Positions 1 to 64,000 of a stretch of DNA of 64,000 nucleotides are shown here, piece after piece. The translations under genes and the position numbers were made by a program. The notes beneath the pieces are model-generated. The model was not told the origin of the DNA. It ran no database searches and worked only from the letters and a program-made list of their open reading frames with translations. The stretch covers positions 1-64,000 of IMG/VR virus record IMGVR_UViG_3300048597_000634; one strand, written 5' to 3'. The first letter of the stretch is position 1, and the number at the start of each line of letters is the position of its first letter.

Positions 1-819
1 GTGTCGGTCTAACTCAGGCAAATAACTTAATAACTCCGCTACCATCTTTGTACAATCATCCCGTTGTGCTTTTATCTCACCTTCATTAGGCATAGGGTCC
101 GCAATATAATCCAACAGGTTAATATCTGCTTCTATCTTCGAGTCTAACGACACAGGCTGTCGCAAATAAGGCGTAAGCCGGGCTATAGTTTCCCTCGTTA
201 ATCCGGTTAACTCTATTAGCTTATTAACCCCTGGCATCCGTCCATGTACTAAATAATAGTCCTTTCTTGCTTGCCTCATTAGCCGGATCTTATCTGTTAC
301 GTGTACTGGTAGTCGGATAGCACGTCCTCCATTTGTTATCCCTTTGTTAATTGACTCCTTAATCCAGAAGCTAACATAGGTACTAAACTTGACGCCATAC
401 TTAGGGTCATATCGTTCGGTGCCGCGTATTAGACCTGCATTACCTTCTTGGACCATATCGTAAAAAGAAAGGTTAATCGTTGAGTATCTCTTAGCAACGT
501 TAACTACCAGTCTAAGATTATGGTTGATTAGCTTTTGGCGGGCGGCTTCTCCTACCTTATATATCTGTCTCAACTCCTTAACAGGCATCTTCCGTAGTCT
601 GGCTAGTTGTTCAACGGTTATATCTAACTGCCGGCGTACTTTCTCAAAGCGCATCATTGCTTGCACTTCATTCCCTAGCTTTATCTCTTCGTCCCTACTA
701 AGCAAAGGATAACGACCTATCTCCCCGAGGTAGTGGGCAAATAGGTCGTTATGCTTGGGACCATCTTGTTTATGTTTTGCTGGGCTTGTTAAGTCGGCGG
801 TTATAGTTGCTGATTGCAT
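1..819 (-). CDS. Phage-encoded sigma-70 family RNA polymerase sigma factor (group 1/2-like); C-terminus runs off the window start
   Basis: Absent from the ORF track; translated by hand from ATG at 819. Region 1.2-like YLGEIGRYPLLSRDEEIKLGNEVQAMM, region 2 LINHNLRLVVNVAKRY...DMVQEGNAGLIRGTERYDPKYGVKFSTYVSFWIKESI, region 3 RAIRLPVHV...PVSLD. Frame open to position 1. Confidence 0.92.
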   Translation of the reverse strand, partial: MQSATITADLTSPAKHKQDGPKHNDLFAHYLGEIGRYPLLSRDEEIKLGNEVQAMMRFEKVRRQLDITVEQLARLRKMPVKELRQIYKVGEAARQKLINHNLRLVVNVAKRYSTINLSFYDMVQEGNAGLIRGTERYDPKYGVKFSTYVSFWIKESINKGITNGGRAIRLPVHVTDKIRLMRQARKDYYLVHGRMPGVNKLIELTGLTRETIARLTPYLRQPVSLDSKIEADINLLDYIADPMPNEGEIKAQRDDCTKMVAELLSYLPELDRH

Positions 820-869
820 GGCGATTATCCTCCCTAGGATTAAGGTACTCGCCATTACCATAACAAACC

Positions 870-1334
870 TTAGCCCACCGAGATAAGGCTTCCTACCTCC
901 ATTTTCTCCATAGAATCCTTAAGAAATTCTTTAATTAAGGGGAAGTGATGTTCTTTGGACACTACATGGTGTAAAAGCGTCGGTCGATAATCCGTAAAAG
1001 CAGATGATAAAGACTTCACTATATGTAGAAACCCGGCTTCTAAACCTGTCTCTACATGGTCTAATCCATCTAAAGCCTCAGTGGCTCCCGGTTCGGCTAC
1101 AGTCTTCTTCTCAGGCTTATCCATCGTCTGTAAATCAGCCAACAACTTCCTTGGTGGAGTGTAAGGCGGTTTATAGCATAACGCCATAAACACAGAGGCG
1201 GAATTGATGTTTAAACCTGGAATAGTACGAGTCTGACCAGGCTGCCTTCTCAAGCACAGCAGATGCAAAGCCTTTAAGTCCCCTTTAGTATTCGGACCAG
1301 CCCACATACTGGCTTTATGCCCTAGGGTTATCAA
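870..1334 (-). CDS. Probable C-terminal half of a degenerate DNA-methyltransferase-like protein, in the -1 frame relative to 1331-2278
   Basis: Starts only with TTG and overlaps the upstream stop. The -1 frame joins as ...NVLSPGG-FALITLGHK..., which resembles the VLKPGG-hydrophobic-strand segment of N4/N6 methyltransferases. Confidence 0.4.
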   Translation of the reverse strand: MITLGHKASMWAGPNTKGDLKALHLLCLRRQPGQTRTIPGLNINSASVFMALCYKPPYTPPRKLLADLQTMDKPEKKTVAEPGATEALDGLDHVETGLEAGFLHIVKSLSSAFTDYRPTLLHHVVSKEHHFPLIKEFLKDSMEKMEVGSLISVG

Positions 1335-2278
1335 AGCAAACCCCCAGGGGATAACACATTGCCTAATTCTTCAGTAAGACGACCATAACCTCCTCCATCT
1401 ACAAAGTCGTAAGATAAGGGCGCTTCTACTAATGCTATGTTGACATCTGTGCCAGCGGGAATATCCTTCAAATTACGGTAAATAGTGGTCGTCGGAGTGA
1501 CATTCACGGAGACGGCACTAGAACGGGCTGTAGCGGCTTCTTCCTCTGACTTGGCGTGTGCTTCATTTATGACCTTTAAGGCGGCTTTAGGGTCCGTTAT
1601 TTCGCCCTTAGAGATGACTTGAGCCACTTCTACTTGCTTTTTCTTCGACAACCGCTGGAATGTTCTTAGATATGAGGGATTTTCGGCCATAGCAACTTTG
1701 GTCAAAGTGCTTGCTACTTTTGGATCTACACCAGCAGTCGCTAATTGGATTTTTCGATAAGTCTGAACTACCTTCTCAGTGTCTTCAGGCTCAATAGCTT
1801 CATTTTCGATCAGTTCTAGAGCAATGTCCTTTGCAGCGGGCTCCACACTACTATTAGATAGTCGATATAACTTCGTGAGTGGTATTCGCGTCAACGCCTC
1901 TGGGTACATGTGCTTATATTGGTCATAAAGCTTGTAGGCGTTCATCCAATTATAAACCGTTGACACACCAATGACACCGCCAAAGGCGGATTTTACCCAC
2001 GCTTGCCAATGGTTTTCTTTCACTAGGTTCTCCTTCACATAGGTGAAGATTTCTCCTAGTCGCACCACGTTCTCTAGACTGCGGTGCATGATAGACCGGA
2101 TTTCATTTTCACAGTCCGCTAGTGTATGCCCCATCGACAAGTCTTTTAACGCCTGTCCTGAGTCATACTCTTCCATGGGTAGCAGGAAGTCTTGCACCAC
2201 TTGAGTCATGTCCGATGACATAGGCTCAAGGGTGGGCAACGGCTTTACTTCCTTCTTCTTTGCGGTTCTGCTGGGCAT
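1331..2278 (-). CDS. DUF3102-like phage protein with a methyltransferase-like C-terminal start
   Basis: VVRLGEIFTYVKENLVKENHWQAWVKSAFGGVIGVSTVYNWMNAY resembles the DUF3102 helical motif. C-terminal ALVEAPLSY...ELGNVLSPGG resembles a degenerate DPPY...RVLKPGG segment. Confidence 0.5.
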   Translation of the reverse strand: MPSRTAKKKEVKPLPTLEPMSSDMTQVVQDFLLPMEEYDSGQALKDLSMGHTLADCENEIRSIMHRSLENVVRLGEIFTYVKENLVKENHWQAWVKSAFGGVIGVSTVYNWMNAYKLYDQYKHMYPEALTRIPLTKLYRLSNSSVEPAAKDIALELIENEAIEPEDTEKVVQTYRKIQLATAGVDPKVASTLTKVAMAENPSYLRTFQRLSKKKQVEVAQVISKGEITDPKAALKVINEAHAKSEEEAATARSSAVSVNVTPTTTIYRNLKDIPAGTDVNIALVEAPLSYDFVDGGGYGRLTEELGNVLSPGGLL

Positions 2279-2411
2279 GATTAATTTCAGCGGGTATTAG
2301 TAAATGGGCTTTAACATCAACCCGCCTACCCGATACTACCCAAAAAGTAGATACAAGCTAGGCGGGTCAGTAATCTATTAATAACACAGCTTCCTGCTGA
2401 TTTCACACCCA

Positions 2412-2657
2412 TCAGGCAGACAATTTAAAAACTGCTACGTAAGCTAGGTATTTATCTAATGCATACTTATAATCTGCCGTTAGCTTATAGTTCTTAAGCG
2501 GTACAACTACTAAATCTAACCAGTCTATTAACTCTTGCGTCTCAAATAACTCTGCTACTGTATCCTGCGCCTCCAATAATAGTCGCGTAAGACGTCTAAC
2601 TCCTTCGGCGGCTTCTGTTCTGGTCAGCTTTGCGGACTGGGGCTCGGTAGGCTTCAT
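2412..2657 (-). CDS. Hypothetical protein (81 aa)
   Basis: ORF track; co-oriented with neighbours. Confidence 0.55.
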   Translation of the reverse strand: MKPTEPQSAKLTRTEAAEGVRRLTRLLLEAQDTVAELFETQELIDWLDLVVVPLKNYKLTADYKYALDKYLAYVAVFKLSA

Positions 2658-2712
2658 GACAGGTACTACTTGGATAGTTATTATGGGAAACTATTAAGTG
2701 TAGAACAAAAAG

Positions 2713-2946
2713 TCATTGCTGGACGACATCACTAGTAGGAAGTTCCCTATCTAACTCATAGATTACTCCGGTGTTTATACCGCCTAGCCAGAATAAGGAA
2801 GTCACTAAAAGCCCGCCAATAACCATGCTGGCGATTACAATGCGCTCACCACGGTTGGTGGCTTTGGTCTTGGTTTGATTGTTGTCAAGGTTCATAATAA
2901 TTAATACTCGGGGGTATGGGTAAGGGTTGGTGGGTCCGGCCGTCAC
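2713..2946 (-). CDS. Small membrane protein; true start may be MNLDNNQ
   Basis: One hydrophobic segment IVIASMVIGGLLVTSLFWLGGI. Confidence 0.5.
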   Translation of the reverse strand: MTAGPTNPYPYPRVLIIMNLDNNQTKTKATNRGERIVIASMVIGGLLVTSLFWLGGINTGVIYELDRELPTSDVVQQ

Positions 2947-3140
2947 CGCTAAAAATTTGACACTCCCTCCGTTAATTGCTGACGCAATCTTAACGGGGGA
3001 TTCTTAGATTCACACCTAAGAGTTTCTGCTTCACAGATTGGTAACTAGGCAAAGCCCCCGTCCCATCATCTCCACAGACGTTTTTGGATACGCTATGCCC
3101 TAGCGCATATTCAGTACCTCGATTCCTGATTACTTGTGCA
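2937..3140 (-). ncRNA. Putative TnpB omega/re-RNA: scaffold overlapping the tnpB 3' end, guide taken from flanking DNA (ATTTTTAGCGGTGACGGCCG...)
   Basis: Established TnpB biology places the RNA across the element's right end, and that end is visible at 2957. The RNA 5' boundary is approximate. Confidence 0.55.
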
Positions 3141-4400
3141 GCTGCCACGTCTCTATGCGTCTTGTAGCTGCACTCAGGGCAGCTATGTTCTCTTTCTTTT
3201 AGAGACTTCTTACCTGTGTGAGCACCGCAGTTAGGACACGTCTGGGAGGTGTAGTCTTTATTTACCTCCGCTACATAAACATCCCGCTTCCACGCTACCC
3301 AATTAAGAATGGTAACGAACTGCCCAAAGCTGGCATCTAATGTATGTTTGCCTAACATCCCTTTAGCCCAAGTAACAAAGTTAATATCTTCTAGGAAGAT
3401 AGCTCCAGCTTGGTCGCAGAGGTGATGAGCCAACTTAAAGTGCCAGTCTTTGCGAGTATCAGAAATACGTTGGTGTAACCTAGCAATCTTCTGGTTGAGC
3501 TTGTGACGATTGTTAGACCCTTTTTGCTTGTTCCTTAATCTACGTTGTAGCGACTTCAGCTCACGATGTAGTTGGTTCAAGAATTGAGGTCTGGTAACAA
3601 GTTCTCCATCTGATGTTGCTAAAAACTTATCCAATCCTAAATCAATACCCAAGGAATGTCCGTGGAATGGAACATCAGGAACACTGACGTCTAGTTGCAG
3701 AGAGAGCATCACGAAATAACCTGATGCCCGTCGTACAATCCTCGCCTGTTTAACCTCGAAGCCTTCTGGTATATCTCTGGACTTCCTAAACTTAACCCAC
3801 CCTAATTGAGGTAGCTTTATTTGGTTTCCTTGGAGACAGTCCTTAAGCATCTGGGGATAAACAAAAGAGCGTAGCCGATACCTATTCTTGAAGCGGGGGA
3901 ACCCTTTCTTCTTTGACTGCATATCGACAAAAGCTCTGTCCAAAGCTTTCAACACTTGCTGTAGAACTTGGGCGTTAACGCTAGATAACCTTTCATCCAT
4001 TTTCTTGGCTTCTGTCAGAGCTCTTGCTTGACTGTGATAACCAGGATAAGGAGTATCGGCTGGAATAATATATTCCCGTTCCAATGAGCAAACGTTGACT
4101 GGGGACCTCCGAGAATTAATCCAATCCTTCCTTTCCCTTAAAGCAAAATTCCAGACCGAACGACAAACATCCAAGGTATTTTCGATTACCTCGATTTGGC
4201 GTTGGTCTAGGACCAGCTTAAATCCGTAAGTTAAGGACAGCATTGTTTTTCTTGGCGAAGCCCATCCCAATATTAATTTGTTCTACACAGATACGTCAAG
4301 CTGTGTAGGATTCGCTTCGCTCAGTTTGAGTTGCTGGTCAAAATTCATCTCACCGCTAAGCCTATCGGCTCTAACGGGAGTCCTCTTTTGACATTTAAGA
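2957..4400 (-). mobile_element. IS200/IS605-family element carrying tnpB only (IS1341-like, no tnpA)
   Basis: Right end on the - strand reads GAATCCCCCGTTAA...TTAACGGAGGGAGTGTCAA (hairpin ending in TCAA at 2957). Left-end palindromic segment GTCAAAA...TTTTGAC lies at about 4335-4393. The exact left boundary is not resolved. Confidence 0.8.
2990..4270 (-). CDS. tnpB: TnpB RNA-guided endonuclease
   Basis: N-terminal HTH (YGFKLVLDQRQ), RuvC I GIDLG, RuvC II FLEDI, Zn ribbon CPNC...CPEC, RuvC III HRDVAAAQVI. All three acidic catalytic residues are present. Confidence 0.95.
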   Translation of the reverse strand: MGWASPRKTMLSLTYGFKLVLDQRQIEVIENTLDVCRSVWNFALRERKDWINSRRSPVNVCSLEREYIIPADTPYPGYHSQARALTEAKKMDERLSSVNAQVLQQVLKALDRAFVDMQSKKKGFPRFKNRYRLRSFVYPQMLKDCLQGNQIKLPQLGWVKFRKSRDIPEGFEVKQARIVRRASGYFVMLSLQLDVSVPDVPFHGHSLGIDLGLDKFLATSDGELVTRPQFLNQLHRELKSLQRRLRNKQKGSNNRHKLNQKIARLHQRISDTRKDWHFKLAHHLCDQAGAIFLEDINFVTWAKGMLGKHTLDASFGQFVTILNWVAWKRDVYVAEVNKDYTSQTCPNCGAHTGKKSLKEREHSCPECSYKTHRDVAAAQVIRNRGTEYALGHSVSKNVCGDDGTGALPSYQSVKQKLLGVNLRIPR

Positions 4401-4449
4401 TAGAAATACGGTAGTGGTCATACGGGGGATAGTGTTGGCTTTTTTATAG

Positions 4450-4463
4450 CGGCTGTCGCATTT
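4450..4463 (-). promoter_or_regulatory. Variant copy of the ACAGCCG promoter-like motif, upstream of the IS insertion
   Basis: - strand TTTAAATGCGACAGCCGC immediately after the 4466-4508 terminator. Confidence 0.4.
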
Positions 4464-4465
4464 AA

Positions 4466-4508
4466 AGAAAGAGATTAATCAAGGAAAATCCCTGATTAAT
4501 CTCTTTCT
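4466..4508 (-). terminator. Intrinsic terminator after the 370-aa membrane protein gene
   Basis: Perfect 16-bp inverted repeat AGAAAGAGATTAATCA / TGATTAATCTCTTTCT. Confidence 0.75.
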
Positions 4509-4511
4509 GGA

Positions 4512-5624
4512 TTAAGTGGTCACGAAACATACGGCAAGGGCACGCATGCCTGCTACTGGTGCAGATACAGCTAATAATACGGCTGCTACTAAGCAAATTA
4601 ATATACCTAACGGAGCCTCCGCTTGTATCAGAACCAACTGGAATACCAGCGGCGCTATTAGGAGATATTCGTAATGCTTCAACGAAGATATAGAAGGTAA
4701 GTTAACCCTAGACAACGCTAAGGTAACCAAAGCAGCCATTAAGGTGGCTACAAAGCCAATGAAGACGATAAGGATAGGGTTAAACGGTGGTAATTGTGGC
4801 AGCCAGAGCTGCAAAGCATCGCCTAACATGGTCTTTCCAGATAGGTGACCATGCCAGAACCAGGCTCCCATAACCCATCCTTCGATGATGATATCGGCGC
4901 CGCCAAGGGCTAACGTAAAGTTTGGATTGGCAGACCATGTACGGGCAGATGCAGACATGGTATAACCAGGCACGCACCATACAGTGAATGCCATCCATAA
5001 CTGCTCCAGGAAGCTTGTTATAGGCGTCCAATGACCAGTTATGGGTCTGGGGTCTTCATCGGTCGGCGCAAAGCGATTTCTAAGCAGATTAGACAATGCA
5101 ACCGTTGTTAACAGGGCGATGGCGGGCGATTTGACTAGGTTTACTAGGACTATACAGGTAACAACGGTTATAAGGATTAACAGTGGATTAATCTGTTTTT
5201 GTTCTTCATCGTTGCAACGCAATAGGATAATCCAACCAAAGACTAATGCTGCAAACCAGTAGGGTAGTTGCAGGGGTATGGCTGGTATTAGTTTGGCGAT
5301 CATTACAGCTCCTAAGGCAAAACAGCCTATGCGCTGGGCAATGACTACTAAGGTTAGCTTAAAGGGATGGGGCGCCGCCGCCGCTGGATTGGACGGCATA
5401 ATAGGTAATACAGCAAGGTTAGAAACCGCTGGACTTATACCGTCTAACTCGTTAAGACAGTTAGCTATATTCACCGTTAGATAGGCTGCTATGGCTAACG
5501 GTAAGTTATGCCCGGTAAAGGTATATGTGATTAGGAGCGCGGCATAGTTTTGTAACACGCCTAGACGGGTTAACACAGCACACGCTAAGACTATCAAAAA
5601 CATTGATAAGAGGAAGGAGAACAT
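4512..5624 (-). CDS. Polytopic membrane protein, weakly TctA/DUF112-like
   Basis: About 10 hydrophobic segments. LAVLP, VPG..S and GHLSG motifs are loosely reminiscent of the TctA family. Confidence 0.45.
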   Translation of the reverse strand: MFSFLLSMFLIVLACAVLTRLGVLQNYAALLITYTFTGHNLPLAIAAYLTVNIANCLNELDGISPAVSNLAVLPIMPSNPAAAAPHPFKLTLVVIAQRIGCFALGAVMIAKLIPAIPLQLPYWFAALVFGWIILLRCNDEEQKQINPLLILITVVTCIVLVNLVKSPAIALLTTVALSNLLRNRFAPTDEDPRPITGHWTPITSFLEQLWMAFTVWCVPGYTMSASARTWSANPNFTLALGGADIIIEGWVMGAWFWHGHLSGKTMLGDALQLWLPQLPPFNPILIVFIGFVATLMAALVTLALSRVNLPSISSLKHYEYLLIAPLVFQLVLIQAEAPLGILICLVAAVLLAVSAPVAGMRALAVCFVTT

Positions 5625-6385
5625 GGGGGACTACCGTGAATTGTTCTTTCATGTAAATACGGGTCGGGGGCTGGATATATACCGCGATGGCGGCGTTTAT
5701 AATCCTGCGGGAACGGGTCAAATGCTTCTATGGACGTTACTTCCCCATTACGAGGGTTAAACGTCAGCACCCAATGACTATTAACTGGAAAGTCACTGCG
5801 GATATAACCATCAGGAAGTTTGTTGATATACATGCCGTTGGTGAATTCTATGCTGCCGCCATTATTGCGGGTTACTACATAGACCGGCGGTTTTAACGCA
5901 TGGTAATCCTCAGGCAAAGGTAAGATTTGCTCTGGTTTCGGTGTAGTTACTAGCTCGGCAGATAGGTCAGCCTCATAGGTGATGGGACCGCCAATGGCAC
6001 TACTGGTCTCTATAACCTTTAATGGCGTACCTTTGGGGATTACAGATACACCATTAGCCGGCGCCATTTTTATCTTTAACTTATCTGAGCCTATATACAC
6101 ACAGCTACGACCACAGATGGATAGGTTCTTAACTTGTAGGTCGAAGGGCAGGGTTTTAATGGCTGATTTGGAAGACTGATCAATGCCGCGCCCTTGCTCT
6201 AATAAGATGGCTACTAGCCCAAAAATAAAGATGCCTAGTATCCCTACAAAGCAGGAATACACGAGCATCTTATGTGTACGTACAGACAAATCCCCAGTGG
6301 GCGTTGGTATTACCGGCTTTGCATTTGGCATTACCGGCTTTGGTTCACCAGTGGGGTCATGGTACGGGTTAATAATGGGTCGCAT
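5594..6385 (-). CDS. Hypothetical membrane-anchored protein (263 aa)
   Basis: Single TM LVYSCFVGILGIFIFGLVAILL; overlaps the downstream gene start. Confidence 0.6.
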   Translation of the reverse strand: MRPIINPYHDPTGEPKPVMPNAKPVIPTPTGDLSVRTHKMLVYSCFVGILGIFIFGLVAILLEQGRGIDQSSKSAIKTLPFDLQVKNLSICGRSCVYIGSDKLKIKMAPANGVSVIPKGTPLKVIETSSAIGGPITYEADLSAELVTTPKPEQILPLPEDYHALKPPVYVVTRNNGGSIEFTNGMYINKLPDGYIRSDFPVNSHWVLTFNPRNGEVTSIEAFDPFPQDYKRRHRGIYPAPDPYLHERTIHGSPPCSPSSYQCF

Positions 6386-6389
6386 AGGG

Positions 6390-6932
6390 CTATTGGGCGG
6401 CGGCTAAAGGTGACAACACTGATGGTGCCACACCAATAGGACGACCAATAGGATTGTCTACTGGTTCCCCGTCTAGTAAGTACCAAAGCATCCTTGAAGG
6501 ACGCTCTCCTTCTTCATTGGGGTCTAGGAATACCCGGCGCACATCATAGGGCGGTTTACGCCGGTTCTGTGTCTGGATATCTGTACAAGCCCAATACGAA
6601 TAGTCCCGAGTTAAGGTCAGTAACGGCTTGGGCGCTGCACCACCTATCAACAACGGCGTATAGGTATGCAGTTCCCGGTTAAAGGCGTTAATGGTTACCT
6701 CGGTACCGACACCGCCGACAGTGACCTCTAAGACAATAGACTCAGGGTCGTCTAAGTCACCGCAGGGTAGCCATTCTGTCTCATTAGGCGGTAGGAATTG
6801 CTTTGATTCAAAGACTAACCGCGCTGCCCATTCTGCTTGATTAGCAGAAGCACGAATGGATTTCATAATGCGCGGGTCAGCACCGAGGAACTTGGCATGG
6901 ATTAGACGACACTCATAGATGAATTTGTTCAT
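6390..6932 (-). CDS. Hypothetical protein (180 aa)
   Basis: ORF track; tightly packed with 5594-6385. Confidence 0.65.
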   Translation of the reverse strand: MNKFIYECRLIHAKFLGADPRIMKSIRASANQAEWAARLVFESKQFLPPNETEWLPCGDLDDPESIVLEVTVGGVGTEVTINAFNRELHTYTPLLIGGAAPKPLLTLTRDYSYWACTDIQTQNRRKPPYDVRRVFLDPNEEGERPSRMLWYLLDGEPVDNPIGRPIGVAPSVLSPLAAAQ

Positions 6933-7038
6933 TGTTTTGTTTAGGTCTTAGGTTGAACGGGAGGAAAAAGAAAAGAGAACACCAAGCGGCGTTCTCTTAG
7001 CTAATTAGAGGTAATCAGGTAGCAACGGTTAGTCAGTC

Positions 7039-7773
7039 TTACAGCGCACGACCACCAGTAGCGGCGGCAGCAGTAGGATTAACAGTTGGTGCAGCACTAA
7101 CACCGGGTACGAATACAGCGGCGGCGGCGGTGGCAGGTTGACCAGGAGCTTTAATGCCCTGTCCGATGAAATGGAAATCACCAGGGGTCCAGGCAAAGCT
7201 ATCTAACGCGGGCACCTGCCCCTCAATCCCACGCTCAGTGAGGGTAAAGGTCACATAACCGGTGTTAGGGGACTTGGGAGTCAACCACATACGTTGTTTG
7301 GCAGCTGCACTGCCAGTTTTGTAGTTGTTGTCGCCGTTGAGCGCCCATTGTTTGGCGTAGTTGATTAGGTTACTGAGGTCGTCTTCGGTGATTAAACCGG
7401 CGGCGACTTGGTCGGGACCTAAACGAATACGTTGGGTATAATGCCCGGAGTTGTGGGTGCCTTCGGTTTGACCTTTGGCTTTGGGTACTACGCTCAGTTT
7501 GAAGTCCTGGGCGGTGGCACCGCTAGGCACAACAATATGGCTGAGTTGGAATTTGCCTTCAACAGCTTGCTTACCATCGGGTAATTCGATGATGGTGGGC
7601 TCGGTGAAGGGAATTTCAAACATGCGCGCCGCTAAATCTTTAGCCAATACATAGAATGCTGGATTACCTTGGGTCTTCTCGTTTCGGAGTTGATCCATGA
7701 AGTATTCACACAGCATGAACTGAGAGGTTTCGGAAATGGCGCGGTACTGTTCGACGATGTTTGTAGTTTGCAT
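7039..7773 (-). CDS. Hypothetical protein (244 aa) with Ala/Pro-rich tail
   Basis: Long ORF with biased codon usage; followed by the hairpin AAGAGAACaccaagcggcGTTCTCTT. Confidence 0.7.
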   Translation of the reverse strand: MQTTNIVEQYRAISETSQFMLCEYFMDQLRNEKTQGNPAFYVLAKDLAARMFEIPFTEPTIIELPDGKQAVEGKFQLSHIVVPSGATAQDFKLSVVPKAKGQTEGTHNSGHYTQRIRLGPDQVAAGLITEDDLSNLINYAKQWALNGDNNYKTGSAAAKQRMWLTPKSPNTGYVTFTLTERGIEGQVPALDSFAWTPGDFHFIGQGIKAPGQPATAAAAVFVPGVSAAPTVNPTAAAATGGRAL

Positions 7774-7927
7774 TTTTTTGGTTAATGGTTAGGGTTTTGT
7801 TTACTTGGGGCGGAGCCTTATGACTCCATTTAATTCTCTTTTTCCCGCTCGGTGGGGCTAAAGGTGGGTTCTTTGGAGGGGCGCGGCGGCGCGGTTAATA
7901 TTCTTTTTACATTTCGGCGGGCATAGC

Positions 7928-7957
7928 TTGACAAATTAAAAGTTCGTAAATCATAAT
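7928..7957 (+). promoter_or_regulatory. Sigma70-consensus-like promoter facing a region with no + strand ORF
   Basis: TTGACA (7928-7933), 18 nt spacer, CATAAT (7952-7957). Confidence 0.5.
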
Positions 7958-7981
7958 GGGACTCAGCTAAGGTTAAGCCGG

Positions 7982-7997
7982 CGGCTATGACTCACAT
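7982..7997 (-). promoter_or_regulatory. Near-consensus copy of the ATGA-N5-AYAGCCG motif upstream of 7039-7773
   Basis: - strand ATGT-gagtc-ATAGCCG (one mismatch). Confidence 0.45.
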
Positions 7998-8272
7998 ACA
8001 TGTAGATAAGATGGTCCATACTCACGTCAGTCACTGGGGCGCTTAAGCTACATAGAGTCACTAGAACCCCGGTTTAATCAGCAAAGGTTCCATCAGCCCC
8101 CGTTTAGGGAAGCGGCAAAATGAGTTCCTAACGCTATAGCTACCTCAGGACAAGACTACATACAATATGACTTTTAAAACAGACTCATCATGAGCCTGGT
8201 TTTGTCGTATCTAGGCGTAGAAATAAAAAAGAAGGGCTAGCCTTGGGGACTAGCCGGGTAATGCTTTATTAG

Positions 8273-8422
8273 TTAGGAGACGATAGCTAACCTACGGGTC
8301 GGCGCTAAATGGTTAATGTCATCAGCGTCAGCGCGCCCTAGACGGGTCACTACTGAGAGCTTAGGGGTTAGGCGAAGGACGATAACGGCGGTGGGCTTGG
8401 CGGAGTGGGTGTTAATAGCCAT
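8273..8422 (-). CDS. Small hypothetical protein (49 aa, MAINTHSAKP...)
   Basis: Hand-translated ORF followed by a hairpin and U-tract at about 8221-8255. Confidence 0.4.
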   Translation of the reverse strand: MAINTHSAKPTAVIVLRLTPKLSVVTRLGRADADDINHLAPTRRLAIVS

Positions 8423-8737
8423 ACGGGATACCGATATTAATTAATCTACTAATTAACTTTTTCCCGTTAGGCGGCGCTCCACTTACTAAAAATGAAGAGC
8501 CCTACTTAGGACTCTTCTTTAATAATAGTTAGTGACATATAACCCATTATCTACCTTTAACGGTAGTTAAAAGCTACCTTCTGAGATGAACGCCATAAAT
8601 AAAAAGGTTTACGATACGATGGATAGTGGTACGGATTTTAGGTCATTAATTAGTGTGGAATGGTACTAATTAATGACCTGATTGGTAGGGAAAGCGTTAT
8701 GGGACGGGGGTTTATGGATTAGGAATGGTACGAGTCG

Positions 8738-9043
8738 TTAACTAAGAACGGGTAAGGCGCGGGCAAGCATTTGACGTAAATGGTCTACGGCTTCGGCTAA
8801 GTCGATGCCATAGAACGCGTGGCGCCCACCCCCGGTTAACACCGAACCTGTAAACTTGGCGATGCCCGAACCTACTACGAAGCGCTCATACTCGCAGGCT
8901 GAAACGCTGATGGTTTGGTAGTTTGAGGTGATTAGCGTTGGGTATTGCTTCACGGAATACGGTACGGTAGGATTGCCGTCAACGGTACGGGTTAAGATGT
9001 GTACGCCGATGATGCGGTGGTTTTGGTAGGTGATGGTCTTCAT
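8738..9043 (-). CDS. Hypothetical protein (101 aa)
   Basis: ORF track. Confidence 0.6.
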   Translation of the reverse strand: MKTITYQNHRIIGVHILTRTVDGNPTVPYSVKQYPTLITSNYQTISVSACEYERFVVGSGIAKFTGSVLTGGGRHAFYGIDLAEAVDHLRQMLARALPVLS

Positions 9044-9119
9044 CGTTTTATTGGTTGGGGTTTGTAATTAAACTGCTTAGGGACGGTACGAATCAACGGG
9101 TTACGAACGGTACGAATTG

Positions 9120-9275
9120 TTAGTGGGTAAGGCAGCGCTCAAGGTAGTTAACTACGTTGAGTATCTGGGCGCGGTGGTGATGTATATCAAGACGTTCACC
9201 GTAAGAGAAGGCTTGGTCGGCGTCTTGTTTGAGTTGGGTTAGGTATTCAGCGACGGTCAAGTTGGGGTTGTTCAT
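9120..9275 (-). CDS. Small hypothetical protein (51 aa, MNNPNLTVAEYL...)
   Basis: Hand-translated ORF; GAGG SD-like sequence about 10 nt upstream. Confidence 0.5.
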   Translation of the reverse strand: MNNPNLTVAEYLTQLKQDADQAFSYGERLDIHHHRAQILNVVNYLERCLTH

Positions 9276-9376
9276 AATGGTTATACCTCGGTTAATAGTT
9301 AACGAAAACGAACAGGGCGCCCGCCTTTACTGGGGTTGTAGTAGCGGACTAACAGGTCATCAACAGCATTATTAAG

Positions 9377-9742
9377 TTATCTAAAGAGCTTAGGTATCTC
9401 TTCTACAGACATTGTCTCAGTGATGTCATCCCAATAATCTGCCTCCGGGTTGTTTTCAATGTTGGCGGCGGCTCGTCGTTCTAAGACTATCTCAAAGATG
9501 TCACGCCATTCACTATAGGTATAACCTTGGTATTTGTAGTTCTCGATGAGTGTTTTAGGCACGCCACTTTCAGCCATGGTCTCCAGCTTTTTAGTGACAT
9601 ACGTGAAACAGTTGATAAGGTGTCCTGTCTCCATATCTTTCAGTTTAACGCGGGTGCCGTCCCCAGTTACCCAGCAGATTTCTCCGATTAGGTTTCTTAG
9701 GAGCCTACCAGCTAGGCTTTTAAGATTTGGTTGAATAGTCAT
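9377..9742 (-). CDS. Hypothetical phage protein (121 aa)
   Basis: ORF track. W...DG..V.L.DMETGHL.N segment of a type common in small phage proteins; AAGG SD-like sequence upstream. Confidence 0.65.
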   Translation of the reverse strand: MTIQPNLKSLAGRLLRNLIGEICWVTGDGTRVKLKDMETGHLINCFTYVTKKLETMAESGVPKTLIENYKYQGYTYSEWRDIFEIVLERRAAANIENNPEADYWDDITETMSVEEIPKLFR

Positions 9743-9947
9743 CGTAATACCTTTAATAATTAATCCACTTAGTCATCTTTTTCTCGGTAGGCAGGCTAAA
9801 TAAAAGCCCATTATCTCACTATTCGGTAGATACACGTTTACCCCGCCTGTCAGTAGCCTTTTTAGATAGGGGCCGATGGTATGGGAATGGGGTTAGACCG
9901 GGTGAAGGGTGTACTGGCTTGGCAAAAAGAAAGCCTCCCTCAGGGGG

Positions 9948-10070
9948 TTAGGAAGCTTTCAGTTGTTTAACTAGTCTTTTAGTAGCCGCTTTAGCAGCCT
10001 TGACTTTGGCGGGGGCTAGGCGCTCCCTTTTGGTTTTCTTACCTGTCAGTTGCCAGTGCTTGATTTGCAT
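9948..10070 (-). CDS. Small, very basic peptide (40 aa, MQIKHWQLTGKKTKRERLAPAKVKAAKAATKRLVKQLKAS)
   Basis: Hand-translated ORF; GAGG upstream; stop codon overlaps a terminator hairpin at about 9925-9960. Confidence 0.5.
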   Translation of the reverse strand: MQIKHWQLTGKKTKRERLAPAKVKAAKAATKRLVKQLKAS

Positions 10071-10192
10071 TATCTAGTTCCTCACCATTAAATTGTTAAG
10101 TTGTTCGTACAATTATATCCTGTAAAAAATAAAGCCCCGCGGGGGGCTATTCGACGGAGAACCAGTGCTTTCTTAACCGCTTGGGCACTGTT

Positions 10193-10351
10193 CTAAGACA
10201 AATTACTCCATCGGTGCCGCGCTCGCAGAGGCGGTCGAAGAATGCATTGGACCCGTTTTGGGTTAGATGATACTTCCAGAAGAAGAACATCATTAGACAG
10301 CGTAACCAGGATTTGTAGATGGTCATAGGTTTTACTAGTTGGGGTTTGCAT
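10193..10351 (-). CDS. Possible small hypothetical protein (52 aa from MQTPTSK)
   Basis: Internal ATG of the ORF-track ORF; may be non-coding. Confidence 0.3.
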   Translation of the reverse strand: MQTPTSKTYDHLQILVTLSNDVLLLEVSSNPKRVQCILRPPLRARHRWSNLS

Positions 10352-10434
10352 AGTTAATGCACCGTGCTGGTACTGCCCCAGCCTGAAACACCTTATGAGG
10401 GTGCTGCCTACCTTCTCGGCCAACGGTGCGGGGG

Positions 10435-10492
10435 TCGGACTGGGTGGACTCGAACCACATATTGCAGGGAATGCCTTGTACTCACCAGCCCG
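10435..10492 (-). ncRNA. 58-nt tRNA-like element (acceptor stem plus T arm, no canonical D or anticodon arms)
   Basis: CGGGCTG/CAGTCCG 7-bp stem with one G-U, discriminator A, T arm TGTGG-TTCGAGT-CCACC, and only 26 nt between the acceptor 5' strand and the T arm. Confidence 0.5.
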
Positions 10493-10611
10493 CTTTTCGA
10501 CTTCCTCACGGGTCTAAGCCCTTTACGGTTGTCTATCTTTACATTCGGGTAAATCAACCTAGCCGCGGCTCCCCGGGCGGTTTGCACTTAACGTTTGCCT
10601 TAATAGGACGT

Positions 10612-10682
10612 ATCCTACTGCGGGTATCGGACCCGCGCCGTTAAGTGGAATGTAACCCAGTTTAACCCACTGGATAGAGCGA
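10612..10682 (-). pseudogene. Degenerate tRNA-Gly(TCC)-like sequence
   Basis: D-like arm CAGT-GGGTTAA-ACTG, anticodon-like arm GTTAC-ATTCCAC-TTAAC, T arm GCGGG-TCCGATA-CCCGC. The acceptor stem pairs poorly. Confidence 0.35.
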
Positions 10683-10885
10683 CCCCAAACAGGCCAACGT
10701 ACAGGGAACTATACTTTTCAATCCATCAGCTTGGCTATAGTTAACCTTCTGACTTGAGGACTAATTCGTCCATTTAATTTTCTTTTTACCGAACGGTGGA
10801 CCATTTAACTTAATACATGATATGATGCGCTTAAAAAAACCTTTTATACTCCCAGTTAAAGACTAAAAAAGAGCATAATTTGCTC

Positions 10886-10915
10886 TTGACATTTATGGTT
10901 GATGTAGGCTAAGCT
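10886..10915 (+). promoter_or_regulatory. Sigma70-consensus-like promoter facing a pyrimidine-rich non-coding stretch
   Basis: TTGACA (10886-10891), 18 nt spacer, TAAGCT (10910-10915). Confidence 0.4.
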
Positions 10916-11367
10916 AGTAACGCGACGGACTTCTCGACAGACCTCTCTCCTCTTAATTTCCCGGTCAATTTTGCTTTTTAAGAGGTTGGATGCTGGACTC
11001 CCTCACTCCCTCAACACTGCTCCAATCTAAGACATGGTCGCTACACTGCGTTCCGCTCTTTGCTCCACTTCCCTCGTTTCCCTTCGTTTCAGTCCCCCTG
11101 CCTGGGGTTTCCTTTTCTCTTAATAAATACGAGTTATTAAGAGTGGTATTCTCGCATCCAGGCTTAGCGGTTCACTTCACTACGGTTACTTCGGTCGGTC
11201 GCTTTGTCTTGAGTTGTCGACTGGCGTCGGTCGTTCGGTCGGTCTGTTAGATAGGAGCTTTTTAATAAGCTATATCTTCCCAGACGTAACAAGTATAAAT
11301 CCAACTTTATATAGTCGTCAAGGGTAAATAAAAAGAAAGCCCCCCCCCCGAAGGGCAGGCAGTCTTC

Positions 11368-11592
11368 TTAGACCTCAACTAGGTCGAATTCCTCATATCC
11401 GCCGTCATACGCCAGCGGGCTTCTAGTATCCCAGTCGGGATGATTTACATCCCAGATAGGTAGTGACGCTCTGGTATAGCGGTGGCGACCGCCATTGAGC
11501 AATACCCAGAAGTAATCTGAGCGAAAACCATGATGTCCCCGGAGGTGTTGGAAGAATGCTTTAATTACGTTCTTAGTTCTTTGGATAGCCAT
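11368..11592 (-). CDS. Hypothetical protein (74 aa)
   Basis: ORF track; followed by a terminator hairpin and U-tract at about 11326-11365. Confidence 0.6.
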   Translation of the reverse strand: MAIQRTKNVIKAFFQHLRGHHGFRSDYFWVLLNGGRHRYTRASLPIWDVNHPDWDTRSPLAYDGGYEEFDLVEV

Positions 11593-11620
11593 ACTGACCC
11601 TTAGCTAATAGTTAATCCAA

Positions 11621-12043
11621 TCAGTTGTCTTTTTCCCGCAAGGCGGCGCCCAAGGTGGTGCTGAGCAAGGACAAAAACTCCCTCAAGTCATCCTCTTCTG
11701 TGAAGGATACCCTCTTGGTGGCGTGAAACCTAGTATCCTTTGTTATCATCCTGTCCAGGGGTAATAACGGGTCAATTAGTGAGTCATGGATAGACATATG
11801 TAAGATACTATCCCTCACCAGATAGTAATAAAAGAGGCATTTGCCCCTGCAACCCTGGCGCCATACAGATGTATATCGGCTAGTGATTCTAGGTAACAGC
11901 CCGTTGACCTTGATGTAGTCGTCCATTATGGTTGCTAAGGTGGGGATTGGCGCCGGCTTTGGTAATAGCTCCAGCAGCTTTTCCACAGGGAATACTAAGT
12001 GGACTTCTCCGTCGATAAGCCGGATATCAGTTAATACCTTCAT
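11621..12043 (-). CDS. Hypothetical protein (140 aa)
   Basis: ORF track. Confidence 0.6.
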   Translation of the reverse strand: MKVLTDIRLIDGEVHLVFPVEKLLELLPKPAPIPTLATIMDDYIKVNGLLPRITSRYTSVWRQGCRGKCLFYYYLVRDSILHMSIHDSLIDPLLPLDRMITKDTRFHATKRVSFTEEDDLREFLSLLSTTLGAALREKDN

Positions 12044-12178
12044 GTTTGGTCAAAGTAATGTGGTGGAAAAATAAAAGACTATAAGTCGTGCTACTAGTAG
12101 TCTTTTTACCTTTGGGATAGTCAGGCAAATAAAAAGAAAGACTAAACTCCCAGGTGGGAGTCTAATCTTCCTATAGTT

Positions 12179-12835
12179 TTATTTGGTTAGGGCGGCAAAA
12201 CGAGCCAATGCAGCATCTATATCAGCCAAAGATAAACCCTTGGAGCCGGTGCCGTTACCAGCAAGGGTTCCTTTGGTATATCCTGCGCTGAAGCAGATAG
12301 CTTGGTAAGACTCTAATTGATAGGCAGGAGTGCCATCAGTTTTTACGCCAACCTGCACTTTGTTCCCGGCAGTATCCAATACATACTTCTGCTGCTCTTC
12401 AAGAGTCAACATAAGGATGATAGGGTTACCAGAGAAGTCAATGAATAGGTTGGGTTTTTCACCCTTGGGCGCAGCTAACCAGGCTTCGAGGGCTTCTACT
12501 TGTTTGTCGTTGATTACCATGGTGGCTTGACCTTCCTCAGCGGACTGAGATAGATTCAACCAACCCTTGAGGCTGAAATTATAATTCTTCTCCTGAGAGG
12601 GAACTATAACGCCGTCAACACAGGTGCCAGACAAACTAACGTAGATGCCATAACTCCCCTCCGAGTGGCGGGTTACAGCAAATACCTTGGAGCCAACGTT
12701 TGCTGTAGGTAGCACTACTAACCCACCCAGTTGCTCTACCATTACGGCAGGCAAGGATTGGTTAGTAATAGCTACCCGTAAGTTTTCGATGTTAGCAGCT
12801 ACGGACTCAGAAGAATTCAAGAATACTTTGGACAT
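12179..12835 (-). CDS. Hypothetical protein (218 aa)
   Basis: ORF track; GAGG upstream; terminator hairpin GACTAAACTCCCaggtGGGAGTCTAATC downstream. Confidence 0.7.
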   Translation of the reverse strand: MSKVFLNSSESVAANIENLRVAITNQSLPAVMVEQLGGLVVLPTANVGSKVFAVTRHSEGSYGIYVSLSGTCVDGVIVPSQEKNYNFSLKGWLNLSQSAEEGQATMVINDKQVEALEAWLAAPKGEKPNLFIDFSGNPIILMLTLEEQQKYVLDTAGNKVQVGVKTDGTPAYQLESYQAICFSAGYTKGTLAGNGTGSKGLSLADIDAALARFAALTK

Positions 12836-13168
12836 GGAGATTACCTCTAATTTTTACCAACTGGTAGTCTTTTTCATACACCTCTCGGTATAAGCAAAAC
12901 ACTACCGGCGACGGGTTCCATAACTCTCGCTACAAAACACCATTCGCCTGCTACTCCTCTTTTTCGCACACTCCTCGTTCTCACTATTAATCCCCTGGCT
13001 TTGCCCCGTAACTAGACTTTGGGACTGTATCACCCCCACGGTGTCGTCTCAATACTCAATTCTTATTCAGTTGTCTTAGCGGGCAGTATTCAGTTTTTGG
13101 TTTTATTTAGTTGGGATAAACGACTATTTGTATAGAGCCCCGTCGTTAAGGGGCCCGCTCGTCAACTA

Positions 13169-16100
13169 TTATTCAGCTTTAGACTCAAGCCACTTGCGGT
13201 AGCTCAGGTCTTTGTTGCCTTGGGCTTGGTAGAACCAATGCAAGTCTTCAGGTCCTTCAAAGTTGAAGTAGATGTCAGACGCTTTGGTAAACCGAGAACA
13301 GGCAACTAGTAGCCACTGGGCATCGTTCAGGGCTACTTTGTATGTCTTATGCTCACCGTCTTCTTCAAAGATGAATTGACGGTTCTTGTCTTTAGCTTTC
13401 CACTCTTGGCTAACGGAGATAACACCTTCATTAGTGATGGTCATCCCTTGTACGCTGTGCCCGGTGGTGGCGAAGTCGGGGTGGATGGGTAGTTGATAGA
13501 AAGCGCCGGGGGATTGTCCATCCTTACCAGCACCTTCGAAGCGTTCTACACCGATGTTTAGCTCTTTACCGTCTTCGAATAACACCCATACGGACTTCTT
13601 ACAGAGTTTAGTGATAAACCCACGGGAGCCGTTAGATGCTTCTAGAACGCCGTCTTTCTTACGGTTCTTGCGGAGCTTAACAGGCATACCTACAGCAAAT
13701 TCCATTACCGGTGCGATGGGGCTGAAGGCATATACCCAACCAGGATAGCGGTCGCCATTGATAGATACAGGACCGTTATTACCATGTATTTCAGCACGAT
13801 ATACCTTTGTTTCGGTACCCATAGCGCGGGTCATACGGCGATTAATGCGCTCAACCGTGACGTTATTGAAGCGTATATGGGTGGTATTAAGATTATCGCT
13901 GGGCTTTAAGCCTTCTTCAGCACAAAGACGGAAGCGCTCTAATAACACGCCGGTAATCTCATTAGTCTCAGACAAATGGCGGAGGGCGGCGGCGAGTTCA
14001 GGGTCTTCAGCTTGACGCACGTTGGTCTTGAGGTTGACACAACGGAAGTTCTCAATGATGTTTTCGAGGGTGCCGTTACAACCTTCAATGACAGCGCGCT
14101 GCCAGAAGTCCCGGGCACCTTTACCAATTACTTTGAGTTGGTCACCGTCGCCGGCGAGGATTACCTGGATGCAAGGATTGTGGTAGTAAAGGATATTCCA
14201 GATAACCCACAGCATGCGGGAATCTAACATGGATACTTCATCTAAGACGAAGTGTACCCGTTGACCTTCTTTTTCACCGTGGAGCATCACGCTTAGTTCG
14301 TCATTAGCTTGACCACGGGCAATCATGCGTTGACTCCAGGCGTAGGGAGTCATGGCGGCGGCGTCTTTCTCATCAAAGCCGATGCCTAGACCTAGAACGG
14401 AATTGAAGGTACCGTAACCGTCTAGGTTTTCTATATCAAAGCGGACGCCCATGTTCATTGCAGCACGACCGGTGGTGGCCGTAACGATTACTTTGTCGCC
14501 TAAGCCTAACCAATGGTTAATCATGGTTTCTAGGGCGTAGGTCTTACCGGTACCAGCTTCCCCGGATAGGAATATGTTGTCACCGGTGCATGCTGCGTTG
14601 AAGAACCGTTTTTGGCAGTCAGTGGCGCCGGTGTCATCTACTGGGGGGCAGGGGATGGACCGGGCTTTCTTTTTAGCATCGATTAGGTTCTTGGGCTCGG
14701 ACTTTTTTGCGTAGCCTTTGATTAGGTTGGCTACTACATCATCAGCGGATTGGGTTTGGGTGGGGGCGGGGGCGGGGGCGGGGGCGGGGGCGGGGGTATT
14801 CACGGCGGCTACTTCATCAACTTTATTGCTGATGGTAGCCTTTTTATTTGTCGTAGGGTCGGCTGCCACTTTAGTGGCGAACATAGCCATATTTGCCTGA
14901 TAGTCACCCTCTTCAGGAATGAACATATCCTCATCGGCACTAGGTGCAACTTGAGGAGTCACTGGGGCGGCGGCGGGTTGGCTAGCCGTTTCAGCCAATG
15001 ACTGACGAAGTGCATTCTCCGCGGGAGTGAAGGTGATGGTGTGGGCAGCGGCAGGTGCCGGGTCAGGCTTCTTAGGAGAATCATCTTTGGTTACTGGTAC
15101 ATTACCTTCACCGTCGTCAGATTCATCCTCATTAGGTTCATTACCGGTTACGTCTCCTAACATAGCGGCGAACTCAGGGGTGAGTTTAGCAACAACGTCA
15201 GCTAGTTTAGCCGATAACTTGGCCTTTTTGTCTTCCAACTTCTGCAGCGCCTTAGCCTGTTCTTGTTGTTTAGCTAACAAGGCTTGCGCTTTAGCCAAAC
15301 GGGTCTCAAGGGAGACAATCTCAGCCTCAACAGTGGCTTGCTTAGCCAAGAAGATTTTGTCTTCCGTGGGGGCTACTACAGGCGTAATAACTGCCGGGGT
15401 GGGCGCCGCCATGACTTGCGTCGGGGCCTCAGCAACCACTACTGGAGGAGGACTCATCAAAACAGCAAATGCTTGTTGAGCTTCCACCATATCATCGGTA
15501 GATTGCTCATCTTCGTCGATTACAACAGTGGGGGCGGGGGCTTCACTAACCATCATTTGAGCCATCATTGCCTGACTCATGGCAATTTCCTCCGCAGAGG
15601 GAGGGGTTATATCCATATATTCCTCGGGTTGATAATCATCGTAGATATTCTCGAAGGGGTCTACTAAATCAAAGTCATCAGAATCGATAACCATATAGTT
15701 AGTAGGGCTAACTTCTACATCCACGACGGTTTGCTTTAATTCAACTAGGTCAACATCACCCACACGAGCAGTTAATTGAGACTCATAGTGAGCCACCAAG
15801 TCTGCGCCGATGGTGTAAGTCAACGCAGTGTTAGGCGCGGGACCTACAACTAAGTCACCCAATACTTCAGGGTCAGCCATATCCATAAGCAACTGCAAGC
15901 AATGACTTTCAGATACAGCGTTAGCCCATACTTCATGGGTGGATACGCCTTTGACTAGGTAGTCAAGGGTGACGCGGGTCATGGCTTTGTGGTTACGGAC
16001 TTTCTCTTCACTGGCAACATTGGTGCTGTTGAGAGGTCCATGGTTAAAGCCGTGCCATTTAGCACGACCTGCTTCGGTTACCAACATGGCAGCGGCAACG

Positions 16101-19100
16101 ATGAACTGTACAACCCGGCGGTCATCCCGTTGCAGGTCGAATAGGAACATAGATTGTTGCTTAACCGTTCCGTTAGCATAGGATGCCAACCAGAATGCGG
16201 TAGCCATGGCGCCGGCTTGGTCAGGGTTAACACCAGCTTCAGATAGAATGTCAACCAGGTGGGCGGTCTTCTGCTCACGGAAGTAGCGGGCTTTAGACTC
16301 CGCCTCTAGGTTATGGTCGGTACCATTACCATCTACTTTATCGATGTGGATTAACGGAGCATGCCATACTGGGGCGAACTTCGCTTCCATTACAGCGCTT
16401 AGCAAACCCCAAAGTTCCCAACCTAAGTCGTTAACGGCACCTAATACATACTCATAGATATCTGCACAGGCAGTGACTGCGTAGTATGACTGAGGACCGA
16501 CGAAGGGTTTGAACATCTCAGGGATTTCCAACCCAGCTGCCTCGAATACACCGCCTTTAACCATACCGTTGAGGATATCAACGATGGCCTCGGTCAAGCG
16601 ATATACCTTGTAGCTGACACCAACCTGCTGGCTTTGTAGAATTAGAGAGCGCCAGTTGGTGGTGTTATAGGTAGTAGCAAGGACTAGGTGTTTACCTACA
16701 ACTACGCCGCTATCATATTTAACTGTTAGAAGACCAGCTCGGAAGAAGATATTAGCCTTCTTAGACAGGCTGGGGGCGCGCAAATGGTCACCCAAGTAAA
16801 CTTCTTTGATGGCCTGGGCACCAGGACCACCGGCACACATATCACAGCTATCCCATGCCTTGTCTTCGGTAGACACTAGACCACGCAAGCCAGCTACTTC
16901 AGTAACCAGGAACGTAGCACTAACGCCGTCACCGTCAGAGTCACCTTTGGTGATGTCAGTCATAGCAATGACCGAGACCCCGATGGTATAAGGATAGGGG
17001 TTAGCCATCACATCCTTCTTGGTCAATGGGTTATACACCCAAGGACGGTCGAAACAGTAGAAGGTATTGGCGTAGGCTTCTTGAGACTTAGGCATACGAA
17101 GTACCCGAAGCACAGGACCGTCTTTGATTGGACTACGGGTCAAGTGGTTAAACGCTTCACAACGTTCGGGTAGATCCCATACTGATTCACCATGGGCTTT
17201 ATAGTCAGCCCAGGTAGGTACGGCACGGAGGTCTAGTCCGTAGTGCTTAGCCACGCGGCGGGCATTAGCCCATTGGTCATCACCTTCATGGAGCAACATC
17301 ACTCCAGTGGGTAGGTTAGGCATGGCGATTACTTTACCGCCGAAGACCTCACCACCGGAAATAAACTTACGGACACCCTCAGAGGATGCCCAAGACTCCA
17401 TACGACCACACAACTGGTTGGCAATGATTCCGATGCTGCGACCGTCTAAGGAACCCGACAGGACTTCAGCTAAATACGCCTGGAACAAACCGCTAGCAGT
17501 GCTATGACTATTGTCTTCAGCACTACGACCATTGAGGTAATACAGGAACGGAGTCCAGACCTCGATGGATTTACTGACGGTGTAGACTTCACCGCTATCG
17601 GGGTCTACTTTGTATTCTTTGCGGGAAGCATCGATTTGAAAGATGTAGTCTTTGAGGGCATCACATAGCCCACCGAAGTTGGATACATTGCTGACATCAG
17701 CATTACCCAAGACGGCTTTAAGCGTATCGATAATCTCAGCATTGGGTATCCAGGTTGCGGCGCCGGCGCCCTTCTTACCTTCTTCCCATTTGCCTAATTT
17801 GACAACAGTACGGTCATCAATAGCTTTACTGAGCCCAGAGTAAGCACTCAGATGCAGCATTTTAGCCCGCCACATAGAGTTAGTTTTACCGGATAGACGT
17901 TGGTGACTAATTAGGTCTTTAGCCAACTCATCATTACCAATACCCCACGCATCGGTCATAGCCCGGAGGGAACGCATACAGACGTCCATCTGCCCGGAGC
18001 TGTTATTGTTGATGCCCTGACGAGTAGTAGCCGCTTCATAGAGGACTACATCGTAGATGGGGCAGTTCTTACGACCAACCAACATGGTGGACTGCTGAGC
18101 TACTTTAGCGACGCGCCCGGCTTTATTGATGAACAACACGAATGCATTGTCCTTGTCATTGGTGAAGCACTTGTAAGTGTAGTCTTCAGTAACACCGGCA
18201 GCCAGGGACATTACCAAGGCACGAGCTTCCTTAGCGTCGTCAATTAGACGCCATGAGTCGATACCACGGTCAGACATGTCAGTATAGAGACGGTCAATGG
18301 CGTAGCCGAAGTCACCGTGCTCTAGCTCTTCCCACATCGTCCAAACGTTTTCACGCTTGAAGTAGTTGAAGAAGGCAGTTTGAAGCTGCGTGTACAAGGG
18401 TTGAGCAACCATAGATACATGGTCTTCCACCAAATACTCCAGGTGGCGACGACCTTCTACTAATTCGTTGATGTCTTTAGCCATCTCAACCATGGCTAGG
18501 AACCCTGGCTCTTTACAGTCAGGGTTTAGTACCAAGGTGGCGCCGATGACGCTGATTAGACAGCCATCAACGTCAATCTTCATGGCGTCTTGCAAATACA
18601 CCGCGTCAACTGTTTTGCCTGCAGCATTAGGGAGCTTCAGGAATGTAGATTTGACGGGCATTAGGTTAGCCTTAGCCACAGAAGAACGAATCTTGGCTTG
18701 ACGTTCCATGGGTGTGACTTTGAATTCCACCTCCAAGTTCTTGCCAGTAATCTCAGGTGCTACGTGGACACGAACCCATTCCAAGATACCGTCGCCGTTA
18801 TTACCTTCATAGGCGAAGGGTTTACTGGGGGCTAGCTCATCATCGGTATGGACGTTACATACCACAGAACCACCATTGCCGTGGACATACACAGCGGTTT
18901 GAGGGTAGAAGTAGTAGTATTCGATACCACGTACCCGGTGAACCTCGGTCACTAACTCAACATCAGCCAATACACACTCAGGCTGACGGAAGTCCACTGC
19001 CAACTCAGGGCGAACTAAGTGGATATCATCAGCACCGAAACCGACGCCGGGTTGTACTTCGATAGCCCGTTGGGGAATCTCGAAGTTAGCCTGCTCGATG

Positions 19101-22100
19101 TTGGACCCAAAGCCATGGGGCATTTGGTTAGGACCACCAACCCAGGCTACGACACCAGCAGGACCAACGGCGGTCATACCGAGGGCAACACGGATGGCGG
19201 TACCGACGATGGGCTCGGGCTGGGTACTGAACTTATGGCCGGCTTTCACGGCGTAGAAGTTCTCGGGAAGCATCCCAGACCACATTGTATCGATGGGCTT
19301 AACACCACGACCGCTGGTTAAAGCTTTAGCCAACTCAGGTTTGTCTTGACAATTGATATAGCTACCTGATTGGACAGAGTTAGGGGCGCGTAGTAATTGA
19401 CGCTTGGTACCCTTGGCAACCTTACCGTTACTGTTTACGACACAGCTAGTTAGAAAAGCGTCCAAGGATTTGAACTTCGAGTCTGTTAGGAACGCATTAA
19501 CCTTGTCTTGACCGCCCATATCTAGGACGAATTGAGCTTTGACCAACTTATAGACAGCGGGGGCTACTTCTGCCAAGACTTTACAGTTGATAGCAAAGTT
19601 AGGCATTGAATACCCAACGTTCTTGTTGAACGACCAGGTAATACCCAGACGAGACATAGCCTCAGGCAAGAACGTGTCAGCAAACTCAGCGGTGGTCAGT
19701 TTAGCCTGCTTATAATTGGCAGCGTAGGACTTAATTAACTTGTCAGCGTATATACCCCAACAGTTAATCAACGCGTATTTGCCGGTATCACCAACCTTAA
19801 CCACCGGGCTGGGCATGGGGTTGCTGGTATCTAAACCCATAGGAGCCCAGCTATTGGACTCAGCCAAGCGGAAGTTAGCATTCTCTGCCAAGATATTGTC
19901 CGAAGACATGGGGAACATCACCCCAGCATCCTTGTTGAGATACTGGTTGAGGTTGGCTCCCACGGTGGACCAGTCATCTGACGCAGGTAGATGAGCCATT
20001 ACAGGCAATACCACCATGTATAGGTACCGCATGAAGCTACCCATAGAGGACATAGCTTCGGCACTACGGTAAATCTTAGCGGTGTTACCCCGTTCATCGG
20101 TCACCTCATCGTACATAGCTAGCACGACGTTCTTGAACATACGACCCCGGGGCAGGTCAATCATCGTATTGAGTTCAGGAACCCAGGCGAATTCTTTACC
20201 CAGGAAACTGAACACATAACCGTTACCATCCGCCTTGAAGTAGCAGAGGTCATCCTGATGGTTAGTAGCTTCATAGCTACGGAGAATGGCAATCACGTTC
20301 ATAACGTGTTCGGGTTGCCAATCAAAGCCGTGGAAACTGAGGTTAGGATTACAATCAACCTCTGACTTGTTCCCTGTTACGTCTTTGAGGTAGCGGATAA
20401 CGGAGAAGGCGCCTGATACACCATTGGTGCGGGCTTGGACACCCTCAGCATTGAAGCCTGTGGTGAGGTCAAGATTAGCCCAGCTACGAATGTGCTCCTG
20501 ACAGTAGCCAGAGATATCTTTGATGTCAGCCAACTCACGGTTAATCCACATGTTAGACATATGGGTGAGATAGTTAGCCAACTGACCGGCATAACCTTCC
20601 ATATTAGGGGCTGGGGTGGTCACCAAGGGGCGCTCAGGTAGGGCGGTGGTAGTGGGGGCTACTTTTACTTGAGGCGCGGGGGCAGGCTCAGCAGTTACTA
20701 CAACAGGTTCAGTAACGACTACTTGAGGGGCCGCTGAGACTTCGGTAACCGTTTCAGTCGCCACATTAACCACAGGGGCTGCTGCCGCAGATACTTTAGC
20801 CACGGACTGGATAGCATCCAACAGGGTAGCAATCACAGGAGATTGTGTTACTACAGCGGGGGCAGGAGCTACTTCCTTAACTTTCAACCGCGGTCCTTCA
20901 ATCACAGGCTTAGCCGGGGGCAATACCATCTGGCGACCGCCCTGCATCATCACATAAGCCTCATCCGCCCAGTCCATCAGACTACAGATGCGTACCCGTT
21001 GAGGGTCGTCTAAGCCATTACCGGCACGACCCAATTTAAACCGACGGGTAGGTTCATGAACTTCTAAATCAGCAATGTCACCGTAGAAACCACGGGCTAA
21101 CCCTTCGCTGATGCTGGGGTGCCAGGGGCCCAAGACCTTCTCAGTGTAGATATCACTGAGTTGAGGTAAATGGAATACCTCGATAGTTTGGGCAGTCATG
21201 CGTTCATAAGCGAACTCACGACCACGTTCGTACAAGTCAACTTTGGCAGTAGAGCCTTCGACGATAGCTTGACCATCAACTGCCTTAACGGTGAACATCT
21301 GGTCAAACCCTTTGCCCTCCTTGGAGGAGCCAGTGATAGAGGTCACATCAGCTACCACTACAATCCAGTTGCGACCGGGTTGTAGTTTGGCACCCAGACC
21401 CCCTTTGACGGCACAACCACCGGCTTTAACTTCACCGTCAGCCATGATGGCATTCCAGACATCAAGTCGGGCATCGATGATAGCCCGTTGTAGGGTGATG
21501 TTGTCCTCACCTTCGGCGGCTTTGGCTAGGTTAGCCACAGTCATCTGACCGTCTAGCATCACCGACACCTCAGGGGAGATTTCTGGGTATTTCTTCCGTA
21601 GGGTGTTGGGGCGGTTATACACATGGCTTAGCCACATACCACAAGGAGTGGGCAGTCCTTTGTTAAGCGCCGCGCTGGTGCGGAACTTAAGGACAGGTTG
21701 GTCTTTGCTGACCTTCAACAACGAGCTCTCATTGAGGGTTGTGTCTTCACAGACCATAGGCTCACCAAGACGAGGCCATTGCTTCTTACCAAAGTGGCTC
21801 TGGATGGGCAAATTGATATTGCCTTTGAATACTTGACGACCAGAGTCGTCTACATATACACAGCAAAGGCTCACGTAATACCCTAGTGAACGGTCACTAG
21901 ACGCGTGATCAGCCTTGATGGTTGCGGTATGGACAGCGGTCGGCATCAGGGTACCGACCTGTTTTGTTAGTTGGGATAGAGTGTCCATTGTTTCTCCTTG
22001 GTGTGTAGCTTCTAATAGTCCGCTTTTTAGATTGCGGTCGGTAGAAGCGCCATAGTTTAACGACATTTGGAGGTCGCCGGCGCCGTATTGTGCTTTAGCA

Positions 22101-22729
22101 TTAGCTACGATAGCTTTAGCGGCAGCCACAAACGGTTGACCTTTTGCGATCTGAACGATACCACGAACCACGCGTCGCACTATCAAATCCAAAACAGCAC
22201 TTAAGGTAAATGCAGCTCGGTTGGCTACTCGGCGGGCAGCTTTGGCTGCTTTACGGGCTACAGCGTAAACAACAGAACTGTGGCGAGCCTCCATTGAAAT
22301 AATGGTGTGGGCAACAGGAGTGTTGTTAAAGCTGATACGCATACCAGCACGGACAGGGGCGGCAGTCTTAAACAAACGGGCTTGGTCAATCAACTTCTGA
22401 CTGTCCCCGTTAGGGTTGCCTTTCTGATTAAGGCTGATAGTGTAGTTAAGGACAGAGGAGTTTAGGTTTAGTCCAGACAGATTAATGGTGAGTTTGTTAG
22501 TGTTCATAGTTTTTACCTGACTAATGTTTACGGAAGCCGGCTGTTGACTGGAGCCCGTCGAGAGCTGAGCCATAGGCGCTCCACCCTCAACGGACTCATC
22601 TAGACCGGGGTTTTGATGGGACCCCGCCTGGAACCCGTCGGGACTAATTTGAGTCCTCCCGACCGGACTGCCCGCGACTATTTGTAAGGCGCCATCGCTG
22701 GGCGCCATACCGGCAATTGATTTAGTCAT
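13169..22729 (-). CDS. Giant protein (3186 aa): putative single-chain two-barrel DNA-dependent RNA polymerase fused to a C-terminal Pif1/RecD-like SF1B helicase
   Basis: RNAP-like motifs in order: AKIRSSVAKANLMP...LPNAAGKTVDAVY (18671-18694 and following; beta-like), FGGKVIAMPNLP, HLTRSP (TRSP at 17129-17140), TKGDSDGDG (GDSDGD at 16928-16945). Helicase motifs: GEAGTGKT (14540-14563), TATTGRAA, LDEVSML, GDGDQL, NVRQAED, ATTGHSVQGMT, VACSR. Confidence 0.75.
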   Translation of the reverse strand: MTKSIAGMAPSDGALQIVAGSPVGRTQISPDGFQAGSHQNPGLDESVEGGAPMAQLSTGSSQQPASVNISQVKTMNTNKLTINLSGLNLNSSVLNYTISLNQKGNPNGDSQKLIDQARLFKTAAPVRAGMRISFNNTPVAHTIISMEARHSSVVYAVARKAAKAARRVANRAAFTLSAVLDLIVRRVVRGIVQIAKGQPFVAAAKAIVANAKAQYGAGDLQMSLNYGASTDRNLKSGLLEATHQGETMDTLSQLTKQVGTLMPTAVHTATIKADHASSDRSLGYYVSLCCVYVDDSGRQVFKGNINLPIQSHFGKKQWPRLGEPMVCEDTTLNESSLLKVSKDQPVLKFRTSAALNKGLPTPCGMWLSHVYNRPNTLRKKYPEISPEVSVMLDGQMTVANLAKAAEGEDNITLQRAIIDARLDVWNAIMADGEVKAGGCAVKGGLGAKLQPGRNWIVVVADVTSITGSSKEGKGFDQMFTVKAVDGQAIVEGSTAKVDLYERGREFAYERMTAQTIEVFHLPQLSDIYTEKVLGPWHPSISEGLARGFYGDIADLEVHEPTRRFKLGRAGNGLDDPQRVRICSLMDWADEAYVMMQGGRQMVLPPAKPVIEGPRLKVKEVAPAPAVVTQSPVIATLLDAIQSVAKVSAAAAPVVNVATETVTEVSAAPQVVVTEPVVVTAEPAPAPQVKVAPTTTALPERPLVTTPAPNMEGYAGQLANYLTHMSNMWINRELADIKDISGYCQEHIRSWANLDLTTGFNAEGVQARTNGVSGAFSVIRYLKDVTGNKSEVDCNPNLSFHGFDWQPEHVMNVIAILRSYEATNHQDDLCYFKADGNGYVFSFLGKEFAWVPELNTMIDLPRGRMFKNVVLAMYDEVTDERGNTAKIYRSAEAMSSMGSFMRYLYMVVLPVMAHLPASDDWSTVGANLNQYLNKDAGVMFPMSSDNILAENANFRLAESNSWAPMGLDTSNPMPSPVVKVGDTGKYALINCWGIYADKLIKSYAANYKQAKLTTAEFADTFLPEAMSRLGITWSFNKNVGYSMPNFAINCKVLAEVAPAVYKLVKAQFVLDMGGQDKVNAFLTDSKFKSLDAFLTSCVVNSNGKVAKGTKRQLLRAPNSVQSGSYINCQDKPELAKALTSGRGVKPIDTMWSGMLPENFYAVKAGHKFSTQPEPIVGTAIRVALGMTAVGPAGVVAWVGGPNQMPHGFGSNIEQANFEIPQRAIEVQPGVGFGADDIHLVRPELAVDFRQPECVLADVELVTEVHRVRGIEYYYFYPQTAVYVHGNGGSVVCNVHTDDELAPSKPFAYEGNNGDGILEWVRVHVAPEITGKNLEVEFKVTPMERQAKIRSSVAKANLMPVKSTFLKLPNAAGKTVDAVYLQDAMKIDVDGCLISVIGATLVLNPDCKEPGFLAMVEMAKDINELVEGRRHLEYLVEDHVSMVAQPLYTQLQTAFFNYFKRENVWTMWEELEHGDFGYAIDRLYTDMSDRGIDSWRLIDDAKEARALVMSLAAGVTEDYTYKCFTNDKDNAFVLFINKAGRVAKVAQQSTMLVGRKNCPIYDVVLYEAATTRQGINNNSSGQMDVCMRSLRAMTDAWGIGNDELAKDLISHQRLSGKTNSMWRAKMLHLSAYSGLSKAIDDRTVVKLGKWEEGKKGAGAATWIPNAEIIDTLKAVLGNADVSNVSNFGGLCDALKDYIFQIDASRKEYKVDPDSGEVYTVSKSIEVWTPFLYYLNGRSAEDNSHSTASGLFQAYLAEVLSGSLDGRSIGIIANQLCGRMESWASSEGVRKFISGGEVFGGKVIAMPNLPTGVMLLHEGDDQWANARRVAKHYGLDLRAVPTWADYKAHGESVWDLPERCEAFNHLTRSPIKDGPVLRVLRMPKSQEAYANTFYCFDRPWVYNPLTKKDVMANPYPYTIGVSVIAMTDITKGDSDGDGVSATFLVTEVAGLRGLVSTEDKAWDSCDMCAGGPGAQAIKEVYLGDHLRAPSLSKKANIFFRAGLLTVKYDSGVVVGKHLVLATTYNTTNWRSLILQSQQVGVSYKVYRLTEAIVDILNGMVKGGVFEAAGLEIPEMFKPFVGPQSYYAVTACADIYEYVLGAVNDLGWELWGLLSAVMEAKFAPVWHAPLIHIDKVDGNGTDHNLEAESKARYFREQKTAHLVDILSEAGVNPDQAGAMATAFWLASYANGTVKQQSMFLFDLQRDDRRVVQFIVAAAMLVTEAGRAKWHGFNHGPLNSTNVASEEKVRNHKAMTRVTLDYLVKGVSTHEVWANAVSESHCLQLLMDMADPEVLGDLVVGPAPNTALTYTIGADLVAHYESQLTARVGDVDLVELKQTVVDVEVSPTNYMVIDSDDFDLVDPFENIYDDYQPEEYMDITPPSAEEIAMSQAMMAQMMVSEAPAPTVVIDEDEQSTDDMVEAQQAFAVLMSPPPVVVAEAPTQVMAAPTPAVITPVVAPTEDKIFLAKQATVEAEIVSLETRLAKAQALLAKQQEQAKALQKLEDKKAKLSAKLADVVAKLTPEFAAMLGDVTGNEPNEDESDDGEGNVPVTKDDSPKKPDPAPAAAHTITFTPAENALRQSLAETASQPAAAPVTPQVAPSADEDMFIPEEGDYQANMAMFATKVAADPTTNKKATISNKVDEVAAVNTPAPAPAPAPAPTQTQSADDVVANLIKGYAKKSEPKNLIDAKKKARSIPCPPVDDTGATDCQKRFFNAACTGDNIFLSGEAGTGKTYALETMINHWLGLGDKVIVTATTGRAAMNMGVRFDIENLDGYGTFNSVLGLGIGFDEKDAAAMTPYAWSQRMIARGQANDELSVMLHGEKEGQRVHFVLDEVSMLDSRMLWVIWNILYYHNPCIQVILAGDGDQLKVIGKGARDFWQRAVIEGCNGTLENIIENFRCVNLKTNVRQAEDPELAAALRHLSETNEITGVLLERFRLCAEEGLKPSDNLNTTHIRFNNVTVERINRRMTRAMGTETKVYRAEIHGNNGPVSINGDRYPGWVYAFSPIAPVMEFAVGMPVKLRKNRKKDGVLEASNGSRGFITKLCKKSVWVLFEDGKELNIGVERFEGAGKDGQSPGAFYQLPIHPDFATTGHSVQGMTITNEGVISVSQEWKAKDKNRQFIFEEDGEHKTYKVALNDAQWLLVACSRFTKASDIYFNFEGPEDLHWFYQAQGNKDLSYRKWLESKAE
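14762..14796 (+). repeat. (GGGGGC)n hexamer repeat, six G5 tracts; encodes the PAPAPA linker on the - strand
   Basis: Read directly: GGGGG at 14762, 14768, 14774, 14780, 14786, 14792. Confidence 0.9.
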
Positions 22730-22958
22730 TAGAGATACCTCCGAAGTAGTTAACGCTAGCCTGCGTTTTTACCGGCGCAACCCGGTCTAGAATCGAATAC
22801 AACCACAGGGGGTTTTGAATCCCCCAAACTAGTAGGTCATTGGGCGTTACACCGTAGACCTGGTAAATGGCTTTGGCGGTGGCCGATACCACCGCGTTGA
22901 CTAGGTACAGTCCAAAGAGGGCATATACCCAAATAGTCAGCAGACAGAAAATGTCCAT
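22722..22958 (-). CDS. Small membrane protein (78 aa), translationally coupled to the 3186-aa gene
   Basis: Hydrophobic N-terminus; stop overlaps the giant gene's start (ATGACTAA). Confidence 0.55.
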   Translation of the reverse strand: MDIFCLLTIWVYALFGLYLVNAVVSATAKAIYQVYGVTPNDLLVWGIQNPLWLYSILDRVAPVKTQASVNYFGGISND

Positions 22959-23022
22959 ACGAAATTAGACGCCCTATAGACGCCGTTAAGGTTAATGACT
23001 ACCGGTGAACATAGTCAGTAAA

Positions 23023-23051
23023 AACCCCCTTCTAACGATTAGAAGGGGGTT
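23023..23051 (-). terminator. Intrinsic terminator
   Basis: Perfect 13-bp stem AACCCCCTTCTAA-CGA-TTAGAAGGGGGTT with a T-run on the - strand. Confidence 0.75.
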
Positions 23052-23059
23052 AAGGTGAT

Positions 23060-23295
23060 CGGTTGCGTAATTTTCAATAATGACAAAACCTATACTGAGA
23101 GGGCGTTTTAGGTCTTAAGCGCAACTATTACGTCCGAACACCTAAGAAAAGCGGCTTCCTCGGAGGCTTAAAAGTGTACGCTTGCGTAGACGCCAATATC
23201 TCTAAAGTATATAGCTGGCTTCGGTTACAGCTCCAAGCTTAGTTGGTTAGAAGCGTACACTAGAGGCTCGTCGATGATATATAGTCGGCTGTCTC
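23060..23295. ncRNA. Candidate structured non-coding RNA between two terminators
   Basis: No ORF. 11-bp inverted repeat AGTGTACGCTT (23173-23183)/AAGCGTACACT (23251-23261), C(UUCG)G-capped hairpin, further hairpins, and a promoter-like motif at 23286-23301. Confidence 0.4.
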
Positions 23296-23304
23296 TCTCA
23301 TAAA

Positions 23305-23340
23305 AGTGACCCCAGTTTCCTTTTGGATTCTGGGGTCACT
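23305..23340 (-). terminator. Intrinsic terminator after the HExxH gene
   Basis: AGTGACCCCAG / CTGGGGTCACT 11-bp inverted repeat. Confidence 0.75.
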
Positions 23341-23347
23341 AGCTTAT

Positions 23348-23806
23348 TTAGAACGGGGGTGGGTTCCCGCAAAGGCTCGCCAAGAAGTCTTTAAACCCCT
23401 TGTTAACTTCATAGTTATCCCCCCAGTCGACCGCCCACTGGGCTAGACAATCAACTATCATTTCCTCTTCCAGTGCCCACTTATCGTAGGCGTGGAAGCG
23501 GACTTTGAAATCCACCTCCCGGAAATACCGACGCACAAAGGCGTTACCCTTGTAAGTCAGCTTACCCGTATGGCACAGGTGGTGACCCAGTTCATGGATC
23601 ATTGTCCGAAAGCCCCGCCCGGTGCCATACCGAGCGTGGTTGATGAAGATTAAGTGCTCGCCCGGGAAATACATCCCGTTCCACTCCTCAAGGGAGCAGT
23701 GGAACCGGGCTCTCGCCCAGTCGCCTGAGTCTGGCGTTATCCACCGGATACTGAGGTTGAAATTGTTTTGTAGATACTGAGACCACTCGTAACAACGATT
23801 AGCCAT
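23348..23806 (-). CDS. Zincin-like metallopeptidase (ImmA/IrrE/SprT-like)
   Basis: TMIHELGHHLCH (HExxH) and a downstream EEMIVDCLA third-ligand-like motif. Confidence 0.7.
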   Translation of the reverse strand: MANRCYEWSQYLQNNFNLSIRWITPDSGDWARARFHCSLEEWNGMYFPGEHLIFINHARYGTGRGFRTMIHELGHHLCHTGKLTYKGNAFVRRYFREVDFKVRFHAYDKWALEEEMIVDCLAQWAVDWGDNYEVNKGFKDFLASLCGNPPPF

Positions 23807-24050
23807 ATTTAACTCCTGCCGAGTGTATCGGTTGTTTGGACGTTAAAAATATGGCCGGGTAGGGCTATCGAGGTGCGGTTGTCTGGGTGCGGCTGTGGTG
23901 GTCTGACAGTGTTGAATACTGTCCTGAGGAAACCGAATTACACGCGAGACACGCCTACACTGGTAGGATCTGGCACTTAAGCACTATGTCTGCGGATAAT
24001 CGGCTGTTATCCTCATAAAAGAGGGGGTAACCTCTATAAGTTACCCTCTT

Positions 24051-24341
24051 TTAGTGCCAGATTTTCTTACTGGCTTTTATGGCAGTACGGGCACATTTCT
24101 CCCATTTCTCTACCATATTGATCCATTCTTTAGAAGGGTTATCCTTCATGGTCATGCGGACCAGCTGCTCAGTCACTTCTAAGGCGTGGATAGCCTCGTC
24201 GAGTACCGCAGCGCGTACTTCGACGTCTTCACAGTCCAGGTCTACCCTGGGCAAAGACGCAGGTGTTACCCCAAAGTCTTTGGCAAAGGCTAGAGCCCTT
24301 ACTGTTTTGATAACGAAGTCTTTATAGTGAGACTTGTTCAC
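24051..24341 (-). CDS. Hypothetical protein (96 aa)
   Basis: ORF track; AGGAG SD before a GTG start. Confidence 0.65.
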   Translation of the reverse strand: MNKSHYKDFVIKTVRALAFAKDFGVTPASLPRVDLDCEDVEVRAAVLDEAIHALEVTEQLVRMTMKDNPSKEWINMVEKWEKCARTAIKASKKIWH

Positions 24342-24422
24342 TGTTTATCTCCTACCGGATTTACCGGCTGTAGGGTCGATAAAAGAGAGGGGGAGAACTC
24401 TTTCGAGAACTCCCCCAAGTCT

Positions 24423-24947
24423 TTACACTACAGCTTGACCGAAGAGATTTTTGATTTCTTCTTCAGTAGCATTAGCAAGCATATCAACGTCAAGCAACTG
24501 GTTTGTTAGCCCAGCTACTAGTTGAGAGCCTAGCTCCTTGTTTTGTTGAGTTACTGCATCGAGGGCTTCGATTTTTGCTTTCGCTTCATCTACTGCCACT
24601 TGTGCCCGTTCTTTGCTAGCTTTAACTTCTACCGCCAATGTCCTCATACGTAGACCAACCGCTTTCGCTGCGTTGACTACATTTTTGGCATCTTGAGCTT
24701 CTTTTTCAGCTTTCTCAACAGACTCTTCTACGCTTTTTATTTTTGCTTCAGACTCCACTTTCGCTTCATCATTGGCTAATTCAAAGGTCGTTAATTTCTC
24801 CACTAAGGGTTGATTAACAGAGTCATCCAAGTTGTAGCTCTTAAGTAGGTTATTAGCCCGCTCCTCTGCAGTAGGTTCCTTATCTTCGACCTTACGACCA
24901 AAAATGTTACCAAACAAAGCAGCTACGTTATTGTTAGTGTTAGACAT
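24423..24947 (-). CDS. Coiled-coil protein, paralogue A (174 aa)
   Basis: Shares MSN.NNNVAALFGN.F.RK and AKNVVNAAKAVGLRMRTLA with 25106-25669. Confidence 0.8.
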   Translation of the reverse strand: MSNTNNNVAALFGNIFGRKVEDKEPTAEERANNLLKSYNLDDSVNQPLVEKLTTFELANDEAKVESEAKIKSVEESVEKAEKEAQDAKNVVNAAKAVGLRMRTLAVEVKASKERAQVAVDEAKAKIEALDAVTQQNKELGSQLVAGLTNQLLDVDMLANATEEEIKNLFGQAVV

Positions 24948-25105
24948 ACTTTTGCCTAGGTTTTACCTAGGGCGAATTTTATGACCATCAACAGCACGAC
25001 ATAGGCGAGGGGAGTCGCACCCCTGCTTATTACCGTCATGCACCCAGCGGCTGTCTCAGTCATAAAAAGACGGGACCTTTTTAGGGGTCCCGAGTCTTTC
25101 AATTG

Positions 25106-25669
25106 TTAGACGATTTTCACGTCAGCTGCCTTTTCAGGCACCTTTACACCAGAAGAAGAACCAAAGAGGGCATTTATCTCCTCTTCAGTGGCGTTAGCCA
25201 GCATATCTAAACTCAATAGAGGGTTGGTTAGACCATCTAAGAGTTGATTACCTAGCTCTTTATTCTGCTTAGTGTTTACTTCCAAAGTTTCGATTTTCGC
25301 TTTCGCTTCTTCTACCGCTTTTTCAGCTTTTTCCTTTGCAGCTTTTGCTTCTATGGCAAGAGTACGCATACGTAGACCAACCGCTTTCGCTGCGTTGACT
25401 ACGTTTTTGGCCTCTAATTCTTTGTCTTCTGCATCTTTGATTGCTTTTTGGGCTTTCTCAATGGTCTGCTTAGAATCAGCTTTCGCGTCATCGACAGACT
25501 GTTCAAAAGTTGCAAGTTTTTGAACAACAGGAGCACTCACAACAGGGTCAAGTTTATAGGACTCAACCAACTTTGCTGCCCGCTCTTCAGGTGTTTCCAC
25601 TTTCTCAACAGTTTTGCGACTGAAGAGATTACCAAATAGAGCAGCTACGTTGTTGTTAATATTAGACAC
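25106..25669 (-). CDS. Coiled-coil protein, paralogue B (187 aa)
   Basis: Tandem paralogue of 24423-24947; GTG start. Confidence 0.8.
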   Translation of the reverse strand: MSNINNNVAALFGNLFSRKTVEKVETPEERAAKLVESYKLDPVVSAPVVQKLATFEQSVDDAKADSKQTIEKAQKAIKDAEDKELEAKNVVNAAKAVGLRMRTLAIEAKAAKEKAEKAVEEAKAKIETLEVNTKQNKELGNQLLDGLTNPLLSLDMLANATEEEINALFGSSSGVKVPEKAADVKIV

Positions 25670-25843
25670 GATGTTAGCCCAAGTTTTACTTGGGACGAAG
25701 TTAATGACCGCAACAACAACTAATAGGCAGGCGTAGGGAGTCGCACCCCATCCTTACCAGCCGTCTTGCACTCTGCTACCAGCGGCTGTTTTGGTCATTA
25801 AATAACCCCCATAGTTTCCTACAGGGGTTGGGTACGTAGAGAT

Positions 25844-26137
25844 TTAGAGCTTATACAGCTCCTTCTCTACGTGATAGGGGAGCGGTCCCCCAAGGAGATT
25901 ATCAAAGGCTTCCCCAGCATTACGCCAAGAATCCGCCACCCGTTCCTCCTCGTCCGACATGCACTCGAAAGCGCATTTGAGGTTCTGTACGGACTCTCCA
26001 GTCAGAAGGCTCAGTACCTCCCAATCAGAGAGCTCACCCGAGCTCCAACGGTGGCCTATATCTAACGGCATATCGCCGTTTTTAACAGCGAATGCGTTAA
26101 CTAGACCAACGTTCATTTGCAAGTTAATGTCATTCAT
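25844..26137 (-). CDS. Hypothetical protein (97 aa from MNDINLQ)
   Basis: Start reassigned to ATG 26137, which has AGGGG upstream. The ORF-track start lies inside a terminator. Confidence 0.6.
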   Translation of the reverse strand: MNDINLQMNVGLVNAFAVKNGDMPLDIGHRWSSGELSDWEVLSLLTGESVQNLKCAFECMSDEEERVADSWRNAGEAFDNLLGGPLPYHVEKELYKL

Positions 26138-26218
26138 GTTTTCCCCTGGCGGATGTACCGCCGGTAAATTACATGAAGAAAAAACCCCCATAGGGGGGGC
26201 TATGGGGGAGTATTTGCT

Positions 26219-26737
26219 CTATATAGATAAAGAGAAGTTGAATACCTTCCCTTTTGAATCGTGCATCTGACCAACCATGTTATAAGCACGGTCTATTAGG
26301 TCTTCTTGTACGTCAGGGTCTAACGTGGAGAAGGATTTAGGTCCATCTACCCAAGTTATTAGGATTACAGCACTTTTTGTAATACCTAGTTGTTTATAAC
26401 AATTACCCAAGCGAGCTAATTTCTCTTCTTTTTGGGATACTTTAGGTGCGTTTAAAGTAACATCAAAAGAATAGAGCTCTCCTTGACCTTGAGGGTCTGT
26501 AAGAGAATCAACAGCGAAGCACTCATCTAACAAGAATGAAGGTTGCACCACATTCCAGTTAATACTCCGCCCTTTTTCCTCAAACCGCCAAGCTATATGC
26601 TTTAGCGTACCTGGACGTTCTGCTTTAGCCAAATCCAACAAAGTGTCACGGCTAAAGATACTGCGTTTGTCGCTAAAGCCTGCAGCGGCTAATATTTCGT
26701 TCCACATGTTTTCTGCTTGTTTTGAAGCTCTAGACAT
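26219..26737 (-). CDS. Hypothetical protein (172 aa)
   Basis: ORF track; AAGGAG SD. Confidence 0.7.
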   Translation of the reverse strand: MSRASKQAENMWNEILAAAGFSDKRSIFSRDTLLDLAKAERPGTLKHIAWRFEEKGRSINWNVVQPSFLLDECFAVDSLTDPQGQGELYSFDVTLNAPKVSQKEEKLARLGNCYKQLGITKSAVILITWVDGPKSFSTLDPDVQEDLIDRAYNMVGQMHDSKGKVFNFSLSI

Positions 26738-26928
26738 TTGGGGTACTCCTTTGACCGCCGAAGTACAGATATCGGCTGTTTGGTCGTTAAAAAGAGGCCC
26801 AAATGGGTTTTGTTATTATTACTCTTTTTATATACCGGTAGTTAGCCCACCCCTCCTATAAACGCGATAATCCCATCCAGGTTTGATAATCTCGTTTATA
26901 AAGAGGTAGGCTAGGGTCAGTTATTTAC

Positions 26929-27150
26929 TTACCAACGACGGCCCTTTCCTACTGAAGGAAAGGCGTCCTGGGCGTCTTTGCCCGTGGGGAGGTTGTCAGC
27001 CTCACGCACAAACTCGTTGTATAGCCATTGGGTGGCCACTTCAGGGGTGGCGCTAATGGTGATGGCTAGGCGAGAGATGCGAACGCTAATAATCTGCATA
27101 ATCAAGACCGCCCATGTAGAGCGGTTAGATAGGTCACTAAAAACCCCCAC
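26929..27150 (-). CDS. Small hypothetical protein (start uncertain, perhaps MQIISV)
   Basis: ORF track. Confidence 0.4.
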   Translation of the reverse strand: MGVFSDLSNRSTWAVLIMQIISVRISRLAITISATPEVATQWLYNEFVREADNLPTGKDAQDAFPSVGKGRRW

Positions 27151-27177
27151 GGCGCAGCCATGGGGGCGTTTTACTAA

Positions 27178-27669
27178 TTAGGGGAAGAAGTGCTTAGTAA
27201 GCACATCACGTAGCTTACTAGCTGCTTCTTCATCACCTTCAGGGTGCACAAGCACCTGTAGGGATTTAAAGGATATCCCTACTTTGTGCCCGCACACCCC
27301 GAAGGTGTACCTATGGGAGCCGTGGTCAACCACATCCACAGCCCCCATAGGTAGACTGTCTATTGCCTCCCTAGGTGAGGCTTTGACTTGCCCCATCTTC
27401 CCTAGGTACCGCCACCGGATGATGGCAGTGGGTGCTACGGACACCCAGGTCTTGTCCCCACAGGTGGTTAGCCCATAGGTGTACCCACTAGGTACTGTCT
27501 CCCCTGTAACGAGGAACCCAGCGGGGTGTGGAGGTGCTTTAACGTCCACCTCAAGGACGAACATATGAGGTCCGTAGTCCTCATATGCGAACCCTTCCAC
27601 CTGTGCCCACACCATAGGGCGTGTGGCTGGGTTGAAGGATTCATCCCATTGGCGTGTAAACACCAACAT
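27178..27669 (-). CDS. Hypothetical protein (163 aa)
   Basis: ORF track; AGGAGG SD 8 nt upstream. Confidence 0.7.
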   Translation of the reverse strand: MLVFTRQWDESFNPATRPMVWAQVEGFAYEDYGPHMFVLEVDVKAPPHPAGFLVTGETVPSGYTYGLTTCGDKTWVSVAPTAIIRWRYLGKMGQVKASPREAIDSLPMGAVDVVDHGSHRYTFGVCGHKVGISFKSLQVLVHPEGDEEAASKLRDVLTKHFFP

Positions 27670-27717
27670 ACTTCATGCCTCCTACCGCACGTAGCGGCTA
27701 TATAGGTCATGAAATAA

Positions 27718-27752
27718 CCCCCTCTATACACCAGGGGAGGCATATAGAGGGG
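27718..27752 (-). terminator. Terminator hairpin with 14-nt loop
   Basis: CCCCTCTATA-caccaggggaggca-TATAGAGGGG; loop identical to that at 28241-28284. Confidence 0.7.
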
Positions 27753-27760
27753 ATTATGTT

Positions 27761-28195
27761 TTATTTGGTGATAAGTACCTCAAAGGCACGACCGTAGCCG
27801 TGCCCTACCACACACCGCCCGAGGTTGGCAGGTGTGTCTTTTACGGCTCGACCCAGCCGTTGGTGCCCCCAGGCCCTGAGGTAGTAGGTGGGAGTGAGTC
27901 TACTACATAGGTGCCTATTTCCCTCATACGAGAAGTCGTAAAGGTCATAGGCCCCCTCCTCCCTACAAGTCAGCCTGCCAAAGGCCCACTCATAAGGAGT
28001 ACCGTATGTGGACACCAGCCCTGGCTGGGCACAGTGGGTGTCTAGGAACTTAGGTAGTTCCAAGGTCATAGACTCCCCACTACCTGCCAAGTAGTGGGTG
28101 AACAGTCTAAGGGTTAGTCTATTTCCTTCACTGCTGAGGACGGCACCACTAGCAAGGATAATAAGACTAACTAAGGCAATGATTACTTTCTTCAT
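27761..28195 (-). CDS. Hypothetical protein with N-terminal signal/TM segment (from MKKVIIALVSL)
   Basis: Start reassigned; ATG 28234 is an alternative. The ORF-track MPPLVYRGG start is terminator sequence. Confidence 0.6.
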   Translation of the reverse strand: MKKVIIALVSLIILASGAVLSSEGNRLTLRLFTHYLAGSGESMTLELPKFLDTHCAQPGLVSTYGTPYEWAFGRLTCREEGAYDLYDFSYEGNRHLCSRLTPTYYLRAWGHQRLGRAVKDTPANLGRCVVGHGYGRAFEVLITK

Positions 28196-28240
28196 AACGT
28201 TAGCCCCTAGGTGTCTAAGGGCGGTATAGTTCATGAAGAA

Positions 28241-28284
28241 AAAACCTCCCCTATACACCAGGGGAGGCATATAGGGGAGGTTTT
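28241..28284 (-). terminator. Terminator hairpin with 14-nt loop
   Basis: AAAACCTCCCCTATA-caccaggggaggca-TATAGGGGAGGTTTT. Confidence 0.75.
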
Positions 28285-28293
28285 TATTAAGGG

Positions 28294-28449
28294 TTAGTCA
28301 CGGGGCATGATTGCCCCCGCTGCCACGATGGCAGTGGCGGCACCGGCGCCGACACCTACCATCTGTGCTGCCACGAGGGCGGACTTAGCCCCTCCGGTCA
28401 GACCGGAGAGGAGGATAAAACCGATAGCAATCTGTGTAATAACTTTCAT
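28294..28449 (-). CDS. Small hydrophobic Gly/Ala-rich peptide (51 aa)
   Basis: Hand-translated MKVITQIAIGFILLSGLTGGAKSALVAAQMVGVGAGAATAIVAAGAIMPRD; lies between a motif copy and a terminator. Confidence 0.6.
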   Translation of the reverse strand: MKVITQIAIGFILLSGLTGGAKSALVAAQMVGVGAGAATAIVAAGAIMPRD

Positions 28450-28651
28450 GATTCATACCGCTCGTAGCGGCTATATAGATCATGAAATAACCTCCCAAGT
28501 TATTCACAAGGGAGGTCTTAAGTAACTGGCTTTAGCCGCCCTAGGCACCAGGAATTTCTCATGTGTGCGTAGGGGGCTATAGGCACTTATACATATACCA
28601 GTCCATTTTCTGCCGCGCATATTTTTGGCTGAGCTTTAGTTATCAACTTTC

Positions 28652-28731
28652 TAATTCCCCGTCCATCCGCTGTTAATTCCCCGTCCATCCGCTGTTAATT
28701 CCCCGTCCATCCGCTGTTAATTCCCCGTCCA
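28652..28731. repeat. 22-bp tandem direct repeat, 3.6 copies (iteron-like)
   Basis: TAATTCCCCGTCCATCCGCTGT at 28652, 28674 and 28696, partial at 28718; degenerate ATTCCCCGTC near 28786 and 28841. Confidence 0.95.
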
Positions 28732-28838
28732 GCTCCGTTTATCAGCTTTTTACTAGACCGCCTATACGCCGTTTATCCCCCGCCCATTCCCCGTCTATTT
28801 CCCACTTCTTCCCTATTTATTCCCCACCTACAGCCAAC

Positions 28839-29132
28839 CTATTCCCCGTCTTTCCGCTTAGCCTCATTCCTATACTCCTCAGCTTTATCCAGCAAGTACC
28901 TACTCAAACTAGAAGCTTGTTCTGTGCTTAGTATTAAGACTAGTGGAGCCGCTAAAGTAAGGACGATAGCCGCCAGACAATACAGCATTAGGTCAGGCTC
29001 TGTATCACTTGACGCGGCAGTCTTCTCTACGGCCAATTCAACTACACCAATACCGTGGATGATTTTGTGTTGGTAGTCTAGGTAAAGTAGAGAGCAGATG
29101 CCGACGGTGAGATACCCAATTATGAACATCAT
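28839..29132 (-). CDS. Small two-TM membrane protein (97 aa)
   Basis: Two hydrophobic segments and a charged C-terminus; holin-like topology is possible. Confidence 0.55.
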   Translation of the reverse strand: MMFIIGYLTVGICSLLYLDYQHKIIHGIGVVELAVEKTAASSDTEPDLMLYCLAAIVLTLAAPLVLILSTEQASSLSRYLLDKAEEYRNEAKRKDGE

Positions 29133-29163
29133 GTGTTGTTCTCCTCATATTGGTGGTTATAAA

Positions 29164-29574
29164 TCATATTAAGCTAACCTCCAACAAAAGCCGTCCCTCG
29201 AACTCATGGTCTTCGTTGACCGCCACGCCATACCGCCGCTCTAACAGTTTCTTATACACCCTTAACCGTTTATGGTCAGACACCTCAATTAACAAATACG
29301 CAAACCCGTGGCGTCTTAACTTAGGTATGTTCTTCATTATGGTTCGCCCAGCCCACAGCAAAACCTCCGCATCAGACCCTGTATAACGGTTATTTATCGA
29401 CCTGCCCCGACGCGATTTGTTACTTTTCCGCAGCCAATCATTAACCGTCCTCCGGTGGTGATGCGCCACCAACTCCACCGAGGCAAAATAATGGACGTTG
29501 CTGTAATAACTCTTCAAGCGTAATCTAGCGTGGCGCCCATCTTTGAGCTTATGTGTGAATACCAATGCCGCCAT
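29164..29574 (-). CDS. Hypothetical basic protein (136 aa)
   Basis: ORF track. Confidence 0.6.
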   Translation of the reverse strand: MAALVFTHKLKDGRHARLRLKSYYSNVHYFASVELVAHHHRRTVNDWLRKSNKSRRGRSINNRYTGSDAEVLLWAGRTIMKNIPKLRRHGFAYLLIEVSDHKRLRVYKKLLERRYGVAVNEDHEFEGRLLLEVSLI

Positions 29575-29578
29575 CTGC

Positions 29579-29839
29579 TTAATTCTCCTTTTCCACCACT
29601 TCCCAATTAGTCCAGGTAGCCCGCGCCTTATCCGGTACTTTTTTAGTGACTATCAAATATAGCTTTAACAGAAATTCAGTAAAGGAGAGCTTATACCAGG
29701 GCCACTTAAACACCTCACGATGGTCATAGGCGTTATGGACTAAATGTTGGTCGTGTATGTAGAAGGGGTTACATTGGCAGCGCGGCGTGTGGTAATGGTT
29801 GGCGATGTCATTGTCTGGCACGGTGTGGATGACTTTCAT
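29579..29839 (-). CDS. Small His/Cys-rich phage protein (86 aa)
   Basis: HTVPDND...H...CQCNP...VHNAYD motif, putative metal binding. Confidence 0.65.
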   Translation of the reverse strand: MKVIHTVPDNDIANHYHTPRCQCNPFYIHDQHLVHNAYDHREVFKWPWYKLSFTEFLLKLYLIVTKKVPDKARATWTNWEVVEKEN

Positions 29840-29896
29840 CGTATAGCAGTTGGTATAGTAGGTAGGCGTTGTTGTTTCAATACTAGTCGAAGGGTT

Positions 29897-30322
29897 ATGG
29901 GCGCCGCCGAGTCATTAATCGAGTCAGTGTGTTTTACGGTCTTAATGGAATTAAGGGAGGGCGCCGGCGGCGGTTATACCTGTTCTATTCGGGGCTTAGC
30001 CCGTATATTAGACATCACCACCTCAAGGTTCACTGACAAGCGGTATGAGGGCGGGCACCCCCGAGGATTATTCTGGCGGGTATATCTATGCACCCCAGAC
30101 CAGTTACCTGAATCGTTGCGGGCCATATCTGGGTTTAACTATAAGACTGATACTGAGCAGAATAAGCGGGGCGGTGTGATGTTACCGGCTAAGGTTATTG
30201 ACGCGGTGGTTAGTTATTGTGCGTTTGATGCGTTGAAGCCATTGGAGAGGGCGGCGGTGGCGTATGAGGTGTTGAAGGCAGTTAAGGCGGGTGCAATAAC
30301 CTTAGAATCAATAGAGGAGTAG
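29897..30322 (+). CDS. Putative DNA-binding protein (KilA-N/antirepressor-like), start at MGAAES
   Basis: CSIRGLARILDIT HTH-like segment and IDAVVSYCAF, similar in pattern to cyanobacterial KilA-like proteins. Confidence 0.45.
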   Translation: MGAAESLIESVCFTVLMELREGAGGGYTCSIRGLARILDITTSRFTDKRYEGGHPRGLFWRVYLCTPDQLPESLRAISGFNYKTDTEQNKRGGVMLPAKVIDAVVSYCAFDALKPLERAAVAYEVLKAVKAGAITLESIEE

Positions 30323-30343
30323 TTATTAGTAAGGTACCAAGTC

Positions 30344-31066
30344 ATGGAATTTCACTCTGTTAGTCTGACCAACGAGAACTTAGCTAACTTACCAAACATT
30401 CCCGCTGTATACTTTGTCCGAGACAATGACGGTGAAGTTTTATATGTAGGGCAGTCTCAAGAGTTACACAACCGATGGAAGTACCATAACCTAATAGAAC
30501 GACAACTATCATGTGTAGATTATTGGCGGATGGACCTGTGCTGGTATTCTGGCGCAGAGGATATCTATAAGCTAGAAAAGGAGAAGATAGCTGAGTGGCA
30601 CCCGGCTTGGAACTGCAAAGAAAACAAAGATTATTATCGACCTACCCATAAGCTAGACTTCGTAGCTTTTTCAGTTAAACATGTCAGCTACTACGGAGTC
30701 ATATCTAAGAAGAGAAAGAAAAACGTAACATATAAAGACATCACCAGAGAAAGGGTACTTCTCAGGAAGAAGACTTTTGCCTATGGTGATATACCACGCA
30801 GCATGATTAAATACGAGTCATTCTTAGAGGAATTACGTCTTGAATGCCCTGTAACTTATAAAGACCTTGAGATTATCATGGAGCGCAGAAAGAAAGAAGG
30901 CGAAGATATGTCTCGCTATAAGGTCTTTAAGAACATTCTTTGGCGTAGAGAGAACTGTGGGCGGATATATCGAGAGCGTTATGCAGGCAAAGGCCGCCGC
31001 AAATATCCCGAGAACTTTACCTCTATTAAAGACAAGCTCATACAGCGCCACAAATCAGTAAGTTGA
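30344..31066 (+). CDS. GIY-YIG nuclease-domain protein
   Basis: PAVYFVRDNDGEVLYVGQSQELHNRWKYH motif. Confidence 0.8.
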   Translation: MEFHSVSLTNENLANLPNIPAVYFVRDNDGEVLYVGQSQELHNRWKYHNLIERQLSCVDYWRMDLCWYSGAEDIYKLEKEKIAEWHPAWNCKENKDYYRPTHKLDFVAFSVKHVSYYGVISKKRKKNVTYKDITRERVLLRKKTFAYGDIPRSMIKYESFLEELRLECPVTYKDLEIIMERRKKEGEDMSRYKVFKNILWRRENCGRIYRERYAGKGRRKYPENFTSIKDKLIQRHKSVS

Positions 31067-31078
31067 CCTCCAAAACCG

Positions 31079-31087
31079 TGATATAAT
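31079..31087 (+). promoter_or_regulatory. Extended -10 promoter element
   Basis: TGnTATAAT (TGATATAAT) upstream of two + strand ORFs. Confidence 0.45.
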
Positions 31088-31123
31088 TAGCTTAGTAACC
31101 TCTAAGTCTCCTACTAATCTTTT

Positions 31124-31360
31124 TTGGAAATTCGCATCCACGCTCGTTTAGCCATCAAAGTTCTACAAGTACCAGCGCTAAAGCTATGGTATCTTGTTAG
31201 GGCTTTGGACTGTTGCTGTAGTTTCAGCACCTCTATATGGGCAGCCTGCTCAGCTAAGTTATCTACTGAATCAGACCACCTAGACCTATTCATTAAGCTT
31301 CCTAAATCTAAAGCAACAGACGCTAAGCATTTAGTAGAACTGTCCAGAGGATATAGATAA
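31124..31360 (+). CDS. Hypothetical protein (78 aa; TTG start uncertain)
   Basis: ORF track; stop overlaps the next start (TAATG). Confidence 0.4.
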   Translation: MEIRIHARLAIKVLQVPALKLWYLVRALDCCCSFSTSIWAACSAKLSTESDHLDLFIKLPKSKATDAKHLVELSRGYR

Positions 31361-31680
31361 TGCCGCCCACTAGAAGACGACCAAAAATAAAGGCACAACC
31401 CCCAGTACCCCACAAGCGCCGCCAGACCCACCACCAACGTCGACTAGAAGAAATAGCCACAGAACTAAACTTAGAAAGCACTCAAGACGTCATACCTTAC
31501 CTCATAGACTTCTATGATATGAAGTACCTAGATGACCTTGGGCAGCAACTCCGCCGACTAGAAATAAAAGGACCCACCCTCGTTCAGATGGCACAGCTAT
31601 CTATCCTCTATACCATCCTGGGTAAGATAGCTGAATCATTACCTGTCATTGGGTATGGTTGGCGCCAGGTTGATTTCTAA
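31360..31680 (+). CDS. Hypothetical protein (106 aa)
   Basis: ORF track; basic N-terminus. Confidence 0.6.
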   Translation: MPPTRRRPKIKAQPPVPHKRRQTHHQRRLEEIATELNLESTQDVIPYLIDFYDMKYLDDLGQQLRRLEIKGPTLVQMAQLSILYTILGKIAESLPVIGYGWRQVDF

Positions 31681-32558
31681 GCAGGCGCCAGGTAGACCTT
31701 CAAGCGTTCACCTTTACGAACACGGCGGTCACCACCCAAATGAACACCACCCCAACTACTTACCCTTGTCCAGTGGTTTACCGAGAGAGGATTGGGCCCC
31801 GCCCCAGGGACTTCTGGCATAACACTCAAAGGGATTACCTCGCCAGTACCAGCGTCTACCATAACAACCCAAGCATCTTGCCCTAATGGTACCCGTACAT
31901 AGCTAGGACTACCCGACTTATATTTATTAACGAAGCGTTGTTGCCCTTTAGACTTGAAGAACTCTTCAGCAGACGTAATAGTCCCAGCACCAACGTCCAT
32001 TAAGACATAAGTCCAGTAATCGCCCCCCGAATATCCTTCTAAGAATGCTTCATGGGCTAATACTCTAGAGCCACCTAGTCTTACCCGTAGACCTTGGATA
32101 TATTGGGCGCGGGCCTTAGCCATCTCTGGACCCATGCTCTTGTCTACAAAGAACTGACTAAGAACATCGTTACAAGTAAGGAACCAGCGGCTACCATGGG
32201 TAGCATTCTCTACCAGTTGGCGCTCTGCTTGGCTAAAGCCCCACCAATACCCTTCTACATTGTCTATAGAGCGGTTAGCTATGGGTTCGATGGTTAAGAC
32301 GTGGCGCCACCTAGAGTCAAATACTTTACATTTATTGCCTGGTGTATAGCCGCCTAAGTTAGGGTCACCGAGGTCTACTAAATAGTAAGGCACACCACCT
32401 TGTAGGTATGTAGAAGACGCGAACCAAGTGGGACCATACCAACCTATAGTGGCGTCGGCTAGAGTTTCTGGGTCGGCTAATGCTTCTCCGAAGTTATTAC
32501 GGATAGGCCATTCCGCCGTCATTAACCGTATAGTGTCTGCAATGGTGTTACGAGCCAT
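31677..32558 (-). CDS. Putative tail/baseplate-associated protein (293 aa)
   Basis: Last gene of the operon that follows the giant tape-measure-position gene. Confidence 0.5.
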   Translation of the reverse strand: MARNTIADTIRLMTAEWPIRNNFGEALADPETLADATIGWYGPTWFASSTYLQGGVPYYLVDLGDPNLGGYTPGNKCKVFDSRWRHVLTIEPIANRSIDNVEGYWWGFSQAERQLVENATHGSRWFLTCNDVLSQFFVDKSMGPEMAKARAQYIQGLRVRLGGSRVLAHEAFLEGYSGGDYWTYVLMDVGAGTITSAEEFFKSKGQQRFVNKYKSGSPSYVRVPLGQDAWVVMVDAGTGEVIPLSVMPEVPGAGPNPLSVNHWTRVSSWGGVHLGGDRRVRKGERLKVYLAPA

Positions 32559-32564
32559 CGTTTA

Positions 32565-34634
32565 TCAGCCTCCAGAGCCTTGAATGGGGTAGCGGGTCAG
32601 TAGTAGGTCAATAACGTAGTAGACCCGGTTTTCCCTAGCGTAGTAGTCCTTAAAGCGGATAATAACGCCCCAATAGGTCAGCTTCGTCACCCCTTCATTC
32701 CCATTAGACGCCTGAACCACCACTTTTACTTCAGTCATAGGTGACACCACTTCGCGGTAGAAGGCGTCGGCGACTCCTGGGGCTTTAGTTACTGGCTCCG
32801 GTTTATATGCACCATCGGGTCCAGACTCTGCCAGGAATACGTCGTTGGTTTGTGACCTGGCTGGGATAGCAGGCGTTACACCTTGGGCTATGGTTTCCAT
32901 ACCGCTAAACATACCGACCAAGTTAATGAGAGTCGACTTAAGTCCAATGGATTGTTGAACAGGGGCGGCGCCAGGCACAATTATATTTTTATGTCTTGTT
33001 TCTACTACCCGTAGTAACCCTGGTTTCACTTCAGGTACATCCGAGCCGCCAGGGATACCAGACCCACGGGCTTCTACTGCGGGCAACAGGTCGAAGGTGA
33101 AGGTTTTCTGTATATTCTTATGGTCTCGGTAAGTGACTGTGAATAGGTCTTTTTTGTTATAGCGGAAGTCTTCGTTAGTGGGTTGAGTGCCTATACGACG
33201 GTCATCATCAGTTATTTCTACCGTTAGTGCTTCTCTAATGTCTTCCCACTTAAAGTCTTCATTTACTTCTGGGGGGCGGCTGGGCGCCGGCGTAACCATA
33301 ATGGCCTGGACTTGTTCTAAGGAATTAACACCGCTAAGTTCCCTAGAGCTAACCAAGGCGGTGATGATAGCTGCTACCATACCTTGTTCTTGTTGTGCTT
33401 CGTCTATTTCTCCTGAGTCCATCATTTGCCCCAAGATTTCAGCTACTACTTGCGGTTGTTCTGATGTAGTGATAGACCCCTTTTTAGTCAAACTAAGGAC
33501 TACTGCAGATATAGCTGCACCTATAGAGCCAGCGATTAATAGCGAGCCTATAGTTTGGTTACCTCCACCTTGACCGGGACCTAAGTCAGGTATATCTTTT
33601 AAGGAATCTTTGACTATTTCTTTAATTGCTGCCTCTCGACTTGGAGTAAGTTGAATTTCTTCCTCCTCTAGGGGTCCTAAAACCCTTTCTATAACCCTTT
33701 CTGCGACTAACTCAGCAGTACCATCATTTAGCTCTCTTTGTTCATCTATTAAGTCTATAAATGTTTCAGAGATTGATCCAGCTTCTCTATCTTGTAGTTG
33801 ATGCCGGGCTAAATTAGCGCCAATGGCTATATTAGCTTGGACAACATCAAGTTCAGCAGGATAGTCGAAATAAGAACCAAAATCTTCAGCTATCAGATGC
33901 TTTACTTCATCATTAACGCCAGGAAAGCGTGTAGCCAGAACATTTAATATAATAGTCTCGCGGTCTTCATCATTTATGACCCATTGCTCAAGACTAGTTT
34001 CTAATGTTTCTAAGGCATCAGATCGTTGTTGAGGGCCGGTACCCAGAAAATCTATACCGTAAAGTAAATCTTCTGTCAGCTGAGCTAATTGTGTAGGAGT
34101 GTATCTATCTGAGTGCTCGTAAGACTCTATTACTGCATAAACTGAGTCATATAGTTCCTGTGGGTCTCTTAGAGTAATATCTCCCTCGCTTGTTTCGGCT
34201 AGAACTAAATCTACAAGTTCTCCACGTTGGTCTAGGGTTATGATGTCCCAAGTACCCTTAAGGTCCTCCATTATGACTTCAGAAGCTTCTGTTATCTCTT
34301 CTGTAGTTGGGTACCAAGATTCAAATAAGTTGTTTAAGACTTCTCTGGCTTGTGCCTTTTGATCTTCACTGTCTTGTACCCATATGTCTACATAACTAGC
34401 TAAGTTCTGAGCTATGAAGTATCGCTGGACATCACTTACCAGCATTGAATCTTCCACTACATTATAATTAATGCTAGTTGCTATTGAGTCACGTATTTTT
34501 CCTTCAGTAAGGCTTAATTCATCTAGAAGTTCTGAGACAGTATTTGCCGCCTCCGCCTCTAAGACTTTACGGTCTAACGTGCCGTTACTGACCATAGTAT
34601 TAATTATAGATGCAGCTAAATCTTCAGGGCTCAT
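32565..34634 (-). CDS. Putative virion protein; C-terminus resembles tail-tube-initiator/gpU-like domains
   Basis: C-terminal IIVPGAAPVQQSIG...LINLVGMFSG...YWGVIIRFK...VYYVIDLLL beta-rich domain; acidic N-terminus; position downstream of the tape-measure-position gene. Confidence 0.4.
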   Translation of the reverse strand: MSPEDLAASIINTMVSNGTLDRKVLEAEAANTVSELLDELSLTEGKIRDSIATSINYNVVEDSMLVSDVQRYFIAQNLASYVDIWVQDSEDQKAQAREVLNNLFESWYPTTEEITEASEVIMEDLKGTWDIITLDQRGELVDLVLAETSEGDITLRDPQELYDSVYAVIESYEHSDRYTPTQLAQLTEDLLYGIDFLGTGPQQRSDALETLETSLEQWVINDEDRETIILNVLATRFPGVNDEVKHLIAEDFGSYFDYPAELDVVQANIAIGANLARHQLQDREAGSISETFIDLIDEQRELNDGTAELVAERVIERVLGPLEEEEIQLTPSREAAIKEIVKDSLKDIPDLGPGQGGGNQTIGSLLIAGSIGAAISAVVLSLTKKGSITTSEQPQVVAEILGQMMDSGEIDEAQQEQGMVAAIITALVSSRELSGVNSLEQVQAIMVTPAPSRPPEVNEDFKWEDIREALTVEITDDDRRIGTQPTNEDFRYNKKDLFTVTYRDHKNIQKTFTFDLLPAVEARGSGIPGGSDVPEVKPGLLRVVETRHKNIIVPGAAPVQQSIGLKSTLINLVGMFSGMETIAQGVTPAIPARSQTNDVFLAESGPDGAYKPEPVTKAPGVADAFYREVVSPMTEVKVVVQASNGNEGVTKLTYWGVIIRFKDYYARENRVYYVIDLLLTRYPIQGSGG

Positions 34635-35299
34635 GCTTTCTTAAACCGTAATAGCACGTTAATGTCTACCTCCATCCTAGGGGTGATATAACGAGGTGGG
34701 TCTAAGTGCTGTAACCACATTAAATTACCATCCAACTCGTGGGTCATAAACCAAGGATTAGTCCTAGTGTCGTACCCCGCTGCCAACTTAACAGAGTCAG
34801 TAACCTTATACATTACGTCTGTATATAACCCAATAGACCTGTAAGCAACGGGGGCTAGCGCTGCCCTAATATCATCATGCTTGAGTTGACCAGTTACTAA
34901 GACCAACCAATGGTCGCCGGGCTCATCGTAATCTTCGTCTACTAACTCAGTGGTGCCAGGCACCAATGGTACCCGCTCATACCTATCGTCTTCTGTTTTA
35001 GTTACCACATAGCCGCGAGCTTTAATATACCCAAAGCACTCTTGCTGTCGCTTAGTCCAAGGCAGCACAGGTTCTGACCAGATGTCTAACGGCCATGGAC
35101 TGGTATGTCCAATACCCCAAGCAAGGCTATTGGGTTTAGCCATAAGATCTAATACTTCCTGTAATTCCCAAGTCTGGTCTAACCAGTCATTGAGAAAAGA
35201 AGAGCGGCTGGGCCGACCAGCGCGGGGCAGCCATGGCTCTTCTAACAAATCTTGGTTATGTAACAGCTGGGCATTGGGGATAGGAATGATGTTAGTCAT
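34631..35299 (-). CDS. Hypothetical protein (222 aa) in the tail operon
   Basis: ORF track; ATGA overlap with the next gene. Confidence 0.65.
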   Translation of the reverse strand: MTNIIPIPNAQLLHNQDLLEEPWLPRAGRPSRSSFLNDWLDQTWELQEVLDLMAKPNSLAWGIGHTSPWPLDIWSEPVLPWTKRQQECFGYIKARGYVVTKTEDDRYERVPLVPGTTELVDEDYDEPGDHWLVLVTGQLKHDDIRAALAPVAYRSIGLYTDVMYKVTDSVKLAAGYDTRTNPWFMTHELDGNLMWLQHLDPPRYITPRMEVDINVLLRFKKA

Positions 35300-35304
35300 T
35301 AGAG

Positions 35305-38300
35305 TTAAGCAGATAGTTCATCGTAGGTAGATATAGCATTTTGGTCGCCTTCTACAATCTGTAGGTATTCGTCTGTGTCTAAGGCAGTACCTACCAGTAA
35401 CTTATCGGGGCGAGCCACTTCATAAGTTAAAGAGGCACCAGTATCTGTATCTACCATACTGATTAAATTACCGTCATCAAGTTTTATCTCACCCGGGTCA
35501 CCTTCCCACATTTCATCAGTGACATCTGCTATGAAGTTAACTACCTGTGATGCTGCAGAAGCCGCCGCTGCTACCAACTCATTAGCAAAGTCATCTTCAG
35601 TGGCGCTATAGAAGCCGTGGTTAACCGGTCTGCCGCTAAGAACACCACCGACGACACGACCTAATAAGCCGGCGCCAATCTCAGTGACCATCCGACCTAA
35701 ACCAGAGTCACCTACAGTTAGTTCTTCTCCCAAGATAGGATTACCTTTGCGGTCTAAACCATGACCGCGGGCCATGTCTATGGCAGTACCGGCGCCGGCC
35801 GCTAAGCGACCCATACCTTGGTAAATAGTTTCATTAAGAACGCCGCGGGCTAATGCTTCGGTAGGTGAATCATAGTATCGGAAGTAATCCTTCATACGAG
35901 CCATTTGAAGGTTATCCGAAGCCCGGCGGACCTGAGCTAATCTAGCAGCACGGTCTTCCTCTGACTTACCATCCATCAACATCAAAGAGGACGCAGATTG
36001 CTCAAAGGTTCCAGAAGTAATGGCTGAAGAAAACACGTCTTGGACTAGTCCGCCTACTTGTTCAGTAATAGGTATATCACCCTGCATGGCAGCGAATAAG
36101 GTGGGTATAGCTAAGATACTGAGTGCCTCAGTAAAGCCATAGTTACGGCGCAGGGCCTGCTCTGTTTCATTTTGCTGACGGGCTATTTCCCTGTTTTGTC
36201 TATTCTCCCCAGCGTGGGTAATAGCTGTTTTAAGAGCTTGATGTTGTGCTGGTATTGATAAAGTTTCAGGATTAACCCGTCTTTGACCGAAGTCGTTATC
36301 AGTGCCTCCCGAGGTAGGTGTAGTTGGGGTAGGCATTGTCGTTACAACGGTTGGAGCCGGTCCAACTTCTTGTGTACGGAACTGCTCTAGTTGTTTACCT
36401 AGTATTTTACGTTCACCTGCGCTATCTACTCCCATATCCTGTAAGACCGATGTGGTGCCTTCTTTGTTAACCAAAGTAGTTAGCTGTTCTGCCGTTAACT
36501 CTTGGGTCATTCCTTTATCAGACAGACCTTTATTAAAGTCATCAGCCATATCTTGAGTGGCAACAAACCGGGGCTCTTTGTTGCTCGTAGCCCACTCATA
36601 GGCAGGGAGAGCGGCGTTAGCAGCAGCATCTAAGGCATGGCGCCCACTTTGGGATAAATCCTCTGGGTTTATACTGCCAAGTTCAATAGCATCTTGCATC
36701 ATGTCATTCCACTGAGCAACGTGACCTGTGAAGCCAGAACCAGAGGCTATAGCGTCTATTACCCCTGCTTGCATGAGGGCTTTAAGGACACCGGTTTGTA
36801 AGGTATTAGTCTCGCCATCGACCAGTAAATTGGCGGCGCTAAGACGACCTTCACCAGTCGTTAAGTCGACATCATCTCCACCATACCGAGCTAATTTGCT
36901 TGCTAGTTGCTGTCTACCGTCCTCTGTTTCTAATGCACTAGCATAGCCCTCAACAGTACCTACTTGACCTGCTATGTTCTGGTCAATGACGTCTTGTATT
37001 TGGTCTGGTAGGACGCCACCCATGGACAGGAATGACATAACGGCGCCGCCCAGTTTCGTATCAAACTCCTGGCCATCTCCTAACGAAGATGCGTAGGTTC
37101 TTACGGATTCTAAGACGTTAGTTAACCCAGTGGACATTGCCTGGGCTAGAGAAGCCTGGTTTAGTTTAGCGGAGTCAATACCTTGGGCCTGGGCGACCGT
37201 TTCACTGCCCATAGCTTCCATAGACTCAAATACTGTGAGGCTGGCTAGTTTTTGGGCGTCTATTAGAGCGTCTTTAACAGCGCCGAACTCTTCTGACTGA
37301 CCATCGGTTACTACACCTTGCACAGCTTGGTTTAGCTGTTTAGTTTTCATCATGACGTCCATAAGGTCGTCTGCCTGGTTACGGACAGTGACTTCCTGTA
37401 GGGTTCGGAAGGTAGTGGCAGCTACTTCGTTGACGCTGAGGTCTTGACCGGCAGCTTCGGCTTCAATAGCACTACGATTAGATGATAATTCGTTATAACG
37501 GTCGTTTAGTTCACCTGTCATGGTTGAGGTGAAGGCATCTGCTTCAGCGTCGGCGCCGTGGGTAGCTGTGTTCCAAGTCGAGAACGCGCCATCCGCCGCT
37601 GCTAGACGCCGGTTGACTTCCGTGGCTTTCTTACGTCGAGATTCTATTTCTCTAATTTGTCGTTCATGGTCAGACTTAGCATCTTCTACAGTCTCGAACG
37701 CCACTGACCTGCCCCTGTTTACATCGCGTAGTCTACTATCAGGGTCATTACTATTTAATAGTGCCAAGTCAGACCGTAATTTGGTCTCATTTTGCATTAT
37801 GCCTTCTGACCAAGTGCGGGCCTCTTCTATTGACCCAAAGGACTCGTCCGCGTTCCGACCCTTGTTTATAGCTGAGAGAGTATCTGCTTCTGTGCCGGAT
37901 TTAGACTTCTCTATGATGTCTAAGTAAGAAGTAGCGAGGTTTTCGTTAGCTGTAATAGTTAAGTCTTTGTCAGACACGCCGCTCATTCGAGTCAGTCTTC
38001 TGCGTAGTTCTGCTTGTATATTTTCAGGCCCAGAGCCCAGCAACGTAGAGGCGTCTACATCAGTTAGTCGTAAGTCAGGGTTTCTTTCTAGACCTAGTTT
38101 TCTGTTTAGGTCAGATAATGCCTTTTCCTTGGTACCGGCTTTAATCTTCGCGGCGGCGGCCTCTAACTGCCAATCTACATCTCCTGCCTCAATATCATTT
38201 ACTGTTAAAGCATCGTCACCACTGAGGTTAAACTTACGGTTATAAGCGTCTAACTTATCCTGCATTTGATAAGCAGCGTTTTTCCGTAGGATGGCGTCAG

Positions 38301-41300
38301 AATCTGCTGTACGAACAATCTTATAGGTTGGGTCTTGTGTTGGGTCAGTCTGTTCGTTAACTTGGACCTCCAAACCATGGGTGTATAAAGTCCGCTCAGT
38401 AGCCATTGGGTCAGTAGATTTAAAGTCATCTGCCACCGAGCTACCGCCGAGGAACTGAGACTGGAACTTACCGATTAAGTCGGCAATAGTGTTCTGAACA
38501 AAGGCGTCGTTGTCTATGTACCAACTACCATCTTGCTCAGATCTAAGGACTCGGTCAACCATCTCTGGTTTAATCCCTGCGCTCCGTAATGCCTGTTTCG
38601 CTGCATCAATGCGGTCAGTATCGCCACTGCTCTTACTAGCTAAATATTCTTTAACTTGGGCGTCATGGGTAGTTAAGCGCTCTGATAAGTCGTCTCTGGT
38701 TGCCTTTAGAGCGTCACTGTAGTGACCGGACTCCAGCATCTCTTCAGCTGTCATTGCGCGGCTACCAGTGTAGTCAGTTAGTAACTTCAACATACCGAAG
38801 GCGGTCATATCACCGTCTAGCTGAACACTATTGTTAGTACCTGCTTTGTCCCGTGAGTAGTTAAGCAGCTCACCGGCCCTAGCTCCTAAAAAGTCCTGGC
38901 TGATTATTTCCAGGTATTGTCTAGATACATCTTCCTCTGCCGCCGCTGGTTGCATCTGTAGCAATTTGTCATAGCCTTCTATGTTGGACCAGTCCTGTTC
39001 TTCCATACCGGCAATGCCTAGGCTTTTTATCTGCTGTACGGCACTATTGCTGAGCCTAAACTTGCTAGCCATCTCTACCAGACCGACCTTACCTTTAGGT
39101 TTAAGGGCTGCGTCCCGCAGGTATTGTTGGGTGGTTAACATAAAGCGGTAGGCTGTGGACGCTTTGGCCTCTTTACGGTCCATGCTTAGTTCCCAAGGCA
39201 CTCCGCTAGTATCCGTCATAGACCCTAAACTATCAGCTATAGCGCTAATGGTTTTAGCCAGGTCCACCTGAGGTATATTAGCATTAGTCTGCTGTAATTT
39301 CTCAATAGAATTGAGGAAGTCAGCGCGCACGGAGTCATTACTCATCATGCGATTCATGAGAGAGTCAGTCATCTGAGTAACTGCGCTGGGCACTACGGTG
39401 TTATAGACTTTACCGAGTAGTCCACCCCCAGTGGTACCCATGATGGACTGTATGGAACCTAAGTCAGCGGGGCTAATCTGACTACCAGCAACGTTACTAA
39501 ATATCTTGCTAGACGTAGTGATAGACATGAAGATGGCTTCGGATTGGTTTTGGAATTCCGCCACTTTTTTCATATAGTCATCTATAGACATCTTTTGCAT
39601 GTCTTCTATGACTTTCTGACGTACTGCTGCCTCATCTAGCGTGCTGCCACCTTTTATTCTTTGATGTATTTCTTCTTTTATTAAGGCTTGGTTCCACTGT
39701 TCAGCGGCGGCTACCATTTGATTGACGGTCATCGTGGTACCACCGCCGGCGCCGCCCCTACTGGCTTTCATACCTTCAACATCAAAACTAAGGCGCCCCT
39801 TGTCATCAATAGACACCTTATTATCTACCTCTTTAAGCCAGGCAAATGCCCCGACAGAGTTAGTGGTATCATCGGCGCGGTCACTGTAACCACTGATAGT
39901 GTCTCGATATTGCTTAACAGTTCCAGCTAACTCGTTATCATGTAGCCCGTATTGGTAGACGTCTTCACCTTGGGCATTAGTGACGTTATCTCCAAATAGG
40001 TAGGTAGGTAGGGCAAGGTAAGAAGACACATAGGACCGTAGACCTTTATAAGCTTTATCCCCTTTGACTTGTTGAGTCTCGCGGGCTTCACGGTTAATAT
40101 CCCGCAGGTCTTTGGTAGCTCGTTGGTTTAGCTCCTTAGCTTGCTTAGCCCTGCTATTAACTATATTTAGTTCTCTCTCTACCGTCCTTATTTTTTTGTC
40201 TATAGCATCTATTTCATTAAGGTCTTTAGGTTGTTTTGCTTGAGCTAGTTCTTTGCGAGCTACTAACTCCTTTAAAGCATTCTTCAACCGATTGGTACTG
40301 TCTTCAATAGTTTTAAGTTGTTCGTTAGTTTGAGCAATAGTGCTCTGGGCTTTAGTGATGCTACTAAGCGCTGCTTGGTATGAGTCGCCGTCGTAGTCCC
40401 CTAACCCCATGAATTGGAACCCGAAGGCACTAATCATCATCAGGGTATTATCAGCTGATTCATCGGGGGTGAAGAGGCTATTAACGAGTTGACCCCGTTT
40501 ACGCATCTCTTCCATGGTTACACCTTGTAAGGCACTTAGTGCAGAAGCAACGCCGCGGGGGCCTGCTGCTGAACCATATGGAGAACCTTGTCGACCTGCT
40601 ATGAGGTCAGACCGTAAGAAGTGGGCGTCTACCTTAGCAAGGATTTCATTACGGTTTTCTTTGGTTACTTCTTGACCAGTTATGAGTTGAAGTTCAACTA
40701 GGGTTCTAGACTTACCGCTGGACTCGTAGGCTTGTAAGAGTTCGACCTCAGTGAAGGTGCGGGCTTTACTGGAATCACCTTCACCTTCGGCGTAGGCCAG
40801 GGCGTAGTCAGACACCAACTTGTGCCACTTTTGTAGTTTCTCATATGCTTTATCTGCTGCTAGGGCATTAGATTTAGCTTTGGACAGCAAATCAGTTAAA
40901 AAGCTGTTGAAGGAGGTGCGCTGCTCCTTTAATGTCATACTTGTTTGCTCTTCAGTGCCTAACTCCAACAGCTGAATAACATGTGAGTCTAGTGTTTTAC
41001 CCTTACTTAGACTGTCAAAGGCTGAGATGATAGTAGACTTAGTGTCATCTGTAACAGTTAGTTCACCTTTTGTTATCTGGTCCCCACTGTATTTTAATAC
41101 CTTCAAAATGTCGTGTACTGTATCCCTATCTATGTCTTTGCCAGTCTTAGAAAAGGATAGTAGCTTGTCATACATAGCACCCATTTGACTTGCCTGGGCT
41201 ACTTTGTCTACCTGACTTACTCTTTGAGTACGCAGTGTTTTAGTCTGCTGTTTGACGCCCTTATCTAATTCTTTAAATCTACCAGAGATGTCATCGGCCA

Positions 41301-44300
41301 TTAATTTTCGGGCAACCTTAAACTCTTCTTGCTTACGCTCTGCCTTTTGTTCCGCCGTAACGTCTGCGTAGCTCTTAGCTTCTTCTAAAGGTACCTTGGC
41401 TTCTACTGGCGTCGACCTAGGTTTTTTACCTAGAGCTCTGTTTATAACTTCATAGGTACCGCTGACTAAACTATCAAAACTTACTTGACCTTCTCTGGTC
41501 TTTCTAGTTACGACCTTCTTCCCTTTATTTGACTTTCTGATATCTGAAGCACGCTGCGCTTTAGCCCGAGCTTTGTCTAACCAACTCTCTCCTATATAGT
41601 CATTATCAGTAAAAGATAGAATTTGCTGAACGTTACTAGACAGAAATGATTTCACCCTCTTATATAACTGTAAATCTACAGAGGCTGTATCCCCTTCAGA
41701 TGCTTCTATTTGTTTAATTAGTAGGTCTATATCTAGCGTTGCTTCGTTATATCTATCAGTGCCGAATAAACTAGAGCTGGCGTCACTACTCAACTTAGTT
41801 AGGTAATCCTTAACTTCATATATGACCGACGCCTGACTTTTAGAAATAGAAACATCAGTTACTGGGGCAACATAAGACCCAATACGCTTGCCTACTGCCT
41901 TCTTGGTGTCCGTTATGACAGCTATTTGTTTTTGTAGCTCTTGCGCCGCTTGTAAAGCATCTCTGCTTTTGGCCTCATCTGTTATGGCAAACTGGTTAGC
42001 GACATCGTTTTGAATCTTTAGCTTCTCCTGTAAACTCTCCAGATTCTCAGCCAAAGTACGGTCTTGCCCTTCCGGCGACATACCTAACATGTCATTCCAA
42101 CTTGACAACTCAGACTGCAAATAGGCTATCTTATCGGTGCCCTTTGTCTCAATCGCCTCCGCTAGTTGAGCTTCCAAGTTATGTTTTTCCTTATAGTGCC
42201 CGATTAAGAACTTACGTTGGTCTGGGTCAACCAACAAGTATTTTTCCATATCTCTATTTTTAGGTGCTACGTCCGCCATAAATCGTAGATAGCCGCCAGC
42301 AGTAGTAACCCCAGATGCAGAGTCAAACCGCTTACCCAACGCCACCTCAGTAGCTCCTACTAAGAAACTATTCATAGCGATGAATGAAGTACCCATCATG
42401 TTTAGACGGTTACCAGTCGCCTGACGGATACTGTTCTCGTTTTGGAGAATGCTAATAGCAGTGACCTTAGACATCATCATCGCCTCTTGTAGGTCTAATA
42501 GCTGCTGCCATTCCTCTTGGGTCACACTGGTTGTCTTATTTTGTTTTTCGCCCAAGTAAGAGGAAATCAAGCCGGCTTCAACCTTGTCTATTAAGCCCTT
42601 AGCGGCGGATAGTTTGGACACTAGATTTTGTTGAGCCTCTAACGCGTCATGACTGCTGTTCTGGAACAACAAAGACATCTTCTCTAAGACGTCGAGCCCA
42701 AGGATTAGACCAGTATCGCTAAAGCGTTCACCTTTGACGTTAGTGTGATGCCGCAGTCGTATCTTGCCTACTTCAAAGGAGTCTACGGCGTAGGAGGACA
42801 AGGATATAAACTGGGTCTTTTCTAGGCTACGTTTAAGGCTTAATAGCCGTTCTTGTTGGGCAGTAAGATTACCGCGGGGATTTAGATTACCAGCCCCTAG
42901 ACCTAATACAGTTTTGTACATGCTCTTCATACCTTCTAGGTATGCTGCGCCGCGGTCTTGTGATTGAGCGTGTTGTATCTTTTGGTATATGTTGCCACCA
43001 GGCGCCGCCATCCTAGCTATCTCATCTGCCTTTAAGAATTTATTAGCATCCTCAGAGCCGCCGCGCATAGCTATAGAGAACCAAGTATCAGTCTCTGTGG
43101 GTTGTTGGGCTGACATGTGGTCTAAGTAGCCAATGATGCCCCCCTCTCTTGCAGGTTGTAAATCTATTAGTTCTTTTCTTACCTCTTCTAATTCGCTTCT
43201 GGTTTTTTCACGATAATCTAAGCGTGCTTCTGTAGTTGGGACAGCGCCAGACCTTCTGTTCTTTTTAGTATTCTTAACTCTACCCGGTATACGACCTTCA
43301 TATGACCTATTCTGAGCTCTGTATTTATCGGTCAACACATTTAAAAGCCCATCTTCACCTACAAGTACTGCATCTATAACAGTCATTAGCTTTTCTGCAC
43401 TAAGCACATCGTTGCCTGTAGGGTTAGTTAGGCTACTCTCCATAAAAGCCAAGGACTTCGATATTTCGCCTACTTTAGTTTTATCAGCGCCTTTTATACC
43501 TATTACTTCTCTTGATATGCCTTTTAACTCACTAACAATGCGTAGTAGTGTTTTAGCATGTTTACCAGACGCGTCATATCTTACAGCGGAAGCGCCACGC
43601 AGTAACGCTGCATCTTCGTCACTCACACGCTCATTAAAGATACCGTCCTTTAATATCTCGTCTTTATTCCTGTCACCTTTTATCACCTCAGCTATGAAGT
43701 AATCTATCTGCTTCTTATAGGCGCTCTTCTCTGCTGCCAAAACCGCACTTATACGTTTAGCATCCTCCTCAGTCTGCCCTGACGCCATGGTGTAGCTAAG
43801 GTAATCATTTAACCCCGCCGATAATTCTTTAGTTACTCTCGCAACAGTACGCTGTCTAGTTATTCCAGCACTTAAACTGTCATACGTTAGGGTAGCTAAA
43901 GCCTTAGCTCGGTGCTCTAGTTCTGCCTCTGGGCTATCAAAATTCTTACCAGCGGGACCGTAGGCGATAGTGTTAATGCGCTGCATCATGTCTACTACGT
44001 CTGAGTCTCTCTTGCCGTCCTTAACACCGTCACTAACAAAGTCATATATATTTACACGGGAGAAGCCCACCTCGCTTTCTTCACCAGGTAGAGCGTTACG
44101 GTAAAGGCTATTGTAGTTAGCCAGGTAATCCCAGATGAATTGTTTAGACTGGGCGGCGGCACTCTGACCTTTAGGCTTACCTTTACGCTTAACCAACTTA
44201 TTAGTCTCATCTACTTCAACATCACCCCAGCGCCACTCGTTAATATTCATCAAGTCCATAGCCATCAGAGTCTCGCGCTGCTTGGCGTTAGGGATAGATC

Positions 44301-47300
44301 CGTAATAAGCCTTAGTAAGACTCATTAGGGCGTTTTGTACAGAGGTTAGGTCTGCAAATTCTTCTGGGGAGTAGGTATATTGTTTGAGTTGCCGTTCTGT
44401 CATAGAGCGGCTTAAGTGACCTTCAAGGGCTGTAGAGTCTTTACTACCTGCCGGGGTGCTAATCTTACTAAAATTAGTCTCCATTGGGATAGTTATGGTG
44501 CGGGCTTGCTGAATAGCCGCTGTAATACCTTCAAAGACAAGCTCTACTTCCTTGAGTGCTCTGTATTCGCCGTCAGTCAAAGCATCATCTGACTCACTGG
44601 ACTTAATTTTATTTAAGATGCCTTTTATCAGCTCTTGGCTGGGCAAAGAGTAACCCATACGCTGGGCTTGAACACGCATAGCATCTTGTATAACGGTGCC
44701 GCCCCGGTCTGCTAAACCACCATATGCCTCTACGGCACTATAGAAACCAATTAAGGCAGAGAAGCTGGAGCCCACAGGCTGGCTTTTAGCACGATCAGCG
44801 GTGTTTATGGTCTCTAACATGCCGGGCTGGAATGAGCTTAGTAACTTACCGAACTCAGAGTCAGAGGAAAAGTTGGTAATGCCAATTTCCCGTAGACGGT
44901 CTTCTAACTTCAGTAGTTGTGAGCCCATATCACTGCGTTTGATAACTATCCTACGCAGAGTGCTGTCAAATTTAGTCCTTAATGCCTTCTGTGCATCGCT
45001 AGCGAATTCGCCAGTTGAGGCGATCAAGTCATCTATGACGCTGCGGTGGGTCATATTTCCCTTAGTGATAGACTTAATAGCCTCAAGGTAGGGGTTATAC
45101 TCGCTCTTGTCTAAGTCTTGAATGTATTTATGCTGCTCACTTTGGTACATGGTCTGCATAGGGGACCATAGAGCAGTGGTAGCAAAACGTTTCTCTAAGT
45201 TAGTCTGTTGATTAAGCTCGGGTGACAAATCAAATCTACTCTTAGCTGTTCCAGCTCTAGTTAAGAAGCCATCTATGTCTAAGTCTTGATTAAGTATGCG
45301 GTTTACGGACTCCATATCACCGCCAGATATCTTATGGATTTCCCCAGCTATCAGGTATGCTTCCCTGCGCTTCATTTCTATTTGTCTTTGCCTTCTACCT
45401 TTCTTGTCTTCGTCGGCGCCTAAATTGAATAAGTTATTAAGGACAGTCAAGACAGAATCACGGGCAGCCTCATACTTCTTATCTACTTCTGCCAGACCCT
45501 CGTCGCCACGAATTAGGCTTAATGGAGAAGTAAAGAGACTCTGACCGCTGAGAATAACTTCACCCAAAGCTCGGGTTGTTCTTAATTGTTCTGGGGTCAA
45601 GTCCCGATAAATATCGGCGCTGGCTTTAGTCAAGAAGGATAATAACCCTACTGGCTTAGTATCAAAGTCTTCTATGATTACTCCGCCTCTAGACTTCTCA
45701 CTAAAGGTATAGTCAAGTAGACCTTTAGCTGCTCTTGTTAGGTTATCTCTAGCTTTTTGTACTTCTGTGTCTTTAGCGTCACCCAATGCGACAATAACTT
45801 GGTGTAATAAAGCAGACTCTACGCTTTCTGAGTCACTAGTCCACTTACCAAAACCACCTAAAGCGCTAAACATGGCTAAGGAAGCCGAACCAGGTGCACT
45901 AGAAAAGGTCTTAAACCCTTTACTGACATCTGTTTCTAACCCCATTAGGCTTTTCTTAGCTCTTAAAGAGGCGGCGTACTGCTTACCATCGCCGTTATTT
46001 AAAGTAGAGCTTAACCGGTCATAGAGCATAGCTAGGTTATTATCCCCACCTATGGTCTTAGCGTCGGCGTTAATAAAGAGCATCGACAGGGCTAGAGCTA
46101 CATTCATCCCACCACTAGTCTTATCTGTCAAGCGCTTATAGATACCGCTTTCTTGGCGGTCACTCAGCATCATCAAACCAATCTCAAAGTTGAAGGCTTT
46201 AACCTGAGAAGGGCTAATCATGGAGTAGATGTCTTCTGCGCTTACTTCTCTACTGTCATTACCAGACTTAACAGAGGAAGGCAGTAAGTTTATAGACTCT
46301 TGTCCCATTAGACCTCTAGCCGCCTCGAATAGGGCTAGCTGACCTCCTTTCATGGGACCTTTAGGGATAATCGAGCCGGCCCGCATACCACTCATAAAGT
46401 CTTCTACGTTGTAGAATCTGGTGTCTATGGTGGCAGTATTGCCGGACATGGAAGTGACTGTTACTTCCCCTAGGACACTGATAGAGTTCAGTTCATCGCC
46501 CGTAATAGCTGGTACCCGAAGCTGCATTGGCTGAGCGTGCCCTCCATCGTAGGACATAAAGCCCCACATCTTAAAGGCGGCGTCGCCGGGGTCTAGGTCA
46601 CCTACTTTAGCGCCGGTGGTGTTCACTGTTGACACCTCACCGACTTGGCGCCCGCCTTGATAGGCACCACGGTTTAACACATAGCCTACCTGACCTGTTT
46701 TATGGTCAGTTATAACCCGTATACCTTGGTTCTCTTCCCGGACCTTAGCCACCGCTCCTTTGTAGATAGCGTCTATCTGGGCGGCGTCTATGTCTTGGTC
46801 AATCTTTTTAAATGCGTCTATGATGCCAGCTCTAATTCCTTGTCTAGTTACAGCGCCCTCAGTGTCCACGTTGAAGTTAATAGCTGGCAGATTCTTAGCA
46901 ACGGCTACTTCTTTAATAGTCAGCTGTAGTTTTTCGTTTAGTTGCTTATTAAGGTCAGCGATTACCTTCGTGTGTTGAATAGTGGTATCCCTGGCAATGA
47001 ATACAGTACCGGGCTGTAGGTATTGTTGGACGGAACTTTGCAGTGCTGCTGGACCAATCATGCCGCCGCTGAGAGTGATGTTAGTCTGAACCGGGTGAGG
47101 TTTTAATAGCTTCATGCCGTATTCATACTCGGACCTTCTATACCCTGTGTTCTGGATGCCATAGTCGCTGAGTTGGGTAGCCCCGGCAATAAGAATGCTA
47201 AGGCGCGGGCGCTCACTACCCATATACCCCTTACCTACTGCTCTATCATCAATAGCTATCTCCTTAGCTATTTGGAGCATCATTGCCCGCTCTAAATCAT

Positions 47301-50300
47301 AAATCTTCTTCTTATCTACGCCCTTACGGGGGTCTCCCTCTCTAGCAAAACGCTCCTCCATCATCGCTATTAGAGCGTGATATTGTTGGGCTGGCATGCT
47401 ATCTAGTAACCGACCACCAATGATATCTTCAGGGGCATCAAGAAAGTTCTTCTTGCCACTACCCTTGCCAGCGTCGTAGTCAGAGTATTTACCGTTAAGA
47501 CCTAATGAATAGGAATAATCAATGAACTCCCTGCTTGCGTCATACATAGGCCTGGTGGACAGCAGGTTTTTCATCCGCTGCATGATTTGCTCAGTCTTGG
47601 CGTAGGGGAAGTAATAGAGCAGGTCGTATTCTTTAGCCTCCTCCTCTTCTTTAGTGCCAACTTCAGACCCGTACTTTGGATTAAAAGTTTGAGCTTCTAG
47701 CGCTTTAGTTACTTTATCGACGGCATCACCTTCTACGCCCATCTCTTTTAATAGACGTGCTGACCGTTCTTTATACCCTTTACGGTCTATAGCCTGTAAC
47801 GTAGGCATAGTGTTAGCTAGCCCTAGCATGCTATAGACAACTGGAGCGCCGCCTTGAATCTTAGTAAGACCGCCTATCTTCTCAGTAAAGGATTGGTGTT
47901 GTGCTCTACCTACAGCTTTTCCTACTGTGCGGAGATATTGCCCTCCGTCGGGTGAACCTAACATTTCACCATGGCTAAGAGGGTATGGGTTAAGAATAAG
48001 CCCCCCTATCCTACCGTCTACCAGGGAAGGGTCTATGCCTATACCAGGAGACACTAACCGGAATAAGTCCATAGTTTCCGGCGTAAGACCAACTACAGGT
48101 TTAGAGTGTAGGGATTGCCCATGGCTGTAGTTTTCTGTATGTGGTTGGGAATAGGCGTCTACTTGTCTAGAGTAAGATTCACTATAGCCAGAGGCTACGG
48201 TATCTCTGTAGATTTGCATGCCTACTGGGGTAGCACCGAAGGCTTGCATAATTATGTCGTTATAGCGCCCAGTGAAGCCTGAGGTATAGTCGCGGGCATC
48301 GTCTGGTCTTAACCCCACAGACTTCTCCATCATCATGCTGAAGTTATGGACTAGTCTACTTGCTAAGTCTTGGGCGTTAGCTTGTCTAGAGCCGGGGATG
48401 ATTTGGTTGAATAAAGTACCTATTTCACTGCCCCGCTGACGCATAACATCGGATTCAGGGCCGGAATAACGTGGGATTATGTCTGATTGTCCAGACACGC
48501 CGGCTAAATCACGCTGCAGCAGTGTTAATACACCCTCAAGATTACCTTCCTTCTGTATGAGGTTAAGTAAAGACCCTAGACCTTGTTCTCTAGCAACCAG
48601 TACCTTGTGTATTTCTGAGTCTGGTGTAGAATCACCGTGCTTGTTATATAGGTAAAGACTAGACACTCTATCAGCCAGGGTACCTTCTAAAGCCTTCTTC
48701 ATCACATCTGACCCTAGTGCTTCGTAAGTATAGGCAATACCCCGCACTTTAGTCTCGTAATTCATGCTGGTACGCATAGTACTGAGGAAGCCGCCTAATA
48801 CGTCTAAGGCGTTGGCTTCATAGCTGCCTTGTGGTCCTAACTGAGCGTTCTCTACTGTGCGGTCTATTTCGTTGTAGCGGATGAAGTTGAACGTGCTGTC
48901 AGTAGCGTTTTCAAAGACCGCCCCGGTTAGGAATCGCTGGGTCTTGTTAATGTAGACCATGGGGCTTTCTATTACTGTCATAGCGCCGCCCGGTCCAGAC
49001 TGAACTGACTTCCGCTCAGACCCAATAGTCAAGCCAATAGAGTAGTCTTTAGCGCCCATATTAGGCTGGGCAATGCTTATTTTTAGTCCAGTAAGACGGT
49101 AGCCGGTGGAAGACTTGGTATCTAAGATATATTCTTTTTTGTATCGGAAGGGCGCGGCTGAGGCGTCATCTGCAGTAGCCTCTTTACCACCCATCCTTTC
49201 TATCATCTCTATCGCACTGTTAACAAACTCAGCCTTACCCTTTTGTTGTACTTGGGTGCCCTGATATCGGTGCCTCAAGCTTTGTCCATAGCGCCCTAAT
49301 ACACCACCAGAGTCGGGCTTTTCTTCATCAAACCTACCAATACCGTAGAAGTAATTATTCTTAATACGTTGCTGGTCTGCAGCGGATAGTAGTCCTAAAG
49401 AGTCACCGCGGAAGAAAGCAGATACTTCGATGTTATCTGTGGTGCTTTCCCTATCTCTGGGTTTTAAGGCTTTCTCACTGAAGTTAGCGGAGCCGAGAGT
49501 ATATTCCAGTAGGTCGCCGGCGGCACTGAACATGGCCATAGACTTACTGTGCATATACTGCGTAGGCATCAACGTAAATGCACTTTCACCACGCGCACCT
49601 GGTTTTAATAAAGACTCGACAAGGTCGTATCTCTTCTGTTGTCCTTCGTCTAGGGTACTACGGTTTACTTTAGAGAACTTATCAAGTAGGTCAAATAGCC
49701 CTTGATTAGACCCCATACTGGAGCCAGACACTCCTATCTTGAGGTTGCCCTTTGATGCTAGTTTTTGAAGGTTTTCTATGTCAGCGCCGTCAAATAGCGT
49801 ATCTTCAAACTTACCACCCCGACCTATAAGAGCTTGCTCAAAGTATTGAGCAGTGATGACCAGCTTATTAGAGTCTTCAGCAGCAGTCTTAAACATGCGG
49901 CTAAATTGCCCCTTAATCTCTTGATTGGCGAAAATAGTGCGGTTCTTCTCATTTACGCCTGCTGCCGATGCACTTTGTATGTTTTCCCTAAAGCGCTGAA
50001 AGAAACTAGTCGAAGCTGATATATCAGAGAGACTAGTAATAGCTGTGTTGTTACTTATTTGGTCTCTGGTTACTTTAATGAGAGCATCGGCCGCTGCTTT
50101 AATCTCAGATGACACGCGGTTAAAAGACCCCAACTTGTCCTCATCTACCGGTCTATTAATTAAGACTAAGTCTTCTACTGTATTTGACTTAGCTAGGGTG
50201 TTAGTTAAGTTCTGCGTGCTGATGAAGAAAGACTCGATCTGCTCAGTTTTAGCGACAAGCTTACCCTCTTCATCTATAACTCTTTTATTTTCATACCAGT

Positions 50301-51330
50301 AACCCAACTTGGCGTGGACACTGCCGCCTGGCATTTGTAGCCCGCCGAGCTCTAACTGTCTATTATTCCTCTCAGCCAGCGTTTGAGCTGCATAGATACT
50401 AACATCATTGCCACCATAGATACCCATAGGGTCAGAGCCTTCTTCCTGAGTACCGTAACCAGCAGATAACACTTGTGCCGAAGATATTCGTTGGGTGACT
50501 AACTCAGTTCTACCTGTGCGTTCAGTAATAGCGGTCATGAAGCCAGCTTCTTGAACTTGAAATATAGACCCTCTAAAGCCCAACCCAGACCGCTCTTTGT
50601 CAGCAAACATGTTGTAGTAGTCCTGGGTAGTAGGTCTACTCATGTAGCCTTCTGGTGTGGCGTAACTGTCAGAAGTTAGTTTGAGTTGTCTACTGAACCT
50701 ACCATCGCTGTCTATAGACTCAGCAAGGCGGTTACCTTGGAACCGGGCGTTGTTGTCGTAATAGCTAAAGGTGCGTTCTGACGCTTCGTCTAAATTCAAC
50801 CCTGAGCTACCTATAGCCGAACCGAACCCACGGCGGCTAACATTCTGCTTGAACTCTTTAGAAAAGTCTTTAAGCGCCTTATACGGGTCTTGTGACCTAG
50901 TGTGGACGTCTTCTACAAATTGGGAGGTGATAGAGTGCCCAGCGACGTTGGTTCTTAAGCGATTCCAGTGGGCTTGTTGCTCTGGAAATGCTGTGCGTAC
51001 ATTACTCTCTGTCTCTAAAAATTTATCTACTAACTCTTTGGTTATTACATATTGTGTTGTTTCACCTCTTTCGTCTACAACTTCACGGATAGCTTCTACT
51101 AACCGCCAAGAAAATGCGCTGGCGGTCATAGCCGGGCCTTCGGCAGCTAACTTATCTTTTACTGCTTCAAGTACTTCTTCGCGACCAAGTAGCTCTATTA
51201 AACCTCGTAGAGCGGCGTCTGCTTGTATATCAAAATCTGACACTATGATTACGTCTCCGTGAGAGAGGCTATAGTCCCACTTTACTTGCAAAAAAGAACC
51301 CGGCTCTGGGCGGAGTCGGGCGGCGGGCAA
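35305..51330 (-). CDS. Giant protein (5341 aa) in the tape-measure position: putative ejected virion two-barrel RNA polymerase with an N-terminal tandem PLD/nuclease-like module
   Basis: HAK (50308-50316)...STQNL and HSK (49543-49551)...GSANFS...NIE. Beta-like SGMRAGSIIPKG...DIYSMISPSQVK (about 46200-46390), IAGRQGSP (RQGSP at 40579-40593), FMGLGDYDGDSY (GDYDGD at 40384-40401). Hydrophobic Gly/Ala segments near the C-terminus. Lies directly after a frameshifting chaperone-like gene. Confidence 0.7.
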   Translation of the reverse strand: MPAARLRPEPGSFLQVKWDYSLSHGDVIIVSDFDIQADAALRGLIELLGREEVLEAVKDKLAAEGPAMTASAFSWRLVEAIREVVDERGETTQYVITKELVDKFLETESNVRTAFPEQQAHWNRLRTNVAGHSITSQFVEDVHTRSQDPYKALKDFSKEFKQNVSRRGFGSAIGSSGLNLDEASERTFSYYDNNARFQGNRLAESIDSDGRFSRQLKLTSDSYATPEGYMSRPTTQDYYNMFADKERSGLGFRGSIFQVQEAGFMTAITERTGRTELVTQRISSAQVLSAGYGTQEEGSDPMGIYGGNDVSIYAAQTLAERNNRQLELGGLQMPGGSVHAKLGYWYENKRVIDEEGKLVAKTEQIESFFISTQNLTNTLAKSNTVEDLVLINRPVDEDKLGSFNRVSSEIKAAADALIKVTRDQISNNTAITSLSDISASTSFFQRFRENIQSASAAGVNEKNRTIFANQEIKGQFSRMFKTAAEDSNKLVITAQYFEQALIGRGGKFEDTLFDGADIENLQKLASKGNLKIGVSGSSMGSNQGLFDLLDKFSKVNRSTLDEGQQKRYDLVESLLKPGARGESAFTLMPTQYMHSKSMAMFSAAGDLLEYTLGSANFSEKALKPRDRESTTDNIEVSAFFRGDSLGLLSAADQQRIKNNYFYGIGRFDEEKPDSGGVLGRYGQSLRHRYQGTQVQQKGKAEFVNSAIEMIERMGGKEATADDASAAPFRYKKEYILDTKSSTGYRLTGLKISIAQPNMGAKDYSIGLTIGSERKSVQSGPGGAMTVIESPMVYINKTQRFLTGAVFENATDSTFNFIRYNEIDRTVENAQLGPQGSYEANALDVLGGFLSTMRTSMNYETKVRGIAYTYEALGSDVMKKALEGTLADRVSSLYLYNKHGDSTPDSEIHKVLVAREQGLGSLLNLIQKEGNLEGVLTLLQRDLAGVSGQSDIIPRYSGPESDVMRQRGSEIGTLFNQIIPGSRQANAQDLASRLVHNFSMMMEKSVGLRPDDARDYTSGFTGRYNDIIMQAFGATPVGMQIYRDTVASGYSESYSRQVDAYSQPHTENYSHGQSLHSKPVVGLTPETMDLFRLVSPGIGIDPSLVDGRIGGLILNPYPLSHGEMLGSPDGGQYLRTVGKAVGRAQHQSFTEKIGGLTKIQGGAPVVYSMLGLANTMPTLQAIDRKGYKERSARLLKEMGVEGDAVDKVTKALEAQTFNPKYGSEVGTKEEEEAKEYDLLYYFPYAKTEQIMQRMKNLLSTRPMYDASREFIDYSYSLGLNGKYSDYDAGKGSGKKNFLDAPEDIIGGRLLDSMPAQQYHALIAMMEERFAREGDPRKGVDKKKIYDLERAMMLQIAKEIAIDDRAVGKGYMGSERPRLSILIAGATQLSDYGIQNTGYRRSEYEYGMKLLKPHPVQTNITLSGGMIGPAALQSSVQQYLQPGTVFIARDTTIQHTKVIADLNKQLNEKLQLTIKEVAVAKNLPAINFNVDTEGAVTRQGIRAGIIDAFKKIDQDIDAAQIDAIYKGAVAKVREENQGIRVITDHKTGQVGYVLNRGAYQGGRQVGEVSTVNTTGAKVGDLDPGDAAFKMWGFMSYDGGHAQPMQLRVPAITGDELNSISVLGEVTVTSMSGNTATIDTRFYNVEDFMSGMRAGSIIPKGPMKGGQLALFEAARGLMGQESINLLPSSVKSGNDSREVSAEDIYSMISPSQVKAFNFEIGLMMLSDRQESGIYKRLTDKTSGGMNVALALSMLFINADAKTIGGDNNLAMLYDRLSSTLNNGDGKQYAASLRAKKSLMGLETDVSKGFKTFSSAPGSASLAMFSALGGFGKWTSDSESVESALLHQVIVALGDAKDTEVQKARDNLTRAAKGLLDYTFSEKSRGGVIIEDFDTKPVGLLSFLTKASADIYRDLTPEQLRTTRALGEVILSGQSLFTSPLSLIRGDEGLAEVDKKYEAARDSVLTVLNNLFNLGADEDKKGRRQRQIEMKRREAYLIAGEIHKISGGDMESVNRILNQDLDIDGFLTRAGTAKSRFDLSPELNQQTNLEKRFATTALWSPMQTMYQSEQHKYIQDLDKSEYNPYLEAIKSITKGNMTHRSVIDDLIASTGEFASDAQKALRTKFDSTLRRIVIKRSDMGSQLLKLEDRLREIGITNFSSDSEFGKLLSSFQPGMLETINTADRAKSQPVGSSFSALIGFYSAVEAYGGLADRGGTVIQDAMRVQAQRMGYSLPSQELIKGILNKIKSSESDDALTDGEYRALKEVELVFEGITAAIQQARTITIPMETNFSKISTPAGSKDSTALEGHLSRSMTERQLKQYTYSPEEFADLTSVQNALMSLTKAYYGSIPNAKQRETLMAMDLMNINEWRWGDVEVDETNKLVKRKGKPKGQSAAAQSKQFIWDYLANYNSLYRNALPGEESEVGFSRVNIYDFVSDGVKDGKRDSDVVDMMQRINTIAYGPAGKNFDSPEAELEHRAKALATLTYDSLSAGITRQRTVARVTKELSAGLNDYLSYTMASGQTEEDAKRISAVLAAEKSAYKKQIDYFIAEVIKGDRNKDEILKDGIFNERVSDEDAALLRGASAVRYDASGKHAKTLLRIVSELKGISREVIGIKGADKTKVGEISKSLAFMESSLTNPTGNDVLSAEKLMTVIDAVLVGEDGLLNVLTDKYRAQNRSYEGRIPGRVKNTKKNRRSGAVPTTEARLDYREKTRSELEEVRKELIDLQPAREGGIIGYLDHMSAQQPTETDTWFSIAMRGGSEDANKFLKADEIARMAAPGGNIYQKIQHAQSQDRGAAYLEGMKSMYKTVLGLGAGNLNPRGNLTAQQERLLSLKRSLEKTQFISLSSYAVDSFEVGKIRLRHHTNVKGERFSDTGLILGLDVLEKMSLLFQNSSHDALEAQQNLVSKLSAAKGLIDKVEAGLISSYLGEKQNKTTSVTQEEWQQLLDLQEAMMMSKVTAISILQNENSIRQATGNRLNMMGTSFIAMNSFLVGATEVALGKRFDSASGVTTAGGYLRFMADVAPKNRDMEKYLLVDPDQRKFLIGHYKEKHNLEAQLAEAIETKGTDKIAYLQSELSSWNDMLGMSPEGQDRTLAENLESLQEKLKIQNDVANQFAITDEAKSRDALQAAQELQKQIAVITDTKKAVGKRIGSYVAPVTDVSISKSQASVIYEVKDYLTKLSSDASSSLFGTDRYNEATLDIDLLIKQIEASEGDTASVDLQLYKRVKSFLSSNVQQILSFTDNDYIGESWLDKARAKAQRASDIRKSNKGKKVVTRKTREGQVSFDSLVSGTYEVINRALGKKPRSTPVEAKVPLEEAKSYADVTAEQKAERKQEEFKVARKLMADDISGRFKELDKGVKQQTKTLRTQRVSQVDKVAQASQMGAMYDKLLSFSKTGKDIDRDTVHDILKVLKYSGDQITKGELTVTDDTKSTIISAFDSLSKGKTLDSHVIQLLELGTEEQTSMTLKEQRTSFNSFLTDLLSKAKSNALAADKAYEKLQKWHKLVSDYALAYAEGEGDSSKARTFTEVELLQAYESSGKSRTLVELQLITGQEVTKENRNEILAKVDAHFLRSDLIAGRQGSPYGSAAGPRGVASALSALQGVTMEEMRKRGQLVNSLFTPDESADNTLMMISAFGFQFMGLGDYDGDSYQAALSSITKAQSTIAQTNEQLKTIEDSTNRLKNALKELVARKELAQAKQPKDLNEIDAIDKKIRTVERELNIVNSRAKQAKELNQRATKDLRDINREARETQQVKGDKAYKGLRSYVSSYLALPTYLFGDNVTNAQGEDVYQYGLHDNELAGTVKQYRDTISGYSDRADDTTNSVGAFAWLKEVDNKVSIDDKGRLSFDVEGMKASRGGAGGGTTMTVNQMVAAAEQWNQALIKEEIHQRIKGGSTLDEAAVRQKVIEDMQKMSIDDYMKKVAEFQNQSEAIFMSITTSSKIFSNVAGSQISPADLGSIQSIMGTTGGGLLGKVYNTVVPSAVTQMTDSLMNRMMSNDSVRADFLNSIEKLQQTNANIPQVDLAKTISAIADSLGSMTDTSGVPWELSMDRKEAKASTAYRFMLTTQQYLRDAALKPKGKVGLVEMASKFRLSNSAVQQIKSLGIAGMEEQDWSNIEGYDKLLQMQPAAAEEDVSRQYLEIISQDFLGARAGELLNYSRDKAGTNNSVQLDGDMTAFGMLKLLTDYTGSRAMTAEEMLESGHYSDALKATRDDLSERLTTHDAQVKEYLASKSSGDTDRIDAAKQALRSAGIKPEMVDRVLRSEQDGSWYIDNDAFVQNTIADLIGKFQSQFLGGSSVADDFKSTDPMATERTLYTHGLEVQVNEQTDPTQDPTYKIVRTADSDAILRKNAAYQMQDKLDAYNRKFNLSGDDALTVNDIEAGDVDWQLEAAAAKIKAGTKEKALSDLNRKLGLERNPDLRLTDVDASTLLGSGPENIQAELRRRLTRMSGVSDKDLTITANENLATSYLDIIEKSKSGTEADTLSAINKGRNADESFGSIEEARTWSEGIMQNETKLRSDLALLNSNDPDSRLRDVNRGRSVAFETVEDAKSDHERQIREIESRRKKATEVNRRLAAADGAFSTWNTATHGADAEADAFTSTMTGELNDRYNELSSNRSAIEAEAAGQDLSVNEVAATTFRTLQEVTVRNQADDLMDVMMKTKQLNQAVQGVVTDGQSEEFGAVKDALIDAQKLASLTVFESMEAMGSETVAQAQGIDSAKLNQASLAQAMSTGLTNVLESVRTYASSLGDGQEFDTKLGGAVMSFLSMGGVLPDQIQDVIDQNIAGQVGTVEGYASALETEDGRQQLASKLARYGGDDVDLTTGEGRLSAANLLVDGETNTLQTGVLKALMQAGVIDAIASGSGFTGHVAQWNDMMQDAIELGSINPEDLSQSGRHALDAAANAALPAYEWATSNKEPRFVATQDMADDFNKGLSDKGMTQELTAEQLTTLVNKEGTTSVLQDMGVDSAGERKILGKQLEQFRTQEVGPAPTVVTTMPTPTTPTSGGTDNDFGQRRVNPETLSIPAQHQALKTAITHAGENRQNREIARQQNETEQALRRNYGFTEALSILAIPTLFAAMQGDIPITEQVGGLVQDVFSSAITSGTFEQSASSLMLMDGKSEEDRAARLAQVRRASDNLQMARMKDYFRYYDSPTEALARGVLNETIYQGMGRLAAGAGTAIDMARGHGLDRKGNPILGEELTVGDSGLGRMVTEIGAGLLGRVVGGVLSGRPVNHGFYSATEDDFANELVAAAASAASQVVNFIADVTDEMWEGDPGEIKLDDGNLISMVDTDTGASLTYEVARPDKLLVGTALDTDEYLQIVEGDQNAISTYDELSA

Positions 51331-51332
51331 AC

Positions 51333-51908
51333 CTAACGAAAGACTTTTGATAATGGGTCGCCGTGTTTCCCTCCTAGGGCGGATAAGGTAGGGTTATGTA
51401 CAGCTTCTTTTAGTCTCTGTTCTTGTTCTGCTTGCTTTTGCTTGATCTTGCGGTTTAGGTTCTCTACTTCCATTTTGACCGCTTCTACAATCAACATGGG
51501 ATAACCATACTGTCTTATAAAAGGGTCTTCGTTACCCCCTAGCCACTCTGCTAAAGACACTGGCGCTAATTGACTTACAGCTAACCAATTAGCTATTTGA
51601 TACCGCTCGCTGAGGATTTTAGCTGCGTCTTCATTTACCCTTGACCTAACAATAGAAAGATTCTTTAGTTGATCTTCGGTAATATCCCAGCGTGGGTATG
51701 GGTAGCCAGGGGGTAAAATCCATAGTCTACCGGCGGCAGGTATTTCTGGGTCATACTCAGCTACACCACATTCAAATAATCCAGGGCTAACTAAGCATGC
51801 CGAGTTTACAACTCTTGAACAGTGTTGGCCGGCGGCTTGGATGTTTGCTTGGGTTTGGGTGCGGGCGTTGTACCGGGCTTGCTCAAACCAAGTTTTTCCA
51901 GATAACGC
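51333..51908 (-). CDS. -1 frame extension of the tail assembly chaperone (lambda gpGT-like product, about 425 aa in total)
   Basis: The -1 frame is open for 192 codons from the slippery site to the stop at 51333 (ALSGKTWFEQARY...KVFR). The ORF track shows only its last 75 aa. Confidence 0.7.
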   Translation of the reverse strand, partial: ALSGKTWFEQARYNARTQTQANIQAAGQHCSRVVNSACLVSPGLFECGVAEYDPEIPAAGRLWILPPGYPYPRWDITEDQLKNLSIVRSRVNEDAAKILSERYQIANWLAVSQLAPVSLAEWLGGNEDPFIRQYGYPMLIVEAVKMEVENLNRKIKQKQAEQEQRLKEAVHNPTLSALGGKHGDPLSKVFR

Positions 51909-52609
51909 TTTCCCGCTTCCTTTGCACGGTCTTCCCCGGCTTCATCCAAAGTAAACTGGTTAACAAAGACCAACTTAGCAAACTGCACATCAGCAATAGT
52001 CCACTCATCTAAGAGACTAATACTGTCTTTAGGCTGCTCTACAGGTACCCCTTCTACAGCGCTAACACAGGTAGCAAACAGTAGCTCTTCAAGGGTGCAA
52101 CCTTGCTCTTGCACGCCGATATAACGGCGGTCAGCTGCCATTTGAGTGCCAGTATTAACAGCGTTATAGGTAATGCCAACACCTGACATGGGCATTTTGT
52201 CTGCTTCGATGGTGTAAGTAAGGGCGGCGGTTACCATGAATTCATTAGCGAGGTCGCGGGCCTGTTTAGCTTGGTCAGCACCAACCCAGAACATTTCTAA
52301 GAAGATGGTGAGTAAAGCTTGACGGTCAGGGATAGTGAATAGTTTAAGGCGGTCGATTACATCTTTAGGACGGCGACCCATAACCGACTTGTTATCTTTG
52401 TCCACGACATCAACGATTTGTTGACAGAGTAGGAGTTCTTCGGCGGCATAACCAGGGGATTTGCGACGACCTTGGGAATCCATATCATTGGGGTAAAGTT
52501 TGCGGGCTTTACGCCAGTCTCCAAAGTACGGGCATTTAAGAATCACATCATACTCACCAGAAGGTAAGTCTTCACGGCTGATAGTGATAGTTTCTGGTAA
52601 ACGGTTCAT
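51806..52609 (-). CDS. Tail assembly chaperone-like protein (267 aa)
   Basis: Two internally similar halves (EELLLCQQIVDV / EELLFATCVSAV); in-frame G GGA AAG near the 3' end; precedes the giant gene. Confidence 0.65.
   Translation of the reverse strand: MNRLPETITISREDLPSGEYDVILKCPYFGDWRKARKLYPNDMDSQGRRKSPGYAAEELLLCQQIVDVVDKDNKSVMGRRPKDVIDRLKLFTIPDRQALLTIFLEMFWVGADQAKQARDLANEFMVTAALTYTIEADKMPMSGVGITYNAVNTGTQMAADRRYIGVQEQGCTLEELLFATCVSAVEGVPVEQPKDSISLLDEWTIADVQFAKLVFVNQFTLDEAGEDRAKEAGKRYLEKLGLSKPGTTPAPKPKQTSKPPANTVQEL
51908..51914 (-). promoter_or_regulatory. Programmed -1 ribosomal frameshift heptamer GGGAAAG
   Basis: Read as G GGA AAG (Gly-Lys) in the frame of 51806-52609; same heptamer and phase as lambda G/GT. 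Confidence 0.75.
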
Positions 52610-52773
52610 CGAGGAGAAATCCTAATTATGTTAATTGGTACCGGGGTATCGGGTCGGTCAGCGCTGTACTGCCAATCCGCTAACTCTACGTTAGCTTAGG
52701 TTTTTAGTTGTTGGAGTTGAGAGTTAGACATAGCCTAATATTAACAGTAGAGCTTAGTTAACAATACAATCCT

Positions 52774-54264
52774 GTGCCTACACAACCCTCTAATCCATTT
52801 CCAGCTGGCGATATACGTTATGCAGATAGACGTAGCGCCCGGGCTAAACTGCAGCAGCAGGGTCAGTTCAACCAACTGTTACTTAACCGGCCTTTGCACG
52901 CTAAGCTCCGCACTTATGAAAAAATGGTGCGGCAGGATTTGACTATTAACTCCTCGGTACAAACTCGGGTTAATTCCATCGTTGGTTCTATAGGCTTACC
53001 AGTTCATCCAGATGAGGAGATCCAGGAATTCCACCGCAATAGCCTGTTAGCTCTAGAAGACCATTCTGGTAAAGCATGGGAGCAGGTATTAAGGGAAATT
53101 CAATTCACAAAGGATTGGGCGGGCTTTTCGGTATCTGAGGTCTGCTATAACCTGACTTTCGGGGCGCTAACTCTTAAAAATGTCTTAACATATCATCCGA
53201 CTACTATAACTATCTACCCAGATAAAGACGGGTTATTAACTGAAGGGTCTAAGACGTTAAGTGGGCACAAGTCTGGGATATTCCAACATCATACGTTAGA
53301 CCCCCGTGGGGAACGTCAACTACAGATGTGGAAGCATATCTACTTGGCCGCTAACTCTGAGTATGGTAACTATTATGGTCATTCATTGGTGGCACCTTCT
53401 TATAAATGGTTCCGGCTTAAAGAAGTGCTGATCGAGATGATGGTTAGTGCCATGAATGATGTAGGTAAGCGCGTGACTTGGATTAGGTCTCCGTCTACCC
53501 CGTTAGGGGATGAGATGATACTAGACCCTGCTACCGGTAATGAGCGCCCTAAGACTACCCTTGAGTATATTCAAGAGCAGTTAGAAATTAATCAAGAAGA
53601 CTTGAGACATGTGTTGCTACCACAACTACAAGCTGGTAATGACTATAAGCCAGAAATCGGGTCTATTCCTTCGAGTGATAACTTTGGCGATGTGTTTCTG
53701 AATACCTTGCGGTTTGTAGATGCTGAGTCTATCCGACATATTGTGCCTTACTTCTTGATTATGGACACTAACTCCTTAGAAGCGGCTAGAGAGCGGCGGA
53801 TGGAGGTTTACTTTAAGACTATTTATAATGAGCGCCGGGCTTTAATTAACCATGTTGTACAAAAGTGTTTAATGACTACACAACAATGGAATTTTAACAG
53901 GGAGTCTGCCAAGATACCGCCCACCTTTGCGAACCAATATAGTGACCGCCCTGAAGACCGGGTAGCTACCATGCAGGTGGTAACTGGTCTAACTGATAAG
54001 GCATATTTGAACCCGTTAGATAGTATGGACTGGGCTATGGTGCGGCAGATGGCTGGGCTCAGTGAGCGTGAACAGACCCCGGCGGATATCAAGTTCATTA
54101 AGCAAGTATTGATTGAGCCTTTGCAGAAGCCGGCAGGTGGTGAGGCAGTTAAGAAGCCTACTGCTGGCAGACCTACGGGGAGTGTGAAGCCCCAACAACA
54201 AGACCGGCAGCCCGCTAAGCCGGCCGCCGGCAACCCCAAAAAGAACTTACATGAAGGAGGCTAG
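52774..54264 (+). CDS. Portal protein (Mu gp29/DUF935-like)
   Basis: MVRQDLTINSSVQTR, GFSVSEVCY and NYYGHSLVAPSYKWF motifs; first gene of the head block. Confidence 0.8.
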   Translation: MPTQPSNPFPAGDIRYADRRSARAKLQQQGQFNQLLLNRPLHAKLRTYEKMVRQDLTINSSVQTRVNSIVGSIGLPVHPDEEIQEFHRNSLLALEDHSGKAWEQVLREIQFTKDWAGFSVSEVCYNLTFGALTLKNVLTYHPTTITIYPDKDGLLTEGSKTLSGHKSGIFQHHTLDPRGERQLQMWKHIYLAANSEYGNYYGHSLVAPSYKWFRLKEVLIEMMVSAMNDVGKRVTWIRSPSTPLGDEMILDPATGNERPKTTLEYIQEQLEINQEDLRHVLLPQLQAGNDYKPEIGSIPSSDNFGDVFLNTLRFVDAESIRHIVPYFLIMDTNSLEAARERRMEVYFKTIYNERRALINHVVQKCLMTTQQWNFNRESAKIPPTFANQYSDRPEDRVATMQVVTGLTDKAYLNPLDSMDWAMVRQMAGLSEREQTPADIKFIKQVLIEPLQKPAGGEAVKKPTAGRPTGSVKPQQQDRQPAKPAAGNPKKNLHEGG

Positions 54265-54891
54265 ACCAGCACTAACTAGTAAAGCTCTGTTATTAGCATA
54301 GACCATCCCTAAAGCTGAGTGCTCACAGAATCCATTGGTGGCTGCGGAGTATCTACTACAAGAGCAGTGGTTTGCTCCCCCTCGAATGTAATGTTCTTTT
54401 TTATTGGGAGTTACGACGCTGTAATGAGAACCCATATATTCATTGATAGATAGTCCATATAAGATAGCAGCCGAGCCTACTGCTGTCTTACTATCTAGCA
54501 AATACTCTTTACTTAATCTATAAGGAGTGCCTTGGATGCGATAACTAAGGTTGCCGGAAGTGAAGTTAGCCCAGCCTATAGAGTCAAGGATGAGGCTATG
54601 ACAGTAATAGAAACAAGCTGACTCAGTCAGGTCGGCGGATAATGGGATATCTGTTAGCTTCTGATAGACATTGACCCTGTTTTGTAGTTGTTCCCAATCA
54701 TAGGGGAGCTTTTTAGCTAAGGCGTCCGCTTTGAATTTAATAGGTGCGCCTGGGATTTTACTAGAGCCTGTCCGTCTAGTTAACAGGCATTGAAAGTAAC
54801 CATCTGGGTCGAAGGTAGGCGTAGTTATTGTGATGTACGAGCGTAGTTGGTCTAAAGTAGCTAATAGGTACGCAGGATTGTTGCTTTCCAT
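54247..54891 (-). CDS. SWIM-type zinc-finger protein
   Basis: C-terminal CSC...FCEH (CxC-xn-CxH). Confidence 0.55.
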   Translation of the reverse strand: MESNNPAYLLATLDQLRSYITITTPTFDPDGYFQCLLTRRTGSSKIPGAPIKFKADALAKKLPYDWEQLQNRVNVYQKLTDIPLSADLTESACFYYCHSLILDSIGWANFTSGNLSYRIQGTPYRLSKEYLLDSKTAVGSAAILYGLSINEYMGSHYSVVTPNKKEHYIRGGANHCSCSRYSAATNGFCEHSALGMVYANNRALLVSAGLASFM

Positions 54892-54958
54892 GGTTGATAA
54901 TCGTTAATGGTTGCCTCATCAATTTTCTTTTTATGTACCCTTTCCCGGTTAGGAACAA

Positions 54959-55627
54959 ATGAGTAGTAAAGAACTTAGTGTGCTCCAAGAGCTATCTACG
55001 GCAAAAGTTAAACCTCCTAAAGATGTGATTAGTAAGCTTGGCGTGGCTAATTCTGCTAATTATGCCGTCAACGGTTATACAAGTCCACCGCCGCTAGTCC
55101 AGAAGTTTAGCAACGTAGCAGAGGAATCAACCGAACCTAACGCAGCTATGGTACAACCTGAACCGACCCAAGAAACGACTGTCGTGCCCGCCGCTCCTCA
55201 ACCTAAGACTACTGAGAAGTTTGGCTATAACTTGGTGGGTGCCATCCCTAGTGGATATGGACCGGCTAATGCCTGCGGAAACTGTGTCCATGATGATTAT
55301 GGCTCTTGTAAGCTGCATGCTTTCCCCAATCATTATCATTACACCTGTGGGGATTTTGAGATTAAACCGGTAAAGAATAATTACGAGTTGTTTGAGAAGC
55401 CTAAAGAGGCTAAGCCTTTGGAAGGTGACACATTGTCTAAAGCGGCGGAAGACTATGAGCCTATTTTAGAAAAGTTTAGCGATGGAGACTTAGCGTCGGA
55501 AGTGTTGGATGTGGTAGTCCAGCGGTTCAGTGCGCGGAGTGCCTACGCTGATGAGTTTTTAAAGCTGCGTTATCGCCGGGCTTATCAATCTAAGCACGGT
55601 AACTTAGACAACGCTTTTTTGGAATAG
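54959..55627 (+). CDS. Hypothetical protein with Cys/His cluster (222 aa)
   Basis: CGNCVH...SCKLH...TCGDF. Confidence 0.6.
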   Translation: MSSKELSVLQELSTAKVKPPKDVISKLGVANSANYAVNGYTSPPPLVQKFSNVAEESTEPNAAMVQPEPTQETTVVPAAPQPKTTEKFGYNLVGAIPSGYGPANACGNCVHDDYGSCKLHAFPNHYHYTCGDFEIKPVKNNYELFEKPKEAKPLEGDTLSKAAEDYEPILEKFSDGDLASEVLDVVVQRFSARSAYADEFLKLRYRRAYQSKHGNLDNAFLE

Positions 55628-55640
55628 GTAACTACTAACT

Positions 55641-56807
55641 ATGTCGTATAACGGTTACACAACTCCCATGGAGAATCTAGAAGTATTCAGCCCGGCGCCT
55701 GCTGCAGAAGTAGTGGAGTCTAAGGGTAAAAAACTAATCAAAGTGCCCATCAGTCGGATTGGCTCTTGGGAACATCCTAAGTATGGTCAAGTAGTCGAAG
55801 ACCAAGACGACTTCAATCAAATCATTGATAACTGGAAGTCTGGGGTTTTAGGGTATGAGCCGCCGCTTTATTTAGGGCACCCTAATAACGTCTTTAGTTC
55901 TGGAGGTACGCCCGCAGTAGCCTTTTTAGATAACATTGTCCAAGAAGGCGAGGCCTTATTCGGGTTATATGACCCAGTCGATGAGCAAGCATTAAATGAC
56001 GTGGAGTCTGGCAAGTACCGGTATGCCAGTCCTGAGTTAGCCCGTAATGCGGTTAATAGGGAAAACGGAGAGCGCGTGGGGACTGTATTAGAGCGTCATG
56101 CTCTTACAAATGAACCATTTTTCACCAAATTACCTAGGGTAGAGGTAGTTGAAGTAGAGGCATTTACGCAACCTACGGAAACAGTGCGTTTTGTATTCAC
56201 CCAACAATCCACTATATCTAAAGAAGAAGAAGTATTTTCTCAACCAATTATGACCACGACGTCTACTACGCCTACTACGCCGGCGGCCGAGCAAAGCCTC
56301 ACTACAGCCCCGACCACCAATACTGAAGTCAACGAGCAAGGTCCTGCCCAAGCGTTTAGTGGCGCTGTAGCCGACCCTGCCATTGTCGAAACCCTCAAGG
56401 AAGAGAACCAAGTTCTCCGCCAAGAGTTGGCCGACCGTGACCGTAAGTATTCTGAATTACTGCAGAAGTTCTCTAACTTAGAGACTACTCTTAACGAGCA
56501 CACTGAAACCTTCCGTCGTCAAGAAGTCAACGATAAGCTGCAACGGCTAAACCAACTCAACATTTCTGCTGAGACTAAGGAGCTCTATACCAATAAGCTG
56601 AATGCTGGTATGTCTCCTGAAGCAGAAGAAATGATGTGGTTGTTTTTAGACCAGCTGTCTACCTCTGAAGCCCATAAGTTCACCAACGTAAATGGCGCTC
56701 CCGCTGCTAAAGCTACCACGGTAGAAATGACTCCTTACCTGAGCACCCTTGAGCGTCTTAAGACCCGTGCTTCTGAGTTAGGAAGAGAATTTAATCTCCC
56801 TGTTTAG
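55641..56807 (+). CDS. Prohead protease/scaffold (Mu gpI-like)
   Basis: IGSWEHPKYG, LYLGHP, YRYASPEL and ALTNEPFF motifs, followed by a low-complexity linker and coiled-coil scaffold-like region. Confidence 0.85.
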   Translation: MSYNGYTTPMENLEVFSPAPAAEVVESKGKKLIKVPISRIGSWEHPKYGQVVEDQDDFNQIIDNWKSGVLGYEPPLYLGHPNNVFSSGGTPAVAFLDNIVQEGEALFGLYDPVDEQALNDVESGKYRYASPELARNAVNRENGERVGTVLERHALTNEPFFTKLPRVEVVEVEAFTQPTETVRFVFTQQSTISKEEEVFSQPIMTTTSTTPTTPAAEQSLTTAPTTNTEVNEQGPAQAFSGAVADPAIVETLKEENQVLRQELADRDRKYSELLQKFSNLETTLNEHTETFRRQEVNDKLQRLNQLNISAETKELYTNKLNAGMSPEAEEMMWLFLDQLSTSEAHKFTNVNGAPAAKATTVEMTPYLSTLERLKTRASELGREFNLPV

Positions 56808-56846
56808 TAGCTAATCCCTATCCTTTCTTCCTAATCAGTTAAAGCA

Positions 56847-58142
56847 ATGCCAGTTCAAGAGTTTCATCCCGAAATTACAGATTACAGTTACGTTGGCGAC
56901 TTACACTCCCTTGGCAGTCTCCAGCTAACTATGCTAGCGCGGGGCTTTGACATTGTAGAGCAGGGTCAATTCGATGACCTATTCCCTTCTACGATGATCA
57001 ACGAGCGCACTATCGTTATCGAGCAAATCGTCGAAGGGTTGGGTATTATGCCCATCGTTCGGTTCGGCGTTCCCGGCGGCGGCTTTGTAGAAGACGACCG
57101 GATTCAACGTCGGTTGATTACTCCCGTAGTAGTCCGTGAAGAAGACTTCATTGAGCAGTCCTTCATCAACCAACTGCGCGAGCCCGGCACGATGAACTCC
57201 CAGTGGAGTCCTCAGCAAATCATCGAACGTCGTATTCAGAAGCTTGTTAACCGTCACCGTCGTACCGTTGACTTATTCCGAGCCAAGATTCTCTTAGGCG
57301 GCGTAAGCTACACCGACCCCCGGACTAACTACTCTATTGACGTTAGCACTCAGATTCCCGCTCACAACTTCTTCTCTTATAAGGGCTTCAGCGCAGACAT
57401 TGCCGCTAACGCTTTATTCCATGGTTACTCCGCTAACCAAGCTATGACCAACGATAAAGGTCGCCCTGAGGCGTTCTTATTCCGGTCTACTGATGAGCGC
57501 TTTGGTGTGCCTTGGACTGATGACCGGGCAGACATTGCTTACACCATCCGTCAGTTGAAGCAGTGGTTGCTGAACACCAACAAGAATATGGTGACTGAGA
57601 TCATCATGCACTCCGACTTGTTGACCATTCTCCAAGAGAACAACCTCATCAAGTCTTACATGGGCATTCCTGCCGCTCTGTTTATGCATAATGGTAGTGC
57701 TGACTTTGCTACTGCTAACCAACAGCCTCCTAGCTCCTTTGTGACCCTAGGTCCTGGTGGTGACTTGTATTCTATTGGCGGTCTACGTATTCGGGTAGTA
57801 AACGGTCTATACCGTGACCCCGTAGATAATCAGATTAAGCACTGGTGGCCTGCTCACAAAGTTGCTTTGGTGGCTGCTCAGCACATGAATGATCCTAATG
57901 CGAAGTTGGGCATGACCCAACATTGTGTGGGTGAAGCTGAAGATGGTAGCCCCGGCGTTTATGTACGGATGAGTGGTAGCCAAGAGCCCCCCGCACCTCC
58001 GGGACGGGTAATGCAAATGGGTGACGCGTTCTTACCGTTTGCTATTTACCCTGAGTGGATCAGCATCTTGGATGTTTGCGAGCCTGATGATATCCGCGCT
58101 AATCAGATTCTGCAATCTGACCTCGGCTTCGGCACCTTCTAG
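56847..58142 (+). CDS. Major capsid protein (lambda gpE-like family)
   Basis: Position after the protease; DLFPS...TIVIEQIVEGLGIMPIVRFG...G N-terminal pattern; strongly biased codon usage. Confidence 0.8.
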   Translation: MPVQEFHPEITDYSYVGDLHSLGSLQLTMLARGFDIVEQGQFDDLFPSTMINERTIVIEQIVEGLGIMPIVRFGVPGGGFVEDDRIQRRLITPVVVREEDFIEQSFINQLREPGTMNSQWSPQQIIERRIQKLVNRHRRTVDLFRAKILLGGVSYTDPRTNYSIDVSTQIPAHNFFSYKGFSADIAANALFHGYSANQAMTNDKGRPEAFLFRSTDERFGVPWTDDRADIAYTIRQLKQWLLNTNKNMVTEIIMHSDLLTILQENNLIKSYMGIPAALFMHNGSADFATANQQPPSSFVTLGPGGDLYSIGGLRIRVVNGLYRDPVDNQIKHWWPAHKVALVAAQHMNDPNAKLGMTQHCVGEAEDGSPGVYVRMSGSQEPPAPPGRVMQMGDAFLPFAIYPEWISILDVCEPDDIRANQILQSDLGFGTF

Positions 58143-58187
58143 ACTCGTTCTCTTATTCCTATTCCTTCGACTAATTGATAATTAACC

Positions 58188-59237
58188 ATGCCTACTATTC
58201 CACTCAATGGCACGCCCGGCTACCGCTTCCTATGGCAGTTATGGCCCTCTGGTCGGACCGGCGGTCTCAGCTACTACTCTCAGTACACTGAGGTTCTCTC
58301 TGGTTTAGGTCTTAGCTGGACTAAACCCGCAGCCGCTGGTCCTGTTGAAACTCCCAGCTACAACGTTAGCGTTGCCGCTGGTAAGGCTTACTTAGACGGT
58401 GAGCTTGCAGTATTGCCCGCTGGCGTTACTGTCGCTGTAGCTCCTCTGTCTGTTATGCCTCCTGTTAACGGCATCAACGACTACTACATCTACTTGAATC
58501 CCACTCGGGTGCTCCAACCTGTACCTCGTGGTGATGCAGCTCCTACTACTTACCTGAACGGCGCAGCCGTTGGTAAAGGGGCTCAATACGCTGAGTGCAT
58601 CGACTTTGGTGATTACCTCAGTGCTACCAAGTTCTATGAGTATGACGGTGCCGCTTGGGAAGAGTTTAACCCTATCTTCAGTGCTCCTTCTTTGCCCGCC
58701 CAGAAAGGTCGTAATCGTAGCTTTGGCAACGATATGCTGCCCACTGTGGCCGCTACCAACTTTACTGTTGGTGCTCTAGAAAAACGGGTATATATTGAGC
58801 CCAATTACCCCCCTTATACTAACTCCAGCTCTAAAGCCCTTTTGCGCGGCGGCGCCTCCCTTGAGTTAGGTCGCTTAAGCCTCTACTACTACACCTTGCC
58901 TTTGAGCATTGTAGCTACTGGGGTTGATGAGACTGACACTCTGACTGTTGATGATGATACCGCTGCTGTGTTGGCTGATATGGTCACTGCTGCTGGTAGT
59001 GTCAGCAACTTGGCCGTCAAGTTGACATTCACGTCTGCTGTGTTTGCCGGCAGTCCTAATACCGTGTCTAGTAACGTTACTGCAATCTCCGGCAATACCA
59101 TCACGGTAGCTGCTGATTTGACTGAGAACCTGACTGACGCTGTATTGGTTATCGAACCTCAGAATGCTGGGCGGTTTTACCTGCTAGACCGCAATAAGAG
59201 CGACCTACTTGATGTTAACGGTGTATTAGCTGTCTAA
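58188..59237 (+). CDS. Putative virion structural/decoration protein (349 aa)
   Basis: VSVAAGKAYLDG beta-motif; follows the capsid gene. Confidence 0.5.
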   Translation: MPTIPLNGTPGYRFLWQLWPSGRTGGLSYYSQYTEVLSGLGLSWTKPAAAGPVETPSYNVSVAAGKAYLDGELAVLPAGVTVAVAPLSVMPPVNGINDYYIYLNPTRVLQPVPRGDAAPTTYLNGAAVGKGAQYAECIDFGDYLSATKFYEYDGAAWEEFNPIFSAPSLPAQKGRNRSFGNDMLPTVAATNFTVGALEKRVYIEPNYPPYTNSSSKALLRGGASLELGRLSLYYYTLPLSIVATGVDETDTLTVDDDTAAVLADMVTAAGSVSNLAVKLTFTSAVFAGSPNTVSSNVTAISGNTITVAADLTENLTDAVLVIEPQNAGRFYLLDRNKSDLLDVNGVLAV

Positions 59238-59326
59238 GCTGATACTTTAGAATAACCTTGGGAGTTTGCCCAGCTCTATTTAATAGGGCTGGGCATTCTT
59301 CTTAGCCACCAACTTAGAAAAACATT

Positions 59327-59935
59327 ATGGCGTATCGATTAATCGTGACGGCCCCAACTAAAGTCACTGTAGGGGGCAAGACTTACCAATTCACCAATGA
59401 ACACGTGGGGGAATCTCTATTGTTACCTGATAATGAAGCCCGGGCTATTTTAGGCTCTGAAGCCGGCGGCAATTTCCGCTTAGTATCTTCTGCTGCTCAA
59501 GGCACTCCTTTAACCATCCATAAACGGAATATTAGTCCGGTCGTTAAGCCTAAAGTAAACGTACCTAAACTGACTAAGCATGCTGAATGGGCTACCCCTT
59601 ATGCCCCAGGCACCGTAGCTGACCCTAACTCTCAGTATTCTGCTCCTGTCGTAGAGGAAGTAGAAGCACCTGAGCCTAAGGTAGAAGCAAAGTCTGTTGA
59701 AGAAACTACGGCTACTGCTATTACTGAGCCTGAACCGGTAGAACTCATTGCCGGGCTAGACCCTAAGGCTCATTGGTCTAAGGTCCGTTCTCGGGTGCTT
59801 GAGCTAGAAGATGAGAGTCCTATCGACTATGATGCCATTCGTGCCATCAAAGAAGGGTTTTCTACTATGCAAGCTGTAGTCCGTGAATGTGACCGGGTGC
59901 TTGAATTTGAAGCTACCGAGCCTACCGCCGAATAA
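59327..59935 (+). CDS. Hypothetical head-region protein (202 aa)
   Basis: ORF track. Confidence 0.6.
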   Translation: MAYRLIVTAPTKVTVGGKTYQFTNEHVGESLLLPDNEARAILGSEAGGNFRLVSSAAQGTPLTIHKRNISPVVKPKVNVPKLTKHAEWATPYAPGTVADPNSQYSAPVVEEVEAPEPKVEAKSVEETTATAITEPEPVELIAGLDPKAHWSKVRSRVLELEDESPIDYDAIRAIKEGFSTMQAVVRECDRVLEFEATEPTAE

Positions 59936-59959
59936 TCTATACAATAGCCAGACTCGATT

Positions 59960-61678
59960 ATGAGCACCAACTACTCCTTTGGAAATAGATTCAGTTACCC
60001 TGAGGCAGATGGTGTCGGGTCTGGCATTACTTCTGCTACCGCCCAAGAATTAGAAGATGCAGATTTAGAAGCAGTCTCCCCTGAGTTGGCTACTATGGCT
60101 CAGATGGTTAGAGACTACTCAGTATTGTTGGCTAGAACTCGTACCCTAGAAATATTCAACGTTATCACTAAGCAGTCTGACCCGAAGATTGCTTTGAAGT
60201 TAGCCGGCGCAAAGGATAAGAACACGAATAATAACGTTTTCTCAGGGTTAGATGAAATCCAAACGTTGATGTTTGGCGACCCTAGCCGTGCTGCCGGGGC
60301 TATCAACCAGAACAAGTTGAATATGACTTTGTTCTCTGACGGTATCCGCCGTGCGAGTGCCGCCCTAACCGCCGCCACATTATTAGCTAAGTTGCCCGAA
60401 GTACAACGGGAATATGCCGCTGAATTAAGGGCAGACGCCATTGCCGATATAGACCGCATTGTAGTCACTTATCTACGGTCTGAGGCAGCTACAGGCGGTG
60501 GCTCTACAGCTAAGGATGAAGATAAACCGCCTGTTGCGTTTTACTTTGTGCCAGCAGACTTTGAATTACCCAATGACCAAGAACTGGTATTGGAATGGTA
60601 TTGCCCTTCGTTTACTACTGCTTGGTCCGTTGTTCAAACTTATCGTGGCAGTGTCTCCACATGGCACTTGGTGTCTGACTTAGCTGACTGCATTAACCAA
60701 TACACAATACAGAGTGTGGACGGCGCTCTATTGGCTATTGCTGAGTTAGGTGGTAGGGATGTTGTTAACGAAGGTAAGTGCCACGCCTTATCGTTCTATC
60801 CTCGCCGTCCGATTAATGGTGTTGTAGGGCATTCTATTAACGTAAGGATTCAGACTAAGCCCATAGCCACCCCTGATACTGAACAGTTAGTCATAGGGGC
60901 CGTTAAGACTAACCCTGGGGCTTCGGTATATGGTAAACCACCCTTCCGCTGGGGCACTGTCCCCGAGTCATTACAGGACTACCCGGTTAATGGATCTATA
61001 ATCATCCTTTACTTTAACCGTGCGTCTTCGCTTAACGCTAGACAGTTAAATGAGGCTTACACACCTATTGTCTTGTACTTCCGTAATAAAAAGGTGTACG
61101 AAGAGGGTGATGCTGCCCCACCCCAAATGACTGAGTTTGCCTATAGGTTACAGCCTTGGCAGCCACATTTGTCTGAGGTAGATGAAGAGCCTGTGCTAAT
61201 AGAAGAAACCTTTGACCGGATAATGGACGGCACCGGCGACCCTGCGGAGCAGCTAAACCTAGATAACTCTAGATTTTCTCAGGTGGCACTACAACTATTA
61301 GAAGGGCTAGCCCGCATCAACTTAAAGACTAAAGCGACGGGCGCTATTATTCGCAATGACCCAACAGAAGTAGCCCAACCTATGTCTGCTGTAGAGTTAG
61401 TGGGATGGTCTTTGACTAAGAGCATGTCCCATATCACTATGGACATCATCAAAGTGCCCCCGGATATTGAAATAGCCACTGGGGATTATGTTGGTCCTAG
61501 GACGCCATTTAGCAGCAAACCTAGAAGCCTAGTCATATCTGTTAAGAACCGTAGTTACTTCCAAGAGTTAGGGGCTATGGCAGCTAATGAAACCGTTAAG
61601 TTAGTTAGCCGTAAGCCTAATAACTTATGGCGGGCTATTGTCGATGAGCATGAATCTGTACAGGACTTTAGGCGTTAA
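59960..61678 (+). CDS. Putative neck/head-tail adaptor with long C-terminal extension (572 aa)
   Basis: ASAALTAATLLAKL...EYAAELRADAIADIDRI resembles Mu gp36/DUF1320 helices; position fits. Confidence 0.4.
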   Translation: MSTNYSFGNRFSYPEADGVGSGITSATAQELEDADLEAVSPELATMAQMVRDYSVLLARTRTLEIFNVITKQSDPKIALKLAGAKDKNTNNNVFSGLDEIQTLMFGDPSRAAGAINQNKLNMTLFSDGIRRASAALTAATLLAKLPEVQREYAAELRADAIADIDRIVVTYLRSEAATGGGSTAKDEDKPPVAFYFVPADFELPNDQELVLEWYCPSFTTAWSVVQTYRGSVSTWHLVSDLADCINQYTIQSVDGALLAIAELGGRDVVNEGKCHALSFYPRRPINGVVGHSINVRIQTKPIATPDTEQLVIGAVKTNPGASVYGKPPFRWGTVPESLQDYPVNGSIIILYFNRASSLNARQLNEAYTPIVLYFRNKKVYEEGDAAPPQMTEFAYRLQPWQPHLSEVDEEPVLIEETFDRIMDGTGDPAEQLNLDNSRFSQVALQLLEGLARINLKTKATGAIIRNDPTEVAQPMSAVELVGWSLTKSMSHITMDIIKVPPDIEIATGDYVGPRTPFSSKPRSLVISVKNRSYFQELGAMAANETVKLVSRKPNNLWRAIVDEHESVQDFRR

Positions 61679-61680
61679 CC

Positions 61681-62523
61681 ATGGGCCATCCAAGAATTAA
61701 GGCTTTATACCCTACTGAGGGGCAAATAGTTAGGGCACTTATAAACGCTATAGCTAACCACAGGGACGTAGCTAACGCTGATGTTTATTATCCGTATGTG
61801 ACTGGTGACCGGAACATAGTTCGTAAGGTGCCGCTGGCTTCTTATCGTACCTTTGCCGGCACTGAATATATTGAGGACGGGCTGACCTTATCTGTATACT
61901 TGCCAGGCACTAATCAAGGATTAGGTCGGGCTATAACCTATGAAAATCATCATTTAGGTAATGCTTCGATGCAAGAGTGGTCTGTTAAGGCTACTGTCCG
62001 GTTAGTCGTTCACTTATATTATCGGGAGGCTAGCTATAACGCCCCTACTATTATCTATTCAGAGCAGTCTAGCCCAATTAACGATATAGTTAACGCGCTG
62101 CCCCATGGTCGGATGTTGCAGTATAAAGAAGGTTTTGACCAACCAGTTGATTTACCTGGAGATACTTTACAAGAGCATTTGCCGGAGACTCATTTTGTAG
62201 GGCAGAAGATGTTACAGGTTAATATTCTGCCTGGTGAGGAGATATTAAGGAATTGGATGGCCATATTGCGCGGCGTCATTAGGGATATTAACGTGCTGAA
62301 GCCATTTACGGTTAGGAATCCTACTATCCAGTCTGTTAATTATGAGACGCCTAACTGGGAAGGAAAGGACAAGATGAACTTAGTCTTTCATTCCGCGTTT
62401 ATGGTTGTTACTTACGACTTATATGAACCGCCCCGTGCCCAGGACTATATTTTGCCCAAGCCCAACTTTGTGCTGCAGTCTGGTAACCCAGAAATAGACG
62501 ATGTGAGATCCTTTGTCTCATAA
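61681..62523 (+). CDS. Putative neck/tail-completion protein (280 aa)
   Basis: Position immediately before the sheath gene. Confidence 0.4.
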   Translation: MGHPRIKALYPTEGQIVRALINAIANHRDVANADVYYPYVTGDRNIVRKVPLASYRTFAGTEYIEDGLTLSVYLPGTNQGLGRAITYENHHLGNASMQEWSVKATVRLVVHLYYREASYNAPTIIYSEQSSPINDIVNALPHGRMLQYKEGFDQPVDLPGDTLQEHLPETHFVGQKMLQVNILPGEEILRNWMAILRGVIRDINVLKPFTVRNPTIQSVNYETPNWEGKDKMNLVFHSAFMVVTYDLYEPPRAQDYILPKPNFVLQSGNPEIDDVRSFVS

Positions 62524-62628
62524 GGGTTTTCGGCTAGCTACCACATAATTAGTCAAAATCAACTAATTGTATGAGTAGGGGCTGACGCCCTATGTAGTGT
62601 AATAAAAACATCACGCTAGTAGCACCTC

Positions 62629-64000
62629 ATGGCTGACTATACCTTTCCACATATTTCGTTTGATTCTCGAATCTTAGGGCCCGTTCCTTCTACTGCTCCC
62701 TGGCGTGATGGTTACGCAATCATCGGGGAGTTTAACCGCGGGCCCCTACGCCCCATTTCTTCCAAACAGCGTTCTGTATTAGCCTCTTTGTTCGGCGAAG
62801 ATAGCAGCTCTGGCTCCATTGCTCTTCAACAAGCGTTACAACAGGGCGCAGCTAATGCCACCGCTATTCGTGTCGTTCCTAGTACCCAGCCTGGATATCT
62901 ACGGTTCTACTTAGCCGGTGAAGATCCTAACGTGGTGCCCAAGACTGGTTTTGAGTCTGGTGTTAGCACCACTAACGTATTAGACGTATTCAACCGGACT
63001 ACTGGTTTCCGCCTGACCTTTGATTATATTGGCAGCCCTGTTAGTGCCGTTACTCATTATGGAGAGCTGCGTACTGAGACTGGACCTGTAACCCACCCTG
63101 ACTTTTTCGGTCGCGGTCAGTTCAACTTTAATGCTAAGTATATCCAGAAGGGTAACTTTGCTGAGCCAGTGGTTTACGAAGATGACGAGCAGACTTTAGA
63201 CTTGAGTGTTCGTAACTCAGCGCCTGGTGAATACCAAGTTGTTACTTACATCGAAGGGAATAACAGTTACGTCGAGCAGTTCTTAAACCCTGGTTTTTCT
63301 TTACTGTCCGAAGAAAACGGGCAGCAAGAAGGTTTGACTATCGCATCTGAGCCCTTCACTATTAATGAAGATACAGGGCTTAAAGGTATTGTAGTTACAG
63401 GTCATTTTAGCCCTACTACGACTATTAACGGTGTTGTAACCGGCACTTCTGGGCTGCGGGAAATCACCTTCGACGCTACTCTTGGTGCGTTGGGTGCCGG
63501 TTGGGAGCCTACTGCTGAACAACTGACTATTTTAGAAGATGCCGCGCTATTAGTTAACGAAACTGTTTATCTAATTGACAGCGCCGATGCTACTGATGAT
63601 ACGGTAACTCTGCAAATAGGCAGTAATCTAAGCTCTACTGTAGAGGCTGGTTCTCGGGTGACCTTGGCCCCCCGTGTAGGTAGTATTACCCCCGGCAGCA
63701 CCACTTCTACTTTGACTATTAAAGGTCTGCCTGATGCTGCCATTGCGGTGGGTACTAAATTGACCTTTGGTCACTCTAAAGAGACTTTTGTTGTTGATGC
63801 AATCACCACCCCCTATGCACCCTTAACTGGACTAGTTACGGTAACCGTGACTGGTAATATCGCTAATAAGACCAAGGTCGGCGATTATATCGTTCTCACT
63901 GCCCCTAATACCGCTGCTGTAGAGAAAGCCTTCCGGGTTCACTTCCCTGCTAAAAGTAAGATTCTGGTATCTTACGCTTACGTACAGACTGATACCTTCG
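62629..64000 (+). CDS. Contractile tail sheath protein, N-terminal part (runs off the window end)
   Basis: Absent from the ORF track; translated by hand from ATG 62629: MADYTFPHISF...AIIGEFNRGP...SLFGE...ALQQGAANATAIRV, matching the sheath N-terminal pattern G.F..GP...FG...a.vRV. Confidence 0.8.
   Translation, partial: MADYTFPHISFDSRILGPVPSTAPWRDGYAIIGEFNRGPLRPISSKQRSVLASLFGEDSSSGSIALQQALQQGAANATAIRVVPSTQPGYLRFYLAGEDPNVVPKTGFESGVSTTNVLDVFNRTTGFRLTFDYIGSPVSAVTHYGELRTETGPVTHPDFFGRGQFNFNAKYIQKGNFAEPVVYEDDEQTLDLSVRNSAPGEYQVVTYIEGNNSYVEQFLNPGFSLLSEENGQQEGLTIASEPFTINEDTGLKGIVVTGHFSPTTTINGVVTGTSGLREITFDATLGALGAGWEPTAEQLTILEDAALLVNETVYLIDSADATDDTVTLQIGSNLSSTVEAGSRVTLAPRVGSITPGSTTSTLTIKGLPDAAIAVGTKLTFGHSKETFVVDAITTPYAPLTGLVTVTVTGNIANKTKVGDYIVLTAPNTAAVEKAFRVHFPAKSKILVSYAYVQTDTF

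Follow-up and report, generated by a model that had tools for sequence, protein, structure and literature searches.

Two giant polymerase-like proteins encoded by a cyanophage-like virus

Does a cyanophage-like virus encode its own cellular-type RNA polymerases? The question arises from two giant open reading frames, genes A and B, in IMG/VR record IMGVR_UViG_3300048597_000634. We analysed positions 1 to 64,000 of this record, a 64-kb stretch hereafter called the window. The original observation was that both proteins contain, in the same order, a beta-like basic motif, an R-x-P motif and a GDxDGD loop. A sigma-70 gene and a repeated ATGA-N5-AYAGCCG element had also been noted. From this, a new, staged transcription system was inferred, consisting of an ejected virion RNAP (protein B), a non-virion RNAP-helicase (protein A) and a sigma factor that redirects host RNAP. 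We first tested if the underlying observation was correct.

The sequence features proved to be real. Both ORFs exist, encoding proteins of 3186 aa (A) and 5341 aa (B, with a TTG start). Each protein contains exactly one GDxDGD sequence, whereas composition predicts 0.0037 and 0.012 occurrences respectively. These are the only two hits in a six-frame search of the window. In homologs down to about 20-25% identity the loops are invariant or nearly so. An R-x-P element upstream of each loop is also conserved. In protein A this element is TRSPIKDGP, which is not necessarily the R-x-P originally meant. In protein B it is GRQGSP. A conserved basic motif lies further upstream in protein A. The sigma-70 gene is real but runs off the window edge. 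Pfam regions 1.2 and 2 are clear, region 3 is weak and region 4 lies outside the window, so that the full set of sigma-70 regions was not seen and membership on this criterion is left undecided. The best model is the cyanobacterial RpoD subfamily of NCBIfam (1e-61, below its curated cut-off). All features are listed in the table.

Table. Positions of features within the window. Residue numbers refer to proteins A and B.
Position (nt)	Strand	Feature	Residues or remarks
1..819	-	Sigma-70 family gene	Cut by the window edge
13169..22729	-	Gene A	Core plus Pif1-type helicase
13172..14632	-	A C-terminal SF1B (Pif1/RecD/Dda-like) helicase	
16400..18922	-	A core, candidate two-barrel polymerase module	~1270-2110
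16928..16945	-	A GDSDGD loop, candidate Mg-binding Asp triad	1929-1934
17114..17140	-	A motif TRSPIKDGP	1864-1872; family consensus NR(A/S)P(L/M)xxGP
18671..18694	-	A basic motif K-I-R-SSVA-K, candidate beta-like barrel residues	K1346, R1348, K1353
23286..28483	-	Array of hairpin + T-run + ATGA-N5-A(C/T)AGCCG cassettes	Between small genes upstream of gene A
23286-23301, 24001-24016, 25048-25063, 25783-25798, 27695-27710, 28468-28483	-	Exact motif copies	
24363-24371, 26771-26779	-	Core-only motif copies	
4448-4456	-	Further core-only motif copy	Outside the array
35305..51330	-	Gene B	Virion gene block
38431..40665	-	B conserved block 4	3556-4300
39094-39129	-	QQYLRDAALKPK in block 4	
40384-40401	-	GDYDGD in block 4	3644-3649
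40579-40596	-	GRQGSP in block 4	3579-3584
40666..41994	-	B hypervariable insertion	~3113-3555; absent in the shortest homologs
41995..42996	-	B conserved block 3	2779-3112; invariant IRQA..(D/N)RL
52774..58142	+	Head module diverging from gene B	
52774-54264	+	Mu-like portal	Pfam Portal_Mu
56847-58142	+	Major capsid protein	Pfam Phage_cap_E

We next sought to understand which family protein A belongs to. An exhaustive HMMER search returned 20 cluster representatives at E<=0.001. Of these, 17 are longer than 1,900 aa and 3 are short, probably fragments. Apart from three representatives (P0009, P0017 and P0023) they have the core plus helicase architecture. All members of the A and B families found here are unnamed metagenomic proteins. 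Megablast and tblastn searches of GenBank phages with A and B found no match. The extent of A conserved in the most distant homologs is the ~840-aa core. Across 19 sequences, down to about 20% identity, R666 and P668 of the alignment are invariant, as are G730, D731 and G734. Positions D733 and D735 are conserved in at least 90% of rows. The basic residues K147, R149 and K154 are nearly invariant in two family alignments. The C-terminal helicase is clear. It matches Pfam AAA_19, AAA_30 and PIF1 above their cut-offs and a PHROG Dda-like helicase (2e-40). The family profile matches Pif1 structures in the PDB at about 1e-30.

Structure prediction and fold comparison had been put forward in advance as the way to examine the two-barrel assignment. 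Hence, we modelled residues 1200-2300 of protein A with AF2. The model is fair (pLDDT 77, pTM 0.74). The Asp loop follows a short strand and helix and precedes a strand. Downstream, a 42-residue helix carries invariant residues. The basic motif lies in a beta-rich region but local pLDDT is below 50 and its proximity to the Asp loop was not measured, so that a second, beta-type barrel is neither confirmed nor excluded. In a Foldseek search of 350,542 PDB chains, RNAP beta' or Rpb1 chains ranked 1, 2, 4, 37 and 48, the best-ranked matches being to 4g7o_N, 6vjs_D, 6z11_D and 1twg_A. However, the best E value is 7.6e-3 and TM is about 0.1. Single-chain polymerase gp64 of Thermus phage P23-45 (8F72, present in the PDB sequence copy), gp96 of the same phage, QDE-1 and phi14:2 gp66 are not among the 50 top hits. 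The overall fold comparison did not decide the matter. The one strong structural match is to ORF65L of Microcystis phage MaMV-DC (E=4e-11, TM 0.43/0.54). This 1677-aa hypothetical protein has RTP…GDADGD, and its phage group (Ma-LMM01) is also the nearest by capsid protein. Sequence similarity is marginal (HHalign E=7e-4, probability 26%) and ORF65L was not scanned for a helicase domain. No RNAP role has been proposed for it; the Ma-LMM01 transcriptome study found host SigA-like promoters for all gene classes and no phage-specific motifs (PMC5780444).

Protein B belongs to a different family. Collinear homologs of 3055-5341 aa occur at 16 loci; a metagenome scan contributed only 3 of these B-type loci. 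The ~800-aa core carries RxG(A/S)P…LGDxDGD(S/T)(F/Y)Q…QQ(F/Y)LRDA.LKPK. In the 16 sequences, R387, G389, G445-D446-x-D448-G449-D450 and Q750/Q751/R754/D755/K759/K761 of the alignment are invariant, whilst P391 is nearly invariant. The core is split by the hypervariable insertion, and the distance from the start of block 3 to the motif ranges from 381 to 1327 aa across the family. In the shortest members the core is contiguous. No Pfam or PHROG domain was found in B. A precomputed PF25869 hit was not reproduced when overlapping pieces were scanned. The gene lies next to the portal and capsid genes here and at a second family locus (L002). At two others (L007 and L009) it is followed by genes for a BW3TFN (PF25691) domain protein and a PAAR protein. 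The same modelling test was applied to the compact core of family member L022; B itself (residues 2775-3974) was not modelled. The model is poor (pLDDT 51, pTM 0.28), predicted all-helical and below pLDDT 50 at the motif. Its Foldseek matches, only to alpha-solenoids, are meaningless. The presence or absence of two double-psi beta-barrels in B was thus left undecided, and its polymerase identity is unproven.

No sequence or profile method linked A or B to any known RNAP. A permissive Pfam scan (E<=10) of 10 A-family members hit no RNAP or RdRP model, and a Pfam scan of B at E<=0.1 was likewise negative. Single-sequence and profile searches of the PDB hit only helicases. No Pfam or PHROG hit to a right-hand, T7/N4-type polymerase domain was found in A or B. 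Comparison with RpoB and RpoC had also been named beforehand as a test. Hence, we used HHalign to compare the A and B family profiles with E. coli RpoB and RpoC, the P23-45 gp96 core and gp64. Nothing was found, and probabilities were below 1% for gp96 and gp64. This comparison evidently lacks power because it fails even for A. YonO and gp66 were not included in it, and no sequence comparison with either was made. BLASTP and HHalign found no similarity between A and B, which are not recognisable paralogs. A-type and B-type genes nevertheless lie on the same contig in four lineages. Two further IMG/VR scans for A-type partners on other large B-carrying contigs recovered only one more contig, but the patterns used were narrow and absence is not shown.

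We next examined the DNA motif. The full pattern has 6 exact copies, all on the minus strand. With up to one mismatch the window has 8 matches, and none of 100 shuffles reaches that number (mean 1.6). The core A(C/T)AGCCG occurs at 9 minus-strand intergenic sites, each after a terminator-like hairpin and T-run. Variant cassettes occur in the same position in a related phage (L001). Gene A is the last gene of this array of small, early-type genes, and the cassette nearest to it is at 23286-23301. The timing of expression was not examined.

Taken together, these data partly support the interpretation first offered. Protein A is probably a single-chain two-barrel polymerase fused to a helicase, and whether it transcribes or primes replication is open. 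Protein B sits in the virion gene block and carries a strictly conserved beta'-like loop, but its assignment as a polymerase is tentative. The link of the sigma gene to the two proteins is only co-location, and nothing shows which polymerase reads the motif. In the explanation that we favour, with a probability of about 0.55, a beta-like barrel of A supplies K-x-R-x4-K and a beta'-like barrel supplies NR(A/S)P…GDxDGD for Mg2+, with the long conserved helix in the bridge-helix position. The window is part of a roughly 205-214 kb cyanophage-like jumbo phage. Protein A would most likely be a non-virion enzyme, made early in infection, that synthesises RNA on phage DNA while its own 5'-3' helicase opens the duplex. 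Protein B would be an ejected or tape-measure-like protein and, by analogy with P23-45 gp96, a candidate virion RNAP transcribing the first genes to enter the cell. The cassettes upstream of gene A are the best candidates for promoters of one of these enzymes, and the phage sigma factor would direct host RNAP to other genes. Our data directly show the sequence signatures and their conservation, the family architectures, the co-occurrence of A and B, the gene positions and the model of A. Conversely, catalysis, an RNA rather than DNA product, packaging of B, the pairing of polymerases with motifs and the timing are all inferred; polymerisation of NTPs was not assayed.

The claim of a new transcription system overstates novelty. 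Thermus phage P23-45 already has a 5,002-aa tape-measure-fused virion two-barrel RNAP (gp96) and a non-virion two-barrel RNAP (gp64), with host RNAP transcribing late genes (Chaban et al., 2024; PMC10770324). As here, a giant protein of the virion or tail module carries a DxDGD loop, a second, separately encoded single-chain polymerase (here a probable one) sits among early genes, both are invisible to standard sequence searches, short dedicated motifs lie upstream of early genes and host RNAP is retained for other genes (here by inference). There are differences too. The core of B lies at about 52-80% of the protein, with its motif at about 68%, rather than near the N-terminus. B has no transmembrane or metallopeptidase domain, and its tape-measure identity is not established. 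A is far larger than gp64, which is 616 aa and stand-alone. Whereas gp96 and gp64 are paralogs, A and B show no similarity. The phage described here also encodes a sigma factor and its host is probably a cyanobacterium. As proposed for protein A, the single-chain RNAPs YonO (SPbeta) and phi14:2 gp66 have both barrels in one polypeptide; like it, they have a DxDGD loop and very low similarity to cellular RNAP. gp66 is a large virion-packaged protein. They have no helicase fusion and are much smaller (about 100 kDa and 2180 aa). Neither appears among the 50 top Foldseek matches shown. For cellular beta' (RpoC/Rpb1), the order and nature of NRAP…(N/G)(A/D)DxDGD match protein A. However, A is a single chain, the spacing between R-x-P and the Asp loop is about 60 aa rather than 34 aa, and there is no significant profile match.

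Other explanations must be considered for each component. Protein A could be a replication enzyme, a new type of primase-helicase that makes RNA primers or DNA at a fork opened by its own helicase. Consistent with this, all but three of the 20 representatives carry the helicase, which is of a type typical of replication and recombination. RNase H domains occur in two members, and DUF4326 and 2OG-oxygenase domains in others. The helicase and RNase H fit priming or replication as well as transcription. The two-barrel superfamily also includes a DNA polymerase, PolD (PMC10770324). No DNA polymerase or primase was seen in the window, although only 64 kb of about 205 kb is visible and a conventional primase may lie elsewhere. 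We consider this explanation unlikely. All characterised phage single-chain two-barrel enzymes (YonO, gp66, gp64 and gp96) are transcriptases (PMC5467207, PMC10770324), and gene A ends an array of small genes with promoter-like cassettes, as the nvRNAP gene does in P23-45.

For protein B, a purely structural role as a tape measure, inner-tail or ejection protein is quite possible, though not favoured outright. Its GDxDGD would then be a metal-binding or assembly loop; DxDGD-type loops also occur in Ca2+-binding proteins. The helical model, low Pro, Trp and Cys content, stretches resembling long helices or coiled coils, ruler-like length variation and lack of profile similarity to A, gp96 or gp64 all fit this role. 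One source names a homolog 'Lpp'. Conversely, three motifs occur in fixed order, invariant but for P391, within a core the size of a minimal RNAP, while flanking sequence diverges to about 24% identity. The context of the loop, between hydrophobic stretches, resembles beta'. Furthermore, gp96 was undetectable by sequence until it was assayed (PMC10770324), and B lacks the hydrophobic transmembrane segment or peptidase domain that many tape-measure proteins have. The cassettes, in turn, might not be promoters of a phage polymerase. They could be terminator-proximal elements read by host RNAP with the phage sigma, or RNA-level elements such as processing sites or 5'-UTR hairpins. In 5 of 9 copies, GCCG forms the 5' arm of a small hairpin just before the ribosome-binding site, every copy abuts a terminator-like hairpin and a sigma-70 gene is present. 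This alternative is doubtful. The motif has no -35/-10 architecture, the small hairpins are weak (z scores between -1 and -2) and absent in 4 of 9 copies, and confinement of the motif to one strand and one early-type gene array leading into gene A parallels the pre-early promoters of P23-45.

If confirmed, the two proteins would add two new, very divergent families to the two-barrel polymerase superfamily. To our knowledge, A would be the first such polymerase obligately fused to a helicase. This bears on how sigma-less single-chain RNAPs open DNA and on the proposed common origin of transcription and replication enzymes. The virion plus non-virion strategy, shown so far only in P23-45, would extend to large cyanophage-like phages, and there would be a testable reason to revisit transcription in bloom-relevant Microcystis phages. 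A bolder view, which we consider unlikely but not excluded, is that both proteins are active. B would be an ejected RNAP embedded in the middle of a giant tail or ejection protein, and A would link early transcription to replication priming. They would form a conserved two-polymerase module in a widespread clade of ~200-kb freshwater phages. The distantly related ORF65L-type protein would then mean that cultured Ma-LMM01/MaMV phages also have their own polymerase, contrary to the published view that they rely wholly on host RNAP.

Some further features of the window were examined. Scans for tRNA genes and Rfam families found nothing. The 572-aa protein downstream of the capsid gene has no match in deposited phages; hence, neither sheath identity nor myovirus morphology was established. 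We considered that the repeated motif might mark the start of small ORFs. This was rejected because reading frames and stops are not conserved, and real starts with ribosome-binding sites lie downstream. A second, AT-rich motif class turned out to be mostly terminator tails, with only 4 good sites.

Within the window, we identified a Mu-like portal, a capsid protein of the Phage_cap_E type, a TnpB gene and, at the left edge, a truncated sigma-70 gene. Hence, the window is phage DNA. The only deposited relatives of the capsid protein are cyanophages of the Microcoleus and Microcystis (Ma-LMM01/MaMV) group, at about 30% identity. The sigma gene best fits the cyanobacterial RpoD subfamily. 'Cyanophage' is therefore a fair inference. 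The source contig is about 205-214 kb. Neither giant gene had any DNA or protein match in about 50,000 deposited phage genomes. Feature positions are listed in the table.

Positions of the features described in the text. Positions are those of the window unless stated otherwise.
Feature	Position	Strand	Detail
TnpB/IS605 OrfB-type gene	2990-4270	-	OrfB_IS605, Cas12f1-like TNB and HTH domains
Core-only copy of the cassette motif	4448-4456		just upstream of the TnpB gene
AT-rich element	11323-11337, 12124-12138	+	intergenic, next to hairpins
AT-rich element	26822-26836, 54925-54939	-	intergenic, next to hairpins
(GGGGGC)n hexamer run	14762-14797		inside gene A
ATGA-N5-AYAGCCG, six exact copies	23.3-28.5 kb	-	
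Intergenic gap with tandem repeat	28271-28838		568 bp
Tandem repeat region	28652-28850		unit of about 22 bp
Head-to-tail copies of the repeat	28652-28741		four copies
Further ATTCCCCGTC sites	28786, 28841		two sites
Gene for a 240-aa protein	30344-31066	+	
Portal gene	52774-54264		Mu-like
Capsid protein gene	56847-58142		Phage_cap_E type
Protein A, K-x-R-x4-K	residues 1346-1353		
Protein A, (N/T)R(A/S)P(L/M)xxGP	residues 1864-1872		
Protein A, GDxDGD	residues 1929-1934		
Protein B, GDxDGD	residues 3644-3649		
MaMV-DC ORF65L	NC_029002.1 49224-54257 (locus L044, 325-5358)	-	1677 aa, annotated hypothetical

We first asked if the signatures that prompted this work were genuine. Both giant ORFs, encoding protein A (3186 aa) and protein B (5341 aa), exist and each has one GDxDGD sequence. 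Composition predicts 0.0037 and 0.012 occurrences, respectively, and these are the only two hits in all six frames of the window. All six exact copies of the DNA pattern ATGA-N5-AYAGCCG are on the same strand. With up to one mismatch allowed, the window has 8 matches, and none of 100 shuffles reached that number. Hence, the observation underlying the original prediction is confirmed.

We next sought to understand the nature of protein A. Standard domain libraries detected only a C-terminal SF1 helicase, and a family profile matched Pif1 helicase structures at about 1e-30. An exhaustive HMMER search with residues 1400-2350 found 20 cluster representatives at E<=0.001. Of these, 17 are longer than 1,900 aa (up to 4,532 aa) and 3 are short, probably fragments. 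A phmmer comparison of full-length A with these sequences revealed a shared architecture; a core equivalent to A residues ~1270-2110 and, in all but three, the helicase. Three elements are invariant or nearly so across the family, down to about 20% identity. These are K-x-R-x4-K, (N/T)R(A/S)P(L/M)xxGP and, about 60 aa further on, GDxDGD. This is the order and chemistry of the beta-type and beta'-type barrels of two-barrel polymerases, with basic residues in one barrel and NRAP…NADFDGD in the other. In E. coli beta', NRAPTLH is at residue 424 and NADFDGD at 458. In contrast to the core, low-complexity acidic and Pro/Ala-rich stretches between the core and the helicase are much less conserved. 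Here, the (GGGGGC)n hexamer run encodes a (Pro-Ala)n stretch.

Structure prediction, with a search of the models against solved polymerases, had been put forward in advance as one way to examine both proteins. For A, using a 19-sequence alignment, AlphaFold2 gave a usable model of residues 1200-2300 (pLDDT 77.2, pTM 0.74). In the model, the Asp loop follows a short strand and helix and precedes a strand. A 42-residue helix, about 85 residues downstream, carries several invariant residues (N826…Y844) and occupies the position of a bridge helix. A Foldseek search of 350,542 PDB chains ranked RNAP beta' first (T. thermophilus 4g7o_N, E=7.6e-3), followed by E. coli and M. smegmatis beta' and Pol II Rpb1. 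However, no hit reached E<=1e-3 and TM scores were about 0.1. We consider this ranking suggestive rather than proof. Among predicted viral structures there was one strong match; a large uncharacterised protein of Microcystis phage MaMV-DC (E=4e-11, TM 0.43/0.54). We take this BFVD entry to be ORF65L, because ORF65L is the only large hypothetical ORF that we found in that genome. ORF65L carries RTP…GDADGD at about residue 1352. The Ma-LMM01 transcriptome study found only host SigA-like promoters and no phage-specific motifs (PMC5780444). ORF65L may be an overlooked polymerase. The second-best structural match of the A core was BFVD entry A0A172Q021_2, from Acinetobacter phage vB_AbaM_ME3 (E=2.4e-5), which hints that related cores exist in jumbo phages of Proteobacteria.

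No sequence method linked A to known RNAPs. The same difficulty is reported for these families by the authors of the work on Thermus phage P23-45 (PMC10770324). Overall, we estimate a probability of about 0.8 that A is a two-barrel polymerase fused to a Pif1-type helicase. The analysis does not assign a product or a role to the enzyme; the replicative-type helicase, together with accessory domains in some family members, fits priming as well as transcription. These extra domains lie between the core and the helicase or near the N-terminus, in members P0018, P0010, P0006 and P0008 (loci L007/L009-L012, L008, L050 and L051). They are a 2OG-Fe(II) oxygenase plus DUF4326 (P0018), DUF4326 (P0010) and RNase H (P0008 and one other). 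The family behaves like a 'polyvalent' scaffold for nucleic-acid enzymes.

Protein B has no library domain and no hydrophobic segment. Our first searches found only three relatives. However, a distant A-family member, at locus L007, lies about 6 kb downstream of another giant gene, which is followed by genes for a BW3TFN (PF25691) domain protein and a PAAR protein. The product of this giant gene is a true B homolog (BLASTP 5e-29, HHalign 99.8%) with the same loop context. Scans seeded with the broader alignment raised the family to 16 loci, with complete ORFs of 3055-5341 aa. The proteins are collinear over five blocks. In the shortest members, blocks 3 and 4 abut to form a contiguous core of about 800 aa, which is the size of the minimal active fragment of P23-45 gp96 (residues 327-1124). 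In other members, an insertion of up to about 950 aa separates the two blocks. Three motifs are invariant; IRQA..(D/N)RL, then R-x-G-(A/S)-P followed 52-58 aa later by LGDxDGD(S/T)(F/Y)Q, and QQ(F/Y)LRDA.LKPK, which is about 300 aa further on in the compact members. The last of these recalls the beta' bridge helix (…DTALKTA at residue 785, 327 aa after the Asp triad), although this is a resemblance and not a test.

For B, the structural examination envisaged at the outset did not yield a reliable fold. The AlphaFold2 model of the compact core, built with 16 sequences, has pLDDT 51 and pTM 0.28, is almost all helical, and falls below 50 at the motif. Its Foldseek matches were generic alpha-solenoids. 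Profile comparisons with A, gp96, gp64, RpoB and RpoC returned nothing. B is therefore a candidate polymerase, and we hold this assignment only tentatively, as somewhat less likely than not. The main rival is that B is a purely structural ruler or ejection protein with a loop that binds metal.

We also examined the co-occurrence of the two genes. A-type and B-type genes lie on the same contig in four lineages. These are this phage, a 101-kb contig from the same sample, the L007/L009-L012 group of ~205-kb phages, seen in many samples, and IMGVR_UViG_3300046777_002658. The other large B-carrying contigs were not adequately tested. In the present phage, the motif core A(C/T)AGCCG occurs at nine minus-strand intergenic sites. 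Each lies directly after a GC-rich hairpin and T-run, between small genes in an array that ends with gene A. At two sites, the ribosome-binding site and start codon follow within about 40 nt. The related phage has variant cassettes (hairpin, then TATTTCATG…CCG) in the same place. A small second hairpin follows in 5 of 9 copies but is not significant. The arrangement is consistent with dedicated promoters placed behind terminators, although the enzyme that reads them was not identified.

The closest known system is that of Thermus phage P23-45 (PMC10770324). Here, gp96 is a 5,002-aa tape measure protein whose N-terminal part is a clamp-less two-barrel virion RNAP, and gp64 is a non-virion two-barrel RNAP encoded among the pre-early genes. 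[quoted passage not shown] Thus, the staged programme that had been proposed, with an ejected virion RNAP, a non-virion RNAP-helicase and a sigma factor redirecting host RNAP, is of a known kind. The phage studied here differs in several respects. There is no homology to gp96 or gp64; the core of B is central and split by an insertion, and B has no peptidase or transmembrane domain. A is fused to a helicase and is much larger, and there is no detectable paralogy between A and B. In addition, there is a phage sigma factor and the host is probably a cyanobacterium. In the literature searched, we found no paper describing these families or an RNAP-Pif1 fusion. Of six family members that we looked up, none is named in a public source, except for one labelled 'Lpp'. 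Taken together, the data support the proposed interpretation in part; support is strong for A as a polymerase-helicase, polymerase identity has not been proven for B, and the transcription programme is inferred.

Further elements were apparent in the window. An AT-rich element, GGTAAATAAAAAGAA (on the other strand TTCTTTTTATTTACC), recurs in intergenic regions and probably represents terminator tails rather than a second promoter class. The TnpB gene sits inside the phage genome. The 240-aa protein has a weak N-terminal match to UvrC and DEDD-exonuclease-associated models (E about 1e-6, far below their cut-offs). We suspect a GIY-YIG-type nuclease domain. The gene is on the opposite strand from the surrounding early-type genes. 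Finally, the tandem repeat (TAATTCCCCGTCCA…) looks iteron-like, and so may be a replication origin or a protein-binding array.

Follow-up and report, generated by a model that had tools for sequence, protein, structure and literature searches.

A giant jumbo-phage protein joining a divergent polymerase-like core to an SF1B helicase

Two-barrel RNA polymerases contained in a single giant phage protein have been described in a few systems. The virion RNA polymerase gp66 of the crAss-like Cellulophaga phage phi14:2 (PDB 6VR4) carries both barrels and a DxDxD motif in one polypeptide, flanked by large regions with no known homologues, and a neighboring zincin-like protease gene is fused with it in some phages (bioRxiv 10.1101/2020.03.07.982082). 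Gp66 is packaged in virions but transcribes only single-stranded or denatured DNA in vitro, and its eukaryotic relative QDE-1 needs the QDE-3 helicase and RPA. Thermus phage P23-45 carries two such enzymes, the non-virion gp64 and gp96, a virion RNA polymerase fused to a tape-measure protein in a multifunctional chain of about 5000 aa. Coliphage N4 virion RNA polymerase gp50, although T7-like (right-hand fold) and unrelated to two-barrel enzymes, is likewise a giant protein of about 3000–3500 aa with a central polymerase and an N-terminal region of unknown fold, is fused to a zincin-like protease, and is grouped with the "polyvalent proteins," which carry variable extra enzymatic domains aimed at host defenses and are proposed to jump-start transcription after DNA entry (PMC5512222). 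The SF1B helicases include T4 Dda, RecD2, Pif1, and the helicase domains of TraA/TraI relaxases, the latter being C-terminal or internal parts of large proteins that travel with DNA into a new cell.

Here we examined a window of 64,000 nucleotides (positions 1 to 64,000 of IMG/VR record IMGVR_UViG_3300048597_000634), in which a sequence-only reading had proposed that one 3186-aa chain fuses an RNA polymerase to a Pif1-like helicase. The window derives from a jumbo phage (public contig of 205.5–214 kb), with portal, protease, and major head protein genes at 52.8–58.1 kb. The observation itself was confirmed: the open reading frame is uninterrupted (Table 1), and all of the motifs on which the reading rested are present, namely WVRVHV at aa 1318, LEVEFKV at 1332, AKANLMP at 1352, GKTVDAVY at 1371, GGEVFGGKV at 1792, HLTRSP at 1862, DSDGDG at 1930, GEAGTGKT at 2723, HSVQG at 3091, and VACSR at 3142. 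Two minor corrections are needed, as the low-complexity linker is about 320 aa (19% Ala, 11% Pro) rather than about 400 aa, and the start codon is uncertain: M1 has a GGAGG Shine-Dalgarno sequence 8 nt upstream, whereas the public gene call starts at M75 (3112 aa) and the closest homolog aligns from M53. The interpretation was only partly supported, as detailed below.

Table 1. Coordinates of the giant gene, its predicted parts, and two flanking genes within the 64,000-nt window.
Position	Strand	Residues	Feature	Remarks
13169..22729	-	1-3186	Whole ORF, 3186 codons plus stop	Actual start may be M1, M53 or M75
18953..22729	-	1-1259	N-terminal region	No recognizable domain; conserved with near relatives from about aa 53-250 and with all near relatives from about aa 690 onward; Pro/Ala/Val-rich spacer around aa 620-700
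15590..18952	-	1260-2380	Conserved polymerase-like core	Modeled over aa 1260-2280 at pLDDT 82 and pTM 0.81
18671..18694	-		KIRSSVAK, candidate basic loop of the β-type barrel	K1346, R1348 and K1353 invariant in 36/36; R-to-K spacing of 5 matches QDE-1 R738/K743 (PMC2919709)
18572..18598	-		YLQDAMKID	Invariant D1381 and K1384, near-invariant D1386; possible substitute for the fourth catalytic Asp, but after the basic loop instead of before it
16907..17362	-	1790-1941	Candidate β'-type double-psi barrel	Order in the model: β1 β2 α1 (extra helix) β3 β4 β5 α2 [DxDGD] β6
17129..17137	-		RSP	R1865 and P1867 invariant in 36/36; equivalent to Rpb1 R446/P448 and QDE-1 R962/P964
16925..16945	-		GDSDGDG, Mg-binding aspartate triad (by equivalence)	D1930/D1932/D1934 invariant in 36/36; DFDGD or DYDGD in many distant members
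14624..15589	-	2381-2702	Low-complexity linker	Acidic, Pro/Ala-rich and coiled-coil segments; equivalent position in relatives carries NADAR, AlkB-like, RNase H, DUF4326 and DUF7831 domains
13172..14623	-	2703-3186	SF1B helicase	I GEAGTGKT, Ia TTG, II DEVSM, III GDGDQL, IV NVRQ, V TTGHSVQG, VI VACSR
23348..23806	-		Upstream 152-aa zincin-type metalloprotease gene (HELGH)	Conserved upstream of the giant gene in two relatives (L004, L005) and fused inside the giant protein of a third (P0007)
12179..12835	-		Downstream 218-aa gene of unknown function	Directly downstream of the giant gene (or of its split helicase gene) in 5 of 6 related contigs

The C-terminal 484 aa is a bona fide SF1B helicase domain that exceeds the Pfam gathering scores for AAA_19 (54.6 bits against a cut-off of 25.1), AAA_30 (54.5 against 27), and PIF1 (30.6 against 25.9), and matches PHROG 325 "Dda-like helicase" at E 2.4e-40. 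In an alignment of 27 relatives, G2723, G2726, G2728, and K2729 of motif I are present in 27/27, D2830 and E2831 of motif II in 25/27 and 27/27, respectively, and T2753/G2754 (Ia), G2860/D2861/Q2864 (III), R2905 (IV), and T3089/Q3094/G3095/T3097 (V) are at least 90% conserved, while the column of motif VI, although VACSR is present in the query, did not reach 90%. The name "Pif1-like" is nevertheless too specific. The best matches are of the Dda/RecD2/TraA type, only about 70 N-terminal residues align to solved Pif1 structures by sequence, and the NCBIfam models for RecD2, TraA, and RecD rank first but fall far below their equivalog cut-offs. "SF1B, Dda/RecD-like" is the safer name.

The fusion is not an artifact. 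A protein search of 1.84 billion sequences yielded a family of 50 representatives, unannotated and mostly 2000–4500 aa, of which about 27 carry the same C-terminal helicase, including P0002 to P0005, P0007, and about 20 more. The reading had itself named evidence from homologs of an assembly or read-through artifact as grounds for rejecting it, and the homologs instead retain the fusion, in independent assemblies from JGI, Logan, and NCBI samples at 26–84% identity. Core and helicase identities are also correlated (Mantel r 0.89, with 0/2000 permutations reaching this value), indicating that the two parts have co-diverged. In one relative, L006, the helicase is a separate gene in the same frame, 53% identical to aa 2696–3184, following two TAA stops in a duplicated AAATAAATG and beginning with its own ATG, which shows that covalent tethering is dispensable. 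Scans of IMG/VR and JGI metagenomes for further relatives returned only the window's own contig and relatives already found by the protein search, and megablast and tblastn of the core against 50,697 GenBank phage records, as well as the same search with a distant family member, found nothing.

The assignment of the core to RNA polymerases is supported but not proven. Among 36 aligned family members, which share only 18–39% identity with the query apart from one 84% relative, G1929 and G1933 are invariant in addition to the residues listed in Table 1, and the D.DGD motif occurs at the aligned place in nearly all members that cover it, often reading DFDGD or DYDGD as in β' and QDE-1. These invariant positions map onto seven of the eight residues reported as invariant in every two-barrel polymerase (PMC2919709), in the same order: R1348 and K1353 correspond to the two basic residues of the β-type barrel (Rpb2 K979/K987; QDE-1 R738/K743), R1865 and P1867 to the Arg-x-Pro, and D1930, D1932, and D1934 to the triad (Rpb1 D479/481/483; QDE-1 D1007/1009/1011). 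R1865 and P1867 lie 65 residues before the triad, the extra length being accounted for by a low-confidence insertion. The eighth residue, an Asp located before the basic loop (Rpb2 D837; QDE-1 D709), could not be mapped, as there is no conserved acidic residue in the 60 residues before the loop. We considered E1317 as the missing catalytic acid, but it is present in only 10/36 sequences, and the invariant D1381 and near-invariant D1386 lie 28–33 residues after the loop.

Structural evidence for two double-psi β-barrels (DPBBs), as the reading had proposed, rests on these residues and on the order of secondary structure in a predicted model. An AlphaFold2 model built from 7 sequences was unusable (pLDDT 50), whereas a model built from the 36-sequence alignment was confident overall and showed the order β-β-α-β-β-β-α-[DxDGD]-β expected of a DPBB around the triad, followed by a 41-residue helix, although the first barrel region was modeled at a pLDDT of only about 60–78. 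A Foldseek search of the PDB with this model returned no hit at or below E 1e-3 (best E 0.25), with two bacterial β' chains, 9n9p_D and 8gzg_D, at ranks 2 and 14 (E 0.27 and 1.1). The only significant fold match is another uncharacterized phage protein, ORF65L of Microcystis phage MaMV-DC (E 1.8e-14, TM 0.47/0.56).

No sequence or profile search linked the core significantly to a known polymerase. Pfam, PHROGs, and NCBIfam recognized no domain in aa 1–2700, and a PDB sequence search matched only Pif1 N-termini with the single protein and returned noise with a 7-sequence profile. Comparison of the family profile by hhalign with single sequences of gp66, E. coli β, and E. coli β' found nothing, and comparison with an alignment of 73 crAss RNA polymerase sequences built from IMG/VR loci and with the E. 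coli β basic-loop region gave P values of 0.28 and 0.18, respectively. Against a β' barrel alignment of low diversity (74–97% identity), the match was colinear through GGK.., NRAP~TRSP, and NADFDGD~GDSDGD, but weak (P 0.015–0.08).

The genomic context was not considered in the sequence-only reading and changes the picture, as it includes the zincin protease gene, the domains inserted in the linker of relatives, and the split helicase gene of L006, such that the chain may be a processed polyprotein rather than an obligate tether. In addition to the domains listed in Table 1, relatives carry an amidoligase domain, and the presence of several unrelated enzymatic domains in a giant chain associated with a zincin-like metallopeptidase fits the description of polyvalent proteins. 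Repeated intergenic motifs were considered as phage promoters, but the clearest families (D3 and D6) turned out to be conserved ribosome-binding sites and 5' ends of paralogous small genes.

Taken together, we consider it somewhat more likely than not that the gene encodes a giant multi-domain early-function protein, in which the N-terminal region precedes a very divergent single-chain two-barrel nucleotide polymerase core, most likely a DNA-templated RNA polymerase, followed by a flexible linker and an ATP-driven SF1B helicase. The active site would be built from the β-type basic loop and the β'-type barrel carrying Arg-x-Pro and the triad. In this view, the protein would act at the very start of infection, as do N4 vRNAP, gp66, and gp96, and would probably be delivered from the virion, although nothing in the sequence shows virion packaging and the gene lies about 30 kb from the head genes, among small genes of unknown function. 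The helicase would translocate on and unwind the incoming DNA, handing single-stranded template to a polymerase that, like gp66 and QDE-1, may be poor at opening duplex DNA by itself, so that no sigma factor or host RNA polymerase would be needed, and the neighboring protease may process the chain. Our analysis establishes the reading frame, the helicase domain, the invariant residues, the conservation and co-divergence of the fusion, and its split and fused variants, whereas the polymerase fold, template-dependent NTP polymerization with RNA as its product, 5'-3' translocation and unwinding, virion delivery, and cooperation between helicase and polymerase are inferred. The suggestions of the earlier reading that the tethered helicase opens promoters without a sigma factor, clears R-loops, or couples transcription to replication priming likewise remain hypotheses.

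Among the alternatives, it is possible, although only tentatively so, that the chain is cut, probably by the neighboring zincin protease, into independent polymerase, cargo, and helicase proteins, in which case the fusion would serve co-packaging, co-delivery, or stoichiometry rather than mechanical coupling. The adjacent protease, which is fused in one relative, the long and variable linker that accepts unrelated domains, and the separate helicase gene in L006 are consistent with this possibility, and processing by zincin-like peptidases is the proposed rule for polyvalent proteins (PMC5512222) and has been suggested for crAss polyproteins. However, no cleavage site is known, and the strict C-terminal position of the helicase and its co-divergence with the core show a lasting functional partnership, whether or not the chain is cut. 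This possibility is compatible with the explanation favored above apart from the tether itself.

It is less likely that the protein is a replication-initiation module, in which the two-barrel polymerase acts as a primase or origin-transcribing enzyme and the 5'-3' helicase as the fork helicase, forming a primosome in one chain analogous to primase-helicase fusions such as T7 gp4 or PrimPol-helicase proteins, a replication enzyme rather than an early transcriptase. Dda/RecD-type helicases work at replication forks, primases are frequent components of transferred polyvalent proteins that jump-start replication (PMC5512222), and two-barrel cores can be DNA polymerases, as in PolD (PMC7708050). 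One relative, P0005, carries an RNase H domain between core and helicase, which would fit processing of an RNA into a primer, as at ColE1 or mitochondrial origins. By contrast, RNase H is present in only one of the relatives examined, the other inserted domains (NADAR, AlkB-like, DUF4326) point to counter-defense or repair, no replication genes were recognized next to the gene, and the giant size, the zincin association, and the unrecognizable N-terminal region resemble virion RNA polymerases more than replisome parts.

It is also unlikely that the central region is not a polymerase, with GDxDGD and the basic residues belonging to some other metal-binding or structural domain of a giant internal virion or ejection protein that happens to carry a helicase. 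The lack of significant matches and the unmapped eighth residue favor this view, and a second giant ORF in the window (5341 aa) also has a conserved D[YF]DGD inside coiled-coil-rich sequence, showing that the pentapeptide alone is weak evidence. Nevertheless, seven catalytic-site residues are invariant at low overall identity in the canonical order and spacing, the secondary-structure order around the triad is that of a double-psi barrel, the weak alignment to β' is colinear, and known members of the superfamily are just as undetectable to one another, gp66 and QDE-1 being 8.6% identical. An assembly chimera or read-through of two adjacent genes, for which only the split in L006 could be cited, is refuted by the recurrence of the architecture and the absence of an internal stop.

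A more far-reaching possibility, which we regard as speculative, is that a previously unrecognized lineage of two-barrel RNA polymerases has been hard-wired since early in the family's history to a DNA helicase and often to DNA-repair or anti-defense enzymes, forming an autonomous machine to unwind, clean, and transcribe (or prime) DNA, with which some jumbo phages start infection without sigma factors or host polymerase. It would be a natural covalent version of the QDE-1/QDE-3 partnership, and its β-type barrel may also have a rearranged catalytic Asp. If the core is indeed such a polymerase, it would add a new, very divergent branch to a superfamily central to ideas on the origin of transcription and of RNAi polymerases, and it would be, as far as the literature we could search shows, the first such polymerase covalently joined to a helicase. 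It would also offer a direct test of how sigma-less single-chain polymerases gain access to duplex DNA, a question left open for gp66, and would give a function to a family of giant hypothetical proteins in uncultured jumbo phages, as well as a lead for the Microcystis phages Ma-LMM01 and MaMV-DC. The variable linker cargo (NADAR, AlkB-like, RNase H) marks a site where phages load predicted counter-defense enzymes.

In comparison with known systems, full motif sets and Pfam scores above threshold are shared with the SF1B helicases, but fusion to a polymerase-like core is not a feature of Dda, RecD2, TraA/TraI, or Pif1. MaMV-DC ORF65L (1677 aa; with Ma-LMM01-type relatives) shares RxP, GDADGD, and downstream motifs with the family profile, but it has no helicase domain, is not detected by tblastn, and is unannotated, as are all its relatives, while the published Ma-LMM01 transcriptome study assumes that transcription depends wholly on host sigma-70 (PMC5780444). 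The N4 enzyme resembles the protein in size, layout, and zincin association but not in polymerase type, and in the passages on polyvalent proteins that we consulted (PMC5512222) the only RNA polymerase module described is the N4-like one. For P23-45, no sequence or fold match was found and the fusion partner is a tape-measure protein rather than a helicase, although the window likewise holds a second giant ORF with a conserved D[YF]DGD, whose polymerase nature is unproven. Neither 6VR4 nor 2J7N (QDE-1) was a Foldseek hit. Gp66 lacks a helicase domain, shows no detectable sequence or profile similarity to the core, and has Ile/Val as the fourth motif residue, where the protein described here has Gly, as in cellular enzymes, so that the resemblance is one of kind, a giant single-chain protein with a neighboring zincin, rather than of family membership. 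The R-to-K spacing of the basic loop equals that of QDE-1, and as both gp66 and QDE-1 depend on single-stranded template, and QDE-1 on a separate helicase, a built-in helicase would be mechanistically sensible.

An uninterrupted ORF of 3186 codons is present in the window, and all of the peptide motifs on which the sequence-only reading had based an RNA polymerase-Pif1-like helicase fusion in a single chain were found in its translation, at aa 1318-1378, 1792-1935 and 2723-3146. That observation therefore holds. The start of the protein is uncertain, however, as M1 has a GGAGG 8 nt upstream, the public gene call begins at M75 (3112 aa), and the closest homolog aligns from M53. The window is phage DNA, with genes for a portal, a prohead protease and a major head protein and no tRNAs, and the source contig is 205.5-214 kb, so this is a jumbo phage. 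The giant gene is slightly more G+C-rich (0.50-0.515) than its flanks (0.45-0.47). The positions of this gene, its neighbors and other features of the window and of related contigs are collected in the table.

Positions of the giant gene, its neighbors and other features in the window and in related contigs
Feature	Sequence	Position	Strand	Details
Giant ORF	Window	13169..22729	-	
Region compared for G+C content	Window	14000-24000		
GGGGCGGGGGCGG repeats	Window	14758-14799		Encode the PAPAPAPAP stretch of the linker
HELGH zincin-type metalloprotease gene	Window	23348-23806	-	152 aa; directly upstream of the giant gene
Gene of unknown function	Window	12179-12835	-	218 aa; no family match
Second giant ORF	Window	35305-51330	-	5341 aa; no Pfam or PHROG match
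Portal, prohead protease and major head protein genes	Window	52.8-58.1 kb		
Insertion-sequence-type transposase	Window	2990-4270	-	Inside the phage genome; PHROG 506, E 6e-100
Tandem array of a 22-nt unit (TAATTCCCCGTCCATCCGCTGT)	Window	28652-28797		Three perfect copies plus degenerate ones; intergenic stretch among small genes
Two paralogous small genes	Window	24423-24947 and 25106-25669	-	174 and 187 aa; a 211-nt repeat at 722-nt spacing; the same pair is duplicated in L003, a related contig
Repeated intergenic motifs (CCCCTCTATA...TATAGAGGGG; TTTTTCCCGCTCGGTGGGG)	Window	27711-27755 and 28238-28282; 7825-7867, 10769-10811 and 11616-11658		Hairpin potential; candidate regulatory sites
Junction of core gene and separate helicase gene	L006 (related contig)	16960-16990		Reads K-stop-MK-stop-MKF
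ORF65L of Microcystis phage MaMV-DC	L014 (MaMV-DC)	3225-8258	-	1677 aa; GDADGD at aa 1351; annotated as hypothetical

Residues 2703-3186 are an SF1B helicase, with Pfam scores of 54.6 bits for AAA_19, 54.5 bits for AAA_30 and 30.6 bits for PIF1, all above their gathering scores, and a match to PHROG 325 (Dda-like helicase) at E 2.4e-40. Among NCBIfam models, RecD2, TraA and RecD rank first, although all fall far below the equivalog cut-offs, and solved Pif1 chains align only over the first ~70 residues. "SF1B, Dda/RecD-like" is therefore a safer label than "Pif1-like", as the sequence-only reading had named it. In an alignment of 27 family helicase domains, the diagnostic residues of motifs I, Ia, II, III, IV and V are at least 90% conserved, indicating that the ATPase is under selection.

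The fusion of the two modules is real and old. A word-indexed search found six relatives from JGI, Logan and NCBI assemblies at 28-84% identity in the core, five of which carry the same C-terminal helicase. An exhaustive profile search of 1.84 billion representatives found 50 family members, most of them 2000-4500 aa; about 27 of these have the C-terminal helicase, while the shorter members (1400-1750 aa) lack it. Across 24 sequences, the pairwise identities of core and helicase are tightly correlated (Mantel r 0.89, with 0 of 2000 permutations reaching this value), and the two modules have therefore diverged together rather than being joined repeatedly. In one relative, contig L006, the helicase is a separate gene in the same frame that starts right after two TAA stops, formed together with a new ATG by a duplicated AAATAAATG, and that is 53% identical to aa 2696-3184. 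This shows a functional link between the modules, but also that covalent linkage is dispensable.

Whether the center of the protein is a two-barrel polymerase was examined by several approaches, and the similarity searches were negative. No Pfam, PHROG or NCBIfam model hits aa 1-2700, and a PDB sequence-profile search found nothing. Likewise, hhalign comparisons with gp66, β and β' single sequences gave no match, nor did a comparison with a 73-sequence crAss-like RNAP profile (P 0.28). A Foldseek search of a confident model against the PDB gave no hit at or below E 1e-3, with bacterial β' chains (9n9p among them) appearing at ranks 2 and 14 with E 0.27 and 1.1.

By contrast, the residue signature is consistent with a two-barrel polymerase. 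In an alignment of 36 sequences that share only 18-39% identity with the query (apart from one 84% relative), K1346, R1348, K1353, D1381, K1384, R1865, P1867, G1929, D1930, D1932, G1933 and D1934 are invariant. Ruprich-Robert and Thuriaux (PMC2919709) defined eight residues that are invariant in every two-barrel polymerase, which in QDE-1 are D709, R738, K743, R962, P964 and D1007/1009/1011. Seven of these map here in the same order, with the same R-to-K spacing of 5, the R-x-P and the D-x-D-G-D, and distant family members even read DFDGD or DYDGD. The eighth has no conserved counterpart, as no conserved acidic residue precedes the basic loop; instead, an invariant Asp in a YxQDAxKxD block lies 28 residues after it.

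AlphaFold2 with the 36-sequence alignment gave a model with pLDDT 82 and pTM 0.81. The predicted order of elements around the triad is β(1795-1802) β(1810-1814) α(1818-1829) [extra α] β(1860-1865) β(1873-1879) β(1915-1918) α(1920-1926) DxDGD β(1935-1941), which fits the double-psi barrel order and parallels β' (SGRSVI, NRAP and NADFDGD). A 41-residue helix follows about 90 residues later and is a candidate bridge helix. An hhalign comparison of this sub-profile with a β' barrel alignment is colinear through all three landmarks, but weak (P 0.015-0.08). Overall, we consider the polymerase reading likely but not established, and the interpretation put forward in the sequence-only reading is partly supported. 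It is worth noting that known members of this superfamily are just as invisible to one another, gp66 and QDE-1 being 8.6% identical.

The only significant fold relative is a protein of a cultured cyanophage. Foldseek against BFVD gave one hit, fragment 2 of A0A075BUT7 from Microcystis phage MaMV-DC (E 1.8e-14, TM 0.47/0.56), which we take to be ORF65L on the basis of its size, as the full-length protein halves into 839-aa fragments, and of its GDADGD motif. The family profile aligns to its RxP, GDADGD and downstream motifs, but this distant relative of the core has no helicase, and all of its relatives are unnamed. The transcriptome study of Ma-LMM01 assumed purely host sigma-70 transcription. 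By MaMV-DC gene numbering alone, the small genes immediately downstream of ORF65L (ORFs 64 to 53) would match the early cluster gp054-gp063 reported for Ma-LMM01.

The genes around the giant gene are also partly conserved. The HELGH protein encoded upstream has a weak match to Pfam M78 and a match to a PHROG 87 metalloprotease at E 3.5e-5. Its gene is conserved upstream of the giant gene in the related contigs L004 and L005, and in P0007, another family member, it is fused inside the giant protein (aa 855-991, HEFGH, E 7.6e-24). The 218-aa gene lies immediately downstream of the giant gene, or of its split helicase gene, in 5 of 6 related contigs. In addition, the ~320-aa low-complexity linker corresponds in related proteins to a slot filled with other domains, including NADAR (P0003, P0007 and P0013), an AlkB-like 2OG-Fe(II) oxygenase (P0013), RNase H (P0005), DUF4326 (P0003 and P0018) and DUF7831 (P0003), while P0010 has an amidoligase N-terminal to the core. 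The second giant ORF carries a strongly conserved block, ISAFGFQFxGLGD[YF]DGDSYQAAL, at aa 3645 in all four homologs (4505-5312 aa). Its hhalign comparison with the polymerase family around the triad gave only P 0.012, and it may be a second DxDGD enzyme, as in phages with virion plus non-virion RNAPs, or the resemblance may be coincidental.

In the best-supported mechanism, the protein would be an early-acting, probably virion-delivered enzyme, in which the SF1B motor unwinds or translocates on the entering genome and presents single-stranded template to a sigma-independent two-barrel polymerase. The rationale is that crAss gp66 transcribes only single-stranded or denatured DNA in vitro, and that QDE-1 needs the QDE-3 helicase plus RPA. 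The ORF, the helicase domain, the invariant residues and the lasting association of the two modules are established from the sequences themselves, whereas the polymerase fold and activity, the movement of the helicase on DNA, delivery from the virion and the cooperation of the two modules are inferred. Alternatively, the chain might be a polyprotein that is cut by the zincin, so that the parts act separately. It might also be a primosome-like replication starter, a reading that the RNase H insert in one relative fits but the other linker domains do not, or the core may not be a polymerase. An assembly or read-through artifact is excluded.

Full-text searches found giant virion two-barrel RNAPs (crAss gp66 and P23-45 gp96), N4 vRNAP and polyvalent proteins, but no report of a two-barrel polymerase fused to a helicase, and at the tblastn level the family has no member among 50,697 GenBank phage records. 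We place the protein, provisionally, with the giant single-chain two-barrel polymerases of phages and the polyvalent early proteins, which are already known; what would be new, as far as these searches show, is the joining of such a putative core to a helicase. The placement is provisional because one defining residue is lacking and the barrel fold is inferred from invariant residues and from the order of elements in a model without a significant PDB match. The variable domains and the adjacent protease follow the "polyvalent protein" pattern described for injected phage and plasmid proteins, including the N4 virion RNAP with its fused zincin (PMC5512222), and also parallel crAss gp66, which has a neighboring zincin gene that is sometimes fused.

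What the first reader, a model, noticed from the sequence alone, without database searches (positions are those of the whole stretch)
23286..28483. Repeated bipartite motif ATGA-N5-AYAGCCG: candidate phage-specific promoter
Seen: six exact - strand copies (23286, 24001, 25048, 25783, 27695, 28468), each directly after a terminator U-tract. The N5 spacer varies (gagag, ggata, ctgag, ccaaa, cctat, tctat) while the flanks are fixed. Variants with an N4 spacer or 1-2 mismatches occur at 4450, 7982, 23829, 24365, 26161, 26773 and 28221. Under uniform base composition about 0.06 exact hits are expected in 128 kb of both strands; this is only a guide, because the motif was defined post hoc. It does not resemble TTGACA/TATAAT. 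Inference: a promoter for one of the giant RNAPs or for the phage sigma.
Basis: partly seen in the sequence, partly recalled or inferred. Interest (0 to 1): 0.75.

Follow-up and report, generated by a model that had tools for sequence, protein, structure and literature searches.

The report
Repeated terminator-promoter cassette in cyanophage
A 5.6-kb row of small genes in an uncultured 205-kb cyanophage has the same short signal in front of every gene, directly after a terminator. It is most likely a phage-specific start signal plus a protective RNA hairpin, next to a giant gene that looks like the phage's own RNA polymerase.

Summary
There are six exact copies of ATGA-N5-AYAGCCG, all on the - strand, where 0.02 are expected.

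They are the best-matching members of 13 composite units (window 28515-23003). Each unit has these parts in order:
- a GC hairpin, weak or absent in two units (E, K);
- a T-tract;
- n-W-T-G, then N4, then A-n-A-Y-A-R-C-C-G-S-T-A;
- a small hairpin whose 5' arm starts at (G)CCG, clear in most units but weak in J and L;
- an SD and a start codon; units J and L are followed by no ORF.

The composite is found only in this array. The same composite, with the same spacing, heads 11-12 units in a close relative and 10 in a phage at 73% capsid identity. In that more distant phage the array genes are unrelated. In every case it lies just upstream of the homologue of the 3186-aa gene.

That giant protein has an invariant GDxDGD motif and a fold that matches RNA polymerase beta' (Z about 9), plus a C-terminal helicase.

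Cassette order differs between strains, and the junctions fall in the composite, as with T4 PeSL cassettes.

My best reading (0.45) is a non-sigma70 terminator/promoter/leader cassette of an early-gene array. No transcript data exist, so the start site and the enzyme that reads it are inferred. An RNA-level processing or operator element is the main rival.

The parts
22959..28515 (-). Array of 13 tandem units (A to M), each a composite signal followed by a small gene or a non-coding stretch. It ends at the 78-aa ORF and the 3186-aa gene.
28458..28515 (-). Unit A. Hairpin 28515-28491, T-tract 28490-28484, motif 28483-28468 (exact copy), inner hairpin 28470-28458. Followed by a 51-aa membrane peptide gene, start 28449.
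28202..28279 (-). Unit B. Hairpin 28279-28246, variant motif 28234-28219 (ATGA-N5-ACCGCCC), leader hairpin. Gene start 28195.
27685..27752 (-). Unit C. Hairpin 27752-27719, motif 27710-27695 (exact copy), inner hairpin 27697-27685. Gene start 27669.
27107..27167 (-). Hairpin 27167-27143, variant motif 27137-27122 (GTGA...CTAACCG), inner hairpin 27125-27107. 56-aa ORF, start 27099.
26757..26811 (-). Unit E. Weak hairpin, T-tract, variant motif 26788-26773 (AACG-N4-ACAGCCG), inner hairpin 26776-26757. Gene start 26737.
26148..26208 (-). Unit F. Hairpin 26208-26185, variant motif about 26174-26159 (ATGT-N5-ACCGGCG), inner hairpin 26162-26148. Gene start 26137.
25758..25828 (-). Unit G. Hairpin 25828-25805, motif 25798-25783 (exact copy), stem CAGCCG/CGGCTG to 25758. 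A 113-nt leader runs to the GTG at 25669.
25030..25092 (-). Unit H. Hairpin 25092-25071, motif 25063-25048 (exact copy). A 100-nt leader runs to the ATG at 24947. The gene is a paralogue of unit G's gene.
24355..24416 (-). Unit I. Hairpin 24416-24391, variant motif 24380-24365 (ATCG-N4-ACAGCCG), inner hairpin 24367-24355. GTG start 24341.
23846..24049 (-). Unit J. Hairpin 24049-24022, motif 24016-24001 (exact copy). It is followed by about 160 nt with no ORF. The first stem again starts at AGCCG.
23819..23853 (-). Unit K. T-tract without a clear hairpin, variant motif 23844-23829 (AACG-N4-ACAACCG), inner hairpin 23831-23819. Gene start 23806 (HExxH protein).
23024..23339 (-). Unit L. Hairpin 23339-23306, motif 23301-23286 (exact copy). 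It is followed by about 260 nt with no ORF, ending in the hairpin 23050-23024.
22959..23050 (-). Hairpin 23050-23024, variant motif 23018-23003 (CTGA-N5-TTCACCG). It heads the 78-aa ORF (22958-22722) and the overlapping 3186-aa gene.
13169..22729 (-). 3186-aa gene. The central part is RNAP beta'-like, with GDSDGDG at residue 1930. A C-terminal Dda/Pif1-like helicase spans residues 2700-3100.
28652..28731 (.). Perfect 22-bp tandem repeat, 3.6 copies, 170 nt upstream of unit A.
   Evidence: parallel in Ma-LMM01

Best explanation
The motif is the conserved core of a composite terminator/promoter/leader cassette. The cassette is repeated in front of every unit of a phage early-type gene array.

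**Proposed mechanism**
1. The GC hairpin plus T-tract ends the transcript of the previous unit.
2. The T-tract and the fixed T-G that follow it, together with A-Y-A-R-CCG-S-T-A, form a compact promoter with no -35 element. It is not read by a sigma70-type holoenzyme. It is read by a phage-encoded polymerase. The candidates are the beta'-like 3186-aa protein encoded at the end of the array and the 5341-aa DYDGD protein.
3. Transcription starts at a purine of A-Y-A, one to three bases before CCG. The RNA therefore begins with the small CCG hairpin, a 5'-terminal stem-loop that would protect a short monocistronic mRNA.
4. The SD and start codon follow within 25-50 nt.
5. Because the cassettes are alike, they also act as recombination points that shuffle genes in and out of the array.

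**Shown:** the anatomy, confinement to the array, strand bias, conservation across three phages in front of unrelated genes, hairpin covariation, cassette reshuffling, and the beta'-like fold.

**Inferred:** that it is a promoter, the start site, which enzyme reads it, and early timing.
For: - **Occurrence.** Six exact copies against 0.02 expected. There are 13 units in the window.
- **Position-specific constraint.** Ten orthologous unit pairs were compared with the 95%-capsid relative. They are identical in 9-10 of 10 pairs only at the last stem G, TTT, T-G, Y, CCG and T(+8). Everywhere else 3-6 of 10 are identical.
- **Conservation in front of unrelated genes.** The phage at 73% capsid identity has the same consensus and spacing at 10 sites upstream of its 3186-aa homologue. 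No array protein there is detectably related.
- **Specificity.** The matrix scores 17 bits or more only in the arrays, on the coding strand.
- **No sigma70 alternative.** Sigma70-like sites are depleted, 2 against 8.3 expected. With 13 hairpin/T6 signals in series there is no other conserved sequence, and only 25-50 nt of room before most start codons.
- **Inner hairpin.** 100% paired, and the closing pair covaries (GC 6, AU 2, CG 2; 0 of 500 shuffles reach it). The stem starts at (G)CCG whatever the loop length, from 5 to about 60 nt.
- **Geometry.** W-T-G-n at -11..-8, six bases, then Y(-1) A(+1). This equals the AR9 non-virion RNAP promoter A(-11)ACA-6N-U-A/G(+1) (PMC5449584).
- **A phage polymerase candidate.** In the 3186-aa family GDxDGD is invariant in 15 sequences. 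The AF2 model has pLDDT 75. The 50 best VIA-align entries are all RNAP largest subunits, Z 8.6-9.5. BFVD hits include crAss-like giant proteins, LEF-9 and Pithovirus RNAP subunits.
- **Precedent.** P23-45 has giant virion and non-virion two-barrel RNAPs, each with its own motif, and a pre-early block that includes the polymerase gene (PMC10770324).
- **Shuffling.** Intergenic modules are 82-87% identical to the relative while the genes differ or move. A metagenome contig joins gene F to the unit C signal through a hybrid hairpin.
- **Synteny.** In Ma-LMM01 a tandem repeat is followed by a 5.8-kb block of 10 genes that is early by RNA-seq (PMC5780444).
Against: - **No transcript data.** No start site, terminator efficiency or timing has been measured. 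No RNA run was listed.
- **Outer-stem complementarity.** The part upstream of the proposed start (T-tract end, W-T-G-n, N5) tends to be complementary to the SD/start-codon region of its own unit. Cognate duplex energy is -6.1 against -4.6 kcal/mol for non-cognate pairs, permutation p below 5e-5, with one compensatory change between orthologues. This suggests that some RNA includes it, so it may start further upstream or read through.
- **G005.** In the 59%-capsid relative a hairpin begins right after the T-tract. That leaves no room for a promoter downstream of the T-tract.
- **Conserved loop bases.** T(+8) A(+9) in the loop is conserved beyond what a stabilising hairpin needs.
- **Ma-LMM01 timing.** The Ma-LMM01 look-alike (T-tract plus TAGTGR, six copies) heads genes classed as middle, not early.
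- **Weak polymerase evidence.** The polymerase assignment has no sequence-level support. Z about 9 is only moderately above background. Nothing links either giant protein to this motif except position and co-divergence.
Confidence: 0.45

Rival explanations
1. The motif is an RNA-level element inside a long or read-through early transcript. The hairpin plus U-tract is a 3' protective stem and an RNase E-type cleavage site. The motif and its two-tier hairpin form the 5' end of each processed cistron, or an operator for a phage RNA-binding or translational regulator that presents A-Y-A and U-A-C single-stranded. The array would be driven from a promoter near the 22-bp repeats, perhaps by a polymerase that ignores intrinsic terminators.
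For: - The region upstream of the proposed start is complementary to the unit's own SD/start region.
- In G003 a 7-bp stem (ACCCTAG/CTAGGGT) encloses the core.
- In G005 the hairpin begins right after the T-tract.
- The loop bases T-A are conserved.
- The Ma-LMM01 early operon has back-to-back hairpins between cistrons and a single predicted promoter after its tandem repeat.
- A tandem repeat also precedes unit A here.
Against: - The T-tract is a canonical terminator tail, T in 32-34 of 34 sites at three positions, directly after GC stems. A stability hairpin does not need that.
- Thirteen in series would block any terminator-sensitive polymerase.
- No Rfam family matches.
- The outer stems are short, differ between units and partly follow from the palindrome CATG.
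- No candidate RNA-binding protein was identified.
Confidence: 0.25
2. The motif is a promoter read by bacterial-type RNA polymerase carrying the phage-encoded or a host alternative sigma factor. Candidate -10-like elements are the T-tract/W-T (TTTnAT), T-A-n-A-Y-A, or RCCGATAA, which resembles the sigma-28 -10 box.
For: - A sigma70-family gene (regions 1.2 and 2) lies at window 1-918. It has homologues in G003, G004 and G005, so it belongs to the phage clade.
- Its region 2.4 differs from E. coli at the residues that read position -12 (comparison from memory of the E. coli sigma70 sequence).
- Six of 34 sites read RCCGAT(A/T)A.
- The distance from hexamer to A-Y-A, or to T(+8)A(+9), fits standard spacing.
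Against: - No reading gives A at -11 and T at -7 together. All 34 sites have T where TTTnAT would need A.
- There is no -35 element. That region is the variable hairpin.
- No TAAA lies 15 nt upstream of GCCG.
- The motif is absent from the other 100 upstream regions of the genome, where a phage sigma would be expected to act.
Confidence: 0.12
3. The motif is a DNA hairpin promoter in the manner of N4 virion RNAP. The CCG hairpin, or the two-tier hairpin with A-Y-A in a bulge, is extruded and recognised as structure. Transcription starts downstream, at or just before the SD.
For: - The stem covaries while the loop (T-A-C) and the flank (A-Y-A-R) are sequence-conserved.
- A purine lies at a fixed 8 nt after T-A-C in ten units.
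- A giant polymerase-like protein is present.
Against: - N4 promoters have a 5-7 bp stem and a 3-nt loop (my recollection, not checked here). Here the stem is 4-5 bp and the loop runs from 5 nt to about 60 nt.
- No N4-type (T7-like) polymerase is present: PF00940 is absent and PHROGs gives no hit.
- A start at the SD would remove the leader.
Confidence: 0.06
4. There is no regulatory role. The similarity is left over from serial duplication of one cassette, or serves only as a recombination site.
For: - Some units are paralogous (G/H, and the terminators of B and C).
- Cassettes do recombine at the composite.
Against: - Hairpin stems, spacers, loops and genes have diverged to background while specific positions stay fixed in 34 sites of three genomes.
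- G003 has no detectable DNA or protein similarity in the array apart from the composite.
Confidence: 0.05

Closest known systems
PeSL cassettes (promoter-early stem-loop) of T4-like phages (PMC2839356, PMC4122927)
   Same: Both are small composite stem-loop/terminator plus promoter sequences repeated at the borders of small ORFan genes in a plastic region. Both are more conserved than the genes they flank. In both, gene order and content differ between close relatives, with junctions in the composite.
   Different: The PeSL promoter part is a near-consensus sigma70 -35/N17/-10. Here there is no -35 or -10. Instead there is a T-tract/T-G/AYARCCGSTA core at fixed spacing, plus a leader hairpin. 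The host is cyanobacterial, and the phage encodes an RNAP-like giant protein.
Short promoters of non-canonical phage two-barrel RNAPs. AR9 nvRNAP: A(-11)ACA-6N-U-A/G(+1) (PMC5449584). P23-45: virion and non-virion RNAP motifs (PMC10770324).
   Same: Both are compact promoters without a -35 element. A 4-nt box at -11..-8 and Y/R at -1/+1 fit if transcription starts at the third base of AYA. The motif is confined to an early block, and that block includes a polymerase gene. The phage polymerases are giant or fused.
   Different: The sequence is different. The start site is unmeasured. The conserved block continues 7-8 nt into the transcript. It is fused to a terminator. The polymerase here is only a structural prediction and carries a helicase.
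Ma-LMM01 (Fukuivirus) early region and its T-tract/TAGTGR composites
   Same: The capsid is distantly related (30%). A tandem repeat is followed by a block of about 6 kb of small genes on one strand. Six hairpin/T-tract/T-A-G-T-G-R composites lie on one strand in 7 kb. A giant protein of MaMV-DC is the best structural match to the beta'-like region.
   Different: The AYARCCG half is absent. The Ma-LMM01 composites head genes classed as middle. Its early operon looks polycistronic.
5'-terminal stem-loops that stabilise bacterial and phage mRNAs (ompA type; established knowledge, not checked here)
   Same: The stem begins within 1-3 nt of the proposed 5' end, is GC-rich, and precedes the SD.
   Different: The loop and flank sequences are conserved, which stabilisation alone does not require.

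Membership tests
sigma70-type promoter | -35 TTGACA-like and -10 TATAAT-like hexamers 16-18 bp apart, with A at -11 and T at -7 | tested here: not met
   The consensus scan finds 2 sites in 22-30 kb against 8.3 expected, only one at a unit. The logo has T, not A, at the -11-like position in 34 of 34 sites. The -35 region is the variable hairpin.
T7-like single-subunit RNAP promoter | The genome encodes a T7-like RNAP | tested here: not met
   PF00940 has no match in the 205-kb genome (the control genomes also lack it). PHROGs gives no RNAP hit for the giant ORFs.
N4 virion-RNAP hairpin promoter | A 5-7 bp stem with a 3-nt loop upstream of the start, with conserved bases (from memory) | tested here: not met
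   The inner hairpin has 4-6 bp and a loop of 5 to about 60 nt. The upstream hairpins vary freely in stem and loop.
AR9/phiKZ-type short promoter of a non-canonical RNAP | A 4-nt box at -11..-8 and Y/R at -1/+1 relative to a mapped start | not testable with these tools
   The geometry fits if the start is the third base of AYA. No 5'-end data exist.
PeSL-type composite terminator/promoter cassette | A stem-loop plus promoter composite repeated at the borders of variable small genes | tested here: met
   13, 12 and 10-11 units in three phages, all at gene borders in one array.
PeSL-type composite terminator/promoter cassette | Linked to gain, loss or reordering of genes between close relatives | tested here: met
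   The unit D orthologue is moved. The unit G leader sits on a different gene in G001. The G003 genes are unrelated. An X1 contig joins gene F to the unit C signal.
PeSL-type composite terminator/promoter cassette | The promoter part is sigma70 early type | tested here: not met
Intrinsic terminator (upstream half of each unit) | A GC-rich stem-loop followed directly by a T-run | tested here: met
   16 terminator-like sites against 8.3 expected in 22-30 kb. Hairpins were found for 11 of 13 units. The T-tract is invariant in all 34 sites. Efficiency is untested.
Two-barrel RNA polymerase (3186-aa protein) | DxDxD metal-binding motif in a beta'-type double-psi beta-barrel | tested here: met
   GDxDGD is invariant in 15 family members. 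In the model, residues 342-835 align to beta'/Rpb1 around the active centre, Z 8.6-9.5, and all 50 top entries are RNAP. Foldseek top hits are AR9 and phiKZ nvRNAP, but weak, E 0.04-0.3.
Two-barrel RNA polymerase (3186-aa protein) | A second, beta-type barrel with conserved lysines, and polymerase activity | not tested
   The N-terminal 1450 residues were not modelled. PDB sequence and profile searches give no RNAP hit.
Two-barrel RNA polymerase (5341-aa protein) | DxDxD motif in a beta'-like fold | tested here: inconclusive
   LGDYDGDS(Y/F)QAA is invariant in 6 homologues. The model is poor, pLDDT 51, and below 50 at the motif. hhalign to the 3186-aa family pairs the two motifs at 2% probability.

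The most novel reading that the evidence does not exclude
The composite is the early promoter of a previously unrecognised family of giant single-chain two-barrel RNA polymerases, beta'-like and fused to a helicase, that are delivered or made early. The family is carried by a whole clade of freshwater jumbo cyanophages. Its relatives reach Ma-LMM01/MaMV-DC, phages currently thought to rely only on host sigma-A. The terminator hairpin/T-tract would be part of the initiation signal, so termination and re-initiation are coupled in one 60-nt module that also drives cassette shuffling.
Probability: 0.25. Interest if true: 0.8.

Novelty: new variant of a known kind. Interest (0 to 1): 0.6.

Why it matters
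If the reading is right, it would define the promoter and leader of an uncharacterised phage transcription system in bloom-relevant cyanophages. It would give a sequence handle for finding early (host-takeover, anti-defence) gene arrays in metagenomic phage genomes. It would also extend the PeSL idea, regulatory cassettes that double as recombination points, beyond T4-like phages and sigma70 promoters. Finally, it questions the published view that Ma-LMM01-type phages use only the host polymerase, because a MaMV-DC giant protein is the best structural match to the beta'-like region.

Tried and rejected
- **Leader peptide or leaderless start at the ATG of ATGA.** Rejected. ATG is replaced by ATC, AAC, TTG, CTG or CCG in real units and orthologues.
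- **Genome-wide promoter class.** Rejected. The motif is confined to one array. K-mer enrichment over 101 other upstream regions gave no second motif.
- **Exact pattern in relatives.** It gave only chance hits inside coding sequence. The relaxed consensus was needed.
- **Rfam.** Nothing credible in 22-30 kb.
- **Non-coding stretches after units J and L.** Folding z-scores were -0.7 and -2.5. The second includes a terminator, so this is not pursued as evidence of an RNA gene.
- **RNA-seq.** No RNA run was listed.
- **Cultured-phage homologues of the 3186-aa core by tblastn.** None found.
- **PDB by sequence or profile.** Only the helicase is found.
- **Structure of the 5341-aa region.** The model is too poor to search. 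The language-model look-alikes are weak tape-measure leads only.
- I dropped the two candidate rows and did not resend them.
- **Sigma-28-like -10 box (GCCGATAA).** Only 6 of 34 sites fit, and there is no TAAA at N15.
- **NtcA and LexA boxes.** I compared them from memory with the site sequences and saw no fit; no scan was run.
- **Integron attC.** Not formally tested.

Full report
**1. Observation**

Shuffles give 0.02 expected. The window is the first 64 kb of a 205,544-bp IMG/VR virus record with 46% GC. The whole genome adds only one more exact match, at 111002, with no T-tract or hairpin in front of it. The heptamer ACAGCCG occurs 11 times in the genome. Ten of these are on the - strand and eight are intergenic, nearly all between 23.2 and 28.5 kb. 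The signal is therefore real but local. It is not a genome-wide promoter class.

**2. Anatomy**

Reading the - strand from 28.5 to 22.9 kb shows 13 tandem units, A to M. Each unit has these parts in order:
- a GC-rich hairpin, weak or absent in E and K;
- a T-tract;
- the motif;
- a small hairpin whose 5' arm begins at (G)CCG (weak or unclear in J and L);
- in most units an AGGAG-type SD and a start codon 25-50 nt after the core.

Units G and H have 100-113-nt leaders. Units J and L are followed by about 160 and 260 nt without an ORF. The last unit, M, heads a 78-aa ORF that overlaps the start of a 3186-aa gene. The sites at 4450 and 7982 do not have the composite structure.

**3. What genome this is**

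The portal, protease and major capsid genes lie at 52.7-58.1 kb. The capsid protein is about 30% identical to those of Microcystis phage Ma-LMM01 and a Microcoleus phage. IMG/VR holds closer relatives:

| Relative | Capsid identity | Contig length |
|---|---|---|
| G001 | 95% | 101 kb |
| G003 | 73% | 217 kb |
| G005 | 59% | 190 kb |

No T7-like RNAP and no beta' Pfam domain is found. A sigma70-family gene with regions 1.2 and 2 is cut by the contig start at 1-918. It has homologues in G003, G004 and G005.

**4. Comparative test**

Both giant ORFs are conserved in G001, G003 and G005. Directly upstream of the 3186-aa homologue, on the same strand, each relative has an array of small genes with hairpin/T-tract units.

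In G001 and G003 the units carry the same core at the same spacing. I aligned 34 curated sites without gaps. The logo reads GGG, T6, n, W, T, G, N4, A, n, A, Y, A, R, C, C, G, S, T, A. 'ATGA' is thus really W-T-G-n, and the conserved block runs on to CCG-S-T-A.

A matrix built from these sites, and so circular for them, scores 17 bits or more only inside the three arrays. One isolated hit each in G001 and G003 is the exception. About eight hits of 10 bits or more are expected per genome by chance, and G004 and G005 have no hit above about 15 bits.

Ten orthologous unit pairs between G000 and G001 are identical in 9-10 of 10 pairs only at the last stem G, TTT, T-G, Y, CCG and T(+8). Everywhere else 3-6 of 10 are identical.

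G000 and G001 share several array proteins at 36-66% identity, with one weaker pair at 23%. No array protein of G003 is detectably related to any in G000 or G001, and BLASTN finds nothing there. The same signal therefore flanks unrelated genes. This argues for selection on the signal itself and against simple inheritance by duplication.

G005 has a diverged version, T6-G-T-G-G-G-C, 8-10 nt, then ACACCCAC, seven times. In it a hairpin starts right after the T-tract.

**5. Hairpins**

Ten units have a 4-bp stem and a 5-nt loop. In these the stem is paired in all cells and the closing pair covaries (GC 6, AU 2, CG 2). No shuffle of 500 reaches the observed covariation, and slid registers fall to 15-48% paired. 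In the other units a stem still starts at (G)CCG, with loops up to about 60 nt.

There is a second, weaker feature. The T-tract end, W-T-G-n and N5 tend to be complementary to the SD/start-codon region of the same unit. Cognate duplex energy is -6.1 against -4.6 kcal/mol for non-cognate pairs, permutation p below 5e-5. One compensatory change separates unit F from its orthologue. I cannot explain this if transcription starts at A-Y-A. It is the main internal evidence for the RNA-level rival.

**6. Cassette behaviour**

Between G000 and G001 the best-conserved patches, at 82-87%, are the intergenic modules. The unit D orthologue has moved relative to unit F. The unit G leader sits in front of a different gene.

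Contigs of two aquatic metagenome runs match the array only in patches that break at unit borders. One contig joins the 3' end of gene F, through a hybrid hairpin, to the unit C signal. That is a different cassette order. This is the behaviour described for PeSL composite terminator/promoter cassettes of T4-like phages (PMC4122927).

**7. The polymerase question**

*The 3186-aa protein.* It has a C-terminal Dda/Pif1-type helicase and GDSDGDG at residue 1930. Its central 900 residues have 19 relatives among 1.8 billion representatives, most of them far over 1,600 aa, two shorter. GDxDGD is invariant in the 15 I aligned. An AF2 model has pLDDT 75 and pTM 0.75.

- Foldseek against the PDB gives weak E-values, but the list is dominated by RNAP beta' chains, led by AR9 and phiKZ non-virion RNAP.
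- VIA-align gives Z 8.6-9.5 for 50 of 50 top entries, all RNAP largest subunits. Model residues 342-835 align to E. coli beta' 343-1352.
- In BFVD the best match is a MaMV-DC giant protein (E 1.4e-11). It is followed by an Acinetobacter jumbo phage protein, crAss-like phage giant proteins, LEF-9 and Pithovirus RNAP subunits.
- Sequence and profile searches of the PDB find no RNAP. This fits the statement that two-barrel RNAP families share little beyond the DxDxD region (PMC10770324).

I take the beta'-like nature as moderately well supported.

*The 5341-aa protein.* It has an invariant LGDYDGDS(Y/F)QAA. Its model was too poor to use, and hhalign pairs the two motif regions at only 2% probability. 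Its polymerase status remains a lead.

**8. Which reading**

If the 13 hairpin/T6 signals terminate whatever polymerase transcribes the array, each unit needs its own promoter. The composite is the only conserved sequence in the 45-60 nt available. Sigma70-type sites are depleted there, and no register of the logo gives A at -11 together with T at -7.

With the start at the third base of A-Y-A:
- the box W-T-G-n lies at -11..-8 and Y/A at -1/+1, the geometry of the AR9 non-virion RNAP promoter;
- the RNA would begin 1-3 nt before a GC stem.

P23-45 is a precedent for giant virion and non-virion two-barrel RNAPs with their own motifs, and for a pre-early block that contains a polymerase gene. 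Ma-LMM01 gives a synteny argument for early timing. There a tandem repeat is followed by a 5.8-kb block of ten genes that is early by RNA-seq. Here a perfect 22-bp x 3.6 repeat lies 170 nt before unit A.

Against this reading:
- Ma-LMM01's own six T-tract/TAGTGR composites head genes classed as middle.
- Its early operon looks polycistronic, with paired hairpins between cistrons.
- G005 leaves no room for a promoter after the T-tract.

My confidences are:

| Reading | Confidence |
|---|---|
| Non-sigma70 terminator/promoter/leader cassette | 0.45 |
| RNA-level processing or operator element | 0.25 |
| Sigma-dependent promoter | 0.12 |
| N4-style DNA hairpin promoter | 0.06 |
| Duplication relic | 0.05 |

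**9. Verdict**

It is a strong promoter candidate, tied by position and co-divergence to a beta'-like giant protein. However, it is local to one array, the phage sigma is an unlikely reader, and no start site has been measured. In kind it is a new variant of known things: phage-specific promoters and PeSL-like cassettes.

Noticed in passing
window 13169-22729 (-): The 3186-aa protein has an invariant GDxDGD motif, a predicted RNAP beta'-like core and a C-terminal Dda/Pif1 helicase. Its family consists mostly of giant proteins, two of the 19 shorter, from uncultured sequences. The best viral structural match is a Microcystis phage MaMV-DC giant protein.
   Followed up: yes
window 35305-51330 (-): The 5341-aa ORF has no Pfam or PHROG hit in my scans. 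LGDYDGDS(Y/F)QAA is invariant in six homologues of 3700-5300 aa. It could be a second RNAP-like giant protein, with weak tape-measure look-alikes, but this is unresolved.
   Followed up: partly
window 28652-28731: A perfect 22-bp tandem repeat, 3.6 copies, lies 170 nt upstream of the first unit. Ma-LMM01 has a 42-bp x 6.7 repeat in the same position before its early operon. G001 has a 21-bp x 2.6 repeat 1.8 kb upstream of its array. These could be regulator-binding or origin-like iterons.
   Followed up: partly
window 1-918 (-); G005 7753-9375; G004 33999-35444: A primary-like sigma70-family gene (regions 1.2 and 2) is cut by the contig start. In G004 and G005 the homologue is matched in two pieces about 730 nt apart. 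That suggests an intervening element such as an intron, an intein or a homing gene.
   Followed up: no
window 2990-4270 (-) and 4456-4470: A TnpB gene (OrfB_IS605, Cas12f-like TNB and HTH domains). About 190 nt upstream of it lie a strong hairpin/T-tract and a perfect 3' half of the motif (ACAGCCGCTA) with a shortened spacer. An insertion sequence may have landed beside or inside a former unit.
   Followed up: partly
L060 (Ma-LMM01 NC_008562) 43756-50882, - strand: Six copies of hairpin/T-tract plus TTTYYTTYTAGTGR, all on one strand within 7 kb, lie before gp063, gp064, gp065 and gp066. The published transcriptome paper reported no phage-specific motif.
   Followed up: partly
window 24423-24947 and 25106-25669 (-); leaders 24948-25047 and 25670-25782: Paralogous coiled-coil proteins (62% identical) have long leaders that share a conserved block (GGGGTGCGACTCCC...). 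In G001 the same leader precedes a different protein.
   Followed up: partly
window 23846-24000 and 23051-23285 (-): Two units are followed by 160 and 260 nt without an ORF, bounded by T-tracts. These are possible small RNAs. The first is 82% conserved in G001. There is no Rfam match.
   Followed up: partly
window 23348-23806 (-): A 152-aa array protein has an HExxH motif and a weak PHROG metalloprotease hit. It is a possible host-takeover or anti-defence function.
   Followed up: no
whole genome, 7-30 nt before start codons (for example 7773, 9275, 58188): ATTAACC recurs just upstream of ten start codons. It may be a non-SD translation-initiation context.
   Followed up: no
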